Assembly (NCBI GenBank): GCA_964016885.1
Contig: OZ024754.1
Span: 15,314,001 to 15,378,000 of the forward strand
From: Eledone cirrhosa
Lineage: Eukaryota
Length of the DNA stretch: 64,000 bases
Reading direction: 5' to 3'
Every line of letters begins with the position of its first letter. Positions within the stretch are counted from its first letter, which is position 1. A program made the translations under genes and the position numbers. The notes under the pieces are model-generated. The model made no database searches. It was not told the origin of the DNA and saw nothing but the letters and a program-made list of their open reading frames with translations. Shown piece after piece: positions 1-64,000 of this stretch.

Positions 1-205
1 ATTTTTATTATGCTTTTATATTTAATTTCATTTGTACCGTTTCCTCTCATCCCCTTTTTTCTATATGTCTCTCCACCCCCTTGGAACTCTCTTCCCACAC
101 ACTTTTCACCTGAAGAAGGGCTTATGCCCGAAACGTCGTTCCCCACCAGCACCCCACTCTCAAGAGCGTGAAACTAATAAACCTTTGTTCGTACTGCCTC
201 TCTGT
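1..205 (+). mobile_element. Penelope-like element pLTR fragment with minimal hammerhead
   Basis: Contains CTGAAGA-AGGGC TTAT GCCC-GAAAC GTC. Homologous to the reverse complement of about 45410-45640. Lies just upstream of a (TA)n tract. Confidence 0.7.
108..139 (+). ncRNA. minimal type I hammerhead ribozyme
   Basis: Core CTGAAGA (110-116), helix II GGGC/GCCC with TTAT loop, GAAAC-GTC cleavage triplet. Helix I is only about 2 bp. Confidence 0.7.
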
Positions 206-295
206 TTTGTTCCCGTTCAATTTTTTACTATATATATATATATATGTGTGTGTGTATGTATATACATATATATACATATATATATATCCATATAT

Positions 296-382
296 AATGT
301 ATACACACTTTGATAGCCTGTACAGGCTATATTTATTAAAATACTGTTGAAGTGTGTATACATTTTTGGGGGACACCCTGTA
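296..382. mobile_element. Tc1/mariner-type MITE remnant
   Basis: Right end GGACACCCTG|TA (reverse complement TACAGGGTGTCC, a mariner-like terminal repeat). Inner inverted pair AATGTATACACACTT / AAGTGTGTATACATT. Confidence 0.4.
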
Positions 383-807
383 TAACAATATATATATATT
401 ATATTCTGCCATTTGTCAAATCACAATTAGGCGTTCATAAAAAAATCTAGAAATTTAAGTAGACAAGCAACAATATATCTTTTTTTTTTTTTTTACTGTT
501 TATAAGCAGATGGTTGGCGCCGTAAGTAAACAAATAAAACAATTTATAAACTATTGAGTTTATAGGCTTATATGTTTAGGAGACGAAAATGTTTTTAAAT
601 GATAAATATTTGTGATATATTTAAACACGTTCGCGTGTAGTCATAAATCATAAAAGTGTTGGTTTTATAGAATATGGCTTATCTATTCAAGATGACAACT
701 GAGACGATTAATGACATTAGTAATTAATTTGTTCACACATTGTCTTTAATAGAAAAATATTAACAATATCTTCTTTATAGAGTTCTACATACAAATCATA
801 TAGCTCG

Positions 808-1925
808 CCATCATCATCATCATCAGTCCCTTGACTTCTATAGTCGTCAGGGGGATGCTACTGGAGAAGCAGTACACACTCGAAATAGTCGATCAACAGC
901 GGCCGTCAACAAATCTGGTGTCGTCATTTGCGTCCACTTTTTGACATTGTCCAACCAGCTTTGCGTTGGCACGCCCTCCTGTGTCCACTCTTTGACATTG
1001 TCCAACCAGTTTTTGCGTTGGCACGCCCTCCTGTGTCCACTCTTTGACATTGTCCAACCAGTTTTGCGTTGACGTGCCCTCCTGTGTCCACTCTTTGACA
1101 TTGTCCAACCAGTTTTTGCGTTGGCACGCCCTCCTGTGTCCACTCTTTAACATTGTCCAACCAGTTTTTGCGTTGGCGTGCCCTCCTGTGTCCACTCTTT
1201 GACATTGTCCAACCAGTTTTTTCGTTGGCACGCCCTCCTGTGTCCACTCTTTGACATTGTCCAACCAGTTTTTGCGTTGGCACGCCCTCCTGTGTCCACT
1301 CTTTGACATTGTCCAACCAGTTTTTGCGTTGGCGTGCCCTCCTCTGTCCACTCTTTGACATTGTCCAACCAGTTTTACGTTGGCGTGCCCTCCTGTGTCC
1401 ACTCTTTGATATTGTCCAACCACTCTTTGCGTTGGCATGCCCTCCTGTGTCCACTCTTTGACATTGTCCAACCAGTTTTTGCGTTGGCGTGCCCTCCTGT
1501 GTCCACTCTTTGACATTGTCCAACCAGTCTTTGCGTTGGCACGCCCTCCTGCGTCCACTCTTTGACATTGTCCAACCAGTTTTTGCGTTGGCGTGCCCTC
1601 CTGTGTCCACTCTTTGACATTGTCCAACCAGTTTTTGCGTTGGCACGCCCTCCTGTGTCCACTCTTTGACATTGTCCAACCAGTTTTTGCGTTGGCACGC
1701 CCTCCTGTGTCCACTCTTTGACATTGTCCAACCAGTTTTTACGTTGGCGTGCCCTCCTGTGTCCACTCTTTGACATTGTCCAACCAGTCTTTGCGTTGGC
1801 ACACCCTCCTGTGTCCACTCTTTGACATTGTCCAACCAGTCTTTGCGTTGGCACACCCACCTGCGTTGCACCTTCAACGGTGCTTTACATGATGGTCTTG
1901 CACAGGCTGTCCTGTCGTGTGTCGT
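808..1925 (-). mobile_element. RTE-clade LINE 3' fragment expanded by an internal minisatellite
   Basis: Minus strand reads TRQDSLCKTIM*STVEGA...QRKNWLDNVKEWTQMTTPDLLTAAVDR, typical of an RTE ORF C-terminus, followed by a short 3' UTR and a (TGA)n tail at about 808-824. Confidence 0.75.
932..1857. repeat. 52-bp minisatellite, about 18 copies
   Basis: Unit GTCCACTCTTTGACATTGTCCAACCAGTTTTTGCGTTGGCACGCCCTCCTGT (51-52 bp) with CACGCC/CGTGCC variants. Confidence 0.97.
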
Positions 1926-1929
1926 TTAA

Positions 1930-2399
1930 AATCTGGTAAGTTTGAAACCTAGCTCACCATATCTGTCTCTAATTTGACTTGAACATTTTATATTTATTTT
2001 TGTTTGCCATGGAAGTTACAGTGTCGGGCAAATACTAGGTATTGTATTGTTCCTGCTCTTTATGTTATGAGTTCAAATTTCGCCCCGGTCAACTAATCCT
2101 TTCATCATTTTGAGGTTGGTAAAATAAAGTACCAGTAAAGTACTAGGGCCGGTATAATCAACTTTCTCTCCCAGATATGTTCTACTAATTACGGCTTTTA
2201 TGGGAGTACCTGGTCTTTCAACTATCTTAATATTTGATTTTTGTTTGTCTAGAGCCCTTCTAAACTTGTAAGCTATTTCACTTTTAGAGATTACATTGAC
2301 GAACATCACATTCTGGTATTTATTGCTGTCATACCAATTTTTTTCCTGTCTTATTCCAAAATCTACTCCTAAACATGGGGCGAGTCCCATTCGCATCAT
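1930..2399 (-). pseudogene. degenerate Penelope-like element RT-EN linker fragment
   Basis: ORF segment NVMFVN...SNIKIVERPGTPIKAVI resembles the PLE linker upstream of the GIY-YIG domain. Similarity is weak. Confidence 0.35.
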
Positions 2400-2486
2400 T
2401 TTCTACAATCTTTGTCTATTTGGTAGATTACATAAGTGTGAATAGGTGACAGATAGGGGACATATACATTCATACATACATACGCA

Positions 2487-2529
<43 letters not shown>

Positions 2530-2547
2530 ATATATATACATACACAC

Positions 2548-2625
<78 letters not shown>

Positions 2626-2706
2626 CTATATATATACATACACAAATATATATAGATGTGTGTGTATATATATATATACATACACACACAAATATATATA
2701 TATGTG

Positions 2707-2797
<91 letters not shown>

Positions 2798-3245
2798 TAG
2801 ATAAAAGATAACCATCGTTTGAAAACGACTTTTTCTTTTTTTAAATGCATATAATGTTACCTTTTTACACCAACGTTTGCAAATTTCTGTCTTATATGTT
2901 TATACACTAGATATGGCTTTCTATAATAATAGTACTAAACACTGAAATAACCTGCTACTATAATAGCCCTAATAACTTGTCTGTGACACTGTATCACTTT
3001 GACCCCTCTAACTAAATTTTGTCCGAACAACACCACTAGAAGAATCTACTTCCCAGCCAACCTTAGCACGCCTCATTAAGCTAACTGCTGCCAAAACATT
3101 CTCTCTTCACAATCTCTACTAGTCTGACAGTCTTAAACCCTAAGATTCCCTCCACCTTACTCACTTCCCTCTTCCCCTTCTCTTCCTACCTCCTTCTTTA
3201 TCTTTTATCTAGTGTATAAAATATTTTCATATCATTCTAATACAA

Positions 3246-3363
3246 AGGTCTGATGACATGGTGTGTTGGCTTACAGTGTACTTTCGGTTTTTTGATAATA
3301 TCTGTGTATTATTCAAATAGCGAGGTATAGGTAACTCATACACTATAGAAACAATTGTTACCT
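3246..3363 (+). ncRNA. type I hammerhead-like motif with long helix II insertion
   Basis: AGGT-CTGATGA-c-ATGGTGTG...TACACTAT-a-GAAAC AATT GTT-ACCT. Helix I AGGT/ACCT and a palindromic helix III. Confidence 0.6.
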
Positions 3364-3519
3364 AATAAATTCTATATACCCGCATTTCCATTTCGTAAAT
3401 TTTTTCTCCATATTTTCTCCGGATTTTAAAACACACTTTATTATACGTTGAGCAATCTCTGACGTCAGTTGACTCCATCCAATGCAACTACTTAGTAACA
3501 TTGGAATACAAATTAACTA

Positions 3520-3586
<67 letters not shown>

Positions 3587-3974
3587 GTATATACATATAT
3601 GTGTACAGACGCACAGTAGTATGTATATATATACATACATTCACACATATATATATATGTAGGTATGGGTTTACCGAACATTTATTATAATGTTCGGTTT
3701 GTTTGTAAACAATCAGCCCGAATTACGCCGTACAGTGCTCGGCAACCATCGTTGCCCTTTTGTTCAACACTGACACAGGAACGATGTACTAATTTCAAGC
3801 GTATTAGCTATCGTCAGCAATCTTAAAGAGAGAAATGGAGATAGGAGAGGAGAAGAGAGATTGGTGAATTAGTTAGAAGCCAAAGCGTAAAGGCTTGTGC
3901 TCAATGTGCAATATGCAGTGGAAGGCAGCTAGGTGGCTGGGTTCATGCAGAGGTTAGGTGCACAGAGCTGGAAA

Positions 3975-4095
3975 TATTCATTAGTTAAGCAAAACAAGAC
4001 CACAAATTTCACAAGGAAGACATTATTAAAATATTGTCAACATAGTTTTAATTTAATGTAAGGAATGTAGAGAATAATAATAATAATAATAATAA
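3975..4095 (+). repeat. dispersed ~100-bp repeat ending in (TAA)n, copy 1
   Basis: Reverse-complement match to 20015-20118 with few mismatches. Confidence 0.85.
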
Positions 4096-4554
4096 TTTTA
4101 AAAAATGTTTAATTTAAATTTTACGGGAATATGTCAACACAAAATATAATAAAAATATATATTAAACATACGAACACAAACTCATAGATACTATATCAGT
4201 AACCACAACACCACCGCTGCCACCACCCCACCGCATCCATCATCGCCGCCACCACTCATTCAATGCTACCGACACTATTCCCCTGTTAACTTGAGAGAGA
4301 AAGGGGAAGGTGGCGGTATCACTAGACAAGAGAGAGGCTAGCAAAAGATATAAATAGATTGACTTGGTGACCTTGCCACCGGCCAAACGTCTACATCAAC
4401 AATTATGGGACCAACAATATAAAAAGCCCCGGCACCACCAGCGACATAGCCAACAACAATAACAGCCAACTACAACAAAAAGTATATTATATTATTGTAA
4501 TGCACTGGGTGATTGCTGGCCTTGTGCCTGGAGTGGAGACAATTATTAATAATT

Positions 4555-7500
4555 TCATTCTTAAGCCACGCAATGCTCACATTAAGGAACCACTCATGAT
4601 AATAACAATTTAAAAAAAAACAACAAAAAGAAAACCCCGTGACCAAGAAATACCGGGATGGCGGCCGGCGGGGAATAGCCATGTCTCTAGGGGAGAACGA
4701 CCCCTCTAGTCTTGGTTGACACTCGTTCTAGAAGTGGTAACACGAAATGATTACCCCTTGGCGGATAAGGATAAAACGTGACAAAATAAAGTAAATGTCT
4801 AATGATAAAATCTCATACCGGATCGGCCGTCACCCGGGTAAAAAAGGGCCGCGTCCCTCAGAGAGGAACCAGACTGGGGTCGAAAAATCAGCTAATGGTT
4901 CAAACCTTCCCATCACTTCGGAGCTGGAGACCTCCCATAACCGGAATACTCCTACTGTTGGCCCTCCATGCTCACCACCAAGAAATCCAAAGAAAAAGAG
5001 AGAAAAATGGTCAAGGGAAGATAATAAAGAAGTCCTTGAGGCTTTCTACACTGCCATGTACTACCCATCAAATACATCGAATACAGAACAAACATATATC
5101 AACTGGATAAAGAAACATCCCGAAAACAGAGGCTATATTGACAGTAACAAACTAGCCAATATACGAAGAAATATTGTAAGAAAAAAGTTACTAACTGATA
5201 TAGAAATTGATCAGATCAAGCTATTAGCACAAAGTCAGCGAAGGGAAAATGAAGCATGTGTCAGTGAAAACGAGGTAAACTGTAACACTTCGAATCCCAG
5301 GGTTGGGGCGGAATCACTGGCAACAGAACAAATTAAAGAAAGGAGCGAAAAAGTGGAGGGAGTGCATGCTCAGGATGAAACTCCAAATGAAAATAATGAG
5401 ATCGTAAATGACAAAGAAATGAATGAGAATGAACTTGCCAACTTGAAGGATGAAATTAAAATCCAGAACTCCAAACAGAACCAAAAGATAATACACAAGA
5501 CTAACATAATTCTCAAAAACATTATCATCACAAACAAACTAAACATTACTGATTTAAATCATCTCTATTATGCATCGGCTAAAGTCACCACTCACTTATG
5601 TGGAGTGAAGATGAAAAAACAAAGGAATTCCCACAAGAAATCTACTTGGCAAGAGAACATCAATCGCCAAATAAATCTTCTCCGATCTGACATAGAAATT
5701 TTAACAAACTATAAAGTAGGTGAACATGTTAAACAAACTAAACTTAGAAAATTGAGAAAAAAGTACAGTATAAAATCAACAAGTGACATAGACATGCTGA
5801 TAGAAATAATCAAACAAAAAGTGTCGGCCAAAGCTGCTCGTATAAGGCGCTTTGAAAAAAGATCTAGATTCTATAAGGACAATAATATGTTCAAAAACAA
5901 CCAAAGAAACTACTACAGAAAAATTGGTAAGTCAACAATAACTGCTAAATCAATACCACCCAAGGAGGAAGTGCAAGAATTCTGGGAAAAGATCTGGGCC
6001 GAAAAAAAAGTTCATAACATACATGCCCCATGGATAGACAGACAAATGAAAGATACAGCTCACCTTGAGGAACAAATATGGGAAAATATAACAGTTGAAC
6101 AGTTGCGCTTGGCTCTAAGAAAAACCAGCAAATGGAAATCCCCAGGAAAAGACAAAATACAAAACTTTTGGATAAATCCCTTCACAGAGTCTCATGAGCT
6201 GTTAGCCCAACTTTACAATGAAATAGTTAAGGAGCCAGAAAAGATACCATCATGGCTAGTTAACGGCATTACATTCCTGCTACCGAAGAATGATGAGACA
6301 AACAATCCCCAAAATTACAGACCGATAACCTGCTTGACCACAATGTATAAAATGTTAACATCAGTCCTAACTGAATACACATATGACCACCTGATAACAA
6401 ATGACCTATTTCCCATTGAGCAGAAAGGGTGAAAACGAGGCTCATATGGCTGTAAGGATCAGCTTCTGGTTAACAAAATGATACTGGAAGATTGTCATAA
6501 TAGACACAAAAATCTATCGATTGCTTGGATAGATTATAAAAAAGCATTCGATAGTTTGCCATACAGTTGGATTGAAAAATGTTTAGAGATTTTCAAAATA
6601 TCCCACGTTGTCAGGAGGTTTTTGTCATTCAGTATGAAGACATGGAAAACGACACTCCTTTTGAATAGTGAAACAAAATCACTGGAAGCTGGAGAAGTTA
6701 ATATTAATTGTGGAATTTTTCAGGGTGAGTCTTTATCACCGCTTTTATTCTGCATCGCACTTATACCATTAAGTAAAATGCTCAATGAAACAAAACATGG
6801 ATATAGAGTCTATGACAAAACCATTAATCACCTGTTCTACATGGATGACCTAAAACTATTTGCAAAAAATGATGAACAATTGCAAGGGCTATTGTCCACT
6901 GTGAAGCAGTTCAGTGATGACATTAAAATGGAGTTTGGACTGGATAAATGCGCCAAAGCAACGTTCACCAGAGGAAAGCTGCTGAAGAGTTCAGACATTA
7001 ATCTTGATCGGGGGAACGTGATAAGAGAGCTTGATCAAGAAAAAACTTACAAATATCTAGGTGTTTGTGAAGGAGACGGAATCAAGCACTCGACAATGAG
7101 GGAAAGGATAAGGAAGGAATGTTACCTCAGAGTCAGAGCAATCTTAAGAACGGAATTGAATGCAAGGAATAGGATCGATGCCATAAACACGCTTGCCATA
7201 CCAGTAGTAACCTACAGTTACAATGTCATCAACTGGTCAAGCACAGAGATCCGTAGGCTCGATACAAAAATCCGAAAATTCTTAACCATGCACAGAATGC
7301 ATCACCCTAAGGCAGACATAGATAGAATATATCTCCCTAGGAAAGAAGGAGGACGTGGGTTAATCCAGTTAGACATTGCGTTGAAAACTGCAACAATTGG
7401 ATTATCCACATATCTAATGGAATCACATGATTGGATGATTAAACTCGTTTTGAAACACGAAAGCACCAAAAGATCATATTCCATTACAAAAGATGCACAA

Positions 7501-8531
7501 AGATACAGTAATGGACTACAAATTTCAGAAGTCCCATTTACTGCTGAAATGGAAAACACAGAAAAAGCAAAGCAGGTAAAAGTAACTGCAAAGAAAGAAC
7601 TGCTACAGAAACTGGCTAAGAAATGGCAAGAAAAGCCTCTGTATGGAAAATACCCAGAGCGAGCTAACAATCCTGATGTTGACAAAACTTTAACCCATCA
7701 GTGGTTGGCATCCTCTGGACTGAAATCGGAGACTGAAGGACTGATTATATCGGCACAAGATCAGTGTCTGCCAACAAAAAATTACCAAGCCAACATAATA
7801 AAAAATGGGTGCAGCCCATTATGCCGTGTATGCAAAAAACAACCAGAGACCATTGACCATATAATTTCAATGTGCAGTCCTATAGCTCCAACCGAATACC
7901 TAAACAGGCATGACAGAGCTGCACAATACATACATTGGATAATGTGTAAGCATTTTGACCTGCCCCATCAAAAGAATTGGTGGGAGCATCAACCACCTCC
8001 CATACTTGAAAAAGATCACATCTCAATCTTGTGGAACTTTAGCATCCAAACAGACCGAAAAATAGATGCAAACAGACCTGATATAATATTGAAAGACTTT
8101 CAAAAGAGGGTATGCCTTCTAATTGATATGTCTGTTCCAATAGACAAGAATGTATCTATAAAAACATTTGAAAAATTGAGCAAGTATAAGGACCTGGAGA
8201 TAGAAATTGGAAAAATGTGGAAATTGAGAACTAAAACAATACCAGTGGTTGTAGGCGCTCTGGGAATGATACCTAAGGGGTCTAATGATTACATATCGCA
8301 AATCCCAGGAAACCCGCGTATAGGAGAAATACAAAAGATAGTACTAATGGGAACTGCCCATATACTAAGGAAGATTCTGTCAATATAAGTATATCACAAG
8401 TCTAAACACTAAAGATGCATGTGTGAATATGTATGTTCTTTCTTGAATATGGCGGACCTTGTTGTCTCTTGAGGTCACTGGTTGTGACTTGGTGATAATT
8501 CGTATGAACATAAAGCAAGATAAATGCAACT

Positions 8532-8532
<1 letters not shown>
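4555..8532 (+). mobile_element. R4/Dong-like non-LTR retrotransposon (RT + restriction-like endonuclease), near full length
   Basis: Single reading frame 4795-8388, 3' UTR, then (TAA)n at 8533-8583. The 5' boundary is approximate. Confidence 0.9.
4795..8388 (+). pseudogene. RT-RLE polyprotein with one premature stop (TGA 6430-6432)
   Basis: ORFs 4795-6432 and 6478-8388 share a frame (EQKG*KRGSYGCKDQL). Motifs: YRPITCL, DYKKAFDS, GIFQGESLSP, YMDDLKL, CCHC finger CRVC..ETIDHIISMC, RHD, RPDII, KLSKY. Confidence 0.9.
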
Positions 8533-8586
<54 letters not shown>

Positions 8587-8847
8587 TTTCTTTATTAACC
8601 ACAAGGGTTTACATAAAGTAGACATTAAGGACAGTGCAGGACAATGCAGGACGGTACAAATGGGCATTTCTGCGTGTAAAAAAAACAAAAACAGAGGATG
8701 TAACAAAAATAACAATGAAAATAACAATGAAAAATTCCCCAATAGGGGGGAGACTTCGGAGGGACATTTGTGGAGAAAGCCCAGTAAAAAGCCACAATGA
8801 CCCTGACCACCAAGGCAAGTGCCCTCTCCCAGTTTTCCACCTTTAGT

Positions 8848-11800
8848 TTACAGATATATACTCAGAGTCGGCCCATTCACTCGGGCCATTCTTGCTTCTC
8901 TCACCCATCTTTCAACAAAATGCTGGGAAGAGAGCACTTCCTTCTCTACTCTGATTTTCCTTTTCAAATGAAATTTGAAAAAGTCAATCAGAGCATCACC
9001 GAAGAGGTAAGTGCTCGTCTTCAGCCCTTTCAAACGTGTCCACCATACTATCTCTTTCGCCATGGCCACCAGACAGATAAAAACTGCCTGCCCTTCCCGG
9101 CTAAAGGAGGAGGGCGGGGCAATCCTCACGATAGACTCAGATGATAGCTGGATCCGTCCTAAACGCGACAGCAGGTGTTCGACATAAACCCACAAGTCAG
9201 CAATTTTCGGACACTGGACGAGTGCGTGCAGGACGGTTTCGTCGCCCTGCGCGCATCTCGGACATGCCCGGCTGACGGCACCTCCATGCCTGTAGAGTTT
9301 ATCCCGAACTGGCAAGGCTCCTCGGTAGCACTGCCAGGCCAGAGATTTCTGGAAGTTGTCCATAGGCCCCGGCCCGAAAGTTCTTCCGAAGAGATTGGCT
9401 AGTTGATTTTCGTCGACGCCTAGAGTTTCCCCAAGTACGTCGTCGCTCTTCCCCTCCACTAATCCTCTATAGAACGCCAAGGTGGAGTTTCCACCGATCA
9501 CATTGCCCGATTGGTCGAGGGCTGTGAGCGCCTGAAGACATTCCAGTCTCCAGGCGCTCCCTCTCGGTCTTCGCTTGACCCAGGACTGCAGCTCCGTCAA
9601 GGAAACGAGCTGGGGAAAAACGCGTCTAGCAAACGGCGACCACACCTGATCACCGTCGAGGAAGAGGTGGAGATGTCGTAGCCTGAGCGCGTGCCTGCGC
9701 ATCATCAGCCACGGCATGCCCAGCCCTCCACGTAGCGGGTGTTGACAACAGATGGACCGCCTGACCATCGGAGCACGTCCCTTCCACAAAAAGCGAAAGA
9801 GCAAACGCTCCAGCGCAGTCAGGCGAGGCTTAGGACAAGGTACGACGGTTAGGCGGTAGCAGATGACAGACGCGATGTACGCGTTAGCCACCTCCGCTCG
9901 ACCTTTCAGGGATAGCTTCCTCTCCGCCCATTTCTGGGTGAGAGAAGCCACCCTGCTCGTCACCTCGTCCCAGTTTTTGTCCGTCTGGAGGTCCGGGCCG
10001 AACCAGACCCCTAGCAATTTAACCGGTCCGTCCGTCCAGCGCCCGACGACGCTGTTGGACGGCATGGACCTGCCTCTCCAGGTGCCGAGCTGCAGGCCCA
10101 CTGACTTTTCCTGGTTGATCATTGCTCCTGTCACCGCTTCGTATTCTCTTAGTGTAGTGCCGATCGCCTCGATGTGTTTGGCGTTCGACACCACTACGGT
10201 GACATCGTCCGCATATGCTGACACGGATCTTCCGCATCCTAGTTCGCGCGGGACTCCCCTCAACGTCTCCAGTTTGTGCAGTAATGGCTCGAGAGTCAAT
10301 ACGTACAAGAGGGACGAGAGGGGACATCCTTGGCGGACCGAGCGCATGATGTTGAACGGTTCCGACAGGTGACCGTTCACTCTCACCACAGAGCAGATGT
10401 CGCTGTGCATGGCAGCGATCCAGCCTCTGAAGACGGGCCCAAAGCCAGCCGCCCTCAGGACTGCCGCTAGGTAACGATGGTCGACCCTATCGAAAGCTTT
10501 CGACTGATCTAAATTGATCAAGGACCCACCCGTGCCAGGTTCCCTAGCTACCCTCTCTACGATGTATCGCATGAGGTGGAGGTTGTCGTGGATGGATCTG
10601 TCGGGAATGGCGCATGTCTGCGCCTCTCCCACCAGACCACCAACGACAAGCGCCAACCTCTTTGCTAGCACCTTGGCCAAAATCTTAAACTCTGTGTTTA
10701 GCAGAGTTATGGGCCGGAAATTGTCTATGTTATCCCCCTTGTTCGGATCCTTTCTCAGCAGTGCCACCGCTCCTCGGCTCACAGAACTGGGAATTCTCCC
10801 GTTCTGTTGCCAGTTGCAGTAGACGTCCGCCAAGAGGCCTCCGAACAAGTCTGGCATCTGTACGTAAAGTTCATAGGGCAGACCATCCAAACCAGGCGAT
10901 TTACCCCTTGTGCAGCCAGTCATTGCCTCCCGTATTTCAGCGGCTGTTATCGGCTTTTCGCAACACCTCGCCTCAGTGGCCGAGAGCCGCGGCAGTCCGT
11001 CGAGGTAGACACTAAAGTCCATCCCTCTACCCGGCCCCCCGCTGCCCCCGAACAGCTGAGCGAAGTGTCGCTGAAAAGCTTCACACATTTGCCCGGGATC
11101 GAGTAGCATGCGCCCGTCGTGGTCCACCAAAGACCGGATCGTGGCTTTGTTGCCACGACGCGCCTCCGCCACTCGGGCCCATTGAACGGCTTTCGTCCCC
11201 TCGTGTCTGAGAGCACGCACCCTAGCTCTGACAACGCAGCCTTCGTGATTTGCATTGAAGAATTGGTCAAGGGCCAATTTCGCCGCAAGCACGTCGGTCG
11301 CAATGCCTTTGCTAAGCGCCTCGTCTAATTTTCTAACTAGTTCTCCCTCTGCTCTATTTTTCTCTATTGCTAAAGCCTTACTAAACCTAATCGATTCTAT
11401 TCTAATCGCTCTTTTCAGAGCAAACCACCACTTGTTGTTGACGATGGCCCCCGTCAACGCCCGCTTAACTAGTTCGCTAATCCGGTCTCTGTAGGCCTTG
11501 CGCGCTGGTAAGGACGCGTTTAGCTTCCAGTAGCCGGGTCCTCGTCTATGAAGCCTATCTAAGTCAAGCACACAGGTCACGAATTTGTGGTCCGTGTAGC
11601 TGACTATCTTGAATTGTGGACAGCCTATGCTAGACCTATCTATTTCCCTACAAAATACTCTATCTAGATATGATCTGGATGACCCTATGCGGTTTGTCCA
11701 AGTCCACATTGGCACATTCGGGAAATCCAATCGGTACCTGTCAGACAGTTCAAAACGCCTGAGCAGGTTGGTGAGGCTCTTGCACCCTCCACCCCTATCC

Positions 11801-12267
11801 GCTAATCCCACACAGTCCCAGCGTGCATCTAAGATCCCGTTCCAGTCGCCCACTAACACTAAAGAGCGGGACGTTCCAAGAAAGGTCTCCAGACGCCGGA
11901 AGAAATCAGGCCGCCCTGCTCCTGTCGGGGCATAGACGGCCACTAGCCTGAAAGCTTGCCCGTCTCCGCTGGTCACGTCCAGCACCACCAGCTTACCCTC
12001 TGGGTCCAGGAAGATGGCCCGTATGGCGAGATCCAAACCTCTCCGAAAAAGCACAGCAACTCCTCCACCCGATCCAGGACGGCTGGGAGATGCGTACACA
12101 TCGTAGCCGCCGAAGATCGGTGCGAAGGCCCGTGCTTCGGAGATTCTGGTCTCGCTGATGGCCACTACATCTATGTTTAGTGACCTGAGGTCGTTGAGCA
12201 GGTGACCCTGCTTCCATGACGACCCCAAGCCACGCGCATTTATGCTGCCTATTCTGAGTGAGGTCAT
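8848..12267 (-). CDS. LINE ORF2: APE endonuclease + reverse transcriptase + C-terminal zinc finger (1139 aa, intact)
   Basis: APE motifs SINARGL, SETR, VYAP, GDWN, LDR, TDH. RT motifs KSPGLDG, FRPITLLN, DQSKAFDRV, RQGCPLS, YADD. C-terminal CPRC..ETVLHALVQC. Confidence 0.95.
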   Translation of the reverse strand: MTSLRIGSINARGLGSSWKQGHLLNDLRSLNIDVVAISETRISEARAFAPIFGGYDVYASPSRPGSGGGVAVLFRRGLDLAIRAIFLDPEGKLVVLDVTSGDGQAFRLVAVYAPTGAGRPDFFRRLETFLGTSRSLVLVGDWNGILDARWDCVGLADRGGGCKSLTNLLRRFELSDRYRLDFPNVPMWTWTNRIGSSRSYLDRVFCREIDRSSIGCPQFKIVSYTDHKFVTCVLDLDRLHRRGPGYWKLNASLPARKAYRDRISELVKRALTGAIVNNKWWFALKRAIRIESIRFSKALAIEKNRAEGELVRKLDEALSKGIATDVLAAKLALDQFFNANHEGCVVRARVRALRHEGTKAVQWARVAEARRGNKATIRSLVDHDGRMLLDPGQMCEAFQRHFAQLFGGSGGPGRGMDFSVYLDGLPRLSATEARCCEKPITAAEIREAMTGCTRGKSPGLDGLPYELYVQMPDLFGGLLADVYCNWQQNGRIPSSVSRGAVALLRKDPNKGDNIDNFRPITLLNTEFKILAKVLAKRLALVVGGLVGEAQTCAIPDRSIHDNLHLMRYIVERVAREPGTGGSLINLDQSKAFDRVDHRYLAAVLRAAGFGPVFRGWIAAMHSDICSVVRVNGHLSEPFNIMRSVRQGCPLSSLLYVLTLEPLLHKLETLRGVPRELGCGRSVSAYADDVTVVVSNAKHIEAIGTTLREYEAVTGAMINQEKSVGLQLGTWRGRSMPSNSVVGRWTDGPVKLLGVWFGPDLQTDKNWDEVTSRVASLTQKWAERKLSLKGRAEVANAYIASVICYRLTVVPCPKPRLTALERLLFRFLWKGRAPMVRRSICCQHPLRGGLGMPWLMMRRHALRLRHLHLFLDGDQVWSPFARRVFPQLVSLTELQSWVKRRPRGSAWRLECLQALTALDQSGNVIGGNSTLAFYRGLVEGKSDDVLGETLGVDENQLANLFGRTFGPGPMDNFQKSLAWQCYRGALPVRDKLYRHGGAVSRACPRCAQGDETVLHALVQCPKIADLWVYVEHLLSRLGRIQLSSESIVRIAPPSSFSREGQAVFICLVAMAKEIVWWTRLKGLKTSTYLFGDALIDFFKFHLKRKIRVEKEVLSSQHFVERWVREARMARVNGPTLSIYL

Positions 12268-12302
12268 GTTTAAAATAGAGTGGAAAAGATGGGAAAGACC
12301 AC

Positions 12303-14375
12303 TTACCGTACTTTTGGTAGAGGAGGGATGGTTTTTACATCCCTTTTCACTTGATCGTCTGGTGAAGGGACCGTTGAATCGTCCCTTCGGCTGGTCGTCG
12401 GCTCTTCTAAGAGAATGTCTGAATATACTCTTCGATTAATGGTTCCTCCTAGGTCCCTGAAATCACCAACAGCGTTGGGGAATTTCGTTTTAATGTTTGT
12501 GTATTGTTTCTGTGCTATTTTTAGCAGTCTTATGTTAGTTGGCGTTTTGATTGGTGCTGGTATTATGTAGTCCTGTTGTGAAATGTCTGTGTGTTCAATT
12601 ATGTAAGTCATTAGTTTCTTGTTGTGTGTGTTTATTGCCGTGCATTTGTTTTTCTGGGGGTGGGGTGTGGTTCTGCTATTTTCTTGTCGTTGTTGCTGGG
12701 TGTGTGTGTTTTGTTGTTGTGTTTGCGATGTTGGTGCTTGTGGTGGTGGTGTTGAAGGTGTTGTTGGCGGTGGGGTTGTCGCCGGTGGTGATGGTGGTGC
12801 TGGTGTGGGTGGTGATGGTGTTGGTGGTGTTGCTGCTGTGGGTCTCTTTGCAGTAGACTTTACCCTTTTCTCATTTCTTTCCTCCCTTTTCAAAGGCGAC
12901 GATGCGCTGCTTCTGCGTTTGTGCCTTCTTGAGACCTTTTGCCATCCCTCTCCCACCTCACACTCCATGTCTGATTCTGTAAGGTCGGGGAGGGGTACCA
13001 GCTCCACTCTTTCACTTGTTGTTGTTGGTGATGTTTGCACTGGAGTCTCTGTTGCAGCTGCATTTGGTATTGCTGTTGTTGTTGTTAATATTTCCACTGC
13101 TGCTGCTGTCTTTGATTTCCGTGGAGTGGGTATGGGTGCCACGGACCTATCGTTCCTGGTTGCCGCTTGTCCTGTTGCTGGTAGCCGTGGAACCGGATTC
13201 GGGAGGAGGGGGGTTTTCTCCTTTCTCATGGTCTTCTCGTTGCAGAAGGCCCTGAGGTGAGTCTTCGATCCACAGCGAAAGCATTTCGGGCGTTTGCCCT
13301 CAACACTTATGGGCAGTTGAGTGCCGTTATCGAAGTCTATCACATCCGGGATAGCTTCGATGCACTCCTGGTTGGTTTGGATTAGCATCTCAATGGAGGA
13401 GCCGACCCAATCTTCTCTTACTTTTTTCTGTACTTGCAGTACAGTTGTTTTGTCCTCGATTCCGACGAGGACAGACGCGGCCAGCCAAGAAGGGGTCATT
13501 CCGGGGGGGACGTGGGTCAGTTTGACCCTCACAATTTTTTGCCCGCAGTAGGAGGGCACCAACACCATTTCCTCGCTCCTTAGGGTCACTACTGATTGGG
13601 CCTTTGCCTCCTGGGGTGTGGCAAAAAGTACGTCTACGGTGGCGTATTTTTTGCCTCGGGTGATGTGCGTTTTCCTCTGCCACACAGACCCCAAGGCTTT
13701 TTGTATTTGGGCCTCTGTGGCTCTTTCCACCCTACGGGATTTTGTACTTACTGTACGGTACGTGACCGTACAGTGCTCTTGGGTTTCGAAAAAATTTTTC
13801 GCTGCCTTGCAGATTGCTCGGTGTCCGTTCTTTGTCACCATCTTCTTCGCTTCCTCTAATTCCTCATTTGTTATGAGGATTGTTTCCAGGTTTTTCGCAA
13901 TACCTGCAAATGAGATTGGTTTTTCTCTGCTGTTGTTGTTGTCGTCAGAGCTGCTGGTACTTTTGTTGTTGCTGCAGGTACTACGACTACTGCCTCCGCC
14001 GCTGTTGCTGCTAATGCTGTTGTTGTTTATGCTGCTGGTGATGCTGTTGCGGCTGCTACTGTTGTTTTCATTGTCACTGTTGCTGTTGTTATTACGGCTG
14101 CTACTGCTATTATTCCTGACGTCAGACGAATGAACTGGGTTTTCGTATTTCCCGCACACCTGTTTCGTCGCTGTCGTCGTCGTCGTGGAGAAACCTTGCA
14201 CGCTTTGCACGAGACTTTTATTTTCTTTCGTCGCTTGCGAAAGAGAAGGGAGGGAGAGAGACACATTTAAAGAAGGGAGGGAGAGAGACAATCTTCTCTC
14301 TGCTGTAGTGATGATTGAGGAAGAAGAAGACGGAATGAGTGGGAGTGACGTATGAAATTTCTTTTTGGTAGCCAT
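12303..14375 (-). CDS. LINE ORF1: gag-like protein with CCHC zinc knuckle
   Basis: Open from ATG 14375. CFRCGSKTHLRAFC (CX2CX4HX4C), with S/N-rich and P/T-rich low-complexity regions. Confidence 0.88.
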   Translation of the reverse strand: MATKKKFHTSLPLIPSSSSSIITTAERRLSLSLPSLNVSLSLPSLSQATKENKSLVQSVQGFSTTTTTATKQVCGKYENPVHSSDVRNNSSSSRNNNSNSDNENNSSSRNSITSSINNNSISSNSGGGSSRSTCSNNKSTSSSDDNNNSREKPISFAGIAKNLETILITNEELEEAKKMVTKNGHRAICKAAKNFFETQEHCTVTYRTVSTKSRRVERATEAQIQKALGSVWQRKTHITRGKKYATVDVLFATPQEAKAQSVVTLRSEEMVLVPSYCGQKIVRVKLTHVPPGMTPSWLAASVLVGIEDKTTVLQVQKKVREDWVGSSIEMLIQTNQECIEAIPDVIDFDNGTQLPISVEGKRPKCFRCGSKTHLRAFCNEKTMRKEKTPLLPNPVPRLPATGQAATRNDRSVAPIPTPRKSKTAAAVEILTTTTAIPNAAATETPVQTSPTTTSERVELVPLPDLTESDMECEVGEGWQKVSRRHKRRSSASSPLKREERNEKRVKSTAKRPTAATPPTPSPPTPAPPSPPATTPPPTTPSTPPPQAPTSQTQQQNTHTQQQRQENSRTTPHPQKNKCTAINTHNKKLMTYIIEHTDISQQDYIIPAPIKTPTNIRLLKIAQKQYTNIKTKFPNAVGDFRDLGGTINRRVYSDILLEEPTTSRRDDSTVPSPDDQVKRDVKTIPPLPKVR

Positions 14376-14606
14376 GTTTTTTTGTTTAAAATGAAATTTT
14401 GGGTACAAAACCCCAATAACTGGTTATTTAACCCCGAAGGGCCAAATAACGGACAGAAAGACCCCTCTCACGAGGAGGAGGGTGTCTTTATCAACAATTT
14501 GGTTCAAGTTTTAAACAATTTACAATTGTTTTAACGGTTAAAAATTACTATACCTTACAGAGCCGAGCCTCCGTCAACCATGGCATTCAATAATAATAAT
14601 AATAAT

Positions 14607-14732
14607 AAATGAAACATGTGTCAGTGAAAACGAGGTAAACTATAATAGTAATAAATGAAACATGTGTCAGTGAAAACGAGGTAAACTATAATAGTAATAA
14701 ATGAAACATGTGTCAGTGAAAACGAGGTAAAC
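14607..14732 (+). repeat. 46-bp tandem triplication at the 5' junction of Dong copy 2
   Basis: AAATGAAACATGTGTCAGTGAAAACGAGGTAAACT(ATAATAGTAAT) three times. Confidence 0.9.
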
Positions 14733-15822
14733 TGTAACACTTCGAATCCCAGGGTTGGGGCGGAATCACTGGCAACAGAACAAATTAAAGAAAGGAGCGA
14801 AAAAGTGGAGGGGGTGCATGCTCAGGATGAAACTCCAAATGAAAATAATGAGATCGTAAATGATAAAGAAATGAATGAGAATGAACTTGCCAACTTGAAG
14901 GATGAAATTATGATCGAATGGATGAAAATGAAAGAATCTGACATGGGGCAACGAGACACCCTCCCTAAGATCCAGAACTCCAAACAGAACCAAAAGATAA
15001 TACACAAGACTAACATAATTCTCAAAAACATTATCATCACAAACAAACTAAACATTACTGATTTAAATCATCTCTATTATGCATCGGCTAAAGTCACCAC
15101 TCACTTATGTGGAGGGAAGATGAAAAAACAAAGGAATTCCCACAAGAAATCTACTTGCCAAGAGAACATCAATCGCCAAATAAACCTTCTCCGATCTGAC
15201 ATAGAAATTTTAACAAACTATAAAGTAGGTGAACATGTTAAACAAACTAAACTTAGAAAATTGAAAAAAAAGTACAGTATAAAATCAACATGTGACATAG
15301 ACATGCTGATAGAAATAATCAAACAAAAAGTGTCGGCCAAAGCTGCTCGTATAAGGCGCTTTGAAAAACGATCTAGATTCTATAAGGACAATAATATGTT
15401 CAAAAACAACCAAAGAAACTTCTACAGAAAAATTGGTAAGTCAACAATAACTGCTAAATCAATACCACCCAAGGAGGAAGTGCAAGAATTCTGGGAAAAG
15501 ATCTGGGCCGAAGAAAAAGTTCATAACATACATGCCCCATGGATAGACAGACAAATGAAAGATACAGCTCACCTTGAGGAACAAATATGGGAAAATATAA
15601 CAGTTGAACAGTTGCGCTTGGCTCTAAGAAAAACCAGCAAATGGAAATCCCCAGGAAAAGACAAAATACAAAACTTTTGGATAAATCCCTTCACAGAGTC
15701 TCATGAGCTGTTAGCCCAACTTTACAATGAAATAGTTAAGGAGCCAGAAAAGATACCATCATGGCTAGTTAACGGCATTGGTGATAACTCGTATGAACAT
15801 AAAGCAAGATAAATGCGACTGT
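14607..15822 (+). mobile_element. second copy of the R4/Dong element, 5'-truncated and internally deleted
   Basis: Near-identical to about 5247-6270, then jumps to the 3' UTR (8491-8532 equivalent). Flanked by (TAA)n on both sides. Confidence 0.92.
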
Positions 15823-15843
15823 AATAATAATAATAATAATAAT

Positions 15844-16911
15844 CTATCTACAACATGTTCCACAAGAGGAGTGATGTCGATAGACTCTACTTAAGGAGAT
15901 CTGAAGGTGGAAGAGGTCTTATCAGCATAGAGGACTGTGTTCAGATGGAGAAAAACAACCTACACAAATACGTGACTGGTAGTAAAGAGCCAATGCTCAG
16001 AACTGTACTGAAGGAGAGGGCAATAGGCCAGGGGATGTCCAAGGAGGAAATAACATAAAGGAGAAAGAGCAGCCTTCAGGAAAAATCCCTTCATAGTACC
16101 TTCTTTGAGAAAACTAAATTTAGAGATCCACAGACATGGAACTGGTTGAAAAGAGGAGACCTTAAAAAGGCTACAGAAGGAATGTTAATGGCTGCGCAGG
16201 AGCAGGCCCTCAAAACGAAGTGGTTGAAACACCATATTTACAAGGAGGAGGCTAGCCCACTGTGCAGGATCTGTGGAGAGAGAGAGGAGACTGTGGCTCA
16301 CATTGTATCCGAGTGTAAACACCTAGCCCAGATTCACTATAAGGGCTGGAGACATGATGTGATGGGCAGGGTGATCCACTGGCACCTATGCAAAGTAAAC
16401 AATTTACCACATTCTGAGAAATGGTATGAGCATAAGCCAGAGGCGGTGATAGAAAACGATCAGGTGAAGGTGCTGTGGGATTTTAGGATACAGACGGACA
16501 AGAAACTGGAACACAATAGACCTGACCTGGTGGTTGTGGACAAAGAAAAAAGATCGTGCCTGATTGTGGATGTGGCCTGCCCATTCGACACGAGAGTGCA
16601 AGAGAAGGAGAGGGAGAAAATTAACCGATACCAGGACTTAAAGTGGGAGGTAAAAAGGATTTGGAACAGCCATGAAGTCAAAGTGATCCCGATTGTCATA
16701 GGCGCACTAGGGACTATCTCAAAAAGTTTCCAGGAATGGTTAAAGAAAATTGGCCTCTTCACGCTTTTTGGAACGGTTCAAAAAGCATGCTTGCTGGGAA
16801 CAGCAAGAACCCTCCGATACGTCCTGAATATCTGAGGCTGCAGGTAGTGGCTTGATATTCATTTCAACAAACTTTCCAATTAACTAACATCAATGACTGA
16901 GACTCAAAGAG
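15844..16911 (+). mobile_element. 5'-truncated R4/Dong-like element of a second family
   Basis: DVDRLYLRRSEGGRGL, in-frame stop at 16056-16058, CRIC..ETVAHIVSEC, RHD, RPDL, KINRY. (TAA)n on both sides. Confidence 0.88.
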
Positions 16912-16944
16912 TAATAACAACAATAATAATAATAATAATATTAA

Positions 16945-17077
16945 TAATTGTTTCTACTTTTGGCACAAGGCCAGCAATTACCCAATGCAATACTGGTACT
17001 TTATTTTATCGACCCCGTAAGGATGAAAGGCAAAGTCAACCTCGGCGGGATTTGAACTCAGATCGTAAAGGGACGTA
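16945..17077 (-). mobile_element. tRNA-derived SINE, 5'-truncated
   Basis: Matches the 3' two-thirds of the SINE at 29248-29437. Confidence 0.85.
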
Positions 17078-17085
17078 ATAATAAT

Positions 17086-19995
17086 ATTAATAATGTCCGT
17101 TTACAATTGTTGCGCTACTCCATATAATGTTTCTGGATCAAATGATTATAGATCATTATTGATCTGGTTCAGTTGAAGATAATTAGTTTAGTTTACCACC
17201 TGCAAGAACCCTCCACACAATATCCTGCTGGACTCGTTTGAGAAAGATCTATTTAACTTCGTCAGGAGCATTAACTTCAAAAAGCATTATAGACACAAGA
17301 ATAATTTCCTCACAAAATTAGCAACAACTATAAAAACATTTAAAGATAGCCACCTCTTACATGTTATGTCTGACAAAACTAAAAATCTATACACCATGAC
17401 TCCTGAAACTTACAACTCTTTCCTTCTTAAGGAACTTAATAAAAACTATTAAAAAAACTATACCCTCCAGTGTAAACTTACTTAACCGAAAAGCCCAGGC
17501 TTTGGTTAAGGACTTACATCTGGATAGATTTACCCACCCTTATGTACCTACAACCCCAAGGTTTTCTCTCAGAGATCACAAACCAAACTTTATAGAGAAC
17601 CCATCTATTAAGCCTAATGCCCAACCACATCTGACTTGGATCGTATCAGTAAGAACATCCCTGGGCTACGAGATGATATCACCTACAAGCTGTGGTCCAA
17701 CACCGGCCAAGTCATTAGATGGTTCTCCGATCTAAGGTCCAAGGAATCTATGAGGTTCCTCAAATTTGACATTGACAGCTACTACGCTTCAATAAAGCAT
17801 TAACCCTAGCCAGGACCAACTCTGACATAACCAATAATGAGATTAACATCATACTTATGGCTAGGCAGACCATCATTGAATTCAACGGAGCACTCTGTTC
17901 TAGAAAAGACAGAACAGACAACTTTGACATCACTATGGGCTCAAGCGACTCTGCGCAAATCACTGATTTAGTTGGAATTTACCTATTACATAACATCAGA
18001 GATGAAATCCAACCCTTGCAAGGCGGAATATATAGGGACGACGCCCTATTTGCAGTCCACAATTGCACTAATCGAGGCATTGACTTGCTCAAAAAACAAT
18101 TGCATAGATTCTTTTAAAATAACGGTCTCTCTATCACTATCGAGCCGAACCATAAAGTAGTAAACTTCCTGGACGTTACCCTAGATCTTAACAATAACTT
18201 ATATTACCCTTATCATAACCCAGGTGAAATACTTACATATATTAGCCCACGCTCTAACCACCCACCGGCAGTCATCAGAGCAGTAATCAAATCTATCTCG
18301 CATAGGATCTCCATGCTATCAACAAATGAGGAGATATTTATAAACCATGCGGCATATTATAATAAGGCTCTTTCTGAATCTGGTTATGAACAGTGCATTT
18401 ACTACATACCTAAATGCCATAACACAGCACTTCACCACAACCATAATAAACTTAGCACTAGAACTAGAAATACCTTAGCATATAGCCAGATTCGCCGGAA
18501 TTTTAGCAGTAACAGCACCTATACAGGGAACCTTAACGGTGGCAGTGGCCTACTTCCCACTCCAAGTAGCAAACTAAAAATCAACCCTAGAATAGGAATG
18601 AGCATGGGATGACAAATAACAAATGCCCAGGTAATAATAACCCTATGAAGGCCCCTACCAACTCCACTAGAACCCTTAGAAGGAATAGGCCTAGAAATAT
18701 CACCTGGCTTAACCCCTCAGTATCATCTAATCTAGCCACTAATATCCCTAAACGCTGCTTCTCTATCCTATCTAAACCCCCCCCCCCCCAACCATAGATA
18801 TTATAAACTCTTTAATAAAAACAACATTAAAATCTCATTCTCCACAACACCTAACCTAGCTAGCCACATCGCATTCAGTAACCATCATAAGCTAAGACAG
18901 TATAACTCCCACACCGCGGTACCACCACCCCTATCAAATACACCACGCCACTACACCAATACTTACTCTAGTAGCACACCTCCCCCATCTAATCCTTCTA
19001 GCACGCACCAACCGCATTGTTTAAACAACCCTACTCTCCATAACCGCAGAAGTAACTGCAACTGCCGTTACCCTAATGCATGCCCACTAAATGGACATTG
19101 TCTGACACCCAATATAGTTTATAGGTGCACAGTTAAAACTGCTTCGCATACCAGCTCCTATATTGGCTATACCTCTAACCCTTTTAAGGTACGCTATAAC
19201 GCGCACTCTTTTTCTTTCCGAGACCCTAACAACAGATGTTCGACATATCTAGCTAGGCTCATCAAAAACCTTAAATTAACCAACATTGAACACTCACTAA
19301 CAAGGGATATCTTGGCTAGGGCCCAACCGTTCAATGGACGAAGAAACTCTTGTGACCTCTGTCTTACCGAAGCATATTACATAACTCTATCACGACCTCT
19401 ACCGATTAACGATAGAACGGAGGTTACTATTAGCTGTCAACATCGGAGGGCTAATTCCTTCGCCAACTGAATATTTGACCAAACATAGTCATCTAGTCCC
19501 ATTTTTACTTATAGCTAATAAGTTAAATAGTTATAGCTAACTTAGATGATTATAAGTTACCTCCCTTACATTGTCTCTCAATTAAAAAATTAGCACTTCT
19601 TAACTATAAACTACCCACAATTTCTAATTTCTCAAGGAGTTATTTCCCTTGAAACCACCCTCTAATTAGTAAAGTAAATATGTCCATTAGCGGCCATCTT
19701 GTTACCCATAGGCAGATCTCACACAATGCAGCCTCGACAGAAGAATACTGCTCGACTATGGCAGACAATAGATATACCCAGGACAACATAGTGAAATACC
19801 AATATATGGAACATTACATTCATCTAACATTCTTTCTTTATTTTAATTTATATTCCTTTTGAAGTTCCGATGAGCTGCTAATTGTACCTAAGTTAATTAT
19901 CTTCAACTGAACCAGATCAATAATGATCTATAATCATTTGATCCAGAAACATTATATGGAGTAGCGAAACAATTGTAAACGGACATTATTAATAT
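17086..19995 (+). mobile_element. Penelope-like element (degenerate RT + GIY-YIG) with inverted 5' pLTR segment
   Basis: Fragments FDIDSYYASI, MGSSDSAQITDLVG, GIYRDDAL, NFLDVTL, SNHPP, CNC..CPL..C, NIVY..SYIG, CDLC..E. 17086-17185 is the reverse complement of about 19893-19995. Confidence 0.88.
19864..19980 (+). ncRNA. hammerhead-like motif (CCGATGA core variant) in PLE 3' pLTR
   Basis: GTT-CCGATGA-GCTGCT...80 nt...AGTAGC-GAAAC AATT GTA-AAC. Confidence 0.65.
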
Positions 19996-20014
19996 TATTA
20001 TTATTATTATTATT

Positions 20015-20112
20015 ATTATTCTCTACATTCCTTACATTAAACTAAAACTATGTTGACAATCTTTTAATAATGTCTTCCTTGTGAAATTTGTGGTCTTGTT
20101 TTGCTTAACTAA

Positions 20113-20118
<6 letters not shown>
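20015..20118 (-). repeat. dispersed ~100-bp repeat, copy 2
   Basis: Reverse complement of 3975-4080. Lies between (ATT)n and (TA)n. Confidence 0.85.
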
Positions 20119-20165
<47 letters not shown>

Positions 20166-20390
20166 GGATTAACAAATAATAGTTAAATGCAGTCCACTTA
20201 GGTGAAGTCCAGTTATGGTATTCCAGGTAGTGGATGATATTAACGCTTGGCTTGGTTTGACTCAACAAGGCGTTTTCATAGTGATGCTGCGGGTGTGCTG
20301 TAATTCCTATGTTGTAAACACTTGGAGTAATAATAAATCAGGAAAGAAGGTTTACATGGTTTGCTATACAAAAAAGTTTTTAATCACATA

Positions 20391-20496
20391 GCTTACATTT
20401 GTTTCACTGAACTGGTAAGTCTAGAGATCGCTATCCGCCTAATTTTGCGTCACTCGATCGCCAATACAGAATTATAACCAGTCAGATCTTCGGAGC
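20391..20496 (-). ncRNA. hammerhead-like motif (CCGAAGA core), left-arm copy
   Basis: Reverse complement of 22775-22880. Confidence 0.55.
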
Positions 20497-20849
20497 ATGC
20501 GAGCATGAAGAAAATACACAGGCAAGAAAAGAAAAGAAAATATGGAGTAGTTATGGCATTCAATTAGAACAATAACAACAATTACAACAATGCTATCAAT
20601 AAACTATTTAAGGAGACCCTGACATTACTTAGGTGGGGGGTATATAATGTATCTAATGTTACGGCGTGAAAACCAGCTGTCATAAGGCAAAAAGTATCGT
20701 AGTGTGTACCAATTTTAAATTATAAAGATAAGCTAGTTTTTACAGTCTTTCTCTTCATCTTCAACAGTATACATGAGTGGGACCACGGTCAAAGCTCAAT
20801 TGTAGTAGAGTTAAAACAGAGGTTAACGAATTAATATACGCATATATCT

Positions 20850-20948
<99 letters not shown>

Positions 20949-21261
20949 AATATATATACACATATATGTGTACATAGACACATACATACACATCAATATA
21001 CACTCGTACAAAAATATATATACATGCAAAGAGAAAAGCGTGCTAATTGTAATTATGGCAAAAAGAAGGTAAAGTAACATTGTAGTAGTGAAATGAGAAA
21101 AACTAGGATCTAGGATCAAATGATTGCAGCAGCTGAGAAGGAGTAAGATTGTTGGCAGATGAGGTATTTACAGACAATTGTGTGGTATAGACTTGTGAAG
21201 GAAATAGTATACTTAATGAATATATTTCTGTGGGTAGTAGGTATCCTAATTTAAAGCTATG

Positions 21262-21621
21262 TTATGTTGGTTTGAATCTTATGAATTTAGTGGCTATTCT
21301 ATGTCTGCAGAAGATAGATCTTTCTAACTTATTATTAAGTAGCCTTTTAACATTTCTAAGGATATACAATAGCTCAAGATCACACAGCCCGCAATAGGAC
21401 ATCCCTGTACTATAGGTTTTAGCAGCCGACAACTTCGACCAGTTGATAGTGTAGCTAGCGTTGCTGTCCTTCAATTCCCATATTTTTCTGGCGAGGGTGG
21501 TGGAACCCATAAGTGCACGGTTTTTCATAGAGTGCCTGTGCACATACCATCTTTTCTTAAAAGAACCCGCGGTGGATCCTATGTAATTCCAGGTGGAGTT
21601 ACCCGAGATGACAGTGCACAT
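21262..21621 (-). pseudogene. GIY-YIG endonuclease fragment (PLE), left arm
   Basis: NYIGST..FKKRW..H..S...STTLARKIWELK...CGLCDLE...CRH. Confidence 0.8.
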
Positions 21622-21632
21622 GTTCGAGCCTG

Positions 21633-22013
21633 GTGTACATGTGCACTGTCATCTCGGGTAACTCCACCTGGAATTACATAGGATCCACCGCGAGTTCTTT
21701 TAAGAAAAGATGGTATGTGCACAGGCACTCTATGAAAAACCGTGCACTTATGGGTTCCACCACCCTCGCCAGAAAAATATGGGAATTGAAGGACAGCAAC
21801 GCTAGCTACACTATCAACTGGTCGAAGTTGTCGGCTGCTAAAACCTATAGTACAGGGATGTCCTATTGCGGGCTGTGTGATCTTGAGCTATTGTATATCC
21901 TTAGAAATGTTAAAAGGCTACTTAATAATAAGTTAGAAAGATCTATCTTCTGCAGACATAGAATAGCCACTAAATTCATAAGATTCAAACCTCCGTTAAT
22001 CGAACCAACATAA
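21633..22013 (+). pseudogene. GIY-YIG endonuclease fragment (PLE), right arm
   Basis: (SL)VYMCTV...NYIGST..FKKRW..CGLCDLE..CRH. Confidence 0.8.
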
Positions 22014-22326
22014 CATAGCTTTAAATTAGGATACCTACTACCCACAGAAATATATTCATTAAGTATACTATTTCCTTCACAAGTCTATACCACACAATTG
22101 TCTGTAAGTACCTCATCTACCAACAATCTTACTCCTTCTCAGCTGCTGCAATCATTTGATCCTAGATCCTAGTTTTTCTCATTTCACTACTACAATGTTA
22201 CTTTACCTTCTTTTTGCCATAATTACAATTAGCACGCTTTTCTCTTTGCATGTATGTATATTTTTGTACGAGTGTATATTGATGTGTATGTATGTGTCTA
22301 TGTACACATATATGTGTATATATATT

Positions 22327-22418
<92 letters not shown>

Positions 22419-22774
22419 CGTAGATATATGCGTATATTAATTCGTTAACCTCTGTATTAACTCTACTACAATTGAGCTTTGACCGTGGTCCCACTCATGT
22501 ATACTGTTGAAGATGAAGAGAAAGACTGTAAAAATTAGCTTATCTTTATAATTTAAAATTGGTACACACTACGATACTTTTTGCCTTATGACAGCTGGTT
22601 TTCACGCCGTAACATTAGATACATTATATACCCCCCACCTAAGTAATGTCAGGGTCTCCTTAAATAGTTTATTGATAGCATTGTTGTAATTGTTGTTATT
22701 GTTCTAATTGAATGCCATAACTACTCCATATTTTCTTTTCTTTTCTTGCCTGTGTATTTTCTTCATTCTCGCAT

Positions 22775-22880
22775 GCTCCGAAGATCTGACTGGTTATAAT
22801 TCTGTATTGGCGATCGAGTGACGCAAAATTAGGCGGATAGCGATCTCTAGACATACCAGTTCAGTGAAACAAATGTAAGC
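22775..22880 (+). ncRNA. hammerhead-like motif (CCGAAGA core), right-arm copy
   Basis: GCT-CCGAAGA-t-CTGACTGGT...ACCAGtTCAG-t-GAAAC AAAT GTA-AGC. Confidence 0.55.
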
Positions 22881-22932
22881 TATGTGATTAAAAACTTTTT
22901 TGTATAGCAAATCATGTAAACCTTCTTTCCTG

Positions 22933-23009
<77 letters not shown>

Positions 23010-23373
23010 CGTGCGTATGTATGTATATATTATGTATATGTCACCTAATCTGTCACCGAATCACACTCTATTTGTCCTCATTTGCGTGAGAGCAAATAAA
23101 TACACATAATTAATTATGATATGGGACTTTATTATTTATATTATTATTATTATTATTGAATGCCATGGTTGACGGAGGCTCGGCTCTGTAAGGTATAGTA
23201 ATTTTTAACCGTTAAAACAATTGTAAATTGTTTAAAACTTGAACCAAATTGTTGATAAAGACACCCTCCTCCTCGTGAGAGGGGTCTTTCTGTCCGTTAT
23301 TTGGCCCTTCGGGGTTAAATAACCAGTTATTGGGGTTTTGTACCCAAAATTTCATTTTAAACAAAAAAACAAC

Positions 23374-25477
23374 ATGGCTACGAAAAAGAAATTTCATACG
23401 TCACTCCCACTCATTCCGTCTTCTTCTTCCTCAATCATCACTACAGCAGAGAGAAGATTGTCTCTCTCCCTCCCTTCTTTAAATGTGTCTCTCTCCCTCC
23501 CTTCTCTTTCGCAAGTGACGAAAGAAAAGAAAAGTCTCGTGCAAAGCGTGCAAGGTTTCTCCACGACGACGACGACAGCGACGAAACAGGTGTGCGGGAA
23601 ATACGAAAACCCAGTTCATTCGTCTGACGTCAGGAATAATAGCAGTAGCAGCCGTAATAACAACAGCAACAGTGACAATGAAAACAACAGTAGCAGCCGC
23701 AACAGCATCACCAGCAGCATAAACAACAACAGCATTAGCAGCAGCAACACCAACAACAACCACAGCAACAGCGGCGGAGGCAGTAGTCGTAGTACCTGCA
23801 GCAACAACAAAAGTACCAGCAGCTCTGACGACAACAACAACAGCAGAGAAAAACCAATCTCATCTGCAGGTATTGCGAAAAACTTGGAAACAATCCTCAT
23901 AACAAATGAGGAATTAGAGGAAGCGAAGAAGATGGTGACAAAGAACGGACACCGAGCAATCTGCAAGGCAGCGGAAAAATTTTTCGAAACCCAAGAGCAC
24001 TGTACGGTCACGTACCGTACAGTAAGTACAAAATCCCGTAGGGTGGAAAGAGCCACAGAGGCCCAAATACAAAAAGCCTTGGGGTCTGTGTGGCAGCGGA
24101 AAACGCACATCACCCGAGGGAAAAAAATATGCCACCGTAGACGTACTTTTTGCCACACCCCAGGAGGCAAAGGCCCAATCAGTAGTGACCCTAAGGAGCG
24201 AGGAAATGGTGTTGGTGCCCTCCTACTGCGGGCAAAAAATTGTGAGAGTCAAACTGACCCCCCCCCCCCCCCCCCCCGGAATGACCCCTTCTTGGCTGGC
24301 CGCGTCTGTCCTCGTCGGAATCGAGGAGAAAACAACTGTACTGCAAGTACAGAAAAAAGTAAGAGAAGATTGGGTCGGCTCCTCCATTGAGATGCTAATC
24401 CAAACCAACCAGGAGTGCATCGAAGCTATCCCGGATGTGATAGACTTCGATAACGGCACTCAACTGCCCATAAGTGTTGAGGGCAAACGCCCGAAATGCT
24501 TTCGCTGTGGATCGAAGACTCACCTCAGGGCCTTCTGCAACGAGAAGACCCTGAGAAAGGAGAAAACCCCCCTCCTTCCGAATCCGGCTCCACGGCTACC
24601 AGCAACAGGACAAGCGGCAACCAGGAACGATAGGCCCGTGGCACCCATACCCACTCCACGGAAATCAAAAACAGCAGCAGCAGTGGAAATATTAACAACA
24701 ACAACAGCAATACCAAATGCAGCTGCAACAGAGACTCCAGTGCAAACATCACCAACAACAACAAGTGAAAGAGTGGAGCTGGTACCCCTCCCCGACCTCA
24801 CAGAATCAGACATGGAGTGTGAGGTGGGAGAGGGATGGCAAAAGGTCGTAAGAAGGCACAAACGCAGAAGCAGCGCATCGTCGCCTTTGAAAAGGGAGGA
24901 AAGAAATGAGAAAAGGGTAAAGTCTACTGCAAAGAGACCCACAGCAGCAACAACACCAACACCATCACCACCCACACTAGCACCACCATCACCACCGGCG
25001 ACAACCCCACCGCCAACAACACCTTCAACACCACCACCACAAGCACCAACATCGCAAACACAACAACAAAACACACACACCCAGTAACAACGACAAGAAA
25101 ATAGCAGAACAACACCCCACCCCCAGAAAAACAAATGCACGGCAATAAATACACACAACAAGAAACTAATGACTTACATAATTGAACACACAGACATTTC
25201 ACAACAGGACTACATAATACCAGCACCAATCAAAACGCCAACTAACATAAGACTGCTAAAAATAGCACAGAAACAATACACAAACATTAAAACGAAATTC
25301 CCCAACGCAGTTGGTGAATTCAGGGACCTAGGAGGAACCATCAATCGAAGAGTATACTCAGACATTCTCTTAGAAGAGCCGACGACCAGCCGAAGGGACG
25401 ATTCAACGGTCCCTTCACCAGACGATCAAGTGAAAAGGGATGTAAAAACCATCCCTCCTCTACCAAAAGTACGGTAA
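23374..25477 (+). pseudogene. LINE ORF1 of copy B, disrupted
   Basis: Frameshift in an A-run at about 24121-24128, expanded C-run at about 24257-24277, CAA>TAA at 25085-25087. CCHC knuckle retained. Confidence 0.85.
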
Positions 25478-25512
25478 GTGGTCTTTCCCATCTTTTCCAC
25501 TCTATTTTAAAC

Positions 25513-28500
25513 ATGACCTCACTCAGAATAGGCAGCATAAATGCGCGTGGCTTGGGGTCGTCATGGAAGCAGGGTCACCTGCTCAACGACCTCAGGTCAC
25601 TAAACATAGATGTAGTGGCCATCAGCGAGACCAGAATCTCCGAAGCACAGGCCTTCGCACCGATCTTCGGCGGCTACGATGCGTACGCATCTCCCAGCCG
25701 TCCTGGATCCGGTGGAGGAGTTGCTGTGCTTTTTCGGAGAGGTTTAGATCTCGCCATACGGGCCATCTTCCTGGACCCAGAGGGTAAGCTGGTGGTGCTG
25801 GACGTGACCAGCGGAGACGGGCAAGCTTTCACGCTAGTGGCCGTCTATGCCCCGACAGGAGCAGGGCGGCCTGATTTCTTCCGGCGTCTGGAGACCTTTC
25901 TTGGAACGTCCCGCTCTTTAGTGTTAGTGGGCGACTGGAACGGGATCTTAGATGCACGCTGGGACTGTGTGGGATTAGCGGATAGGGGTGGAGGGTGCAA
26001 GAGCCTCACCAACCTGCTCAGGCGTTTTGAACTGTCTGACAGGTACCGATTGGATTTCCCGAATGTGCCAATGTGGACTTGGACAAACCGCATAGGGTCA
26101 TCCAGATCATATCTAGATAGAGTATTTTGTAGGGAAATAGATAGGTCTAGCATAGGCTGTCCACAATTCAAGATAGTCAGCTACACGGACCACAAATTCG
26201 TGATCTGTGTGCTTGACTTAGATAGGCTTCATAGACGAGGACCCGGCTACTGGAAGATAAACGCGTCCTTACCAGCGCGCAAGGCCTACAGAGACCGGAT
26301 TAGCGAACTAGTTAAGCGGGCGTTGACGGGGGCCATCGTCAACAACAAGTGGTGGTTTGCTCTGAAAAGAGCGATTAGAATAGAATCGATTAGGTTTAGT
26401 AAGGCTTTAGCAATAGAGAAAAATAGAGCAGAGGGAGAACTAGTTAGAAAATTAGACGAGGCGCTTAGCAAAGGCATTGCGACCGACGTGCTTGCGGCGA
26501 AATTGGCCCTTGACCAATTCTTCAATGCAAAGCACGAAGGCTGCGTTGTCAGAGCTAGGGTGCGTGCTCTCAGACACGAGGGGACGAAAGCCGTTCAATG
26601 GGCCCGAGTGGCGGAGGCGCGTCGTGGCAACAAAGCCACGATCCGGTCTTTGGTGGACCACGACGGGCGCATGCTACTCGATCCCGGGCAAATGTGTGAA
26701 GCTTTTCAGCGACACTTCGCTCAGCTGTTCGGGGGCAGCGGGGGGCCGGGTAGAGGGATGGACTTTAGTGTCTACCTCGACGGACTGCCACGGCTCTCGG
26801 CCACTGAGGCGAGGTGTTGCGAAAAGCCGATAACAGCCGCTGAAGTAAGGGAGGCAATGACTGGCTGCACAAGGGGTAAATCGCCTGGTTTGGATGGTCT
26901 GCCCTATGAACTTTACGTACAGATGCCAGACTTGTTCGGAGGCCTCTTGGCGGACGTCTACTGCAACTGGCAACAGAACGGGAGAATTCCCAGTTCTGTG
27001 AGCCGAGGAGCGGTGGCACTGCTGAGAAAGGATCCGAACAAGGGGGATAACATAGACAATTTCCGGCCCATAACTCTGCTAAACACAGAGTTCAAGATTT
27101 TGGCCAAGGTGCTAGCAAAGAGGTTGGCGCTTGTCGTTGGTGGTCTGGTGGGAGAGGCGCAGACATGCGCCATTCCCGACAGATCCATCCACGACAACCT
27201 CCACCTCATGCGATACATCATAGAGAGGGTAGCTAAGGAACCTGGCACGGGTGGGTCCTTGATCAATTTAGATCAGTCGAAAGCTTTCGATAGGGTCGAC
27301 CATCGTTACCTAGCGGCAGTCCTGAGGGCGGCTGGTTTTGGGCCCGTCTTCAGAGGCTGGATCGCTGCCATGCACAGCGACATCTGCTCTGTGGTGAGAG
27401 TGAACGGTCACCTGTCGGAACCGTTCAACATCATGCGCTCGGTCCGCCAAGGATGTCCCCTCTCGTCCCTCTTGTACGTATTGACTCTCGAGCCATTACT
27501 GCACAAACTGGAGACGTTGAGGGGAGTCCCGCGCGAACTAGGATGCGGAAGATCCGTGTCAGCATATGCGGACGATGTCACCGTAGTGGTGTCGAACGCC
27601 AAACACATCGAGGCGATCGGCACTACACTAAGAGAATACGAAGCGGTGACAGGAGCAATGATCAACCAGGAAAAGTCAGTGGGCCTGCAGCTCGGCACCT
27701 GGAGAGGCAGGTCCATGCCGTCCAACAGCGTCGTCGGGCGCTGGACGGACGGACCGGTTAAATTGCTAGGGGTCTGGTTCGGTCCGGACCTCCAGACGGA
27801 CAAAAACTGGGACGAGGTGACGAGCAGGGTGGCTTCTCTCACCCAGAAATGGGCGGAGAGGAAGCTATCCCTGAAAGGTCGAGCGGAGGTGGCTAACGCG
27901 TACATCGCGTCTGTCATCTGCTACCGCCTAACCGTCGTACCTTGTCCTAAGCCTCGCCTGACTGCGCTGGAGCGTTTGCTCTTTCGCTTTTTGTGGAAGG
28001 GACGTGCTCCGATGGTCAGGCGGTCCATCTGTTGTCAACACCCGCTACGTGGAGGGCTGGGCATGCCGTGGCTGATGATGCGCAGGCACGCGCTCAGGCT
28101 ACGACATCTCCACCTCTTCCTCGACGGTGATCAGGTGTGGTCGCCGTTTGCTAGACGCGTTTTTCCCCAGCTCGTTTCCTTAACGGAGCTGCAGTCCTGG
28201 GTCAAGCGAAGACCGAGAGGGAGCGCCTGGAGACTGGAATGTCTTCAGGCGCTCACAGCCCTCGACCAATCGGGCAATGTGATCGGTGGAAACTCCACCT
28301 CGGCGTTCTATAGAGGATTAGTGGAGGGGAAAAGCGACGACGTACTTGGGGAAACTCTAGGCGTCGACGAAAATCAACTAGCCAATCTCTTCGGAAGAAC
28401 TTTCGGGCCAGGGCCTATGGACAACTTCCAGAAATCTCTGGCCTGGCAGTACTACCGAGGAGCCTTGCCAGTTCGGGATAAACTCTACAGGCATGGAGGT

Positions 28501-28932
28501 GCCGTCAGCCGGGCATGTCCGAGATGCGCACAGGGCGACGAAACCGTCCTGCACGCACTCGTCCAGTGTCCGAAAATTGCTGACTTGTGGGTTTATGTCG
28601 AACACCTGCTGTCGCGTTTAGGACGGATCCAGCTATCAGCTGAGTCCATTGTGAGGATTGCCCCGCCCTCCTCCTTTAGCCGGGAAGGGCAGGCAGTTTT
28701 TATCTGTCTGGTGGCCATGGCGAAAGAGATAGTATGGTGGACACGTTTGAAAGGGCTGAAGACGAGCACTTACCTCTTCGGTGATGCTCTGATTGACTTT
28801 TTCAAATTTCATTTGAAAAGGAAAATCAGAGTAGAGGGGGAAGTGCTCTCTTTCCAGCATTTTGTTGAAAGATGGGTGAGAGAAGCAAGAATGGCCCGAG
28901 TGAATGGGCCGACTCTGAGTATATATCTGTAA
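25513..28932 (+). CDS. LINE ORF2 APE-RT (1139 aa, intact)
   Basis: Same motifs as 8848-12267 with only scattered amino-acid differences. Confidence 0.95.
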   Translation: MTSLRIGSINARGLGSSWKQGHLLNDLRSLNIDVVAISETRISEAQAFAPIFGGYDAYASPSRPGSGGGVAVLFRRGLDLAIRAIFLDPEGKLVVLDVTSGDGQAFTLVAVYAPTGAGRPDFFRRLETFLGTSRSLVLVGDWNGILDARWDCVGLADRGGGCKSLTNLLRRFELSDRYRLDFPNVPMWTWTNRIGSSRSYLDRVFCREIDRSSIGCPQFKIVSYTDHKFVICVLDLDRLHRRGPGYWKINASLPARKAYRDRISELVKRALTGAIVNNKWWFALKRAIRIESIRFSKALAIEKNRAEGELVRKLDEALSKGIATDVLAAKLALDQFFNAKHEGCVVRARVRALRHEGTKAVQWARVAEARRGNKATIRSLVDHDGRMLLDPGQMCEAFQRHFAQLFGGSGGPGRGMDFSVYLDGLPRLSATEARCCEKPITAAEVREAMTGCTRGKSPGLDGLPYELYVQMPDLFGGLLADVYCNWQQNGRIPSSVSRGAVALLRKDPNKGDNIDNFRPITLLNTEFKILAKVLAKRLALVVGGLVGEAQTCAIPDRSIHDNLHLMRYIIERVAKEPGTGGSLINLDQSKAFDRVDHRYLAAVLRAAGFGPVFRGWIAAMHSDICSVVRVNGHLSEPFNIMRSVRQGCPLSSLLYVLTLEPLLHKLETLRGVPRELGCGRSVSAYADDVTVVVSNAKHIEAIGTTLREYEAVTGAMINQEKSVGLQLGTWRGRSMPSNSVVGRWTDGPVKLLGVWFGPDLQTDKNWDEVTSRVASLTQKWAERKLSLKGRAEVANAYIASVICYRLTVVPCPKPRLTALERLLFRFLWKGRAPMVRRSICCQHPLRGGLGMPWLMMRRHALRLRHLHLFLDGDQVWSPFARRVFPQLVSLTELQSWVKRRPRGSAWRLECLQALTALDQSGNVIGGNSTSAFYRGLVEGKSDDVLGETLGVDENQLANLFGRTFGPGPMDNFQKSLAWQYYRGALPVRDKLYRHGGAVSRACPRCAQGDETVLHALVQCPKIADLWVYVEHLLSRLGRIQLSAESIVRIAPPSSFSREGQAVFICLVAMAKEIVWWTRLKGLKTSTYLFGDALIDFFKFHLKRKIRVEGEVLSFQHFVERWVREARMARVNGPTLSIYL

Positions 28933-29192
28933 ACTAAAGGTGGAAAACTGGGAGAGGGCACTTGCCTTGGTGGTCAGGGTCATTGTGGCTTTTTACTGGG
29001 CTTTCTCCACAAATGTCCCTCCGAAGTCTCCCCCCTATTGGGGAATTTTTCATTGTTATTTTCATTGTTATTTTTGTTACATCCTCTGTTTTTGTTTTTT
29101 TACACGCAGAAATGCCCATTTGTACCGTCCTGCATTGTCCTGCACTGTCCTTAATGTCTACTTTATGTAAACCCTTGTGGTTAATAAAGAAA

Positions 29193-29245
<53 letters not shown>

Positions 29246-29247
29246 AA

Positions 29248-29437
29248 GGGCGGTGGATTGGCAGTATCGGTAGAGGGTCGGACGCCATGCTTTCCAGCAT
29301 AGTTACGTCCCTTTACGATCTGAGTTCAAATCCCGCCGAGGTTGACTTTGCCTTTCATCCTTACGGGGTCGATAAAATAAAGTACCAGTAATGCACTGGG
29401 TAATTGCTGGCCTTGTGCCTAAAGTAGAAACAATTAT
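29248..29437 (+). mobile_element. full-length tRNA-derived SINE
   Basis: A-box-like TGGCAGTATCGG, B-box GAGTTCAAATCC, body GCCTTTCATCCTTACGGGGTCGATAAAATAAAGTACCAG, 3' end CCTTGTGCCTAAAGTAGAAAC(ATT)n. Confidence 0.9.
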
Positions 29438-30129
29438 TTATATTATAACCGTCCTATACAAATTAGTCAACATTTTTAAATCGCTTCAATGATTCTGGAT
29501 GTCAGAGGCAACATTACATCATTTGGCATTAATAAAAATATTCGTTCATTCTTAACACAAAGTTATGCAGGAAGCCATTATATGGTTGATCGCCCAGCCT
29601 GCTATAACATAATTAACAGACAAGTCTACATCAAATCCAACTCTATCTCCAAAATAAAACGGAAAAATAAAAGAAATATACTTTACATAATGATGTAGTA
29701 AATATTAGTGTGACAGAGAAATATGAATAAACAATAACTTTTAATTGCTTTTAAGCAAAGTTCTCCTCGATCATGAATGACCTGTGGCAAACAAAAATCA
29801 AGGACAACAACATCATTGTTCAGCTTTTTTCACACTAAACTCATTGAGTCATATTACTATGAATCCTGAAAGCTTTAGGTTCATTAACTGCCATTGTCAG
29901 AGAGACGTGTTGCAAGCCATCGAGCTCTGAAATAGCATGATGATGTTTATAAAAGGCTAATATTTAGCATCAATCATTAGAAAACTATCAATTCAACTTT
30001 AAACAAACACGCCACCGGGGGAGTGGAGTCTCTACGTGGTCGCTTGACTTAATAGCGAAAATCTTTTTCAAATCGTATCGATAACCTCTTAAACAAAGAA
30101 GCAGACATTAATGAGAGTGGTCTTACATA

Positions 30130-30300
30130 TCATTGCCACCACAGTAGAACATTCCTCACAAAGTCTCTCCATGATTCGCCATTTTCTATTGCCCCTGGCA
30201 ATTCCTCCCTACTGAAAATTGTATCGTCTGAGAGTTGATCGATAAAGGTTCGAGCAGGTCTTCCGCCACTGCGTTTCCAGTGAGTTGGTTCCCACAATAG
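30130..30300 (-). mobile_element. RTE-like LINE 3' fragment
   Basis: Minus strand LLWEPTHWKRSGGRPARTFIDQLSDD. Related to 43215-43400. Confidence 0.65.
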
Positions 30301-30328
30301 CTAGTTGCTATCTATCTATCTAGCTAGC

Positions 30329-30423
<95 letters not shown>

Positions 30424-30425
<2 letters not shown>

Positions 30426-30655
30426 TTCTTTATTTGCCACAAGGGCGCACAAGAAAAGGGGACAATACAAAGACACATGCCGGGGATTTTACATACAATC
30501 GTGTAAAAATATTATTAAAACAAATTTAACAATCGAAATCCCCAATAAGGGGGAGGCGTTACAAATGGGTTGTTTAATACAACGTCAATAGAACAACCTT
30601 CAACTCCAGGAGCATGTTATGCAAGTGCTCCTTTCTTCCTTTTGCTCTCTTCTTC
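30424..30655 (-). mobile_element. Tx1-like LINE 3' UTR only (GATA family)
   Basis: Matches 36541-36770. 3' end abuts (GATA)n at 30328-30423. Confidence 0.85.
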
Positions 30656-31602
30656 CACAAGGGCGTACAAAAATGGGTCATTACAAGACGTGAAGGCGGG
30701 GGTTTTACATAAAATCTTTAATAATAATAATGAATAACAATGAACTATATATAAAATAAAACAATCGACATCCCCAATAGGGGAGACGTTACAGCGGCGT
30801 TATTTTACACCCCGCGGATAGAACAACCCTCAACACCAGGAACACATTTTGTAGGTGTTCCCGTCTTCCCTCTGTTTGTGTTCCTCAACCAAGAGGTTTA
30901 TATACAGTGAAGGCCCATTCACTCGGGCCATTTTCGCTACATTCACCCACCTTTCAGCGAATTTACTGGGGTGTAGCACCTCTCTCTCCACTCTCACTTT
31001 CATTCTGAAGTGGTATTTAAAGGGGATGAGTTGTTGACGGGAGAGAAAGGTGTTTGCCCTCAGTCCTTTTAACATCGTCCACTATATTACCTCTTTCGCC
31101 ATAACCACCAGTCTGAGGAACACCGCATCTCCTTCATTCTTAAATGAAGGTGGCGGGGTGATCCTCACGATGTACTCGGCTGACAACTGGATGCGTCCCA
31201 CACGTGACAGTTGCTGTTCGACATAATTCCACAGGTCGGTCACTCCTGGGCACTGAACAATTACGTGCAGAATGGTTTCAATGTCCTGATCGCATCTTGG
31301 ACAGGTCCTTTTGGCAGGATCTCTGCCAGGGCGCCCGTACCTGTAGATTTTGTCTCGAACTGGCAGAGCTCTTCGGTAGCACTGCCAGGCCAGAGACCTC
31401 TGGAAGTTATCCATAGGCCCTGGACGGAAAATCCTCCCGAACAGACTGGTTAGTTCGTCCTCTTCGATGCCTAGAGTTTCCCTGAGAACGACATCGCACT
31501 TATACTCCACTAAACCCCTATAGAATGTCAAAGTGGAGTCTCCACTGATTGCCGTTTCCGCTCGACAGAGGGCTGTGGGAGCCTGAAGGCACTCGATGTA
31601 CC
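30652..31602 (-). mobile_element. 5'-truncated Tx1-like LINE (ORF2 C-terminus + 3' UTR)
   Basis: MDNFQRSLAWQCYR, CPRC..ETILHVIVQC. 5' junction lies in (GATA)n. Confidence 0.85.
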
Positions 31603-31641
<39 letters not shown>

Positions 31642-31690
31642 GACAGATAAATATATAGACAGACAGACAAATAGATAAATAAATAGATAG

Positions 31691-34600
31691 ATTTCTTTAT
31701 TAGCCACAAGGGCGCACAAGAAATGGGACAATACAAAGACATGGCGGGGGTTTTACTTACAATCGCGTAAAAAATGTTAACATAAAAATTCAACAATCGA
31801 AATCCCAATAGGGAGGAGGCGTTACAAATGGGTTGTTTTACACCCCGTTGATAGAACAACCCTCAACTCCAGGAGCATGTTTTGCAAGTGCTCCTTTCTT
31901 CTTTTCCCTATCTTCCTCAACCTACAGGTGTATATACAAAGAAGGCTCAATCACTCGGGCCATTCTCGCCACATTCACCCACCTTTCAGTAAATTTACTG
32001 GGATGTAGCACCTCTCTATCCACTCTGATTCTCCTTCTGAAGTGGTATCTAAAGAAGGGAATGAGCTGTAGTCCGAAGAGAAAGGCATGTCCTCAGTACT
32101 CTCAATCTCGTCCACCATATTACCTTTGTCACCATAGCCACCATACAGAGGAAAACCGCCTCTCATTCGTTTTTAAATGAAGGTGGCGGTTTGATCCTTA
32201 CTATGGACTCCGCAGTCAACTGGATGCGTCCCACACGTGACAGCAGTTGTTCTCCGTAGTTCCACAGGTCCGTTACGCCCGGGCAGTGTACAATTGCGTG
32301 CAGGACGGTCAAGCGGTAGTAGATGACGGACGCTATGAAAGTGTTCGTCACCTCCGCTGACCTTTCAAGGATAGTTTTCACTCTGCCCACTTCTGAGTGA
32401 GCGCAAATACCTTGGCCGTGTCCTCGTTCCAGTTTTTCTCCACCTGGAGGTCTGGACCGAACCAGACCCCGAGCAATTTCACCGGTGCTTCCATCCAGCG
32501 TCCGATGACGCTGTCGGACGGCATAGGTTTGCTTCTCCACGTTCCGAGTTGCAAACCGACAGACTTGTCCGGGTTCAGTTTTGCTCCTGTAAGCTTTTCG
32601 TATTCCTTTAGTAAGTTGCCGATCGCCCCGATTTCCGAGGTTTCCGACACCATTACTGTCACGTCATCAGCATAAGCCGGCGCCGCTTTTCACAGTCCTG
32701 GTTCCAAATGGATACCCTGCAAAAGCTCCAACTTCCGCAGTAGTGGCTCTAGAGTCAATACGTACAGAATGGAGGAGAGAGGGCATCCCTGTCGAATGGA
32801 ACGCGTGATTGCGAACGGCTCCGATAGGTAGCCGTTCACCTTGACTGTCGAACAGATGTTGGTATGTATGGCTGTGATCCAGCCTCCGAAAACGGGACCG
32901 AAACCGGCCGCCTTGAGAACCGCTTCCAAGTATCGATGGTCGACCCTATCAAAAGCCATAGACTGATCTAAATTGATCAGAGCCCCACCGAAGCCGGGTT
33001 TACACCCCACCCTCTCTAAGATGTATTGCATGAGGTGGAGGTTATCGTGTATGGACCTGGTCGGGATTGCACACGTTTGCGCTTTCCCTATCAGGTTTTC
33101 GACGACAAACGCCAGCCTTGTTGCTAGGACCTTGACCAAAATCTTTAACTCTGTGTTGAGCAGAGTTATGGGCCTGAAATTGTTTATTTCGTTCCCCTTG
33201 TTCTCGTCTTTCCTGATCAGCGTTACTACGCCCTTGCCTGCAGAACTTGGAATTGTCCCGTTCTGCTGCCGATTGCAGTAGTCGACTTTGAGGACGCCAG
33301 AGAACAAGTCCGACATGCCTATGTAAAACTCATAGGGTAGACCATCTAGACCGGGTGATTTGCGCTTCCCGCAGCGGCCCATAGCGTCCCGTATCTCAGT
33401 GGCTGTGATCGGTCTTTCGCAGATCTCGGCGTCCATGCTCGAGAGACACAACAGGCCGTCGAGGTATGAATCAAAGTCCATCGCTCCGTTCGGTGCACCA
33501 TCGTTCTGCTCAAACAGTCGCGCAAAGTGCCACTGAAAGGCCGCGCACATCTTCCTGGGTTCAAGTAGCACGCGCCCGGTTTGGTTTTTCAAAGACCGAA
33601 TCGTGAACTTGTTGCCACTTTTCGCTTCCGCCACTCGGGCCCAGCTAACAGCTTTTGCTCCCTCGTTTCCTAGAGCACGTGATTTACTTCTGACCACGCA
33701 GCCTTCGTGTTTCGCGGCAAAGGACTGGTCCAGTGCCGTTATCGATGCTAGCACTCTAGCTGCGTTGCCACTCCTAAGCGCCTCTTCTACCTTGGCTACT
33801 AGTTCTGTTTCTGATTTGTTTTTCTGTAAAGCTAATTCTCTGCTAAACCCTATCGACTCTACTCTAACTGCTCTCTTGAGAGAGTACTACCATCTATTGT
33901 TGACGATGGCTCCCGCTTAACTCTTGCTTAAGTAATCTACTTATCCGGTCACTGTAGGCTATTCGTGCCGGCAACGACACGTTCAGCTTCCAGTATCCGG
34001 GTCCTTGTCTACGTATTCTATCACGGTTGACTACGCAGACGACTAGTTTGTGATCTACGCAGACGACTAGTTTGTGATCCAGGTGCATTTGTGGACAGCT
34101 TAACTTCTTCTTGTCCTTCTCTATAATGAAAACCCTATCTAGATACGATCTAGATGTCCCGCTGCGGTTGGCCCACGTCCACGGGAAATCTAGTCGATAT
34201 CTATCGGCCAGTTGGAATTGGCCGATTAGATTTTTGAGGCTGTTGCACCCCGCTCTACTGGGACATGCTCTCACATAGTCCCATTGTGCATGTAGGATAC
34301 ATTCCAGTCCCCCACTAAAAGCAAGGAGCGAGACGTTCCCAGAAAAGACTCTAGACGTTTAAAGAAGTCTGGCCGCGATTGTGATTGCCCGGTCGGGCAT
34401 AAACGGCCATCAGTCTGAATGCTCCACCTCCAATACTGTTCACGTCTAGGACTACCAGTCTACCCTCCGGATCCAAGTGTACTTGCTGTGCTTTGAGATC
34501 CAGGTTTTCCGAAACATAACAGTCACTTCCCCTCCACCTTCCGGCTGACAGAGAGATGCGTAGATCTCAAAGTCATTGAAGATGGGGGTTAGTTACTGCC

Positions 34601-36291
34601 TGTTGTGGATCCTGGACTCGGTGATGGCTATTACATCTATACCGTGTGACCTAAGGTCGTTTAAAATTTGGCCCTGTTTCCAGGGCATCCCTAGGCATTT
34701 CACGCTTCCAACTCGTAAGTCAGCCATGTTGGTGGAGAAGAGAAAAGGACGAAAAGGTGCACTTATCGTTTCCTGGAGACCGGGTTGTTCAATCTCCATT
34801 TCAGTTCTGGTGGAGGTATTGAGTGGGGTGGGGAAACATTTCAACAGGACACAGTTTATTGGTTTTTGGCAGCGGTTGCCAACGTCCTGTGAAAACTGTT
34901 CTTTCTTTTTTCTGAAAGGTTTCTATCGAAACCCTTATTAGTTTTAGGTGTGGTTGAGAGTCTGCTTTGACAAAAGTTTTCCCTTCAGTTTCCAGTTTGG
35001 GGTCCGGTGAGATGACCTCCATCAAATTGTTGTTGTTGGTGTTGATGTATGTATATTGTTGTTTTTGTTTTGGTTGTGTTGTTTTAGTTTGTTGTTCGTC
35101 TGTGAGTTTTCTTTTTTGTGTTTGGGGTGGTGTTGGTGTTTGTTTTGTTGGTAGGGGGAGGTTTGGTTGTGGTGTTGTTTGTGTTGTTGTTTGTGTCTGT
35201 GGTTGTGTGTTGGTGTTGGTGATTGGAGTTTTGGGGATTTTGTGGTGTCTCTTTTTTTTGTTTTTTGGATTTCCGAGGCTCTTCTTCTCCTTCACTTAAA
35301 GAAGGGGAAGCAGCCTCATCTGTTGATGAATAATCATCATCAGAAGTGTGGGGTAGGGGTATGTTGTGTGGTGATGGTGTTTTGGTGTGTGTGTTTGTGG
35401 TAGTGTTGTATTGAGTGGGATGGGTGGGGCTGTGTTCTTCAGGGATGCTGTCTGTGTTTTTTCTGTTGTTCGTGTTTTTTCTGTTGTTTGTGGTTTCCAA
35501 ATTTGTCCCTGCCCACCTGACCGAAAGAATTGTGTCACTTTCTGGCTCTATGAATCCTTCTAAGATCCACCAAATGTTGATGTTTGGTGGTATGTTATTT
35601 ATTTTAATTTTTTGTGTTCTTTTTCCCATGTAAGTAGGGGGAAAGGTGTGTGTTTTTGTGATGACTGGTGTAACAGAATGCTTTTGTGCGAGGGCCTCGC
35701 TTTTAAAAGGTACCGAAATACTTCCATAAATACTTCCCTCTGCATAAAATCAATGTCTGTCCGGCAGATCATCTTTCAATGTGGTTTCAATTTCCCCTTG
35801 ACTGAGGAATACCGGCTTTTTTATTTGATTTGAGACAGTTCTGAAGGTTACCGTTCTTCGAACTGTTTCTTGTTTAATTTCCAAGGGTGAGTTTATTTGA
35901 AACCCACTTTTTTCTTCAAATGTTATAAATTGTCTCGCATCAGACAACATCTGTTTTGAATTTCTGATGTCCAACTCTTTATATTCCGTTTTTTTTTATT
36001 ACAGTCTGTGCGAATGTTGTTTTTTCAGTTTTGTTGTTGTTGTTGGTTTTTTCGTGTGTAGTTAATTGTTTCAATTTCTGCATTTTCTGTATTTTTTGCT
36101 GTCTTTTGTGGGCTGTTATTTTCATCTTTTGTTGTGTAAATATCGATTTTTTTACGAAACGAAGTTTTGTTGTTGTTTGTCTCCTTAGATACTTTTATGG
36201 AAGTAGAGGGAGATATAACGCTTATATCTGCCTCTTCCTCTCACTTCTCGCTGTCTAGCGCTCTCTGTAAGTCACATATTGTTAAAGTTAG
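31691..36291 (-). mobile_element. degenerate near-full-length Tx1-like LINE (GATA family) with internal deletions
   Basis: Fragmented ORF1 (about 34800-36000) and ORF2 (about 31920-34727) homologous to 36541-42350. (GATA)n on both sides. Confidence 0.88.
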
Positions 36292-36336
36292 GTAGATAGA
36301 TAGATAGATAAATTTCTTTATTTGCCACAAGGGCGC

Positions 36337-36530
36337 AAATAATGTTTCTACTTTTGGCACAAGGCCAGCAATTACCTCAGTGCATTACTGGTACTTTATC
36401 TTATCGACCCCGTAAGGATGAAAGACAAAGTTAACCTCTGAGGATTAGAACTCAGAACATAAAGGGCCATAACTCTATGCTGCAAAGCATGGTGTCTGAC
36501 GCTCTACCGATACTGCCAAACCACTGGCCT
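36337..36530 (-). mobile_element. full-length tRNA-derived SINE fused to a 25-nt Tx1 3' end (36312-36336)
   Basis: Same family as 29248-29437. The fused unit is flanked by GATA repeats. Confidence 0.85.
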
Positions 36531-36775
36531 AGATAGATAGATTTCTTTATTAGCCACAAGGGCGCAACAAGAAAGGGGACAATACAAAGACATGCCGGGG
36601 ATTTTACATACAGTCGTGTAAAAAATATAAAAACAAACAATTTCAACAATCGAAATCCCCAATAGGGGGGAGGCGCCACAAATGGGTTGTTTAATACCCC
36701 GTCGATAGAACAACCCTCAACTCGAGGAGCGTGTTGTGCAAGTGCTCCTTTCTTCCTTTTGCTCTCTTCCTCAAC

Positions 36776-39700
36776 CTACAGGCTTATAAACAGAGAAGGC
36801 CCAATCAATCGGGCCATTTTCGCTTCATTCACCCACCTTTCAGTAAATTTACTGGGGTGCAGTGCCTCTCTCTCCACCCTGATTCTCCTTCTAAAGTGAT
36901 ACTTAAAGAAGGGAATCAATTGTTGTCCGGAGAGAAAGGCATCTGTCCTCAGTCCTCTCAACCTCGTCCACCATATAACTTCTTTCACCATAGCCACCGT
37001 ACAGAGGAAAACCGCCTCTCTTTCGTTTTTGAAAGAGTCTGGCGGTTTGATCCTTACTATGGACTCGGCAGCCAACTGTATTTGTCCCATACGCGACAGC
37101 AGTTGTTCTGCATAGTTCCACAGGTCGCTTACGCCCGGGCAGTGTACAATTGCGTGCAGAACTGTTTCAATGTCCTGCGCACATCTTGGACACGTCCTCT
37201 TGGAAGGATCCCTGCCAGGGCGTCCGTGCCTGTAGATCTTGTCACGAACCGGTAGAGCTCCTCGGTAGCACTGCCAGGCCAGGGACCTCTGGAAGTTGTC
37301 CATAGGTCCCGGGCGGGAAGTCCTACCAAACAGACTGGTGAGCTCATCATCTTCGACGCCCAGAGTCTCTCCGAGCACGTCGTCGCCCTTGTAACGTACA
37401 ATCCCTCCATAGAATGTCGAAGTGGAGTCTCCACTGATTGCTGCGCCCGCTTGCCAGAGGACTGTGAGCGCCTGAGCGCATTCAATGTGCCAGGCGCCCA
37501 TCGTTTTCGGTCTTTTCTTCACCCAGGACTGCAGCTCCGTTAGCGAGACGAGCTGTGGGAAAGCCTGTCTTACAAACGGTGCCCACACCGGTTGGGGGTC
37601 GGTGAGGAATACCTGGAGATGCCGCAGCCTCAGCGCATGTTTGCGCATCATCAGCCATTGCATTCCCAGCCCTCCGTTGGAAGGGTGCTGACAGCAGACG
37701 GATCTCCTCACCAGCGGAGCCTGCTTCTTCCACAGAAACTGGAAGAGCATGCGTTCCATCTTGGCGAGGTGTTCACGGGGACAAGGCACGACAGTCAAGC
37801 GGTAGTAGATGACGGACGCTATGAAAGTGTTCGCCACCTCCGCTCGACCTTTCAAGGACAGTTTGCACTCTGCCCACTTCTGAGTGAGTGCAAACACCTT
37901 GGCCGTGACCTCGTTCCAGTTTTTCTCCACCTGGAGGTCTGGACCGAACCAGACCCCTAGCAATTTCACCGGTCCGTCCGTCCAGCGTCCAACGACGCTG
38001 TCGGATGTCATCGGTTTGCCTCTCCACGTACCGAGTTGCAAACCGACAGACTTGTCTGGGTTTAGTTTTGCTCCCGTCAGCGTTTCGTATTCTTTCAGTA
38101 TGTTGCCGATCACCCCGATTTCCGAGGTGCTCGACACCATTACTGTCACGTCATCGGCATAAGCCGACGCCGCTTTGCGCAGTCCCGGTTCTAGGGGGAT
38201 GCCCTGCAACAGCTCCAACTTCCGCAGTAGTGGCTCTAGAGTCAATACATACAGAATGGAGGAGAGAGGGCATCCCTGTCGAATGGAACGCGTGATTGCG
38301 AACGGCTCCGATAGGTAGCCGTTCACCTTGACCCTCGAGCAGATGCTGGTGTGCATCGCCTCGATCCATCCTCTGAACACGGGACCGAAACCGGCCGCCT
38401 TGAGAACCGCTTCCAAGTATCGATGGTCGACCCTATCGAATGCCTTAGACTGATCCAAGTTGATCAGAGCCCCACCGAAGCCGGGTTTACTACCCACCCT
38501 CTCTATGATGTATCGCATGAGGTGGAGGTTGTCGTGTATGGACCTGGTCGGGATTGCACACGTTTGCGCTTTCCCGACCAGGTTCTCGACGACAAGCGCC
38601 AACCTCGTCGCTAGCACCTTGGCCAAAATCTTTAACTCTGTGTTGAGCAGAGTTATGGGCCTGAAGTTGTTAATTTCGTCCCCCTTGTTCTCGTCTTTCC
38701 TGATCAGCGTTACTACGCCCTTGCCTGCAGAACTGGGAATTCTCCCGTTCTGCTGCCAATTGCAGTAGACGGCTTCGAGGACGCTAGAGAACAAGTCCGG
38801 CATACCTATGTAAAATTCGTAGGGTAGACCATCTAGACCGGGTGACTTGCGTTTCCCGCAGCGACCCACAGCGTCCCGTATCTCAGTGTCCGTGATCGGT
38901 CTTTCGCAGAACTCGGCGTCCGTGTTCGAGAGACGCGGCAGGCCGTCGAGGTATGCACTAAAGTCCATTGCCCCGTTCGGCTCACCGTCGTTCTGCTCAA
39001 ACAGTCGCGCAAAGTGCCGCTGAAAGGCCGCGCACATTTGCTTGGGGTCAAGTAGCACGCGTCCGTTTTGGTCTTTCAAAGACCGAATCGTGGACTTGTT
39101 GCCACTTTTTGCCTCCGCCACTCGGGCCCAGCTGACAGCTTTCGCTCCTTCGTTTCCTAGAGCACGTGTTTTGCTTCTGACCACGCAGCCTTCGTGTTTC
39201 GCATCGAAGAACTGGTCCAGTGCCGTTCTCGACGCTAACACTCTAGCCGCGTTGCCACTTCTAAGTGCCTCCTCTACCTTGGCTACTAGTTCTCTTTCTA
39301 TTCTGTTTTTCTCTAAGGCTAACTCTCTGCTATACCCTATCGATTCTATTCTAATTGCTTTCTTGAGAGAGTACCACCATCTATTGTTGACGATGGTTCC
39401 CGTTAACTGTTGCTTGACTAGTCTACTTATCCGTTCACTGTAAGCTTTACGTGCCGGCAACGACACGTTCAGCTTCCAGTATCCGGGACCCTGTCTATGT
39501 ATTCTATCACGGTTAACTAAGCAGACGACTAACTTGTGATCTGAATAGGCAACCATGTGCATTCGTGGACAGCTTAACATATCCTTGTCCCTTTCTCTAA
39601 TGAAGAACCTATCTAAATACGATCTAGATGTCCCACTGCGGTTTACCCACGTCCACTGTGGTGCAGTCGGGAAATCCAGTCGATACCTATCGGCCAGTTG

Positions 39701-40219
39701 GAATTGGCCGATTAAAGTTTTGAGGCTGTTGCACCCCGCTCTACTGGGACATGCTCCCACATAGTCCCATCGTGCATCTAGGATACCATTCCAGTCCCCC
39801 ACTAAAAGTAAGGAGCGAGATGTTCCCAGAAAAGACTCTAGACGCTTAAAGAAGTCTGGCCGTGATTGCGATTGCCCGGTCGGGGCATAAACGGCCACCA
39901 GTCTGAAGGCTCCACCTCCGATACTGTTCACGTCTAGGACTACCAGTCTACCCTCCGGGTCCAAGTGTACTTGCTGTACTCCGACGTCCAGGTTCTTCCG
40001 AAACATAACAGCCACTCCACCTCCACCTGGCTGACAGAGAGATGCGTAGATCTCAAAGTCGTCGAAGATGGGGGTTAGTTGCTGCCTGTTGTGGATTCTG
40101 GACTCGGTGATGGCTATCACATCCATACTGTGTGACCTAAGGTCGTTTAAAAGTTGGCCCTGTTTCCAGGGCATCCCTAGGCCACGCACATTCACGGTTC
40201 CAACTCGTAAACCAGCCAT
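36776..40219 (-). CDS. LINE ORF2 APE-RT (1147 aa, intact)
   Basis: TVNVRGL, TESR, VYAP, GDWN, LDR, SDH; RPITLLN, KAFDRV, RQGCPLS, YADD; CPRC..ETVLHAIVHC. Confidence 0.95.
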   Translation of the reverse strand: MAGLRVGTVNVRGLGMPWKQGQLLNDLRSHSMDVIAITESRIHNRQQLTPIFDDFEIYASLCQPGGGGVAVMFRKNLDVGVQQVHLDPEGRLVVLDVNSIGGGAFRLVAVYAPTGQSQSRPDFFKRLESFLGTSRSLLLVGDWNGILDARWDYVGACPSRAGCNSLKTLIGQFQLADRYRLDFPTAPQWTWVNRSGTSRSYLDRFFIRERDKDMLSCPRMHMVAYSDHKLVVCLVNRDRIHRQGPGYWKLNVSLPARKAYSERISRLVKQQLTGTIVNNRWWYSLKKAIRIESIGYSRELALEKNRIERELVAKVEEALRSGNAARVLASRTALDQFFDAKHEGCVVRSKTRALGNEGAKAVSWARVAEAKSGNKSTIRSLKDQNGRVLLDPKQMCAAFQRHFARLFEQNDGEPNGAMDFSAYLDGLPRLSNTDAEFCERPITDTEIRDAVGRCGKRKSPGLDGLPYEFYIGMPDLFSSVLEAVYCNWQQNGRIPSSAGKGVVTLIRKDENKGDEINNFRPITLLNTELKILAKVLATRLALVVENLVGKAQTCAIPTRSIHDNLHLMRYIIERVGSKPGFGGALINLDQSKAFDRVDHRYLEAVLKAAGFGPVFRGWIEAMHTSICSRVKVNGYLSEPFAITRSIRQGCPLSSILYVLTLEPLLRKLELLQGIPLEPGLRKAASAYADDVTVMVSSTSEIGVIGNILKEYETLTGAKLNPDKSVGLQLGTWRGKPMTSDSVVGRWTDGPVKLLGVWFGPDLQVEKNWNEVTAKVFALTQKWAECKLSLKGRAEVANTFIASVIYYRLTVVPCPREHLAKMERMLFQFLWKKQAPLVRRSVCCQHPSNGGLGMQWLMMRKHALRLRHLQVFLTDPQPVWAPFVRQAFPQLVSLTELQSWVKKRPKTMGAWHIECAQALTVLWQAGAAISGDSTSTFYGGIVRYKGDDVLGETLGVEDDELTSLFGRTSRPGPMDNFQRSLAWQCYRGALPVRDKIYRHGRPGRDPSKRTCPRCAQDIETVLHAIVHCPGVSDLWNYAEQLLSRMGQIQLAAESIVRIKPPDSFKNEREAVFLCTVAMVKEVIWWTRLRGLRTDAFLSGQQLIPFFKYHFRRRIRVEREALHPSKFTERWVNEAKMARLIGPSLFISL

Positions 40220-40260
40220 GTTGGTGAAGAAAAGTTGGAGAAAAAGGACGAAAGGTGCAC

Positions 40261-42001
40261 TTACCTTTTCGTTTCCTGGAGATCGGGTTGTTCAATCTCC
40301 ATTTGGATGCTGGATGGGGTGTTGGGTGGGGTGGGGAAACCTTTCAACAGGATGCGGTTGATGGGTTTGTGGCAGGGGTTGCCCACGTCCTGTGAAAATT
40401 TAATTTTCAGGTCTTTATAGGTTTCCATAGAAACCCTTATAACTTTAAGGTGTGGAGACGATTTTGCCTTGACGAAAGTTTTGCCCTCCGTCTCCACCTT
40501 GGGGTTTTGGGAGATGACCTCCATCAAACTCTTGTTGTTTGTGTTGATGTATACGTATTGTTGTTTGTGTTTTTGTTGTATTGTTTTAGTTTGTTGTTCA
40601 TCCGGGAGTTTTCTTTTTATGGTGGGTGCTTGTGTTTGGGGTGGTGTTGGTGCTGGTTTTGCTGATAGGGGGATGTTTGACTGTGGTGTTGTTTGTGTTG
40701 TTGTTTGTGTCTGTGGTTGTGTGTTGGTGTTGGTGATTGGAGTTTTGGGGGTTTTGTGGTGTCTCTTTTTTTGTTTTTTGGATTTCCGCGGTTCTCCCTC
40801 TTCTTCACTTAAAGAAGGAGAAGCAGCTTCATCCGTCGATGAATAATCATCGTCAGGTGTGTGGGGTAAGGGTATGTTGTGTGGTGGTGGTGGTGTTTCG
40901 GTATGTGTGTTTGTGGTAGTGTTTGATGGAGTGGGATGGAGTGGGGATGTGTTCTTCAGGGGTGTTGTCTCTGTTTTTTCTGTTGTTGTTGGTTGAGTGT
41001 CTGTTTGTTTTGGTGTGGTTGCTCGTTTCGTCTGTCGTTGTACTTGTGGTAGTGGTGGTGGTTGTTTTGGTTTTGGTGTTGGTAATAGCGTTTTTTTATG
41101 ATGTTGTTGTTGTGTGTTTGTGGACAAGAGGCTTTTAGGTGAGCTGTGCTACCACAGCGAAAGCAGGGAAATTTTCGTCCTTCTACCGAAATGTTTATTT
41201 TGTTGTTATTATCAATAACGACTCTTTCGGGTATTTTGGAGATTCTCTCCGGTTTCATTTGCAACAGAATCTCCAAATCGGTGCCCGCCCACCTTTGTCG
41301 AATGGATTTTCGTATCGAAAGTATTATGTCTGTTTCTGGCTCTACGAAGCCAGCCAAGATCCACCAGATGTTAATGCTTGGAGGTATGTTTTTTATTTTT
41401 ATTTTTTGTGTCCTTTTCCCCATGTATGTAGGGAAAAAGGTGTATGCTTTTGACACTATTGGTGTCACAGAGTTTTTTGGGGCGAGTGCCTCGCTTTTAA
41501 ACAGTACGGAAACACTTCCGTACTGTTTTCCTCGCTGGAGAAAATCGACATTTCCTAGAATCTCCTTGAAAGAATCTTCTATATCTGCTTGATTAACAAA
41601 TGTCGGTTTTCTTGACGAATTTGACACAGTCCTAAAAGTGACTGATCGGCGGTTTGTGTCTTCCTTTATTTCAAGGGGTGAGTTAATTCTAAACCCACCT
41701 CTTTCTTCGAAAGTTACAAATTTTCTCCCTTGCTGGAGCATATCTCTTGCGTTGGAGATATCAAGATTTATAAAATCTTGTTTCTTGTTCACTGTGTCAG
41801 CGAAAGACATTTTCTTTTTTTGTGTGGTGGTGTTGTTGATAATGATGTTATCGTTGTTGGAAATTTTATGTGTAGATGTATCTGTAGAGTTGTTGATGTC
41901 TTTTTCATGTGTATGTATGTCAATGGGTTTTTTGGCTGTGTTTTCCCGTGTGTTATTGTCATTTTTCTCCGCTTCGGCGGTAGAAATTGTAACATTTTCA
42001 A
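40261..42001 (-). pseudogene. LINE ORF1 (frameshifted) with CCHC knuckle
   Basis: Split over ORFs 41789-42001, 40956-41810 and 40261-41127. Contains CFRCGSTAHLKASC. Confidence 0.8.
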
Positions 42002-42347
42002 ATGTTGATATATTTTTTTTCTTTTGTGACAGTATCTATGGCAACGTCCATAGCAGCAGAAGCAGATATAACGTTAATATCTGCCTCTTTCTCTCTCTTT
42101 TCTCTATTAACGTTCTCCAGCGTTCTAGTGTTGCTCAAGTTTTTTACTTTGTAAAATCTGATATTTTAAAACAAATTTTTTAAAATAAAATGTTTGCCCC
42201 TACAGGGGCGAAAAATGGGATTACCACCCAGCTGACAATTCAGCTTGGGGGTTAATCTACAAAGTGTTGTATTTTTTCAAACAATTAGATCGGTTTTTTG
42301 CATAGAAATCAACAAAATACTTACCGGCGATATTCCACACGTCAGAC

Positions 42348-42407
<60 letters not shown>

Positions 42408-42408
<1 letters not shown>

Positions 42409-43132
42409 TGTTTCTTTTATTTGCCACCAGGGCATCAAAAGTGGGACAAGTACAAAGGGGGGAGTTTACACAAAAAGGCGTCCTGAATAAGGAGGAGGCA
42501 ATAACAATGTATAAAAATAAAATAAAATATAACAAAAAATAAAATTTATAACAAAATCCTCAATAGAGAGGAGGCGCCTTGGGGGGGGGGTCGCACACAC
42601 CCCCGAAAAAAAGTGTGCAACCCTTTTCCTCAGGAGCACAGAGAGGGGGTGCTCCCTCGTTCCTTCCTCTTTTCCACCTACAGGCTTATGTAAAGAGAAG
42701 GCCCATTCACACGGGCCATTCTCGCCACTTTCACCCACCTTTCATAAAAACGACTGGGGTGGAGCACCTCTCTCTCCATCCTGATCCTTCTTCCGAAATG
42801 ATATCGGAAGAAACGGACCAGTTGTTGGCCAGAGAGAAAGGTGCCTGACCTCAGTCCTTTCAGACGCGTCCACCATACAACTTCTTTCACCATGGCTATT
42901 ACGCACAGAAACACCGCCTCTCCTTCATCTTTGAGGGGGGGGGGGGGCGGCTTGATCATTACAATAGACTCGGTGGTCAACCGGATCGGTCCCACCCTTG
43001 ACAGCAGTTGTTCGACATAGCCCCACAGATCGGCTACGCCCGAGCAGTGTACCAATGCGTGTGCAACGGTTTCCTCGTCGCACACGCATCTGGGACAGAT
43101 CTTTTTGGCGGGGTCCCTACCCGGGCGCCCGT
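42408..43132 (-). mobile_element. 5'-truncated Tx1-like LINE of another subfamily
   Basis: CPRCVCDEETVAHALVHC...RVNGPSLYISL with a distinct 3' UTR. (GATA)n at both junctions. Confidence 0.87.
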
Positions 43133-43139
43133 GATAGAC

Positions 43140-43208
<69 letters not shown>

Positions 43209-43214
43209 TATAAG

Positions 43215-43480
43215 CATCATCATCATCATTGTCATTGCGACAATAGTCGAACATTTCTGACATAGTCTCTCCACAATACACGATTTTCTATTGCTCCTGG
43301 CAACTAATCCCTTTGTGGATTAGTTGATCGTCTGATCGATGAATGTTCGAACAGGTCTTCCTCCGCTGCGTCTCCCGTGAATTGGTTACCACAATAGTAA
43401 CTTATGTATAACTTCCTACTTACTTCTCCAGCACTGCCCTACAAATGGTAACCGTCTTTGAACATTGTTATCTTGGCAAG
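43215..43480 (-). mobile_element. RTE-like LINE 3' fragment with (TGA)n tail
   Basis: Minus strand ..PIHGRRSGGRPVRTFIDQ. (CAT)n at 43216-43229. Confidence 0.65.
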
Positions 43481-44029
43481 TTTCTGTATAAACTTTAATT
43501 TGAAATACGATTGTCGACACTGAAACTTCGTGTTATGTGACATAAAACCGAGTTGTGATTGTATAAAGCAGGTACTGTATGCGTTATGATGTTGTTGTTA
43601 TTGTCGTTCCTGTTGTTTAGCCCCAGATCGACCTTGATCGAACAAACCCATGATCAAAGGTTCTTCAGTCGTAACATAACAATCTTAACAATTCTATTTC
43701 GGACCGCATTTCTAAAATACTTCAAATATTACCAAGTCATTTGCTTGTAAAAAAAAAACAAAAAACAACAAAGCAATTTTAATTAAGTTTCCCTTTGAGA
43801 TAATATCTTCATGGGATGTGAGTGGCGGCATGTGGAACCTGACTGCTGTTAGGGAACAACATCATGAACAACAACAATTAATAATCTTAATGATGATAAC
43901 GACGATAACAACAACAACAGTACACTTTATTGATACTGGAATATCACTTCTCAAAACCGAGATTCACTGCAAACAGCACATACCCTTTAGAATGATTCCT
44001 GGATTAGGCGAACAATATTGGGGGAAGAA

Positions 44030-44550
44030 CAAATCGACCCCAGTATATTACTGGTCCTTTATTTTATCGACCCCTGAAAAGATAAAGACAAAGCTAACCT
44101 CCACAGAATTTGAACTTAGAATGTAAAGGACCGTAACTTTATACCACAAAGCATGTTGTCCGACGCTCTACCAATATAGCCCACCCATCGCCTTTACATA
44201 TCCCACCGAAAAACAATAAAAAAACAATACAAAACAATAAAACAATGCCTAGACTTACGCAACGACTACCCACACCACTCACAATTATATAACACAACAC
44301 TCATAACACATATTATACATAAATGTTTCTACTTTATTTTATCGACCCCGTTAGGATGAAAGGCAAAGTTAACCTCGGCGGGATTTGAACTCAGAATGGC
44401 AAGGGCCGTAACCATAATTGCTTCTACTTTAGGCACAAGGCCTGCAATTATCCCAGTGCATTACTGGTACTTTATATTATCGACCCCGTAAGGATGAAAG
44501 GCAAAGTCAACCTCGGCGGGATTTGAACTCAGATCGTAAAGGGACGTAAC
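44030..44550 (-). mobile_element. three SINE copies or fragments (about 44030-44190, 44325-44410, 44417-44550)
   Basis: Each contains TTATCGACCCC...GGATGAAAGGCAAAGT...GATTTGAACTCAG or a close variant. Confidence 0.8.
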
Positions 44551-44681
44551 TACATAATGAAAGACACTGAGACTCATAACACCCAATCATAACAGATATA
44601 TTTCTTCAACAAACAAAATAACAAACATTGCACATTCTCTGTGGTGCACTTGGGTGTTAGACCCGCCCCACACAACGGTCA

Positions 44682-44870
44682 GAGTTCCAGTTGTTCGAAC
44701 AACAGAACAGTCTTCTCGTGAAATGAACGTACAAGTAGCTGAACATTTCACAGACACGCACCTTTAATGTAGCTCTCAGGGAGATCCAGAGTGATACAGA
44801 GTGTGATAACACTGACTGACCTTTTCAATTAGAAGCTCAATTCATGTTTTTGCCAGTTGAGTGGAGTGGA
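44682..44870. repeat. dispersed repeat (probably a second SINE family), copy 1
   Basis: Aligns with 47983-48140 (GTTCCAGTTG...GAAAT.AAC...CACAGACACG..CCTTAATGTA). Confidence 0.65.
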
Positions 44871-45232
44871 GCATCTTTCCACTCTCACTTCTGGTTTAAA
44901 GTCTTATATTTAGAATCCACTTTCATTTTCACCTTACTGTAAAGTTCCTAAGGAGTGAGGTGAGAGGACACCCCCCTCTTCTGTTCCAACCCCTAATAAT
45001 GTTCCTACACAAATTGGGATTAAGTTAATATCTGCTTCTATTATTTTGTTATATTTCAACAAAATTTTAAAAAGTTTTATAAGCAAGACAAAATAACGAG
45101 AAAATATTCATGTTTGGGAAAATATCACTCTTTACCTAAACAACAATGTACCATATCATTTGTTGATTTTTCAGCTCAAAATGCCCATACGCACACACGT
45201 ACACACGTACACACGTACACACGTACACACGT

Positions 45233-45317
<85 letters not shown>

Positions 45318-45409
45318 AGCAACGGTAATCATCGCATGATATGCTGATATGATGCCAGCATTTTATTTTTCACATTCACCATGTAAATGTATGCATTTAT
45401 ATGCATACA

Positions 45410-45640
45410 AAACCGAGAGGCAGTACAACGAATGTTTATTAATTTCACGCTCTGGAGAGTGGGGTGGTGGTGGGGAACGACGTTTCGGGCATAAGCCCTT
45501 CCTCAGGTGAATAGTGTGTGGGAAGAGAGTTCAAAGGGTGTGTAGGGGAGTGGTGGAGAGACATATAGCGAAAAGGGGGTGGGAGGAGACGGTGCGAATG
45601 AAATTAAAAATAAAAATAAAAATAAAGCATGATCAAAATA
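45410..45640 (-). mobile_element. Penelope-like pLTR fragment with minimal hammerhead (45477-45508)
   Basis: Minus strand CTGAGGA-AGGGC TTAT GCCC-GAAAC GTC. Same family as 1-205. Confidence 0.7.
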
Positions 45641-45796
45641 AAATGAAATGAAATAAAAATAAACTAATACCTTAACACTTCACACAAAGTAAAACATTTC
45701 GTTTTAATCATTTTCTAACACAGAAAAAAGAGAGAGAGAAACAAAAAAGGAAAAAAATATATTTTTCTTTCTAATAATCGTCTCTTTCTCCCTGTT

Positions 45797-45885
<89 letters not shown>

Positions 45886-45993
45886 ATATATATTTATATA
45901 TTACTATATCTATGTGTGAGTATGTATATATATATATGTATCTATCTATATATATATATGTATATATATACGCCGTATAAATATATATATATT

Positions 45994-46045
<52 letters not shown>

Positions 46046-46056
46046 TATATATATAC

Positions 46057-46127
<71 letters not shown>

Positions 46128-46140
46128 TATATATATATAC

Positions 46141-46219
<79 letters not shown>

Positions 46220-46374
46220 TTATACATACACACATACATAGATACACACACATACATACATTCATTCATACATACATACACACATACATAGACATATACA
46301 TACATAGTGAGAGTGAGATGAAAATACACATATACGTGAGTATGAATAGAATCAATTTCTTCTTAAAGAAAGAG

Positions 46375-46412
<38 letters not shown>

Positions 46413-46624
46413 AATAAGGTGAGACAGGGAGAGAGGGAGGGGGGCTACATATCAATAATAGTCAAAATCAGAGAAAAACGAAGTGGGGGGGGGGGATTAA
46501 ATAAATCTAGAAAACTTGATTGGAATCATGTCCTGTAAATAAAGGACATTGTTTATTACACACAAACTACAGTATAACATACACACATACACATACACAT
46601 ACTGATATACACATACACAATAAT

Positions 46625-46855
46625 GTATGGGTGGGTGGATGGGGTGGGGGTGGGGTGGATGGATGGTTGGGTGGGTGGATGATTGGGTGGGATGGATGGT
46701 TGGTTGGGTAGATGGATGGTTGGGTGGGCGGATGGATGGGAGGGGCGGATGGATGGGGGGCTGGGTGAATGGATGGATGGATGGTTGGGTAGATGGATGG
46801 TTGGGTGGGTGGATGGATGGGGGGGGGGGGTCGGATGGGTGGGTGGATGGGTGGA
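46625..46855. repeat. G-rich (GGAT/GGGT)n compound microsatellite
   Basis: Read directly from the sequence. Confidence 0.9.
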
Positions 46856-47069
46856 AAGAGCATTAACTCCTGATTGAGTTGAAGAGTCACCGTGGGGACA
46901 TACAGCGTGTCTTATGCATTTTAAGCCTGGTGGAGCTGAACCCAACCCAGGTTTACACACAGCCAATTCTCAGAAGAGAAAGGTGGAGAGAGAAAAGGAG
47001 TGACAGAGAGTGAGAATGAGTGACAGAGAGAGAGATAGGGGGCCGGGGGGGGGGGGATATATAGAGGGA

Positions 47070-47197
47070 GAATCGATCCTTGTACTGAAGTGGTACTTTT
47101 TAATCGACTCCGATAAGATGAAAGGCAGCGGTAACCGGAAAGAATATCGCAGAGCATTCTGTCTGACGTTCTAACGTCTCTGCCAATTGGCGGCCCA
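47070..47197 (-). mobile_element. diverged SINE
   Basis: TGGTACT..ATCGAC..GATGAAAGGCA..CTAACG.CTCTGCCAAT. Confidence 0.55.
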
Positions 47198-47240
47198 CAG
47201 TAATATATATATGTATATATATATATGTATATATATATAC

Positions 47241-47299
<59 letters not shown>

Positions 47300-47348
47300 T
47301 ATAAACGAGTATATATATATATATATATATATATAAATATATAAACGA

Positions 47349-47400
<52 letters not shown>

Positions 47401-47403
47401 GAG

Positions 47404-47435
<32 letters not shown>

Positions 47436-47550
47436 CAAATATACAAACGAATATATATATATATAACGAAGGAAATGTGGTAAGGAACCAAGTGGTCCAA
47501 CAAACTTTTGACCAATCCTTGTGACAATCACTTTTACCATATATAGAATT

Positions 47551-47646
47551 ACCCACTGAGAAGCTCGGCTATTCAAATACCAGGATAAAAAGGTTCATTT
47601 AGTCAAGAATTAGTCGTCGAAACGGCTTGAGCTCAGCCGTCGGGGT
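47551..47646 (+). ncRNA. degenerate hammerhead motif
   Basis: ACCC-a-CTGAGAA...CGGCTA...TAGTCG-tc-GAAAC GGC..GCC GTC-GGGGT. Same family as 54273-54390. Confidence 0.45.
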
Positions 47647-47669
47647 CCTACTCGTTCATATATATATAT

Positions 47670-47823
47670 GGACACACTAGAAGAGGAAGACCAAGGTTAA
47701 CGTATGTTGATGCCCTAAAGACAGACACTGGTCTGTTGGAGATGCAGGACATGGCAGCGATAATGAGGGACAGAGACCGCTGGAGAGAACTCGTCCATGG
47801 ATCTCGGGAATTTTACCCGCCTT

Positions 47824-47825
<2 letters not shown>
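47670..47825 (+). mobile_element. RTE-like LINE 3' fragment
   Basis: GHTRRGRPRLTYVDALKTDTG...MRDRDRWRELV. Confidence 0.7.
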
Positions 47826-47880
<55 letters not shown>

Positions 47881-47982
47881 TTGATAGGTAGATAGATAGA
47901 TATTATAGATAGATGTATACACATTTTGGTTGTTCGATTGTTCGAGTATATTGGAATGGACCGCAAATGGTTTCGACGATGA

Positions 47983-48140
47983 GTGTTCCAGTTGTTCGGT
48001 CAACGGAAGAGTTTGCTCCCGAAATTAACATGTAAGTAGCTGAGAAATGCACAGACACGTGTACCCTTAATGTAATTCTCTGAGGTATTCAACGTAACGC
48101 AGTGTGTTAAAAGGCTGACCCTTTGAATTACAAGTACCGT
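47983..48140. repeat. dispersed repeat, copy 2
   Basis: Aligns with 44682-44870. Confidence 0.65.
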
Positions 48141-48984
48141 TCATCTGATGGGCTGCCAAACTGTCACCCTCTACCCAATTCCATTCTCATGGCATGGGTC
48201 AGCCTGTAGCTGTGGTAAATGATATTTACCCAACATGCCAAGCAGTCGGATCGAACCGGCAACAACAACAACAATGACAACAACAACAACAGTCTCGAAA
48301 TCAGATGACCTTTAGCTATGACCTTACAATGGTGTTGCACTTATTTCTTGGTGACAACTTCATCATTTCAACTACTGCATCAACACATTTTTTCTGCAGC
48401 AACATCAAAACCACAATCATGGCAAACAAGCAAGTAAATTCTTCTCCCACAACAAATTCTACTATTTTAATATTAACCTTATTTAATGACAAAATAATCT
48501 GTTTATCCCATTCTCATCCTTCCACCATAACGCTTATATTGATATTAACACAAACTGGTAATTTACGTTCTACCACAACAGCTTTCAACTAATATAGAGG
48601 CTTCGACAAATAAAATTGTACTCTACGCCGTCTATACAAATAAAATGGAATCCCAAACTATGCTGATTTCGGTTAAAAACACGTACTAGTTCAGTGTTGC
48701 GGCATCGGAGCACAGACTACGCAACATCTCCTTTTATGCCCCTTGCTGGAACACCCCTGCACAGCATTGGACTTGGCAGAGTTTAATGAGAAAGGACAGC
48801 AATGAGTTAAGCTGTGGTGGAACCACTTCTAGCCAAGCTTTGTAGCTGACACTCTTGTGGACACGATAAGAAAAAGAAGTACAAGGAGCGATTCTCCCTC
48901 TATATATCCTTTTCACCCCCACCCCCCTCTCATTCTCTCTCACCACCGCGATATCAAAATTGATAAACTAGAATAAGGAGCAGA

Positions 48985-49290
48985 TATTGCAATAGCCTGA
49001 GGTTCAAGGGCCCTCAACTCTTCAACAAGCTGCCGAGGGATCTGAGAGATCTGCATGGTGTTGATGTGGATGTTTTCAAGAAACATATCGACACCTTTCT
49101 ATCAACGATCCCGGATGAGCCCAGAGCAAGGCACGAGGGAAACATATGGGCAGCAACAACGAACTCCTTCTTGCACCAGTGGTCAACCAATACAGGCTGG
49201 AGATAAAATGTGTAGCAACAAGGGCTGTGCCCCAGCATGGCCTCAGCCGGATGGCTGGAACAGGTAAAAGAGTAAAAGAGTAAAAACTAA
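48985..49290 (+). mobile_element. CR1/L2-group LINE 3' fragment
   Basis: NSLRFKGPQLFNKLPRDLRDLHGVDVDVFKKHIDTFLSTIPDEP, followed by a tandem (GTAAAAGA) tail. Confidence 0.7.
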
Positions 49291-49859
49291 GTACCAAACG
49301 AACTCCCGAAAGGGCAGTTCGCTATAATCAGCCGAAACATTTTAAAGCAGTGTCTTTACTTAGGACCAGTTGAAAGACTGAAATAAATAAAAGAATTTCA
49401 TGCCATCGTATATAATATATGAACTTTTATTTTACATTTTCCGTTTCTCGTCAACTCAAGAAAAATAAATGAGCATAAAACTTCAAAGACTTACAGAACG
49501 TCGTAGATTTTCAAACATTCTTTTTCTCAATCCACATTCTCTTCACACATACATTAAAAAAAACAACAACAACATTAAACATGGACAAAGAAAGAAACAA
49601 TAAATATTACTTCAAAGCTTCGATGTAGTCTTTAATTCTACAGATTTACACTTCTCTGCAACTGTTTTCTTATTTTTAATATTTTATAAGAACAACTACA
49701 ATAACAACAATACGACAGATATATTGTGAGTGACATATGTATATGTGGTATATATTGTATCACGTTCTCTGGCTTTCTTTCTATCACCTTTTCTATCTTT
49801 TTATCTCTTTCTTCCTCTGCTCTCATTTGCTTTCTTCTTGTTTTCCCTCTCTATCTCTA

Positions 49860-49891
<32 letters not shown>

Positions 49892-49898
49892 CATATAT

Positions 49899-50001
<103 letters not shown>

Positions 50002-50042
50002 ATACATATATATATATATGTTTTATGTATATATATATATAT

Positions 50043-50283
50043 ACAATATATTAACAAATGGAAACTATATTTATAAAACTATATTTATTTCATTATACAT
50101 ATTTCAAGGGCCACCAAAGTAAACTATGGTGCGCTTTCATCAGATAAAATATAATATAGGTTAGTTTTATAAATAAATATTGACATACCCTTAAAAAATG
50201 CAACCATTGACATACCCTTAAAAAATGTATAATGAAATAAATATGGTTTTATAAATATAGTTTCCATTTGTTAATATATTGTA
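50043..50283. mobile_element. small inverted-repeat PLE-like remnant with hammerhead motif (50093-50147, minus strand)
   Basis: About 58-bp inverted arms (50043-50100 / 50226-50283). Minus strand TTAT-CTGATGA-AAG..CACC..GGTG..CTT-GAAATATGTATAA. Confidence 0.55.
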
Positions 50284-50370
50284 TATTTACTCCAATAATT
50301 TGTTGAGTGCTTTATATCAGTTATAAAAATATTTTGCTTGTTGTATCCCAACGAATTAAATATAACCTCT

Positions 50371-50441
<71 letters not shown>

Positions 50442-52204
50442 CTTAAATAAAATATAATTTAAGAACTAAAATGAAAAGCAGAAAAATCTAGGAACGCTAT
50501 AATAGAGAGAAAAAACATTTATATTTATGACTGCTACCACTTTCAATTGCATGCACTTTGAATATTTGCACTATGCAAACATATTTTTCTTTGAAAGAAA
50601 TCTATATTTCTTTTGCATTTGCCAAAATTTCGCTTCGAGACATTTTCAGTCACAATCAGGTGCATATATTTCTCGTCAGTATACATTATGTAATATTTTG
50701 TTATTCTACGAACTAAAGAAAGAATATGAGAAACAAAAACAAAAAGGAAATATGCAGTCACTACAAACAAAATAACACAAATGAAAGATACTTCTACATA
50801 TAAATATAAATGGAAACAATTAAATAACTAGATACACGTTTTAAAGTCTCTGTTGGTAATAATTTTACAAATAAATTACAACGTTTTCATGATATTTTGT
50901 TGACATTTTCAAGATTGGATAAACTGTGAATAAGTTCATAAGCGTACATTAGATAAACATACATTCAGCTACATCGAATAAGTTATTGTATTTTCAAGAA
51001 TATTCTGTTTTTATAAATTGTTTTCTTAGAGATTGAATATGTTCATAGTTTATTATAAAGTTTGGTACATTTGTGTAACTGTTTATAAAGTCGTTCAATT
51101 AGCGTTATAAAGAAAATCTAATTTATGTGTCATTTGATATGAATTGTTCCCGCGATCGGTCGGTCTATCACGTTCGACAAACAGAATTAGAGTGAAGCGG
51201 TAGCGACAGTAATAGATAGAGGGGGTGGGGAAGAGATTTAAAATACGGATTGAAGACGGTTTTATTTGGAGTTACGAGCAGAGTGAGAGGGGGGGGGGGG
51301 GAGAGAAAGAGAGAAAGAAAAAGCGAAAAAAAATAGAGAGGAAAAAGAGAGATAGAGAGAAAGACAGAGAGAGAGAGTAAGAAGGGCAAAGAACGCGATA
51401 CGGGGGTAAACTCACGCACACGGACACGCACCCACTCTTTCTCTCTCACTCTCACACAGGCACACACATATAGACATGTACGTACATGCTGTCTGGTAAA
51501 CAAGAAAATGTAAACTTTAACATGTAAATTTTAACATACCAAATGAGACTGTTACATTTCTAATATCTGTAACAGCGTCCTACTACGATCTACGTATATT
51601 ATACACAAACTATGGAATAAAAACCTAACATTATACACAAGACATTTATATTATTTGTAAAACAGTTGACTGACAAACAATAGAATACAAACGAAGACAA
51701 AATCTGTTATATACAACATATTTATATTAGTTGTAAAACAATTAGTTGATAATAATGACAACAATAACAACAGCAATAATAATAAAAAGAAAAGGAAACA
51801 AAAGAAAAACGAATAGGAAAATATAGAGAAAAAAGAGAAAAAGAGAGAAAATAAGAACGGGAAGGCGATGGCAAGAACTCTAGTGTCCCAGAAGAGAGGG
51901 GAGGAATGAAGGGGAGGGTGATTGGGCTTTGGGCCTAGAGCATGGGGCAGAAGGGTGGTGCTACGGGGACAGGAGCGTAAAAGCATTCCTAATGTGGAAG
52001 AAAATTAGATATAACTTTGTTAACTTTGATAGGTTTCGGCCAGTGTTGTTCCAGACCATGTCTAACTTAATATTACTACCATATTGGTATCCTTCGCAGG
52101 ATATTTGACTGGGAAATATCTTTAAGTATGATATACATAGTATTGATGTATTGTATGATATACATAGTATTGATGTATTGATGTATTGATGTATTGTTTT
52201 TCCA

Positions 52205-52385
52205 GAGCTCAGTGGTTAGGCCTCTTTATTTCGTTCGCTGGGAGTTGAAAACCTGCTGAGATCAGCTTTGCCTTTCAGATATCGATAAAGTACAGTACCA
52301 ATCAAGTACTGGGGGGTCGATATAATGGATTTTCACCTTCCAGGAAAATGCTGGCCTTGTGCGTTAATAAGAAATCATTATTATA
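52205..52385 (+). mobile_element. diverged SINE with Tx1-like 3' end
   Basis: CTTTGCCTTTCA..TCGATAAA..AGTACCA..GCTGGCCTTGTGCGTTAATAAGAAATCATTATT. Confidence 0.7.
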
Positions 52386-52399
52386 ATTATATTTGCGAG

Positions 52400-52492
52400 A
52401 TTGATTGGCTCATCGAGCGCATCTCCCTTACCATCTTCTCCGTTCTGTCCGCCGGGGCTGTGGGGCGGTCAGCACGTGGGACGCCATTTGCT
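52400..52492. promoter_or_regulatory. possible Pol II promoter-like motif cluster
   Basis: ATTGG (52404), GGGGCGG (52462), CACGTG (52473) and CGCCATTT (52482) in a locally GC/CpG-rich unique segment. Confidence 0.25.
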
Positions 52493-52717
52493 CATAATAC
52501 AGAGAGATGTGGAGGGCGAGAGAGATGGAGGCCATGACAGTGGAGTTCGGTTCTTCCGTGTTGGGACACATTTGTCAAACACTTCCAATTATATTTGAAA
52601 GGCAGTGGATAACAACCACATGGCCTTCCCGATTAAAGCGGGACGCTAGGGCTATCTTCACAATGGATTCAGTTGATAACCAGATCCGTCCCTATTATTA
52701 TTATTATTATTATTATA

Positions 52718-53618
52718 GGCGGTGGATTGGCAGTATTGGTAGAGTGTCGGACGCCATGCTTTGGCGCATAGAGTTACGGCCCTTGCCATTCTGAGTTCAA
52801 ATCCCGCCGAGGTTAACTTTGACTTTCATCCTTACGGGGGTCGATAAAATAAAGTACCAGTAATGTACTGGGTAATTTGCTGGCCTTGTGCCTAACGTAG
52901 AAACAATTATTATTATTATTATTATTATAGGCGGTGGATTGGCAGTATCGGTAGAGGGTCGGACGCCATGCTTTGCAGCATAGAGTTACGGTCCTTTACA
53001 GTCTGAGTTCAAATCCCGCCGAGGTTAACTTTGACTTTCATCCTTACGGGGGTCGATAAAATAAAGTACCAGTAACGTACTGGGGTCGATTTAATCGATT
53101 TCCCCCTCCCCCAAAATTGCTGGCCTTGTGCCTATATAAGAAACCATTATTATAAAGGCGTTGCATTGGCAGTATCGGTAGAGAGTCGGACACCATGCTT
53201 TAAAGCATAGAGTTACGTCCCTTTACGATCTGAGTTCAAATCCCGCCGAGGTCAACTTTGCCTTTCATCATTACGAGGTCGATAAAATAAAGTACCAGTA
53301 ATAGACTGGGTAATTGCTGGCCTTGTGCCAAAAGTAGAAACAATTATTATTATTTAAATAGAATAAAAGTACCAGTAAGGCACTGGGGTCGATTTAATCT
53401 ATTTTCCCTTTCCCCCAAAAGTGTTAGCCTTGTGGATTGGCAGTATCGGTAGAGGGTCGGGTGCCATGCTTTGCAGCATAGAGTTATGCCCCTTTATGGT
53501 CTGAGTTCAAATCCCGCTGAGGTTAACTTTGCCTTTCATCCTTACTGGGTCGATAAAATAAAGTTCCAGTAATGCACTGGGATAATTGCTGGCCTTGTGC
53601 CAAAAGTGGAAACAATTA
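52718..53618 (+). mobile_element. head-to-tail array of about 5 SINE copies separated by (ATT)n
   Basis: Units start at about 52718, 52930, 53157, 53362 (partial) and 53433. Confidence 0.9.
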
Positions 53619-53688
53619 TATATATGTGTGTGTATAAGAGAGTGAGTGTGTGCGGGTGTGTCTGTGTCTGTGTGTGTTTGTGTGCGCA

Positions 53689-53726
<38 letters not shown>

Positions 53727-53765
53727 ACATATATATATGTATGAGTAAGTGTGCATATTTGAGTA

Positions 53766-53798
<33 letters not shown>

Positions 53799-53903
53799 GA
53801 ATACATATATATTCATACATATAAATACATGTGTGTATATATATGTTTATGTATGTATATATAATATATATATATATATATGTTTATACTTAGGGTAAAT
53901 ATT

Positions 53904-54084
53904 TGTTTCTACTTTAGGCACAAGGCCAGCAATTTCCCAGTACATTACTGGTACTTTATTTTATCGACTCCGTAAGGATGAAAGGCAAAGTCAACCTCGG
54001 CGGGATTTGAACTCAGATCGTAAAGGGACGTAACTATGCTGGAAAGCATGGCGTCCGACCCTCTACCGATACTGCCAATCCACT
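53904..54084 (-). mobile_element. SINE with 13-bp target-site duplication
   Basis: TAGGGTAAATATT at 53891-53903 and 54098-54110. Confidence 0.85.
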
Positions 54085-54272
54085 ACGTGGTAAATATTAG
54101 GGTAAATATTGATGCAATTCAATTCAAGCACTCAACGCACTTTTTCCACATAGGAGTGACGGAGTAAATATCGAATAAGGAAAAGCGAAGTAGTTTCAGA
54201 TGTTCAAGTCTTTTAATAATAATGCTGTGATATATATTTCAATTACGACACTGTTTATATATATATATATAT

Positions 54273-54390
54273 ATAGGAAAAAGTATGACCCCGACGGCAG
54301 AGCTCAAGCCGTTTCGATGGCTATTTATGAGACCAGAAATAGCCCTCGAAACGGCTTGAGCTCTGCCGTCGGGGTCATACTTTTTCCTAT
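54273..54390. repeat. fold-back hairpin made from the 3' half of a hammerhead (PLE remnant)
   Basis: About 45-bp perfect arms containing GAAACGGCTTGAGCTCTGCCGTCGGGGTC. Lies within (TA)n. Confidence 0.8.
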
Positions 54391-54633
54391 TTCCCACTTT
54401 ACTACCCTAAGTATTGAGTACTCTTGTGCGTTATGGTCCATCTGGTACCTCATCACAATTCCTTTGTTTTATATATATATATATATATATATAATATTGG
54501 TATTTTCTTCGGGGTTATAAGAGGCTTAGCTCTGTTTCTCGACCGTTATATCGCGTGACTATCTCCCTCTCCGCCTTTTGGGATTCTTTCTCACGTCGTG
54601 TAGACGCGTTCTTGAGACTAGTAAAATGAGGTA

Positions 54634-54721
54634 TCCTCTTGATAAGTCGGCAGACCTCGCAAGGACTCTGTCTTTATGATATATTGTTTTTGTTTATGCC
54701 ATGAAACTACGTAGTCGAGGA
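54634..54721 (+). ncRNA. type I hammerhead ribozyme, U3-A8 core variant, copy 1
   Basis: TCCTC-TTGATAA-GTcGGCA...TGCCAT-GAAAC TACGTA GTC-GAGGA. Confidence 0.75.
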
Positions 54722-55226
54722 ATTTAGGAGCAGTTTAGGTATGATACATTTTATTACTAATTATATCTAAATGTTTCTTCTCTCTTCATAATGTATTTTT
54801 AACTCTGATACTGGTTCAGTCTAGTTCAACTGAATTGGTCTGTCCCAGTCATTCATTGAGCAACATCGGTGAAGTTGGCACCCTTAACTCACAATTGGGT
54901 GCGGATGCATTCATGTATATATGTGTGTGTCCGCATGTATCTGTGTGTTTCTAAATATATTGTTAATAACTCCCTCTGGTCGAGCAATCTTTGAAGTGTG
55001 GGGACAGCTGGAAAGCTTCCATTACTCATACTTCTCGCCTTCTTCACCACCTCTTCTGCGGCCTCGATATAAATACCCGCTCCGCCTCCGTGGTATTTTC
55101 TTCGGGGTTATAAGAGGCTTAGCTCTGTTTCTCGACCGTTATATCGCGTGACTATCTCCCCCTCCGCCTTTTGGGATTCTTTCTCACGTCGTGTAGACGC
55201 GTTCTTGAGACTAGTAAAATGAGGTA

Positions 55227-55314
55227 TCCTCTTGATAAGTCGGCAGACCTCGCAAGGACTCTGTCTTTATGATATATTGTTTTTGTTTATGCCACGAAAC
55301 TACGTAGTCGAGGA
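55227..55314 (+). ncRNA. type I hammerhead ribozyme, U3-A8 core variant, copy 2
   Basis: TCCTC-TTGATAA-GTcGGCA...TGCCAC-GAAAC TACGTA GTC-GAGGA. Confidence 0.78.
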
Positions 55315-55386
55315 ATTTAGGAGCAGTTTAGGTATGATACATTTTATTACTAATTATATCTAAATGTTTCTTCTCTCTTCATAATG

Positions 55387-55516
<130 letters not shown>

Positions 55517-55686
55517 GTCACTGTATAATAAAGTAAACACATATAAGAATTATAGAAAAAAACAAATAAAGTGTATATTAATATTTACCTCAATGCTATC
55601 CAAAACAGGTGGCGATTGTTCTAACTGTATTTCTTGCCTGGAATGTAGATAAATTAAAACTATAATATACACATATATGTATGTAA

Positions 55687-55733
<47 letters not shown>

Positions 55734-55777
55734 ATTATATGTATATATATATATGTGATTATATGTATATATATATA

Positions 55778-55817
<40 letters not shown>

Positions 55818-55842
55818 ATTATATATATATATATATATGTGC

Positions 55843-55945
<103 letters not shown>

Positions 55946-56020
55946 AATAAAGTTAGTCCTTCATCAGAAGGACTAACTTTATTCATATGTAACCCATTAG
56001 CAACCACGCAGCACGTTTAT

Positions 56021-56120
<100 letters not shown>

Positions 56121-56151
56121 ATGTGTGTATATATATATGTATATATATGTG

Positions 56152-56201
<50 letters not shown>

Positions 56202-57566
56202 CACAAACTATGACAATTTAATCAACAAAAAGAATGAATTATTTAGTAGTTGTCATCATAAAATTGGTAAGACTTTCCAGGCAATGTACCAGTTCCAAAT
56301 AAATAAGGACAAATAACACCTTGAATATATGTAAATTTTGCCTAATTGAAGTAATAATTTATAGATATTTATATGTAATAGCATAACCTCATTGAGAGTT
56401 TTATTTTTATCCTATGAATTGATTAAGATAGCTCACTATTTAATTAGACATTAATTAAGATATATACATTAGATATGTTGAGGGTCTTAACAAATCGTTG
56501 GACGAGAGAGAAGATATTCTTTCTAATTTAAACATTTTTTTACATTGTAAAAGAGTTATCTTCCTTTTTGTCCGTAAATTTTATTAGCTTGCAAAAAAAT
56601 ATATATAAAATATAAAATATAGATTAATAAATAATAATTAATAGTTTAATAATACATAAACTATCACTAAACTTAAACTATATATATTAGAATAATTAAG
56701 TATTGAAGTAAATATAAATATAACCCTTCATTAAGTGAAATGAATTTATGGAGCGTAAATAGTTAGATTTTTAAAAATAAATGAAAATAGAAAAATAACG
56801 AAGTTTCACATAAAGTAGAATTCTGAATTAATTTAAATGATAAATGAACAAATTATGTTATATATTGATGTGGATATATGTATTTTTAATATATCTTAAT
56901 ACATATTTAATAGTTATTTAATAAGCATTAAAGATAAATTGTTTAATGTTGTATTATAATGCTAAATAGAATATCTTACCTTATAATAAAATATTATCAT
57001 AATCTAGAATGAGTTAAATTAAATTAAATTAATTAAGCATATAAATTTGTAATTAAATTAAATTAATTAAGCATATAAATTTGTAATGAATTCGATTGCC
57101 GTAGAAATTAATCCATGCCTAATAATCTAGATATATTATAAACTTATAATTAACTAAAGCGTAATCCAATACAAGCAGTATTCACTGAAATATAATATGA
57201 ACAAATTTTGAATTTTTGTCTAGCATTTGAATACAACGGTTTTTTTTATTCTCTCCTTTACTCTATCCTTTCCTTTCCATTTTCTTCTCTTCTTTATTTC
57301 CCCTCTTTTCTCTCCACATCTTCCCTTTCAACTCCCCTTCTATATTTCTTCGTTCTTTTAAGTCCTCTTCTTCTCTAAGTTTATCATATTATTTGTGGTA
57401 TATATTTGTGGTATATACTGGGTAATTGCTGGCCTTGTGCCTAACGTAGAAACAATTATTTGTGGTATATAAATATTGAGGGTTGGTGAAATAACTTACT
57501 GCCAGTACAAGAATTGAAGATTCAAGTACCTTAGCGGTATGTCGCATATCCAATCTCTTATATATG

Positions 57567-57618
57567 TTATCTGATGAAAACGTACTGAAACACCATTGTA
57601 CCTTTGAAATATGTATAA
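57567..57618 (+). ncRNA. minimal hammerhead-like motif
   Basis: TTAT-CTGATGA-AAAcGTAC...GTACcTTT-GAAATATGTATAA. Related to 50093-50147, with different but still paired helix II. Confidence 0.55.
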
Positions 57619-57670
57619 TAAAATATATACTTTGGTTATGATAATATTTCTCATTTATTAATATTTTGAA

Positions 57671-57727
<57 letters not shown>

Positions 57728-57729
57728 AT

Positions 57730-57945
57730 GATTTCTAGTATATGCACAAAGCCAGCAAGTTGTGGGAAGGGGAAAGTCGATTAAATCGACCCAGTACGTT
57801 ACTGGTACTTTATTTTATCGACCCCGTAAGGATGAGAAGCAAAGTTAACCTCGGCGGGATTTGAACTCAGAATGGCAAGGGTCGTAACTCTATACGTCAA
57901 AGCATGGTGTCCGACCCTCTACCGATACTGCCAATCCACTGCCCC
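57730..57945 (-). mobile_element. full-length SINE
   Basis: Same family as 52930-53150. Confidence 0.85.
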
Positions 57946-58017
57946 TATACATATAATAATAATAATAATAAAGGATAATTTGTTATGTCTTCATTACATA
58001 TATATCCTAGAAAGGAT

Positions 58018-58069
58018 AGTTTCAGAAGATCCCGTAAACGGGTGAAAGCAACGATTCTTTGCCTAAACT
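58018..58069 (+). ncRNA. decayed hammerhead-like motif
   Basis: AGTTT-CAGAAGA-t CCCG TAAA CGGG t-GAAA GCAA..TTGC c t-AAACT. All three helices pair but two core positions deviate. Confidence 0.45.
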
Positions 58070-58080
58070 TTAATCGGTTC

Positions 58081-58186
<106 letters not shown>

Positions 58187-58324
58187 GTATATCTTCATGT
58201 AGAAATGACTTCTATTGGACAAGAACTATTTCATTCGTTTGAAATCAGCAGGATTATCAGATAATATTGGTTAAGTTCGGTATTTATATATTTCTTTGTG
58301 TTGGTAGGAGGGGGCGGAGGAGAA

Positions 58325-58410
58325 GGAGAAGAAGAAGAAGAAGAAGAAGAAGAAGAAGAAGAAGAAGAAGAAGAAGAAGAAGAAGAAGAAGAAGAAGAAG
58401 AAGAAGAAGA
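58325..58410. repeat. (GAA)n microsatellite
   Basis: Read directly from the sequence. Confidence 0.95.
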
Positions 58411-58544
58411 CAGTTGTCAATTTTTTTTTAGAAGGGGAAATAATTCATAAGATATTAATAAAATATCAGGTTTGACTAACCTTGATTTCGATGAATCCAA
58501 AGGCAAAGAGTTATGGAGACGTGTTTCTACCTCATTTTAGTCTT

Positions 58545-59743
58545 CTTAACATAACATTACCCTCGTACCCTTCTCTCGTGTATTGAGACATGTTTTATTT
58601 TCAATTTTGTCTCCTTAACATAACATTACCCTCGTACCCTTCTCTCGTGTATTGAGACATGTTTTATCTTCAATTTTGTCTCCTTAACATAACATTACCC
58701 TGGTACCCTTCTCTCGTGTATTGAGACATGTTTTATTTTCAATTTTGTCTCCTTAACATAACATTACCCCGTACCCTTCTCTCGTGTATTGAGACATGTT
58801 TTATCTTCAATTTTGTCTCCTTAACATAACATTACCCCGTACCCTTCTCTCGTGTATTGAGACATGTTTTATCTTCAATTTTGTCTCCTTAACATAACAT
58901 TACCCTCGTACCCTTCTCTCGTGTATTGAGACATGTTTTATTTTCAATTTTGTCTCCTTAACATAACATTACCCCGTACCCTTCTCTCGTGTATTGAGAC
59001 ATGTTTTATTTTCAATTTTGTCTCCTTAACATAACATTACCCCGTACCCTTCTCTCGTGTATTGAGACATGTTTTATTTTCAATTTTGTCTCCTTAACAT
59101 AACATTACCCCGTACCCTTCTCTCGTGTATTGAGACATGTTTTATTTTCAATTTTGTCTCCTTAACATAACATTACCCCGTACCCTTCTCTCGTGTATTG
59201 AGACATGTTTTATTTTCAATTTTGTCTCCTTAACATAACATTACCCCGTACCCTTCTCTCGTGTATTGAGACATGTTTTATCCTCAAATTTGTCTCCTTA
59301 ACATAACATTACCATTCTTACCTTCTCTCGTGTATTGAGACATGTTTTATTTTCAATTTTGTCTCCTTAACATAACATTACCCCGTACCCTTCTCTCGTG
59401 TATTGAGACATGTTTTATTTTCAATTTTGTCTCCTTAACATAACATTACCCCGTACCCTTCTCTCGTGTATTGAGACATGTTTTATTTTCAATTTTGTCT
59501 CCTTAACATAACATTACCCCGTACCCTTCTCTCGTGTATTGAGACATGTTTTATTTTCAATTTTGTCTCCTTAACATAACATTACCCCGTACCCTTCTCT
59601 CGTGTATTGAGACATGTTTTATTTTCAATTTTGTCTCCTTAACATAACATTACCCCGTACCCTTCTCTCGTGTATTGAGACATGTTTTATCCTCAAATTT
59701 GTCTCCTTAACATAACATACCATTCTTACCTTCTCTCGTGTAT
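58545..59743. repeat. 68-69-bp minisatellite, about 17.5 copies
   Basis: Unit CCTTAACATAACATTACCCCGTACCCTTCTCTCGTGTATTGAGACATGTTTTATTTTCAATTTTGTCT. Confidence 0.97.
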
Positions 59744-59954
59744 GAACAGTTTAAGCATCCTCATGGCCAACATTTATTTGCGTGCTTCAACAATACCATT
59801 TCACACAGAATAACAACTTCTAAATGAATCAACGTTTACAAATTAGGTTGAGTACAATTGCATTTAAATTGTCTCTGCTGTTATACTGTTGTTATGGGTT
59901 ACGTGATTGCTTTCATTCGTTCTCCGGCTTTGAAAGCGTATCATGCTCGAAATT

Positions 59955-62972
<3,018 letters not shown>

Positions 62973-62980
62973 ATAGAAGG

Positions 62981-63031
62981 AGCTTCTACAGGACTAGTAC
63001 TGTTTCATTCAGATGAAATCTTCAGGAAGCT
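62981..63031 (-). ncRNA. compact type I hammerhead ribozyme
   Basis: Minus strand AGCTTC-CTGAAGA-t TTC ATCT GAA t-GAAAC AG TACTAGTC CT GTA-GAAGCT. 6-bp helix I and 4-bp helix III. Confidence 0.78.
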
Positions 63032-64000
63032 GGGTGTCATATTAAGTTCTGGTATTTATACATTTAGGTAGTGGTAAGGGAGGGGTGGTGGATTGGGGTT
63101 GGGGGGGGGGGGGTATTTAGATACATAGGACCACTTCATGGCACAGGCCGTTTTTTCTTTGGGGAGTGGTCAATTAGCCAGAGTGCTTTTTGAAATAAAT
63201 AAATAAGTAAATAAATAAATAAATGAATAAATAAATAGATAAATGAATAAATAAATAAAATAAATAAAAAATAAATAAATAAAAAAAAGTAATTCAACAA
63301 ATATACAGTAGGGAAATTTTTTAGGTGGGTTGGTAATAGAAATTAAACATTTAACAAGACCGAATCATGGCACAGACTGGGGTGAGTGGTCAAGTTAACA
63401 TACAAGCCACAGGTAGAATGGAAAGAATAAAATATATTTACATACTCACAACCACATACAAAAACACTTACACACACATACCTATATATATATATAAAAT
63501 CAATAATAATGAGTTCAAATCTCAGGCGATCATTTACAATGAAATAGCTCGAAGAAAGACTATTCTGAGCCGTGTAATATAGGTTAACTCAAATCAATAT
63601 ATTTGATAAACAAATCCTCATATTTATGTATGTATTGTAAATGACCAAGTTAGCTAGATAGAAATATACTAATAATAATATTACAGTTTGCCTATCATGA
63701 CTTAAGATAATACATCATAAATCAACAAAAACAAATTGTATTGGCAATGGCCGTGGTGCTTGGACAAATTTCAATTTCAAAATCAAACCTGTTCCGTAGA
63801 CAGGTTTAAACCTTAAAATCCAAATATGTTTCGAATAATGAAAAAGTGGAGGGAATACCGCATTTTGATCTCCTCAGCATTTGATCTCCTCTTGCTTTAT
63901 CTTCATAGACTACCAACGCTTCATGTTTGTCTTTATTTTCATTCTTGTTTTTATTTTATTTTTATCCTGTAACCTTTATATGTAAATTGCCATGCTATAT

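Follow-up and report, generated by a model that had tools for sequence, protein, structure and literature searches.

Two full-length copies (A and B) of a high-copy APE-RT LINE family in the window, i.e., the 64,000-nucleotide stretch of Eledone cirrhosa DNA analysed here, are independent insertions into a fixed phase of (ATT)n, with the APE likely picking the site and a few repeat bases at the RNA end likely setting the register. The features compared, including a LINE of a second family (TCTA-a, or "GATA" family), are as follows.

8585..14588, minus strand: copy A, full-length ATT-family LINE of 6004 bp with both ORFs open
12303..14375, minus strand: ORF1 of copy A, 690 aa with one CX2CX4HX4C knuckle
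8848..12267, minus strand: ORF2 of copy A, 1139 aa from Met, with APE, RT and zf-RVT
11899..11937, minus strand: APE loop VYAPTGAGRPDFF of copy A, by alignment the equivalent of the L1-EN Tyr115-Asn118 loop
11659..11706, minus strand: APE hairpin WTWTNRIGSSRSYLDR of copy A, equivalent of L1-EN betaB6-betaB5, with Ile aligned to Pro197
14589..14606, minus strand: (ATT)6 adjoining the 5' end of copy A
8533..8584, minus strand: (ATT)17 adjoining the 3' end of copy A, doubling as the (TAA)n end of an adjoining RLE-type LINE
23158..29194, plus strand: copy B, full-length ATT-family LINE of 6037 bp
25513-28932, plus strand: ORF2 of copy B, open (ORF1 is broken into two frames)
23139..23157, plus strand: (ATT)6 adjoining the 5' end of copy B
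29195..29244, plus strand: (ATT)16 adjoining the 3' end of copy B, then a dispersed short repeat
36540..42351, minus strand: comparator, full-length TCTA ("GATA")-family copy
36776-40219, minus strand: ORF2 of the comparator, 1147 aa, with loop VYAPTGQSQSRPDFF at 39848-39892 and hairpin at 39608-39655

The short repeat beside copy B is, by resemblance, presumably SINE-like, and an RLE-type LINE with a (TAA)n end flanks copy A on both sides. Copies A and B are 98.4% identical over about 6.0 kb and share both junctions (5' ATTATT|GAATGCC and 3' AAAGAAATC|ATTATT, with the bar marking the element boundary), while their flanks outside the repeats are unrelated. Three copies on contig C1 are closer to A (99.0-99.2%) than B is, which rules out B as a local duplicate of A and upholds the proposal of the initial annotation that the two inserted independently in the same repeat phase. 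AATAAA lies about 6 bases before the element end, and the junctions carry no poly(A).

Pfam matches of ORF2 (PF03372, PF00078, and PF13966) give an N-terminal APE plus RT and thus place these elements among APE-type non-LTR retrotransposons (L1 superfamily); the structural model of the copy A APE (pLDDT 94.7) has L1-EN as its best fold match (TM 0.84). The signature of TPRT is present, with 5' truncations (22 ATT and 32 TCTA copies), target duplications, and no LTRs. According to excerpts of PMC5203782, the Tx1 clade is marked by two ORFs, with an ORF1 of RRM/zf-CCHC rather than Transposase_22 type; in ORF1 we found the single knuckle but, by Pfam search, no family match, and its placement in the Atlas near CCHC/ZCCHC3-like clusters (0.87-0.91) was weak, with recognition below threshold. 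Sequence searches returned no named Tx1 reference among their matches, the nearest named RT match being Argonauta hians (74%); the Tx1 label for these LINEs therefore follows from architecture. Excerpts of PMC4494074 treat a Tx1-type family as target-specific when the target occurs in >20% of flanks; the ATT family has its target at 98.6% of 5' ends and 97.5% of 3' ends and, among truncated copies, at 45% of 5' junctions.

Target preference, as initially claimed, held genome-wide. In pattern searches, NN|AT followed 6125 of 6284 ATT-family 3' ends (at most 159 read otherwise) and ATTATT preceded 1581 of 1604 5' ends, a junction pattern far beyond chance given that reversed-pattern controls returned 0 matches for both counts; the family has at least 6284 insertions. 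In the GATA family, NN|TATCT followed 2974 of 3579 3' ends. These ATT and TATC counts may be inflated, as the 3' repeat and the 5' ATTATT may be partly element-borne. ATTATT followed none of the 3579 GATA-family 3' ends, and neither family uses the other's repeat, as the initial annotation had implied. Against this reading, the 605 of 3579 TCTA-a ends without TATCT include a recurrent AATAT[TA]A site (L088-L090, L135, and L205), and TATTAT is the sequence at a TCTA-d copy (L097). The GATA-family target is short, with a median of 2 TATC units and no unit at all in 10 of 50 copies; this family reads a short TATCT motif and not a long microsatellite. Similarly, the 3' junction holds no more than 1 ATT unit in 9 of 70 ATT copies, which means that a long tail is not obligatory. 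Targeting of (TC)n/(TTC)n, as in Kibi and Koshi, was not found, with TTC upstream in just 2 of 22 truncated ATT copies.

Truncated copies cannot carry a 5' head and still show the ATT/TCTA split, which indicates that the repeats are targets and not just tails. Upstream of truncated ATT-family copies, the repeat was ATT in 10/22 and TCTA in 0/22 (Fisher p 3e-5); for the TCTA family, it was TCTA in 15/32 and ATT in 0/32 (Fisher p 1e-4). The cognate repeat is missing upstream in the other 12/22 and 17/32 copies, respectively, which counts against this reading; some of these copies are mis-chained internal deletions or adjoin TTC, ACT, or AT repeats. Of 32 truncated copies that were informative, 10 carry the same flank variants on both sides of the insertion (shuffled mean 2.0, maximum 6). 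Duplications in truncated copies are about 14-17 bp long, and they include repeat plus unique bases (L162, L070, L086, and L201). Among full-length copies, duplication was seen in 1/11, a difference from truncated copies that is not significant (p 0.24), and the absence of duplications from full-length copies is suggestive only.

Under the mechanism that we favor, the RNA would probably extend beyond AATAAA into the downstream repeat; the APE would nick the AAT-reading strand, with the element end AAAGAAA-NN becoming joined to ATT; and the freed 3' end would pair with a few RNA bases and prime reverse transcription, leaving no poly(A) tract. The 5' end of truncated copies would then be joined after a staggered cut (accounting for the duplication of about 14-17 bp), whereas in full-length copies the repeat head may pair with upstream ATT, always yielding ATT|G. 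Control of the site by the endonuclease agrees with excerpts reporting that Tx1L-EN nicks almost solely its own target in vitro (PMC1950540) and that exchange of the EN between SART1 and TRAS1 exchanged the target (PMC7265360).

The strongest alternative, which we nonetheless consider rather unlikely, is that site choice is RNA-guided, i.e., the APE nicks AT-rich simple repeats loosely, insertion is productive only where the read-through RNA repeat (3' tail and 5' head) can pair, and the target is inherited via the RNA, with APE differences being incidental. Junctions without poly(A) despite the nearby AATAAA, strict phase at both ends, the ATT|G start of all five ATT families, and the degenerate TCTA-like 5' heads common to TCTA-a full-length copies would all be expected, as would two full-length copies (L168 and L237) in which a long upstream ATT accompanies a non-ATT 3' flank that is not duplicated. 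A further family (X, described below) has a hairpin identical to that of one TATC family (TCTA-b-like) yet a different target, which also speaks for guidance by RNA and against our main reading. However, RNA guidance predicts frequent switches founded by off-target full-length copies, and among about 12 families we see just one deep ATT/TCTA split plus X and perhaps a TC-type copy; moreover, many junctions (9/70 ATT and 21/50 TATC) offer the RNA no more than 0-1 repeat unit for pairing, and the published Tx1L and SART1/TRAS1 data, as excerpted, place specificity in the EN.

If the APE does pick the site, which residues are involved becomes the question, and here the initial annotation had proposed a target switch between closely related endonucleases, taken to be sisters, by way of a QS insert in the YAP loop and of T/V, I/S, and S/T differences in the hairpin. 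This we consider very unlikely. Both of the APE differences quoted are present in the translations, and the two loops align with those through which L1-EN contacts bases in its structures with DNA (excerpts of PMC8565326). The ORF2 proteins of the ATT and GATA families are indeed colinear (1% gaps), but "highly similar" was generous for an identity of 68% (APE 61%, RT 75%), and an APE identity of 61% means over 90 further differences. The two families are not sisters; an AU test (13 rows) rejected them as a clade (p 2.1e-59). Among the roughly twelve young APE-LINE families of this genome (59-90% APE identity, three targets), they fall instead into different groups, ATT and TCTA, with one deep split between them, and APE group predicted target in all families sampled (ATT-a1, a2, b, c1, and c2; TCTA-a, b, c, d, and f). 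Judged from the trees, the ATT-versus-TATC difference seems to have arisen once, basal to these groups, and not between the window's families. The APE, C-terminal, and whole-ORF trees (one whole-ORF tree being without branch supports) separate ATT from TCTA, whereas the RT tree places its root inside the ATT families (bootstrap 80), a conflict that allows either direction of change. In favor of our main reading, ATT-c is as close to TCTA-a (80-82%) as to ATT-a (78-80%) in RT, but closer to ATT-a (71-73%) than to TCTA-a (65-67%) in APE.

Among the families sampled, the QS insert is confined to TCTA-a, the TATC users b, c, d, and f having a short loop, and it was rejected as a determinant; the hairpin T/V(/A) and S/T(/Q) positions vary within target classes and were likewise rejected. 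Only the I/S position (L1 Pro197) tracks class, with Ile in 8 and Thr in 1 of 9 ATT rows and Ser in 15/15 TCTA rows. Together with a Ser-Arg/Cys-Gln pair in the L1 Lys70 loop, whose R/Q difference aligns to Lys68, this hairpin-tip Ile/Ser is a candidate determinant among 14 near-fixed APE columns; 34 APE columns are disjoint. With a single split and so many APE differences, the two families cannot map determinants by comparison alone and are not the natural pair they had been taken for, and the residue-target correlation itself reflects one change on the tree (n=1), which weighs against our reading. In addition, L1-EN loop grafts (LTx/LR1) did not behave as modules, and the Tx1L hairpin did not confer Tx1L specificity (excerpts of PMC1950540 and PMC8565326), which tempers the suggested use in site-specific insertion tools; with many thousands of target sites in each genome, such a tool would also be of limited value.

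Family X, which lies outside the window, occupies one phase of a 72-bp minisatellite unit in 54 of 55 cases, a count for which the trailing set of the search pattern slightly disfavours non-satellite flanks. The unit lies inside a MITE with TTAA flanks and CCC...GGG ends, which by these hallmarks we take to be piggyBac-like. The X APE is 79-84% identical to those of the TATC families, among which X is nested, and its Asn118-type loop reads FWAARPEYF. That X moved from a TATC motif to the 72-bp phase with its hairpin kept and the Asn118-type loop remodelled, this loop then acting as a retargeting switch along with an RNA repeat head that joins the 5' end, is a doubtful proposition; if true, X would provide a near-minimal pair for the gain of long-site specificity by an APE. 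X versus TCTA-b/f is a better minimal pair than the window's two families, which are too divergent. A 65-bp duplication in full-length X was unsupported (same-copy distance 5.9 versus 6.2 between copies).

That there is no targeting, with slippage producing the repeats as tails and heads of the elements themselves and with copies clustering through selection or recombination, is hardly tenable, for even if many neighbours are likewise repeat-tailed elements or are tandem copies, so that flanks are not independent genomic microsatellites, the cognate repeat and never the other lies upstream of truncated copies, duplications span repeat and unique bases, and X sits at one phase of its unit.

Dong elements carry a restriction-like endonuclease. 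They share a target repeat, (TAA)n, with the ATT family (excerpts of PMC3812793), which differs in having an N-terminal APE and reading the opposite strand. Microsatellite-targeting Tx1-type LINEs have been described in fish and crocodiles, namely Kibi (TC)n, Koshi (TTC)n, and crocodilian (TTCC)n/(TTTC)n elements (excerpts of PMC4494074 and PMC3812793); like the ATT and TATC families, these are APE-RT elements of L1/Tx1 type, with related families on different units, a likeness of type and targeting, whereas the Eledone families use A/T-rich (ATT)n and TATC and reach thousands of copies. The position of X within a TTAA-flanked MITE resembles that of Xenopus Tx1L in Tx1D (a non-autonomous piggyBac) and of crocodilian Tx1-Mar and Tx1-9_AMi in DNA transposons (excerpts of PMC4494074), but X is nested among TATC families and its site is a phase of an internal tandem unit; the Tx1L/Tx1D arrangement would, if X did switch, have been converged upon. 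With human L1-EN, the copy A APE shares fold, hairpin length, and the two base-contacting loops, at only 21-22% identity. Microsatellite targeting is thus of a known kind, and the ATT and TATC targets are new; a literature search found no paper on cephalopod Tx1-type elements at ATT or TATC, while Repbase, Dfam, Kojima and Fujiwara 2004, the PMC13282606 repeat library, and the figures of PMC4494074 may hold these families.

For APE-type LINEs, the reading and changing of targets is a live question, given that L1-EN contacts few bases and that grafted loops did not act as modules. Thousands of young copies, some with both ORFs open, in graded families make endonuclease versus RNA control directly testable. 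Finally, the arrays in which the ATT family inserts are also contested by RLE-type LINEs and short repeats, and with its many insertions this family shapes the repeat landscape.

Both full-length ATT-family LINEs of the window (copies A and B; L1/Tx1-type by architecture) and the copy with which they were compared are located as follows.

8585-14588, minus strand: copy A, an ATT-family LINE with ORF1 and ORF2 both open
23158-29194, plus strand: copy B, an ATT-family LINE with ORF1 in two frames
36540-42351: comparator TCTA ("GATA") copy, whose ORF2 was compared with the ATT-family ORF2

Copy A encodes a 690-aa ORF1 product with a single CCHC knuckle and a 1139-aa ORF2 product with APE endonuclease, RT and zf-RVT domains. 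Copies A and B are 98.4% identical in alignment, and the junctions quoted for them in the initial annotation are present, with different sequence outside the repeats; since three of 12 full-length copies on contig C1 are closer to copy A (99.0-99.2%) than copy B is, A and B represent separate insertions. Identity between the ATT family and the TCTA copy is 68% in ORF2, 61% in APE, and 75% in RT; the closest named protein is from Argonauta hians (74% across RT), making an octopod host probable.

Targeting of ATT and TATC repeats is real and clean. A genome-wide pattern search for exact ATT-family ends identified 6284 3' ends, of which 6125 carry AT (the only two target letters scored) after a two-base spacer, and 1604 5' ends, 1581 of which are directly preceded by ATTATT. 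For the TCTA-a ("GATA") family, 2974 of 3579 3' ends genome-wide read NN|TATCT, and none reads NN|ATTATT. Genome-wide insertion of either family into both repeat types, or into generic AT-rich DNA, would have refuted the initial annotation; these end counts do not show it. Sampled loci, which all lie within the first 72 Mb of C1 with tandem neighbours included and are thus not fully independent, had a median ATT run of 9-10 units in the ATT family (one unit or fewer in 9 of 70) and in no case (0/70) a TATC location; TCTA-a repeats were short (median 2 units; zero units in 10 of 50), with AATAT[TA]A as a recurrent minor site (L088-L090, L135, and L205). Two variable bases separate AAAGAAA from the target in all families (ATT family, n=70: TC 37, AC 20, GC 10, other 3). 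Copies of TCTA-d have (ACCT)n flanks at L137-L138 (C1:19036000-19055800) and L151, (TC)n follows L154, and (TCTG)n precedes L133; these odd flanks are possibly further target drift.

Available excerpts of PMC4494074 and PMC3812793 already describe microsatellite-specific Tx1 families, target shifts among relatives, and Tx1 elements inside DNA transposons, and that of PMC13282606 lists, for Octopus vulgaris, 13 L1-Tx1 families with recent activity, their targets not being given there; PMC9115989 contains no mention of Tx1. Literature searches that did not extend to Repbase, Dfam, or supplements turned up no description of ATT or TATC as targets. Within that scope the targets are new, the kind of system is known, and the wider family panel represents a usable test system for target choice.

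As truncated copies lack the 5' head, the repeat upstream of them tests target against element-borne tail. At 17 of the 70 ATT loci the copy extended past the locus boundary, and another 17 loci were excluded (16 because they carry a second 5' half, one because it was unchained), so that 14 full-length and 22 truncated copies remained; at 11 of the 50 TCTA loci the copy extended past the boundary, and 7 full-length and 32 truncated copies remained. Upstream of truncated ATT-family copies, ATT was found in 10/22 and TCTA in 0/22 (p 3e-5), and upstream of truncated TCTA-family copies, TCTA was found in 15/32 and ATT in 0/32 (p 1e-4); the cognate repeat was absent from about half of truncated vs. 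about 1% of full-length copies. Of 32 truncated copies that are informative through a non-repeat base close to the 3' junction, 10 have that variant again upstream (three of these relying on 4-base words), against a shuffled mean of 2.0 and maximum of 6, with duplications of 14-17 bp in clear cases (L162, L070, L086, L201, and L205). Given these upstream repeats and flank duplications, the ATT and TATC repeats were present before insertion and are targets. Duplications were found in 1/11 full-length copies, a difference from truncated copies that is not significant (p 0.24); this scarcity, together with degenerate TCTA-like heads common to TCTA-a copies and an ATT|G start in all five ATT families, suggests, without proving, that register is set by RNA-borne repeats.

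The shared 3' motif has 25,818 genome matches (reversed control, 99); at the first 30 loci, counted by eye, it is followed by ATT (14), TATCT (10), satellite (3), or TAT[AT] (3). Long copies of motif-bearing elements were aligned copy by copy, and trees of 13-24 rows, with near-duplicates and two gappy rows excluded, separate by one branch the ATT families (a1, a2, b, c1, and c2) from the TCTA group (a, b, c, d, f, a TC-type copy, and X), where TCTA-f denotes two copies and TC-type one. This split is found in APE (81/74), RT (TCTA 99), C-terminal (93/84), and whole-ORF trees, with the RT root inside the ATT families (80). The window's ATT and TCTA-a families had been regarded as sisters; an AU test rejected the one-clade arrangement (p 2.1e-59). 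Sixteen loci (L163-L198, e.g., L170) combine the ATT-family ORF2 and 3' end with a different 5' half (start GGCGACC vs. GAATGCC), i.e., a 5'UTR/ORF1 exchange with the same target.

The initial annotation further pointed to two APE loops as possibly setting the target, one with a QS insert and the other a hairpin with T/V, I/S, and S/T changes. The AlphaFold model of the copy A APE (pLDDT 94.7) has human L1 endonuclease (L1-EN) as its best fold match (TM 0.84), and both loops align to L1-EN loops (Tyr115-Asn118 and the betaB6-betaB5 hairpin); as these carry the only L1-EN base contacts (Asn118, Pro197, and His198) in the available text of PMC8565326, the choice of loops was sound. The QS insert is confined to TCTA-a and fails as determinant, and at the Asn118 position ATT and TCTA-a have T, the remaining TCTA families S or F. 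In the hairpin, T/V/A and S/T/Q vary within target classes, and only the Pro197 position tracks target (Ile in 8/9 ATT rows vs. Ser in 15/15). With one target change on the tree, no single one of 14 near-fixed APE columns, which include SR vs. CQ in the Lys70-bearing loop (aligned Gly67-Lys68), can be picked out. A Tx1L hairpin grafted onto L1-EN did not confer Tx1L specificity, according to the excerpt of PMC1950540. The idea of sister families that switched target via two loops is, in the form first given, largely wrong.

Target choice probably combines endonuclease selection with short RNA-DNA pairing; a choice led by the RNA is less likely, since in about a dozen families, and with different 5' halves, target goes with the APE group, pairing can span as few as 3-4 bases, and available text of PMC1950540 and PMC7265360 locates specificity in the endonuclease for Tx1L and SART1/TRAS1. 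With endonuclease selection, APE nicking would select the site, short RNA-DNA pairing would allow priming, and the RNA may read through into the repeat.

Family X falls inside the TCTA group.

C1:1573327, C1:5627202, and 53 more loci (L141-L145, L221-L256), strand not given: family X, 3' ends at a 72-bp unit

In APE it shares 79-80% identity with TCTA-b and 83-84% with TCTA-f, its hairpin is that of a TCTA-b copy (L148), and X-specific APE residues are concentrated in the Asn118 loop. On many contigs, 54/55 3' ends lie at a single phase of the 72-bp unit, one copy (L254) having a different 3' flank; the unit is internal to a MITE whose CCC...GGG ends are flanked by TTAA and which we take to be piggyBac-like, an arrangement that parallels Tx1L in Tx1D. 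Looking up the X target by sequence gave no match. A single 5' junction is common to 20/20 full-length copies, not counting three more rows in which the copy was truncated, interrupted, or extended past the locus. Along with these shared junctions, the varying number of flanking units (about 1 to 14 on either side), two copies per array at L224 and L252-L253, and an approximately 75 bp duplication with private variants at a truncated copy (L251) point to repeated retrotransposition; some composites may have spread together with the MITE.

Within the window, RLE-type LINEs (RT, CCHC, and PD..D..K; Dong/R4-like by resemblance) with (TAA)n ends are located on both sides of copy A, one long with an in-frame stop (4795-8533, plus strand) and one 5'-truncated (14607-15843, plus strand), and share its repeat array from the opposite strand. 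The truncated one has, at its 5' junction, three repeats of a 46-bp unit (14596-14737), each with a TAA remnant, possibly through repeated template jumping. An abundant SINE-like short repeat with ATT tails adjoins the same arrays (29246-29446, 16926-17078, 52693-53625, and others). Near-identical inverted stretches (20450-20700, minus; 22600-22800, plus) contain ATTGAATGCCAT, the letters of the LINE 5' junction, probably by chance or as ends of another transposon. Finally, TCTA-group 3' ends of several subfamilies, at least five in number and one of them full-length, are piled up at 30321-43212 (minus strand) with (TATC)n between.

Follow-up and report, generated by a model that had tools for sequence, protein, structure and literature searches.

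Microsatellite-inserting LINEs and the present locus

Several LINE families of the Tx1 clade are known to insert into microsatellites, with Kibi found in (TC)n and Koshi in (TTC)n in teleosts and the Tx1-1_Crp group of crocodilians in (TTCC)n/(TTTC)n, and a family is counted as microsatellite-specific by Kojima when >20% of its genomic copies are flanked by the target repeat (available text of PMC4494074). That such families exist had been stated in an earlier note on this DNA, and is borne out by that source. The Tx1L element of Xenopus laevis also inserts sequence-specifically under the direction of its APE, its target being the DNA transposon Tx1D, with the betaB6-betaB5 hairpin of the endonuclease implicated in target read-out; grafting of loops onto L1-EN altered specificity just partly (PMC1950540, in the portion available). 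The present locus bears on how the endonuclease specificity of APE-type LINEs is gained and switched. In snakes, the 3' ends of CR1-L3 adjoin a short repeat, AATAG (excerpts of PMC6050309). For Octopus vulgaris, probably a closely related host, 80 families of the same class (L1-Tx1) are reported, 13 of them recently active; within the available parts of its text and supplement, that report has 0 occurrences of "target" and of "GATA" and gives no target preference (PMC13282606). The families described below may well be among the O. vulgaris L1-Tx1 consensus sequences.

In the window (the whole 64,000-bp stretch of DNA that was analysed), Tx1-type APE LINEs were likewise found within microsatellites, a strategy shared with Kibi, Koshi and Tx1-1_Crp. 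The target units of those families consist wholly of pyrimidines on one strand, and their reports, as far as the accessible text of PMC4494074 goes, are from vertebrates, whereas the window families are flanked by (TATC)n and (TTA)n, neither (TC)n nor (TTC)n, in a host that is likely octopod; the window families are set apart from Kibi and Koshi by target unit rather than by sequence comparison. CR1-L3 belongs to another clade, and its repeat has been reported at the 3' tail (PMC6050309, in part), whereas the window families have the repeat at both ends. The strategy is therefore known (TC, TTC, TTCC and TTTC targets) and the surprise moderate, with TATC and TTA as probably new addresses. No TATC/GATA- or TTA-specific Tx1 was found in the papers searched, in agreement with the earlier note, which knew of no described GATA-specific Tx1; Repbase or Kojima and Fujiwara 2004 may name such a target.

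The stack of Tx1 copies in GATA repeats

Six Tx1-clade LINE copies were found head-to-tail on the minus strand at 30424-43133, with GATA repeats between most of them and in the order given by the assembly:

30308-30330: inverted (CTAT)3(CTAG)3 stretch, preceding tract A
30329..30423: tract A, (GATA)n, ~24 units; 3' flank of c1
30424..30652, minus strand: c1, 3' UTR alone, 5'-truncated; 89% identity to c5
30653..31603, minus strand: c2, ORF2 residues ~910-1147 with one stop, 5'-truncated; 79% identity to c5
31603..31690: tract B, (GATA)n, partly decayed; adjoins the 5' end of c2 and the 3' end of c3
31691..36288, minus strand: c3, decayed, near-full-length; 88% identity to c5
36289..36311: tract C, (GATA)4-5; adjoins the 5' end of c3 and the 3' end of c4
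36312..36337, minus strand: c4, last 26 nt of a Tx1 copy; 26/26 identity to the c1 end
36338..36530, minus strand: SINE, 193 bp, full-length, tRNA-like head, (ATT)n tail; abuts c4 directly
36530..36540: tract D, (TAGA)3; adjoins the 3' end of c5 and the 5' end of the SINE-c4 unit
36541..42345, minus strand: c5, full-length element, ~5.8 kb
42344..42410: tract E, (GATA)16; adjoins the 5' end of c5 and the 3' end of c6
42411..43133, minus strand: c6, 5'-truncated, most diverged subfamily; 71% nucleotide identity to c5
about 43133-43212: tract F, (GATA)20; 5' flank of c6 and no Tx1 copy's tail

Six minus-strand Tx1 insertions had been claimed before, and both their number and their orientation stand, but the insertion placed at 36312 proved to be 26 nt of Tx1 joined to the 193-bp SINE, the head of which presumably carries A/B-box-like motifs (judged by eye). 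The SINE-c4 unit either is a chimera made by template switching or reflects a later insertion. Clear 5' truncation was seen in four of the six copies, while c3 has acquired stops, frameshifts and an internal deletion of ~620 bp at 32309, and c2, without its final ~11 nt, is fused at its 3' end to the 5' end of c1 (30652/30653). The first 200 bp of c5 at its 5' end had a read depth equal to that of the adjoining ORF1 region, which indicates that they are part of the element.

Five of the six 3' ends touch (TATC)n, the exception being the fused c2, as the earlier note had it. Its further claim that the 5' junctions lie in GATA holds directly for four of six (31603, ~36288, ~42345 and 43133, with the final repeat unit impure at two of these); of the other two, one is separated from its tract by the full-length SINE, and the second lies at the fusion of c1 and c2. 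Of the six tracts, five double as tails, being either a tail plus the next copy's 5' flank or the outermost tail, so that tract F alone (one of six) is a pure 5' flank, and the GATA repeat upstream of the truncated copy ending at 43132 is indeed no Tx1 tail. The 3'-end motif CCTTGTGG..AATAAAGAAA has 7 occurrences in the window, where 100 shuffles gave an expectation of 0.00. Five are in the stack, all on the minus strand (30424, 31691, 36312, 36541 and 42411, where the tract edge is 42408), and two in a sister family (8586 and 29172); viral and prokaryote contigs contained no match.

AGAT-class runs make up 316 of 64,000 bp (0.5%) and account for 6.7% of the bases lying within 186 microsatellite runs, and AT (96), AC (18), AAT (14) and AAC (12) runs all outnumber the AGAT class (9 in that count). 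Seven of the 10 AGAT-class runs listed constitute the six junction tracts, one is inverted beside tract A, one is inside c5 and one is outside the stack; no GATA-family end was found at any other repeat class in the window. Naive p-values for the coincidence of ends and tracts (1e-13 and 1e-7) were discarded as evidence of targeting, since they are circular if the elements generate their own tracts. Poly(A) was absent at all 7 intact 3' ends of both families, where AATAAA lies 4-6 nt from the element end and a terminal AATAAAGAAATC is shared. RNA folds of the 3' and 5' ends were no better than those of shuffles (z -0.48 to 0.21), and a structured 3' signal is accordingly not proposed.

Coding capacity, a sister family in (TTA)n and separate insertions

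The coding regions of c5 and the two copies of the sister family, T1a and T1b, are as follows:

36776..40219, minus strand: ORF2 of c5, 1147 aa, intact; APE 8-228, RT 513-756, C-terminal zinc finger 979-1034
40261..42051, minus strand: ORF1 of c5, with CCHC knuckle CFRCGSTAHLKASC
8583..14588, minus strand: T1a, full-length, with an intact 690-aa ORF1 and an intact 1139-aa ORF2; (TTA)n at 8533-8584 and 14589-14608
23158..29196, plus strand: T1b, full-length, 98.4% identity to T1a and identical first base; (TTA)n at 23129-23157 and 29195-29244

The intact 1147-aa ORF2 noticed earlier was confirmed, with Pfam PF03372 (APE) and PF00078 (RT) scoring above cut-off and PF13966 (zf-RVT) below it for c5 (23.5 vs 27.5) and above it for T1a. 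The ORF1 frame of c5 is lost twice through a shift of a single base, each time within a homopolymer (42013-42020 and 41091-41097), and at 41090 some contigs from two read runs have a longer homopolymer; ORF1 of T1a carries the CCHC knuckle CFRCGSKTHLRAFC, and Pfam gave no match for ORF1 of either element. The predicted APE fold matches human L1-EN with a TM of 0.81, and the catalytic residues N10, E39, Y111, D142, N144, D203, D227 and H228 are conserved.

An ORF2 with APE, RT and zinc finger, an ORF1 with CCHC, 5' truncation without LTRs and a closer match to Tx1 than to L1 place these elements in the Tx1 clade: ORF2 scored 402-458 bits against two U2-inserted Keno-type ORF2s and 187-192 bits against human L1 ORF2p. 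The RT tree, a quick tree with no named Tx1 or L1 reference, built after the RT-region cut had removed 3 of 84 candidate rows, agrees with this placement (SH-aLRT 87-90 at the relevant nodes). The Keno-type elements (L003 and L008, which fit the description of Keno, a U2 snRNA-specific Tx1) are the closest relatives with a readable target, grouping loosely with the window families in the RT tree (SH-aLRT 90), and they have an ORF2 of equal size and AATAAA near the 3' end. Their target is U2, and an A-rich or poly(A) stretch precedes it, which the window families lack; Rfam at gathering score found no family, U2 snRNA included, in the whole window. The closest protein matches were unnamed or Argonauta hypothetical proteins, with 2 unnamed matches from a search with the APE region.

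The stack copies are mutually 59-89% identical, range from intact to heavily decayed and so represent several subfamilies and ages, as had been proposed. Differences from c5 by codon position were 27/32/80 for c2, 36/35/78 for c3 and 32/25/55 for c6. This divergence and third-position excess, together with distinct 5' breakpoints, indicate separate insertions from different working source lineages and no duplication. The four GATA-flanked coding copies form one clade (UFBoot 99) that also includes a single protein of Argonauta hians and is separate from the TTA family, and a GRPGRDP insertion is common to the three of them with an aligned C-terminus. Recombination at GATA tracts (tandem duplication or unequal crossing-over), a single reverse transcription event that used several templates, or mis-assembly would fit the single orientation and head-to-tail order, and the SINE-c4 unit resembles one template switch; with varying lengths and breakpoints, 11-41% divergence showing third-position excess and a range of states from intact to heavily decayed, such an origin is very improbable.

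Both copies of the sister family, to which the earlier note makes no reference, have (TTA)n on both ends. This family is 68% identical to c5 in ORF2 and 62% in the APE, and the predicted DNA-contacting hairpin differs, reading VNRSGTSRS in the GATA family and TNRIGSSRS in the TTA family (9 residues, compared with 11 in Tx1L; PMC1950540, in part). As one family lies in GATA repeats and its 68%-identical sister in TTA repeats, they are likely two related elements, each aiming at its own short repeat. Two intact ORF2s <30 kb apart in different repeats thus offer a direct pair for domain swaps and tail swaps.

Read evidence and how insertion may be aimed

Reads mapped onto c5 came from 4 of 24 listed runs. 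In run X22, from an organism possibly other than the window species, two further joints were found in which a truncated copy passes through GATA into the 3' end of the copy that follows. One, at 37295, is seen in 245 reads with 2 starts and the other, at 37858, in 110 reads; both positions differ from the window breakpoints (~36775, 37228 and 37493) and from the deletion ends 37165/37786. Such joints are detectable solely where a GATA run enters another copy, and hence show stacking rather than the fraction of 5' flanks in GATA. With one orientation, several subfamilies and these two joints elsewhere, the earlier proposal of a Tx1-type family repeatedly using (GATA)n is supported. The 15 joints listed of 617 comprised 13 internal deletions, one 22-nt step back and one GATA joint. 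None of the 24 loose ends listed of 4916 was a GATA run; two examined closely read as diverged relatives, and a cluster at 39211 (20,456 reads) had sister-family letters opposite and an A/T-rich consensus with an agreement of 0.4. The GATA family is highly multi-copy, the 3' depth in run X1 being ~37x the 5' depth (summed contig depths, not copy number), a gradient that also accords with 5' truncation. A metagenome scan gave 55 loci, all distant, with best segments mostly at 22-35% identity, and among the 28 of these whose ends were inspected no GATA- or TTA-flanked relative was found.

Broad insertion, with the stack a tolerant local hotspot and most genomic copies having unique 5' flanks, would suit a window rich in mobile elements, a multi-copy family and the listed loose ends. 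Tolerance, however, leaves unexplained five same-orientation landings in tracts of 12-100 bp, as well as the two X22 joints and the mirrored pattern of the TTA family, and we regard this as improbable.

Our favoured reading, which we hold to be probable, is a Tx1 family specific for (TATC)n that inserts through target-primed reverse transcription, with read-through repeat RNA probably assisting. The endonuclease would nick the (GATA)n strand, where reverse transcription would be primed, and every insertion would split one tract into two new targets. The APE domain is predicted to nick near GA^TA, with a register ambiguous by ~3 nt because the element ends ...GAAATC. As AATAAA is merely 4-6 nt from the element end, cleavage would come after transcription had entered the flanking repeat, and the resulting (UAUC)n RNA would pair with the nicked strand and become the start of the cDNA, which would explain the missing poly(A). 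Truncated cDNAs would then join the upstream (TATC)n by short microhomology, and the sister family would do likewise at (TTA)n. This reading is drawn from one locus, with one of six tracts independent of a tail, two of six 5' ends off-tract and a predicted APE specificity.

Some or even most of the aiming may come from base pairing by the tail of the read-through RNA. Were the RNA mainly responsible, a loosely specific endonuclease would cut A/T-rich repeats while the (UAUC)n tail picked sites and seeded and lengthened GATA tracts. The 3' ends described above, all without poly(A), with AATAAA near the terminus and AATAAAGAAATC in both families, are in keeping with this, as are the five tracts that are tails, and tail seeding is documented for AATAG and CR1-L3 in snakes, but snake ATAG runs show no enrichment of adjoining TEs (PMC6050309, in the text available). 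Pure tail seeding, moreover, predicts unique 5' flanks, whereas the repeat stands at 4/6 GATA-family and 2/2 TTA-family 5' ends; purified Tx1L endonuclease is sequence-specific by itself (PMC1950540, in part), and the hairpins of the two families differ. We therefore consider mainly RNA-set aim doubtful.

Under the preferred (TATC)n-specific reading, the locus suggests that active LINEs both land in and produce some octopod GATA and TAA microsatellites, which would bear on marker design and repeat annotation. A bolder idea, which we judge unlikely, is that the target is inherited as RNA and not encoded in protein: with the poly(A) signal at the very end, each copy would transcribe the microsatellite in which it landed, this would guide the next insertion by pairing, and a single landing in another repeat would start a family aimed elsewhere (as from TATC to TTA). 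If true, a LINE could be retargeted by a swap of ~20 nt in its 3' RNA. The ...GAAATC end of the TTA family would, on RNA inheritance, be a vestige.

Anatomy of the GATA-flanked stack

The stacking of Tx1 insertions in GATA repeat proved to be a real feature: positions 30329-43212 hold six head-to-tail, minus-strand copies (c1-c6) of one LINE lineage, within 3 bp of where the earlier note had placed them. The tracts that separate the copies read (TATC)n on the element sense strand and (GATA)n on the opposite strand.

Features of the stack at 30329-43212, from the low-coordinate side
GATA tract: start of the stack, before c1
c1, minus strand: 229 bp, only 3' UTR, fused to c2
c2, minus strand: 951 bp, last ~11 nt missing; a GATA tract, then c3
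c3, minus strand: 4.6 kb, decayed, internal deletion of ~620 bp; a short tract, then c4
c4, 36312-36530, minus strand: 26 nt of Tx1 3' end joined directly to a full SINE, bracketed by GATA tracts
(TAGA)3: between the c4-SINE unit and c5
c5, minus strand: full-length copy of 5.8 kb with a 1147-aa ORF2
c6, minus strand: 723 bp, tract on the c5 side and a 20-unit tract beyond

On the element sense strand (TATC)n was touched by 5/6 of the 3' ends and 4/6 of the 5' ends, and the claim that the 5' junctions lie in GATA held for those four and failed for the other two. All intact 3' ends consisted of AATAAA, 4-6 nt and the repeat, with poly(A) absent. The 1147-aa ORF2 reported earlier was indeed intact in c5, where ORF1 carries two one-base shifts, both in homopolymer runs; ORF1 has one CCHC knuckle. 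In the c5 5' UTR (42197-42324, minus strand), a donor-like CGGTAAGT was followed ~125 nt on by an acceptor-like pyrimidine run and TGTAG, a pair that is possibly a 5' UTR intron, or chance. On its outer side (30308-30331) the first tract passed through (CTAT)3(CTAG)3 into (ATAG)n at a small palindromic junction. Two ~170-bp fragments (30130-30300 and 43232-43397; 77% identical) bracket the stack in the same orientation with a common 5' boundary, the sole such matches in the window; judged by a motif, their translation resembles the C-terminal part of an RTE-type LINE.

Independent insertions and their flanks

Head-to-tail copies might be the product of duplication or mis-assembly, which we regard as most improbable: the copies differed in pairwise identity (59%-89%), in 5' breakpoints and in an excess of third-position changes (differences from c5 at codon positions 1/2/3: 27/32/80 in c2, 36/35/78 in c3 and 32/25/55 in c6). 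Together these observations indicate that the copies descend from different working source lineages, in line with the several subfamilies and ages seen at first reading (intact c5, decayed c3). With source lineages distinct, duplication of a dead copy and one multi-template event were both ruled out. A single clade held c2, c3, c5 and c6 together with one Argonauta protein (UFBoot 99), and a C-terminal-only tree gave support of 74 for c2, c5 and c6.

The tract beyond c6 was, as had been claimed, no Tx1 tail; at 43134-43212, (TATC)20 forms the only clean 5' flank in the window, because each inner tract is both the tail of one copy and the 5' flank of the next. In a raw-read run aligned to c5 (X22), joints at 37295 (245 reads, 2 starts) and 37858 (110 reads) connected a truncated copy, across GATA, with the 3' end of another copy. 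Both breakpoints are absent from the window, so the GATA layout recurs at other loci in this run, and it is very unlikely that the stack marks merely a local hotspot. GATAG was common to c3-type sequence and tract at 37858, the sort of microhomology that 5' junctions should show, and overlaps of 1-2 nt fitted the c2 5' junction and the 37295 joint. From the 617 joints, 168 between-letter rows and 4916 loose ends in the reads, the best 15, 12 and 24 respectively were covered; internal deletions made up 13 of those best 15 joints, no GATA run was present among the best 24 loose ends, and a large sister-family loose-end cluster at 39211 had a poorly defined A/T-rich flank. The (TATC)n flanks of the stack could also be read as RNA-dominated aiming with tail seeding, which we consider rather unlikely.

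Clade, sister family and proposed mechanism

The c5 ORF2 comprises APE, RT and C-terminal zinc finger domains; the APE structure model (pLDDT 94) best matched human L1-EN (TM 0.81), and its catalytic residues were kept across 68 aligned sequences. This architecture bears out the earlier Tx1-type assignment, as do Keno-like ORF2s outscoring human L1: c5 ORF2 scored 402 and 458 bits against two U2-ending metagenome elements, a comparison limited to relatives whose target is readable, versus 187-192 bits against human L1 ORF2p. c5 grouped loosely with the U2-ending elements in a quick RT tree built without named references (SH-aLRT 90), and its nearest named proteins were Argonauta hians hypothetical proteins (61-65% identity), which makes an octopod the likely host. 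Among the metagenome relatives, Keno-like L003 (4758-4885) and L008 (5852-5977) end at a U2 snRNA gene (Rfam U2), L025 has a U1 match ~1.7 kb past ORF2 at the contig end (9202-9356), and in L005 something like the start of U1 is visible by eye, under the Rfam cut-off, close to the 5' end (75-110).

A sister family that the earlier note does not mention, T1a (8583-14588) and T1b (23158-29196), was found in (TTA)n at both 5' and 3' ends, with an identical first base. Both copies are full length and 98.4% identical to each other, with an ORF2 of 1139 aa that is 68% identical to c5; the terminal ...GAAATC is common to both families, and neither was seen in the other's repeat. A plus-strand RT element of another type (4795-8584), presumably R4/Dong-like by its C-terminal CCHC and PD..D motif, ends in (TAA)n. 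This element and a Tx1 of the TTA family meet tail-to-tail in the tract at 8533-8584, where the same repeat thus serves two unrelated LINEs, one on each strand. Another copy of the R4/Dong-like element (14871-15843), with an internal deletion, likewise ends in (TAA)7.

A LINE APE nicks one strand, the freed 3' OH primes reverse transcription, and transcript cleavage usually falls 10-30 nt past AAUAAA. We think it probable that the stack reflects a (TATC)n-specific Tx1 family whose APE nicks (GATA)n and whose read-through repeat RNA pairs with the nicked strand, which would make the stack self-perpetuating. The uniform orientation points to (GATA)n as the primed strand, and the shared end ...GAAATC makes the exact nick ambiguous by ~3 nt. 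Cleavage 10-30 nt after AAUAAA would lie in the adjoining repeat and give a transcript with a (UAUC)n-poly(A) end. By pairing with the nicked (GATA)n strand, this transcript would let cDNA begin in the repeat, so that the inserted DNA would carry no poly(A); an A-rich stretch is retained in Keno-type relatives, which have a non-repeat target. Every insertion would leave a tract at both sides that slippage can regrow, so that the site would persist and the stack grow. That the target address is carried by the read-through RNA seems unlikely. L1-EN and Tx1L-EN use a hairpin for minor-groove read-out (PMC1950540); it aligns to APE residues 192-200 (VNRSGTSRS in c5, ANRSGTSRS in c3, TNRIGSSRS in T1a) and is the first candidate for the target-switch determinant between the two families, although loop flexibility may outweigh loop sequence for specificity according to that paper.

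Known systems and an abundant SINE

Target-specific APE LINEs are described as mainly limited to the Tx1 and R1 clades (PMC4640811, available text). Published Tx1 microsatellite targets are (TC)n, (TTC)n, (TTCC)n and (TTTC)n in the available text of PMC4494074, where 'GATA' and 'TATC' have 0 occurrences. Kibi and Koshi, compared by target and strategy only, work in the same way as the GATA-stack element but differ in target, which for them is (TC)n or (TTC)n. No TATC- or TTA-specific Tx1 was found in a literature search run without Repbase, the 2004 source paper and PMC4494074 Fig. 3 and supplement, all possibly relevant. Tx1 is mentioned without targets in the available text of PMC8967140, PMC10294476 and PMC4758252, as are the 80 L1-Tx1 families of Octopus vulgaris, 13 of them recently active (PMC13282606). 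The two families probably belong to the microsatellite-specific Tx1 elements, a kind already known, with two apparently unreported units, TATC and TTA, in an invertebrate; they are valuable mainly as a matched pair, being intact sisters that differ in target.

A SINE whose tail is (ATT)n is abundant, with copies at 36338-36530, 29247-29438, 52722-53619, 53904-54084, 57792-57944 and elsewhere. Between its final 27 nt and the 3' terminus of Tx1, 19 positions align (score 30, 0/2000 shuffles; but a c5 internal window scores 27), and several full-length copies begin immediately after (TTA)n; the SINE may be mobilised by the GATA and TTA families. The SINE-Tx1 unit at 36312-36530 looks like a template-switch chimera, and its 26-nt Tx1 tail was absent from every other SINE copy found. 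At 932-1863 lies a minisatellite in which a 52-bp unit is repeated in 18 copies with 93% matches.
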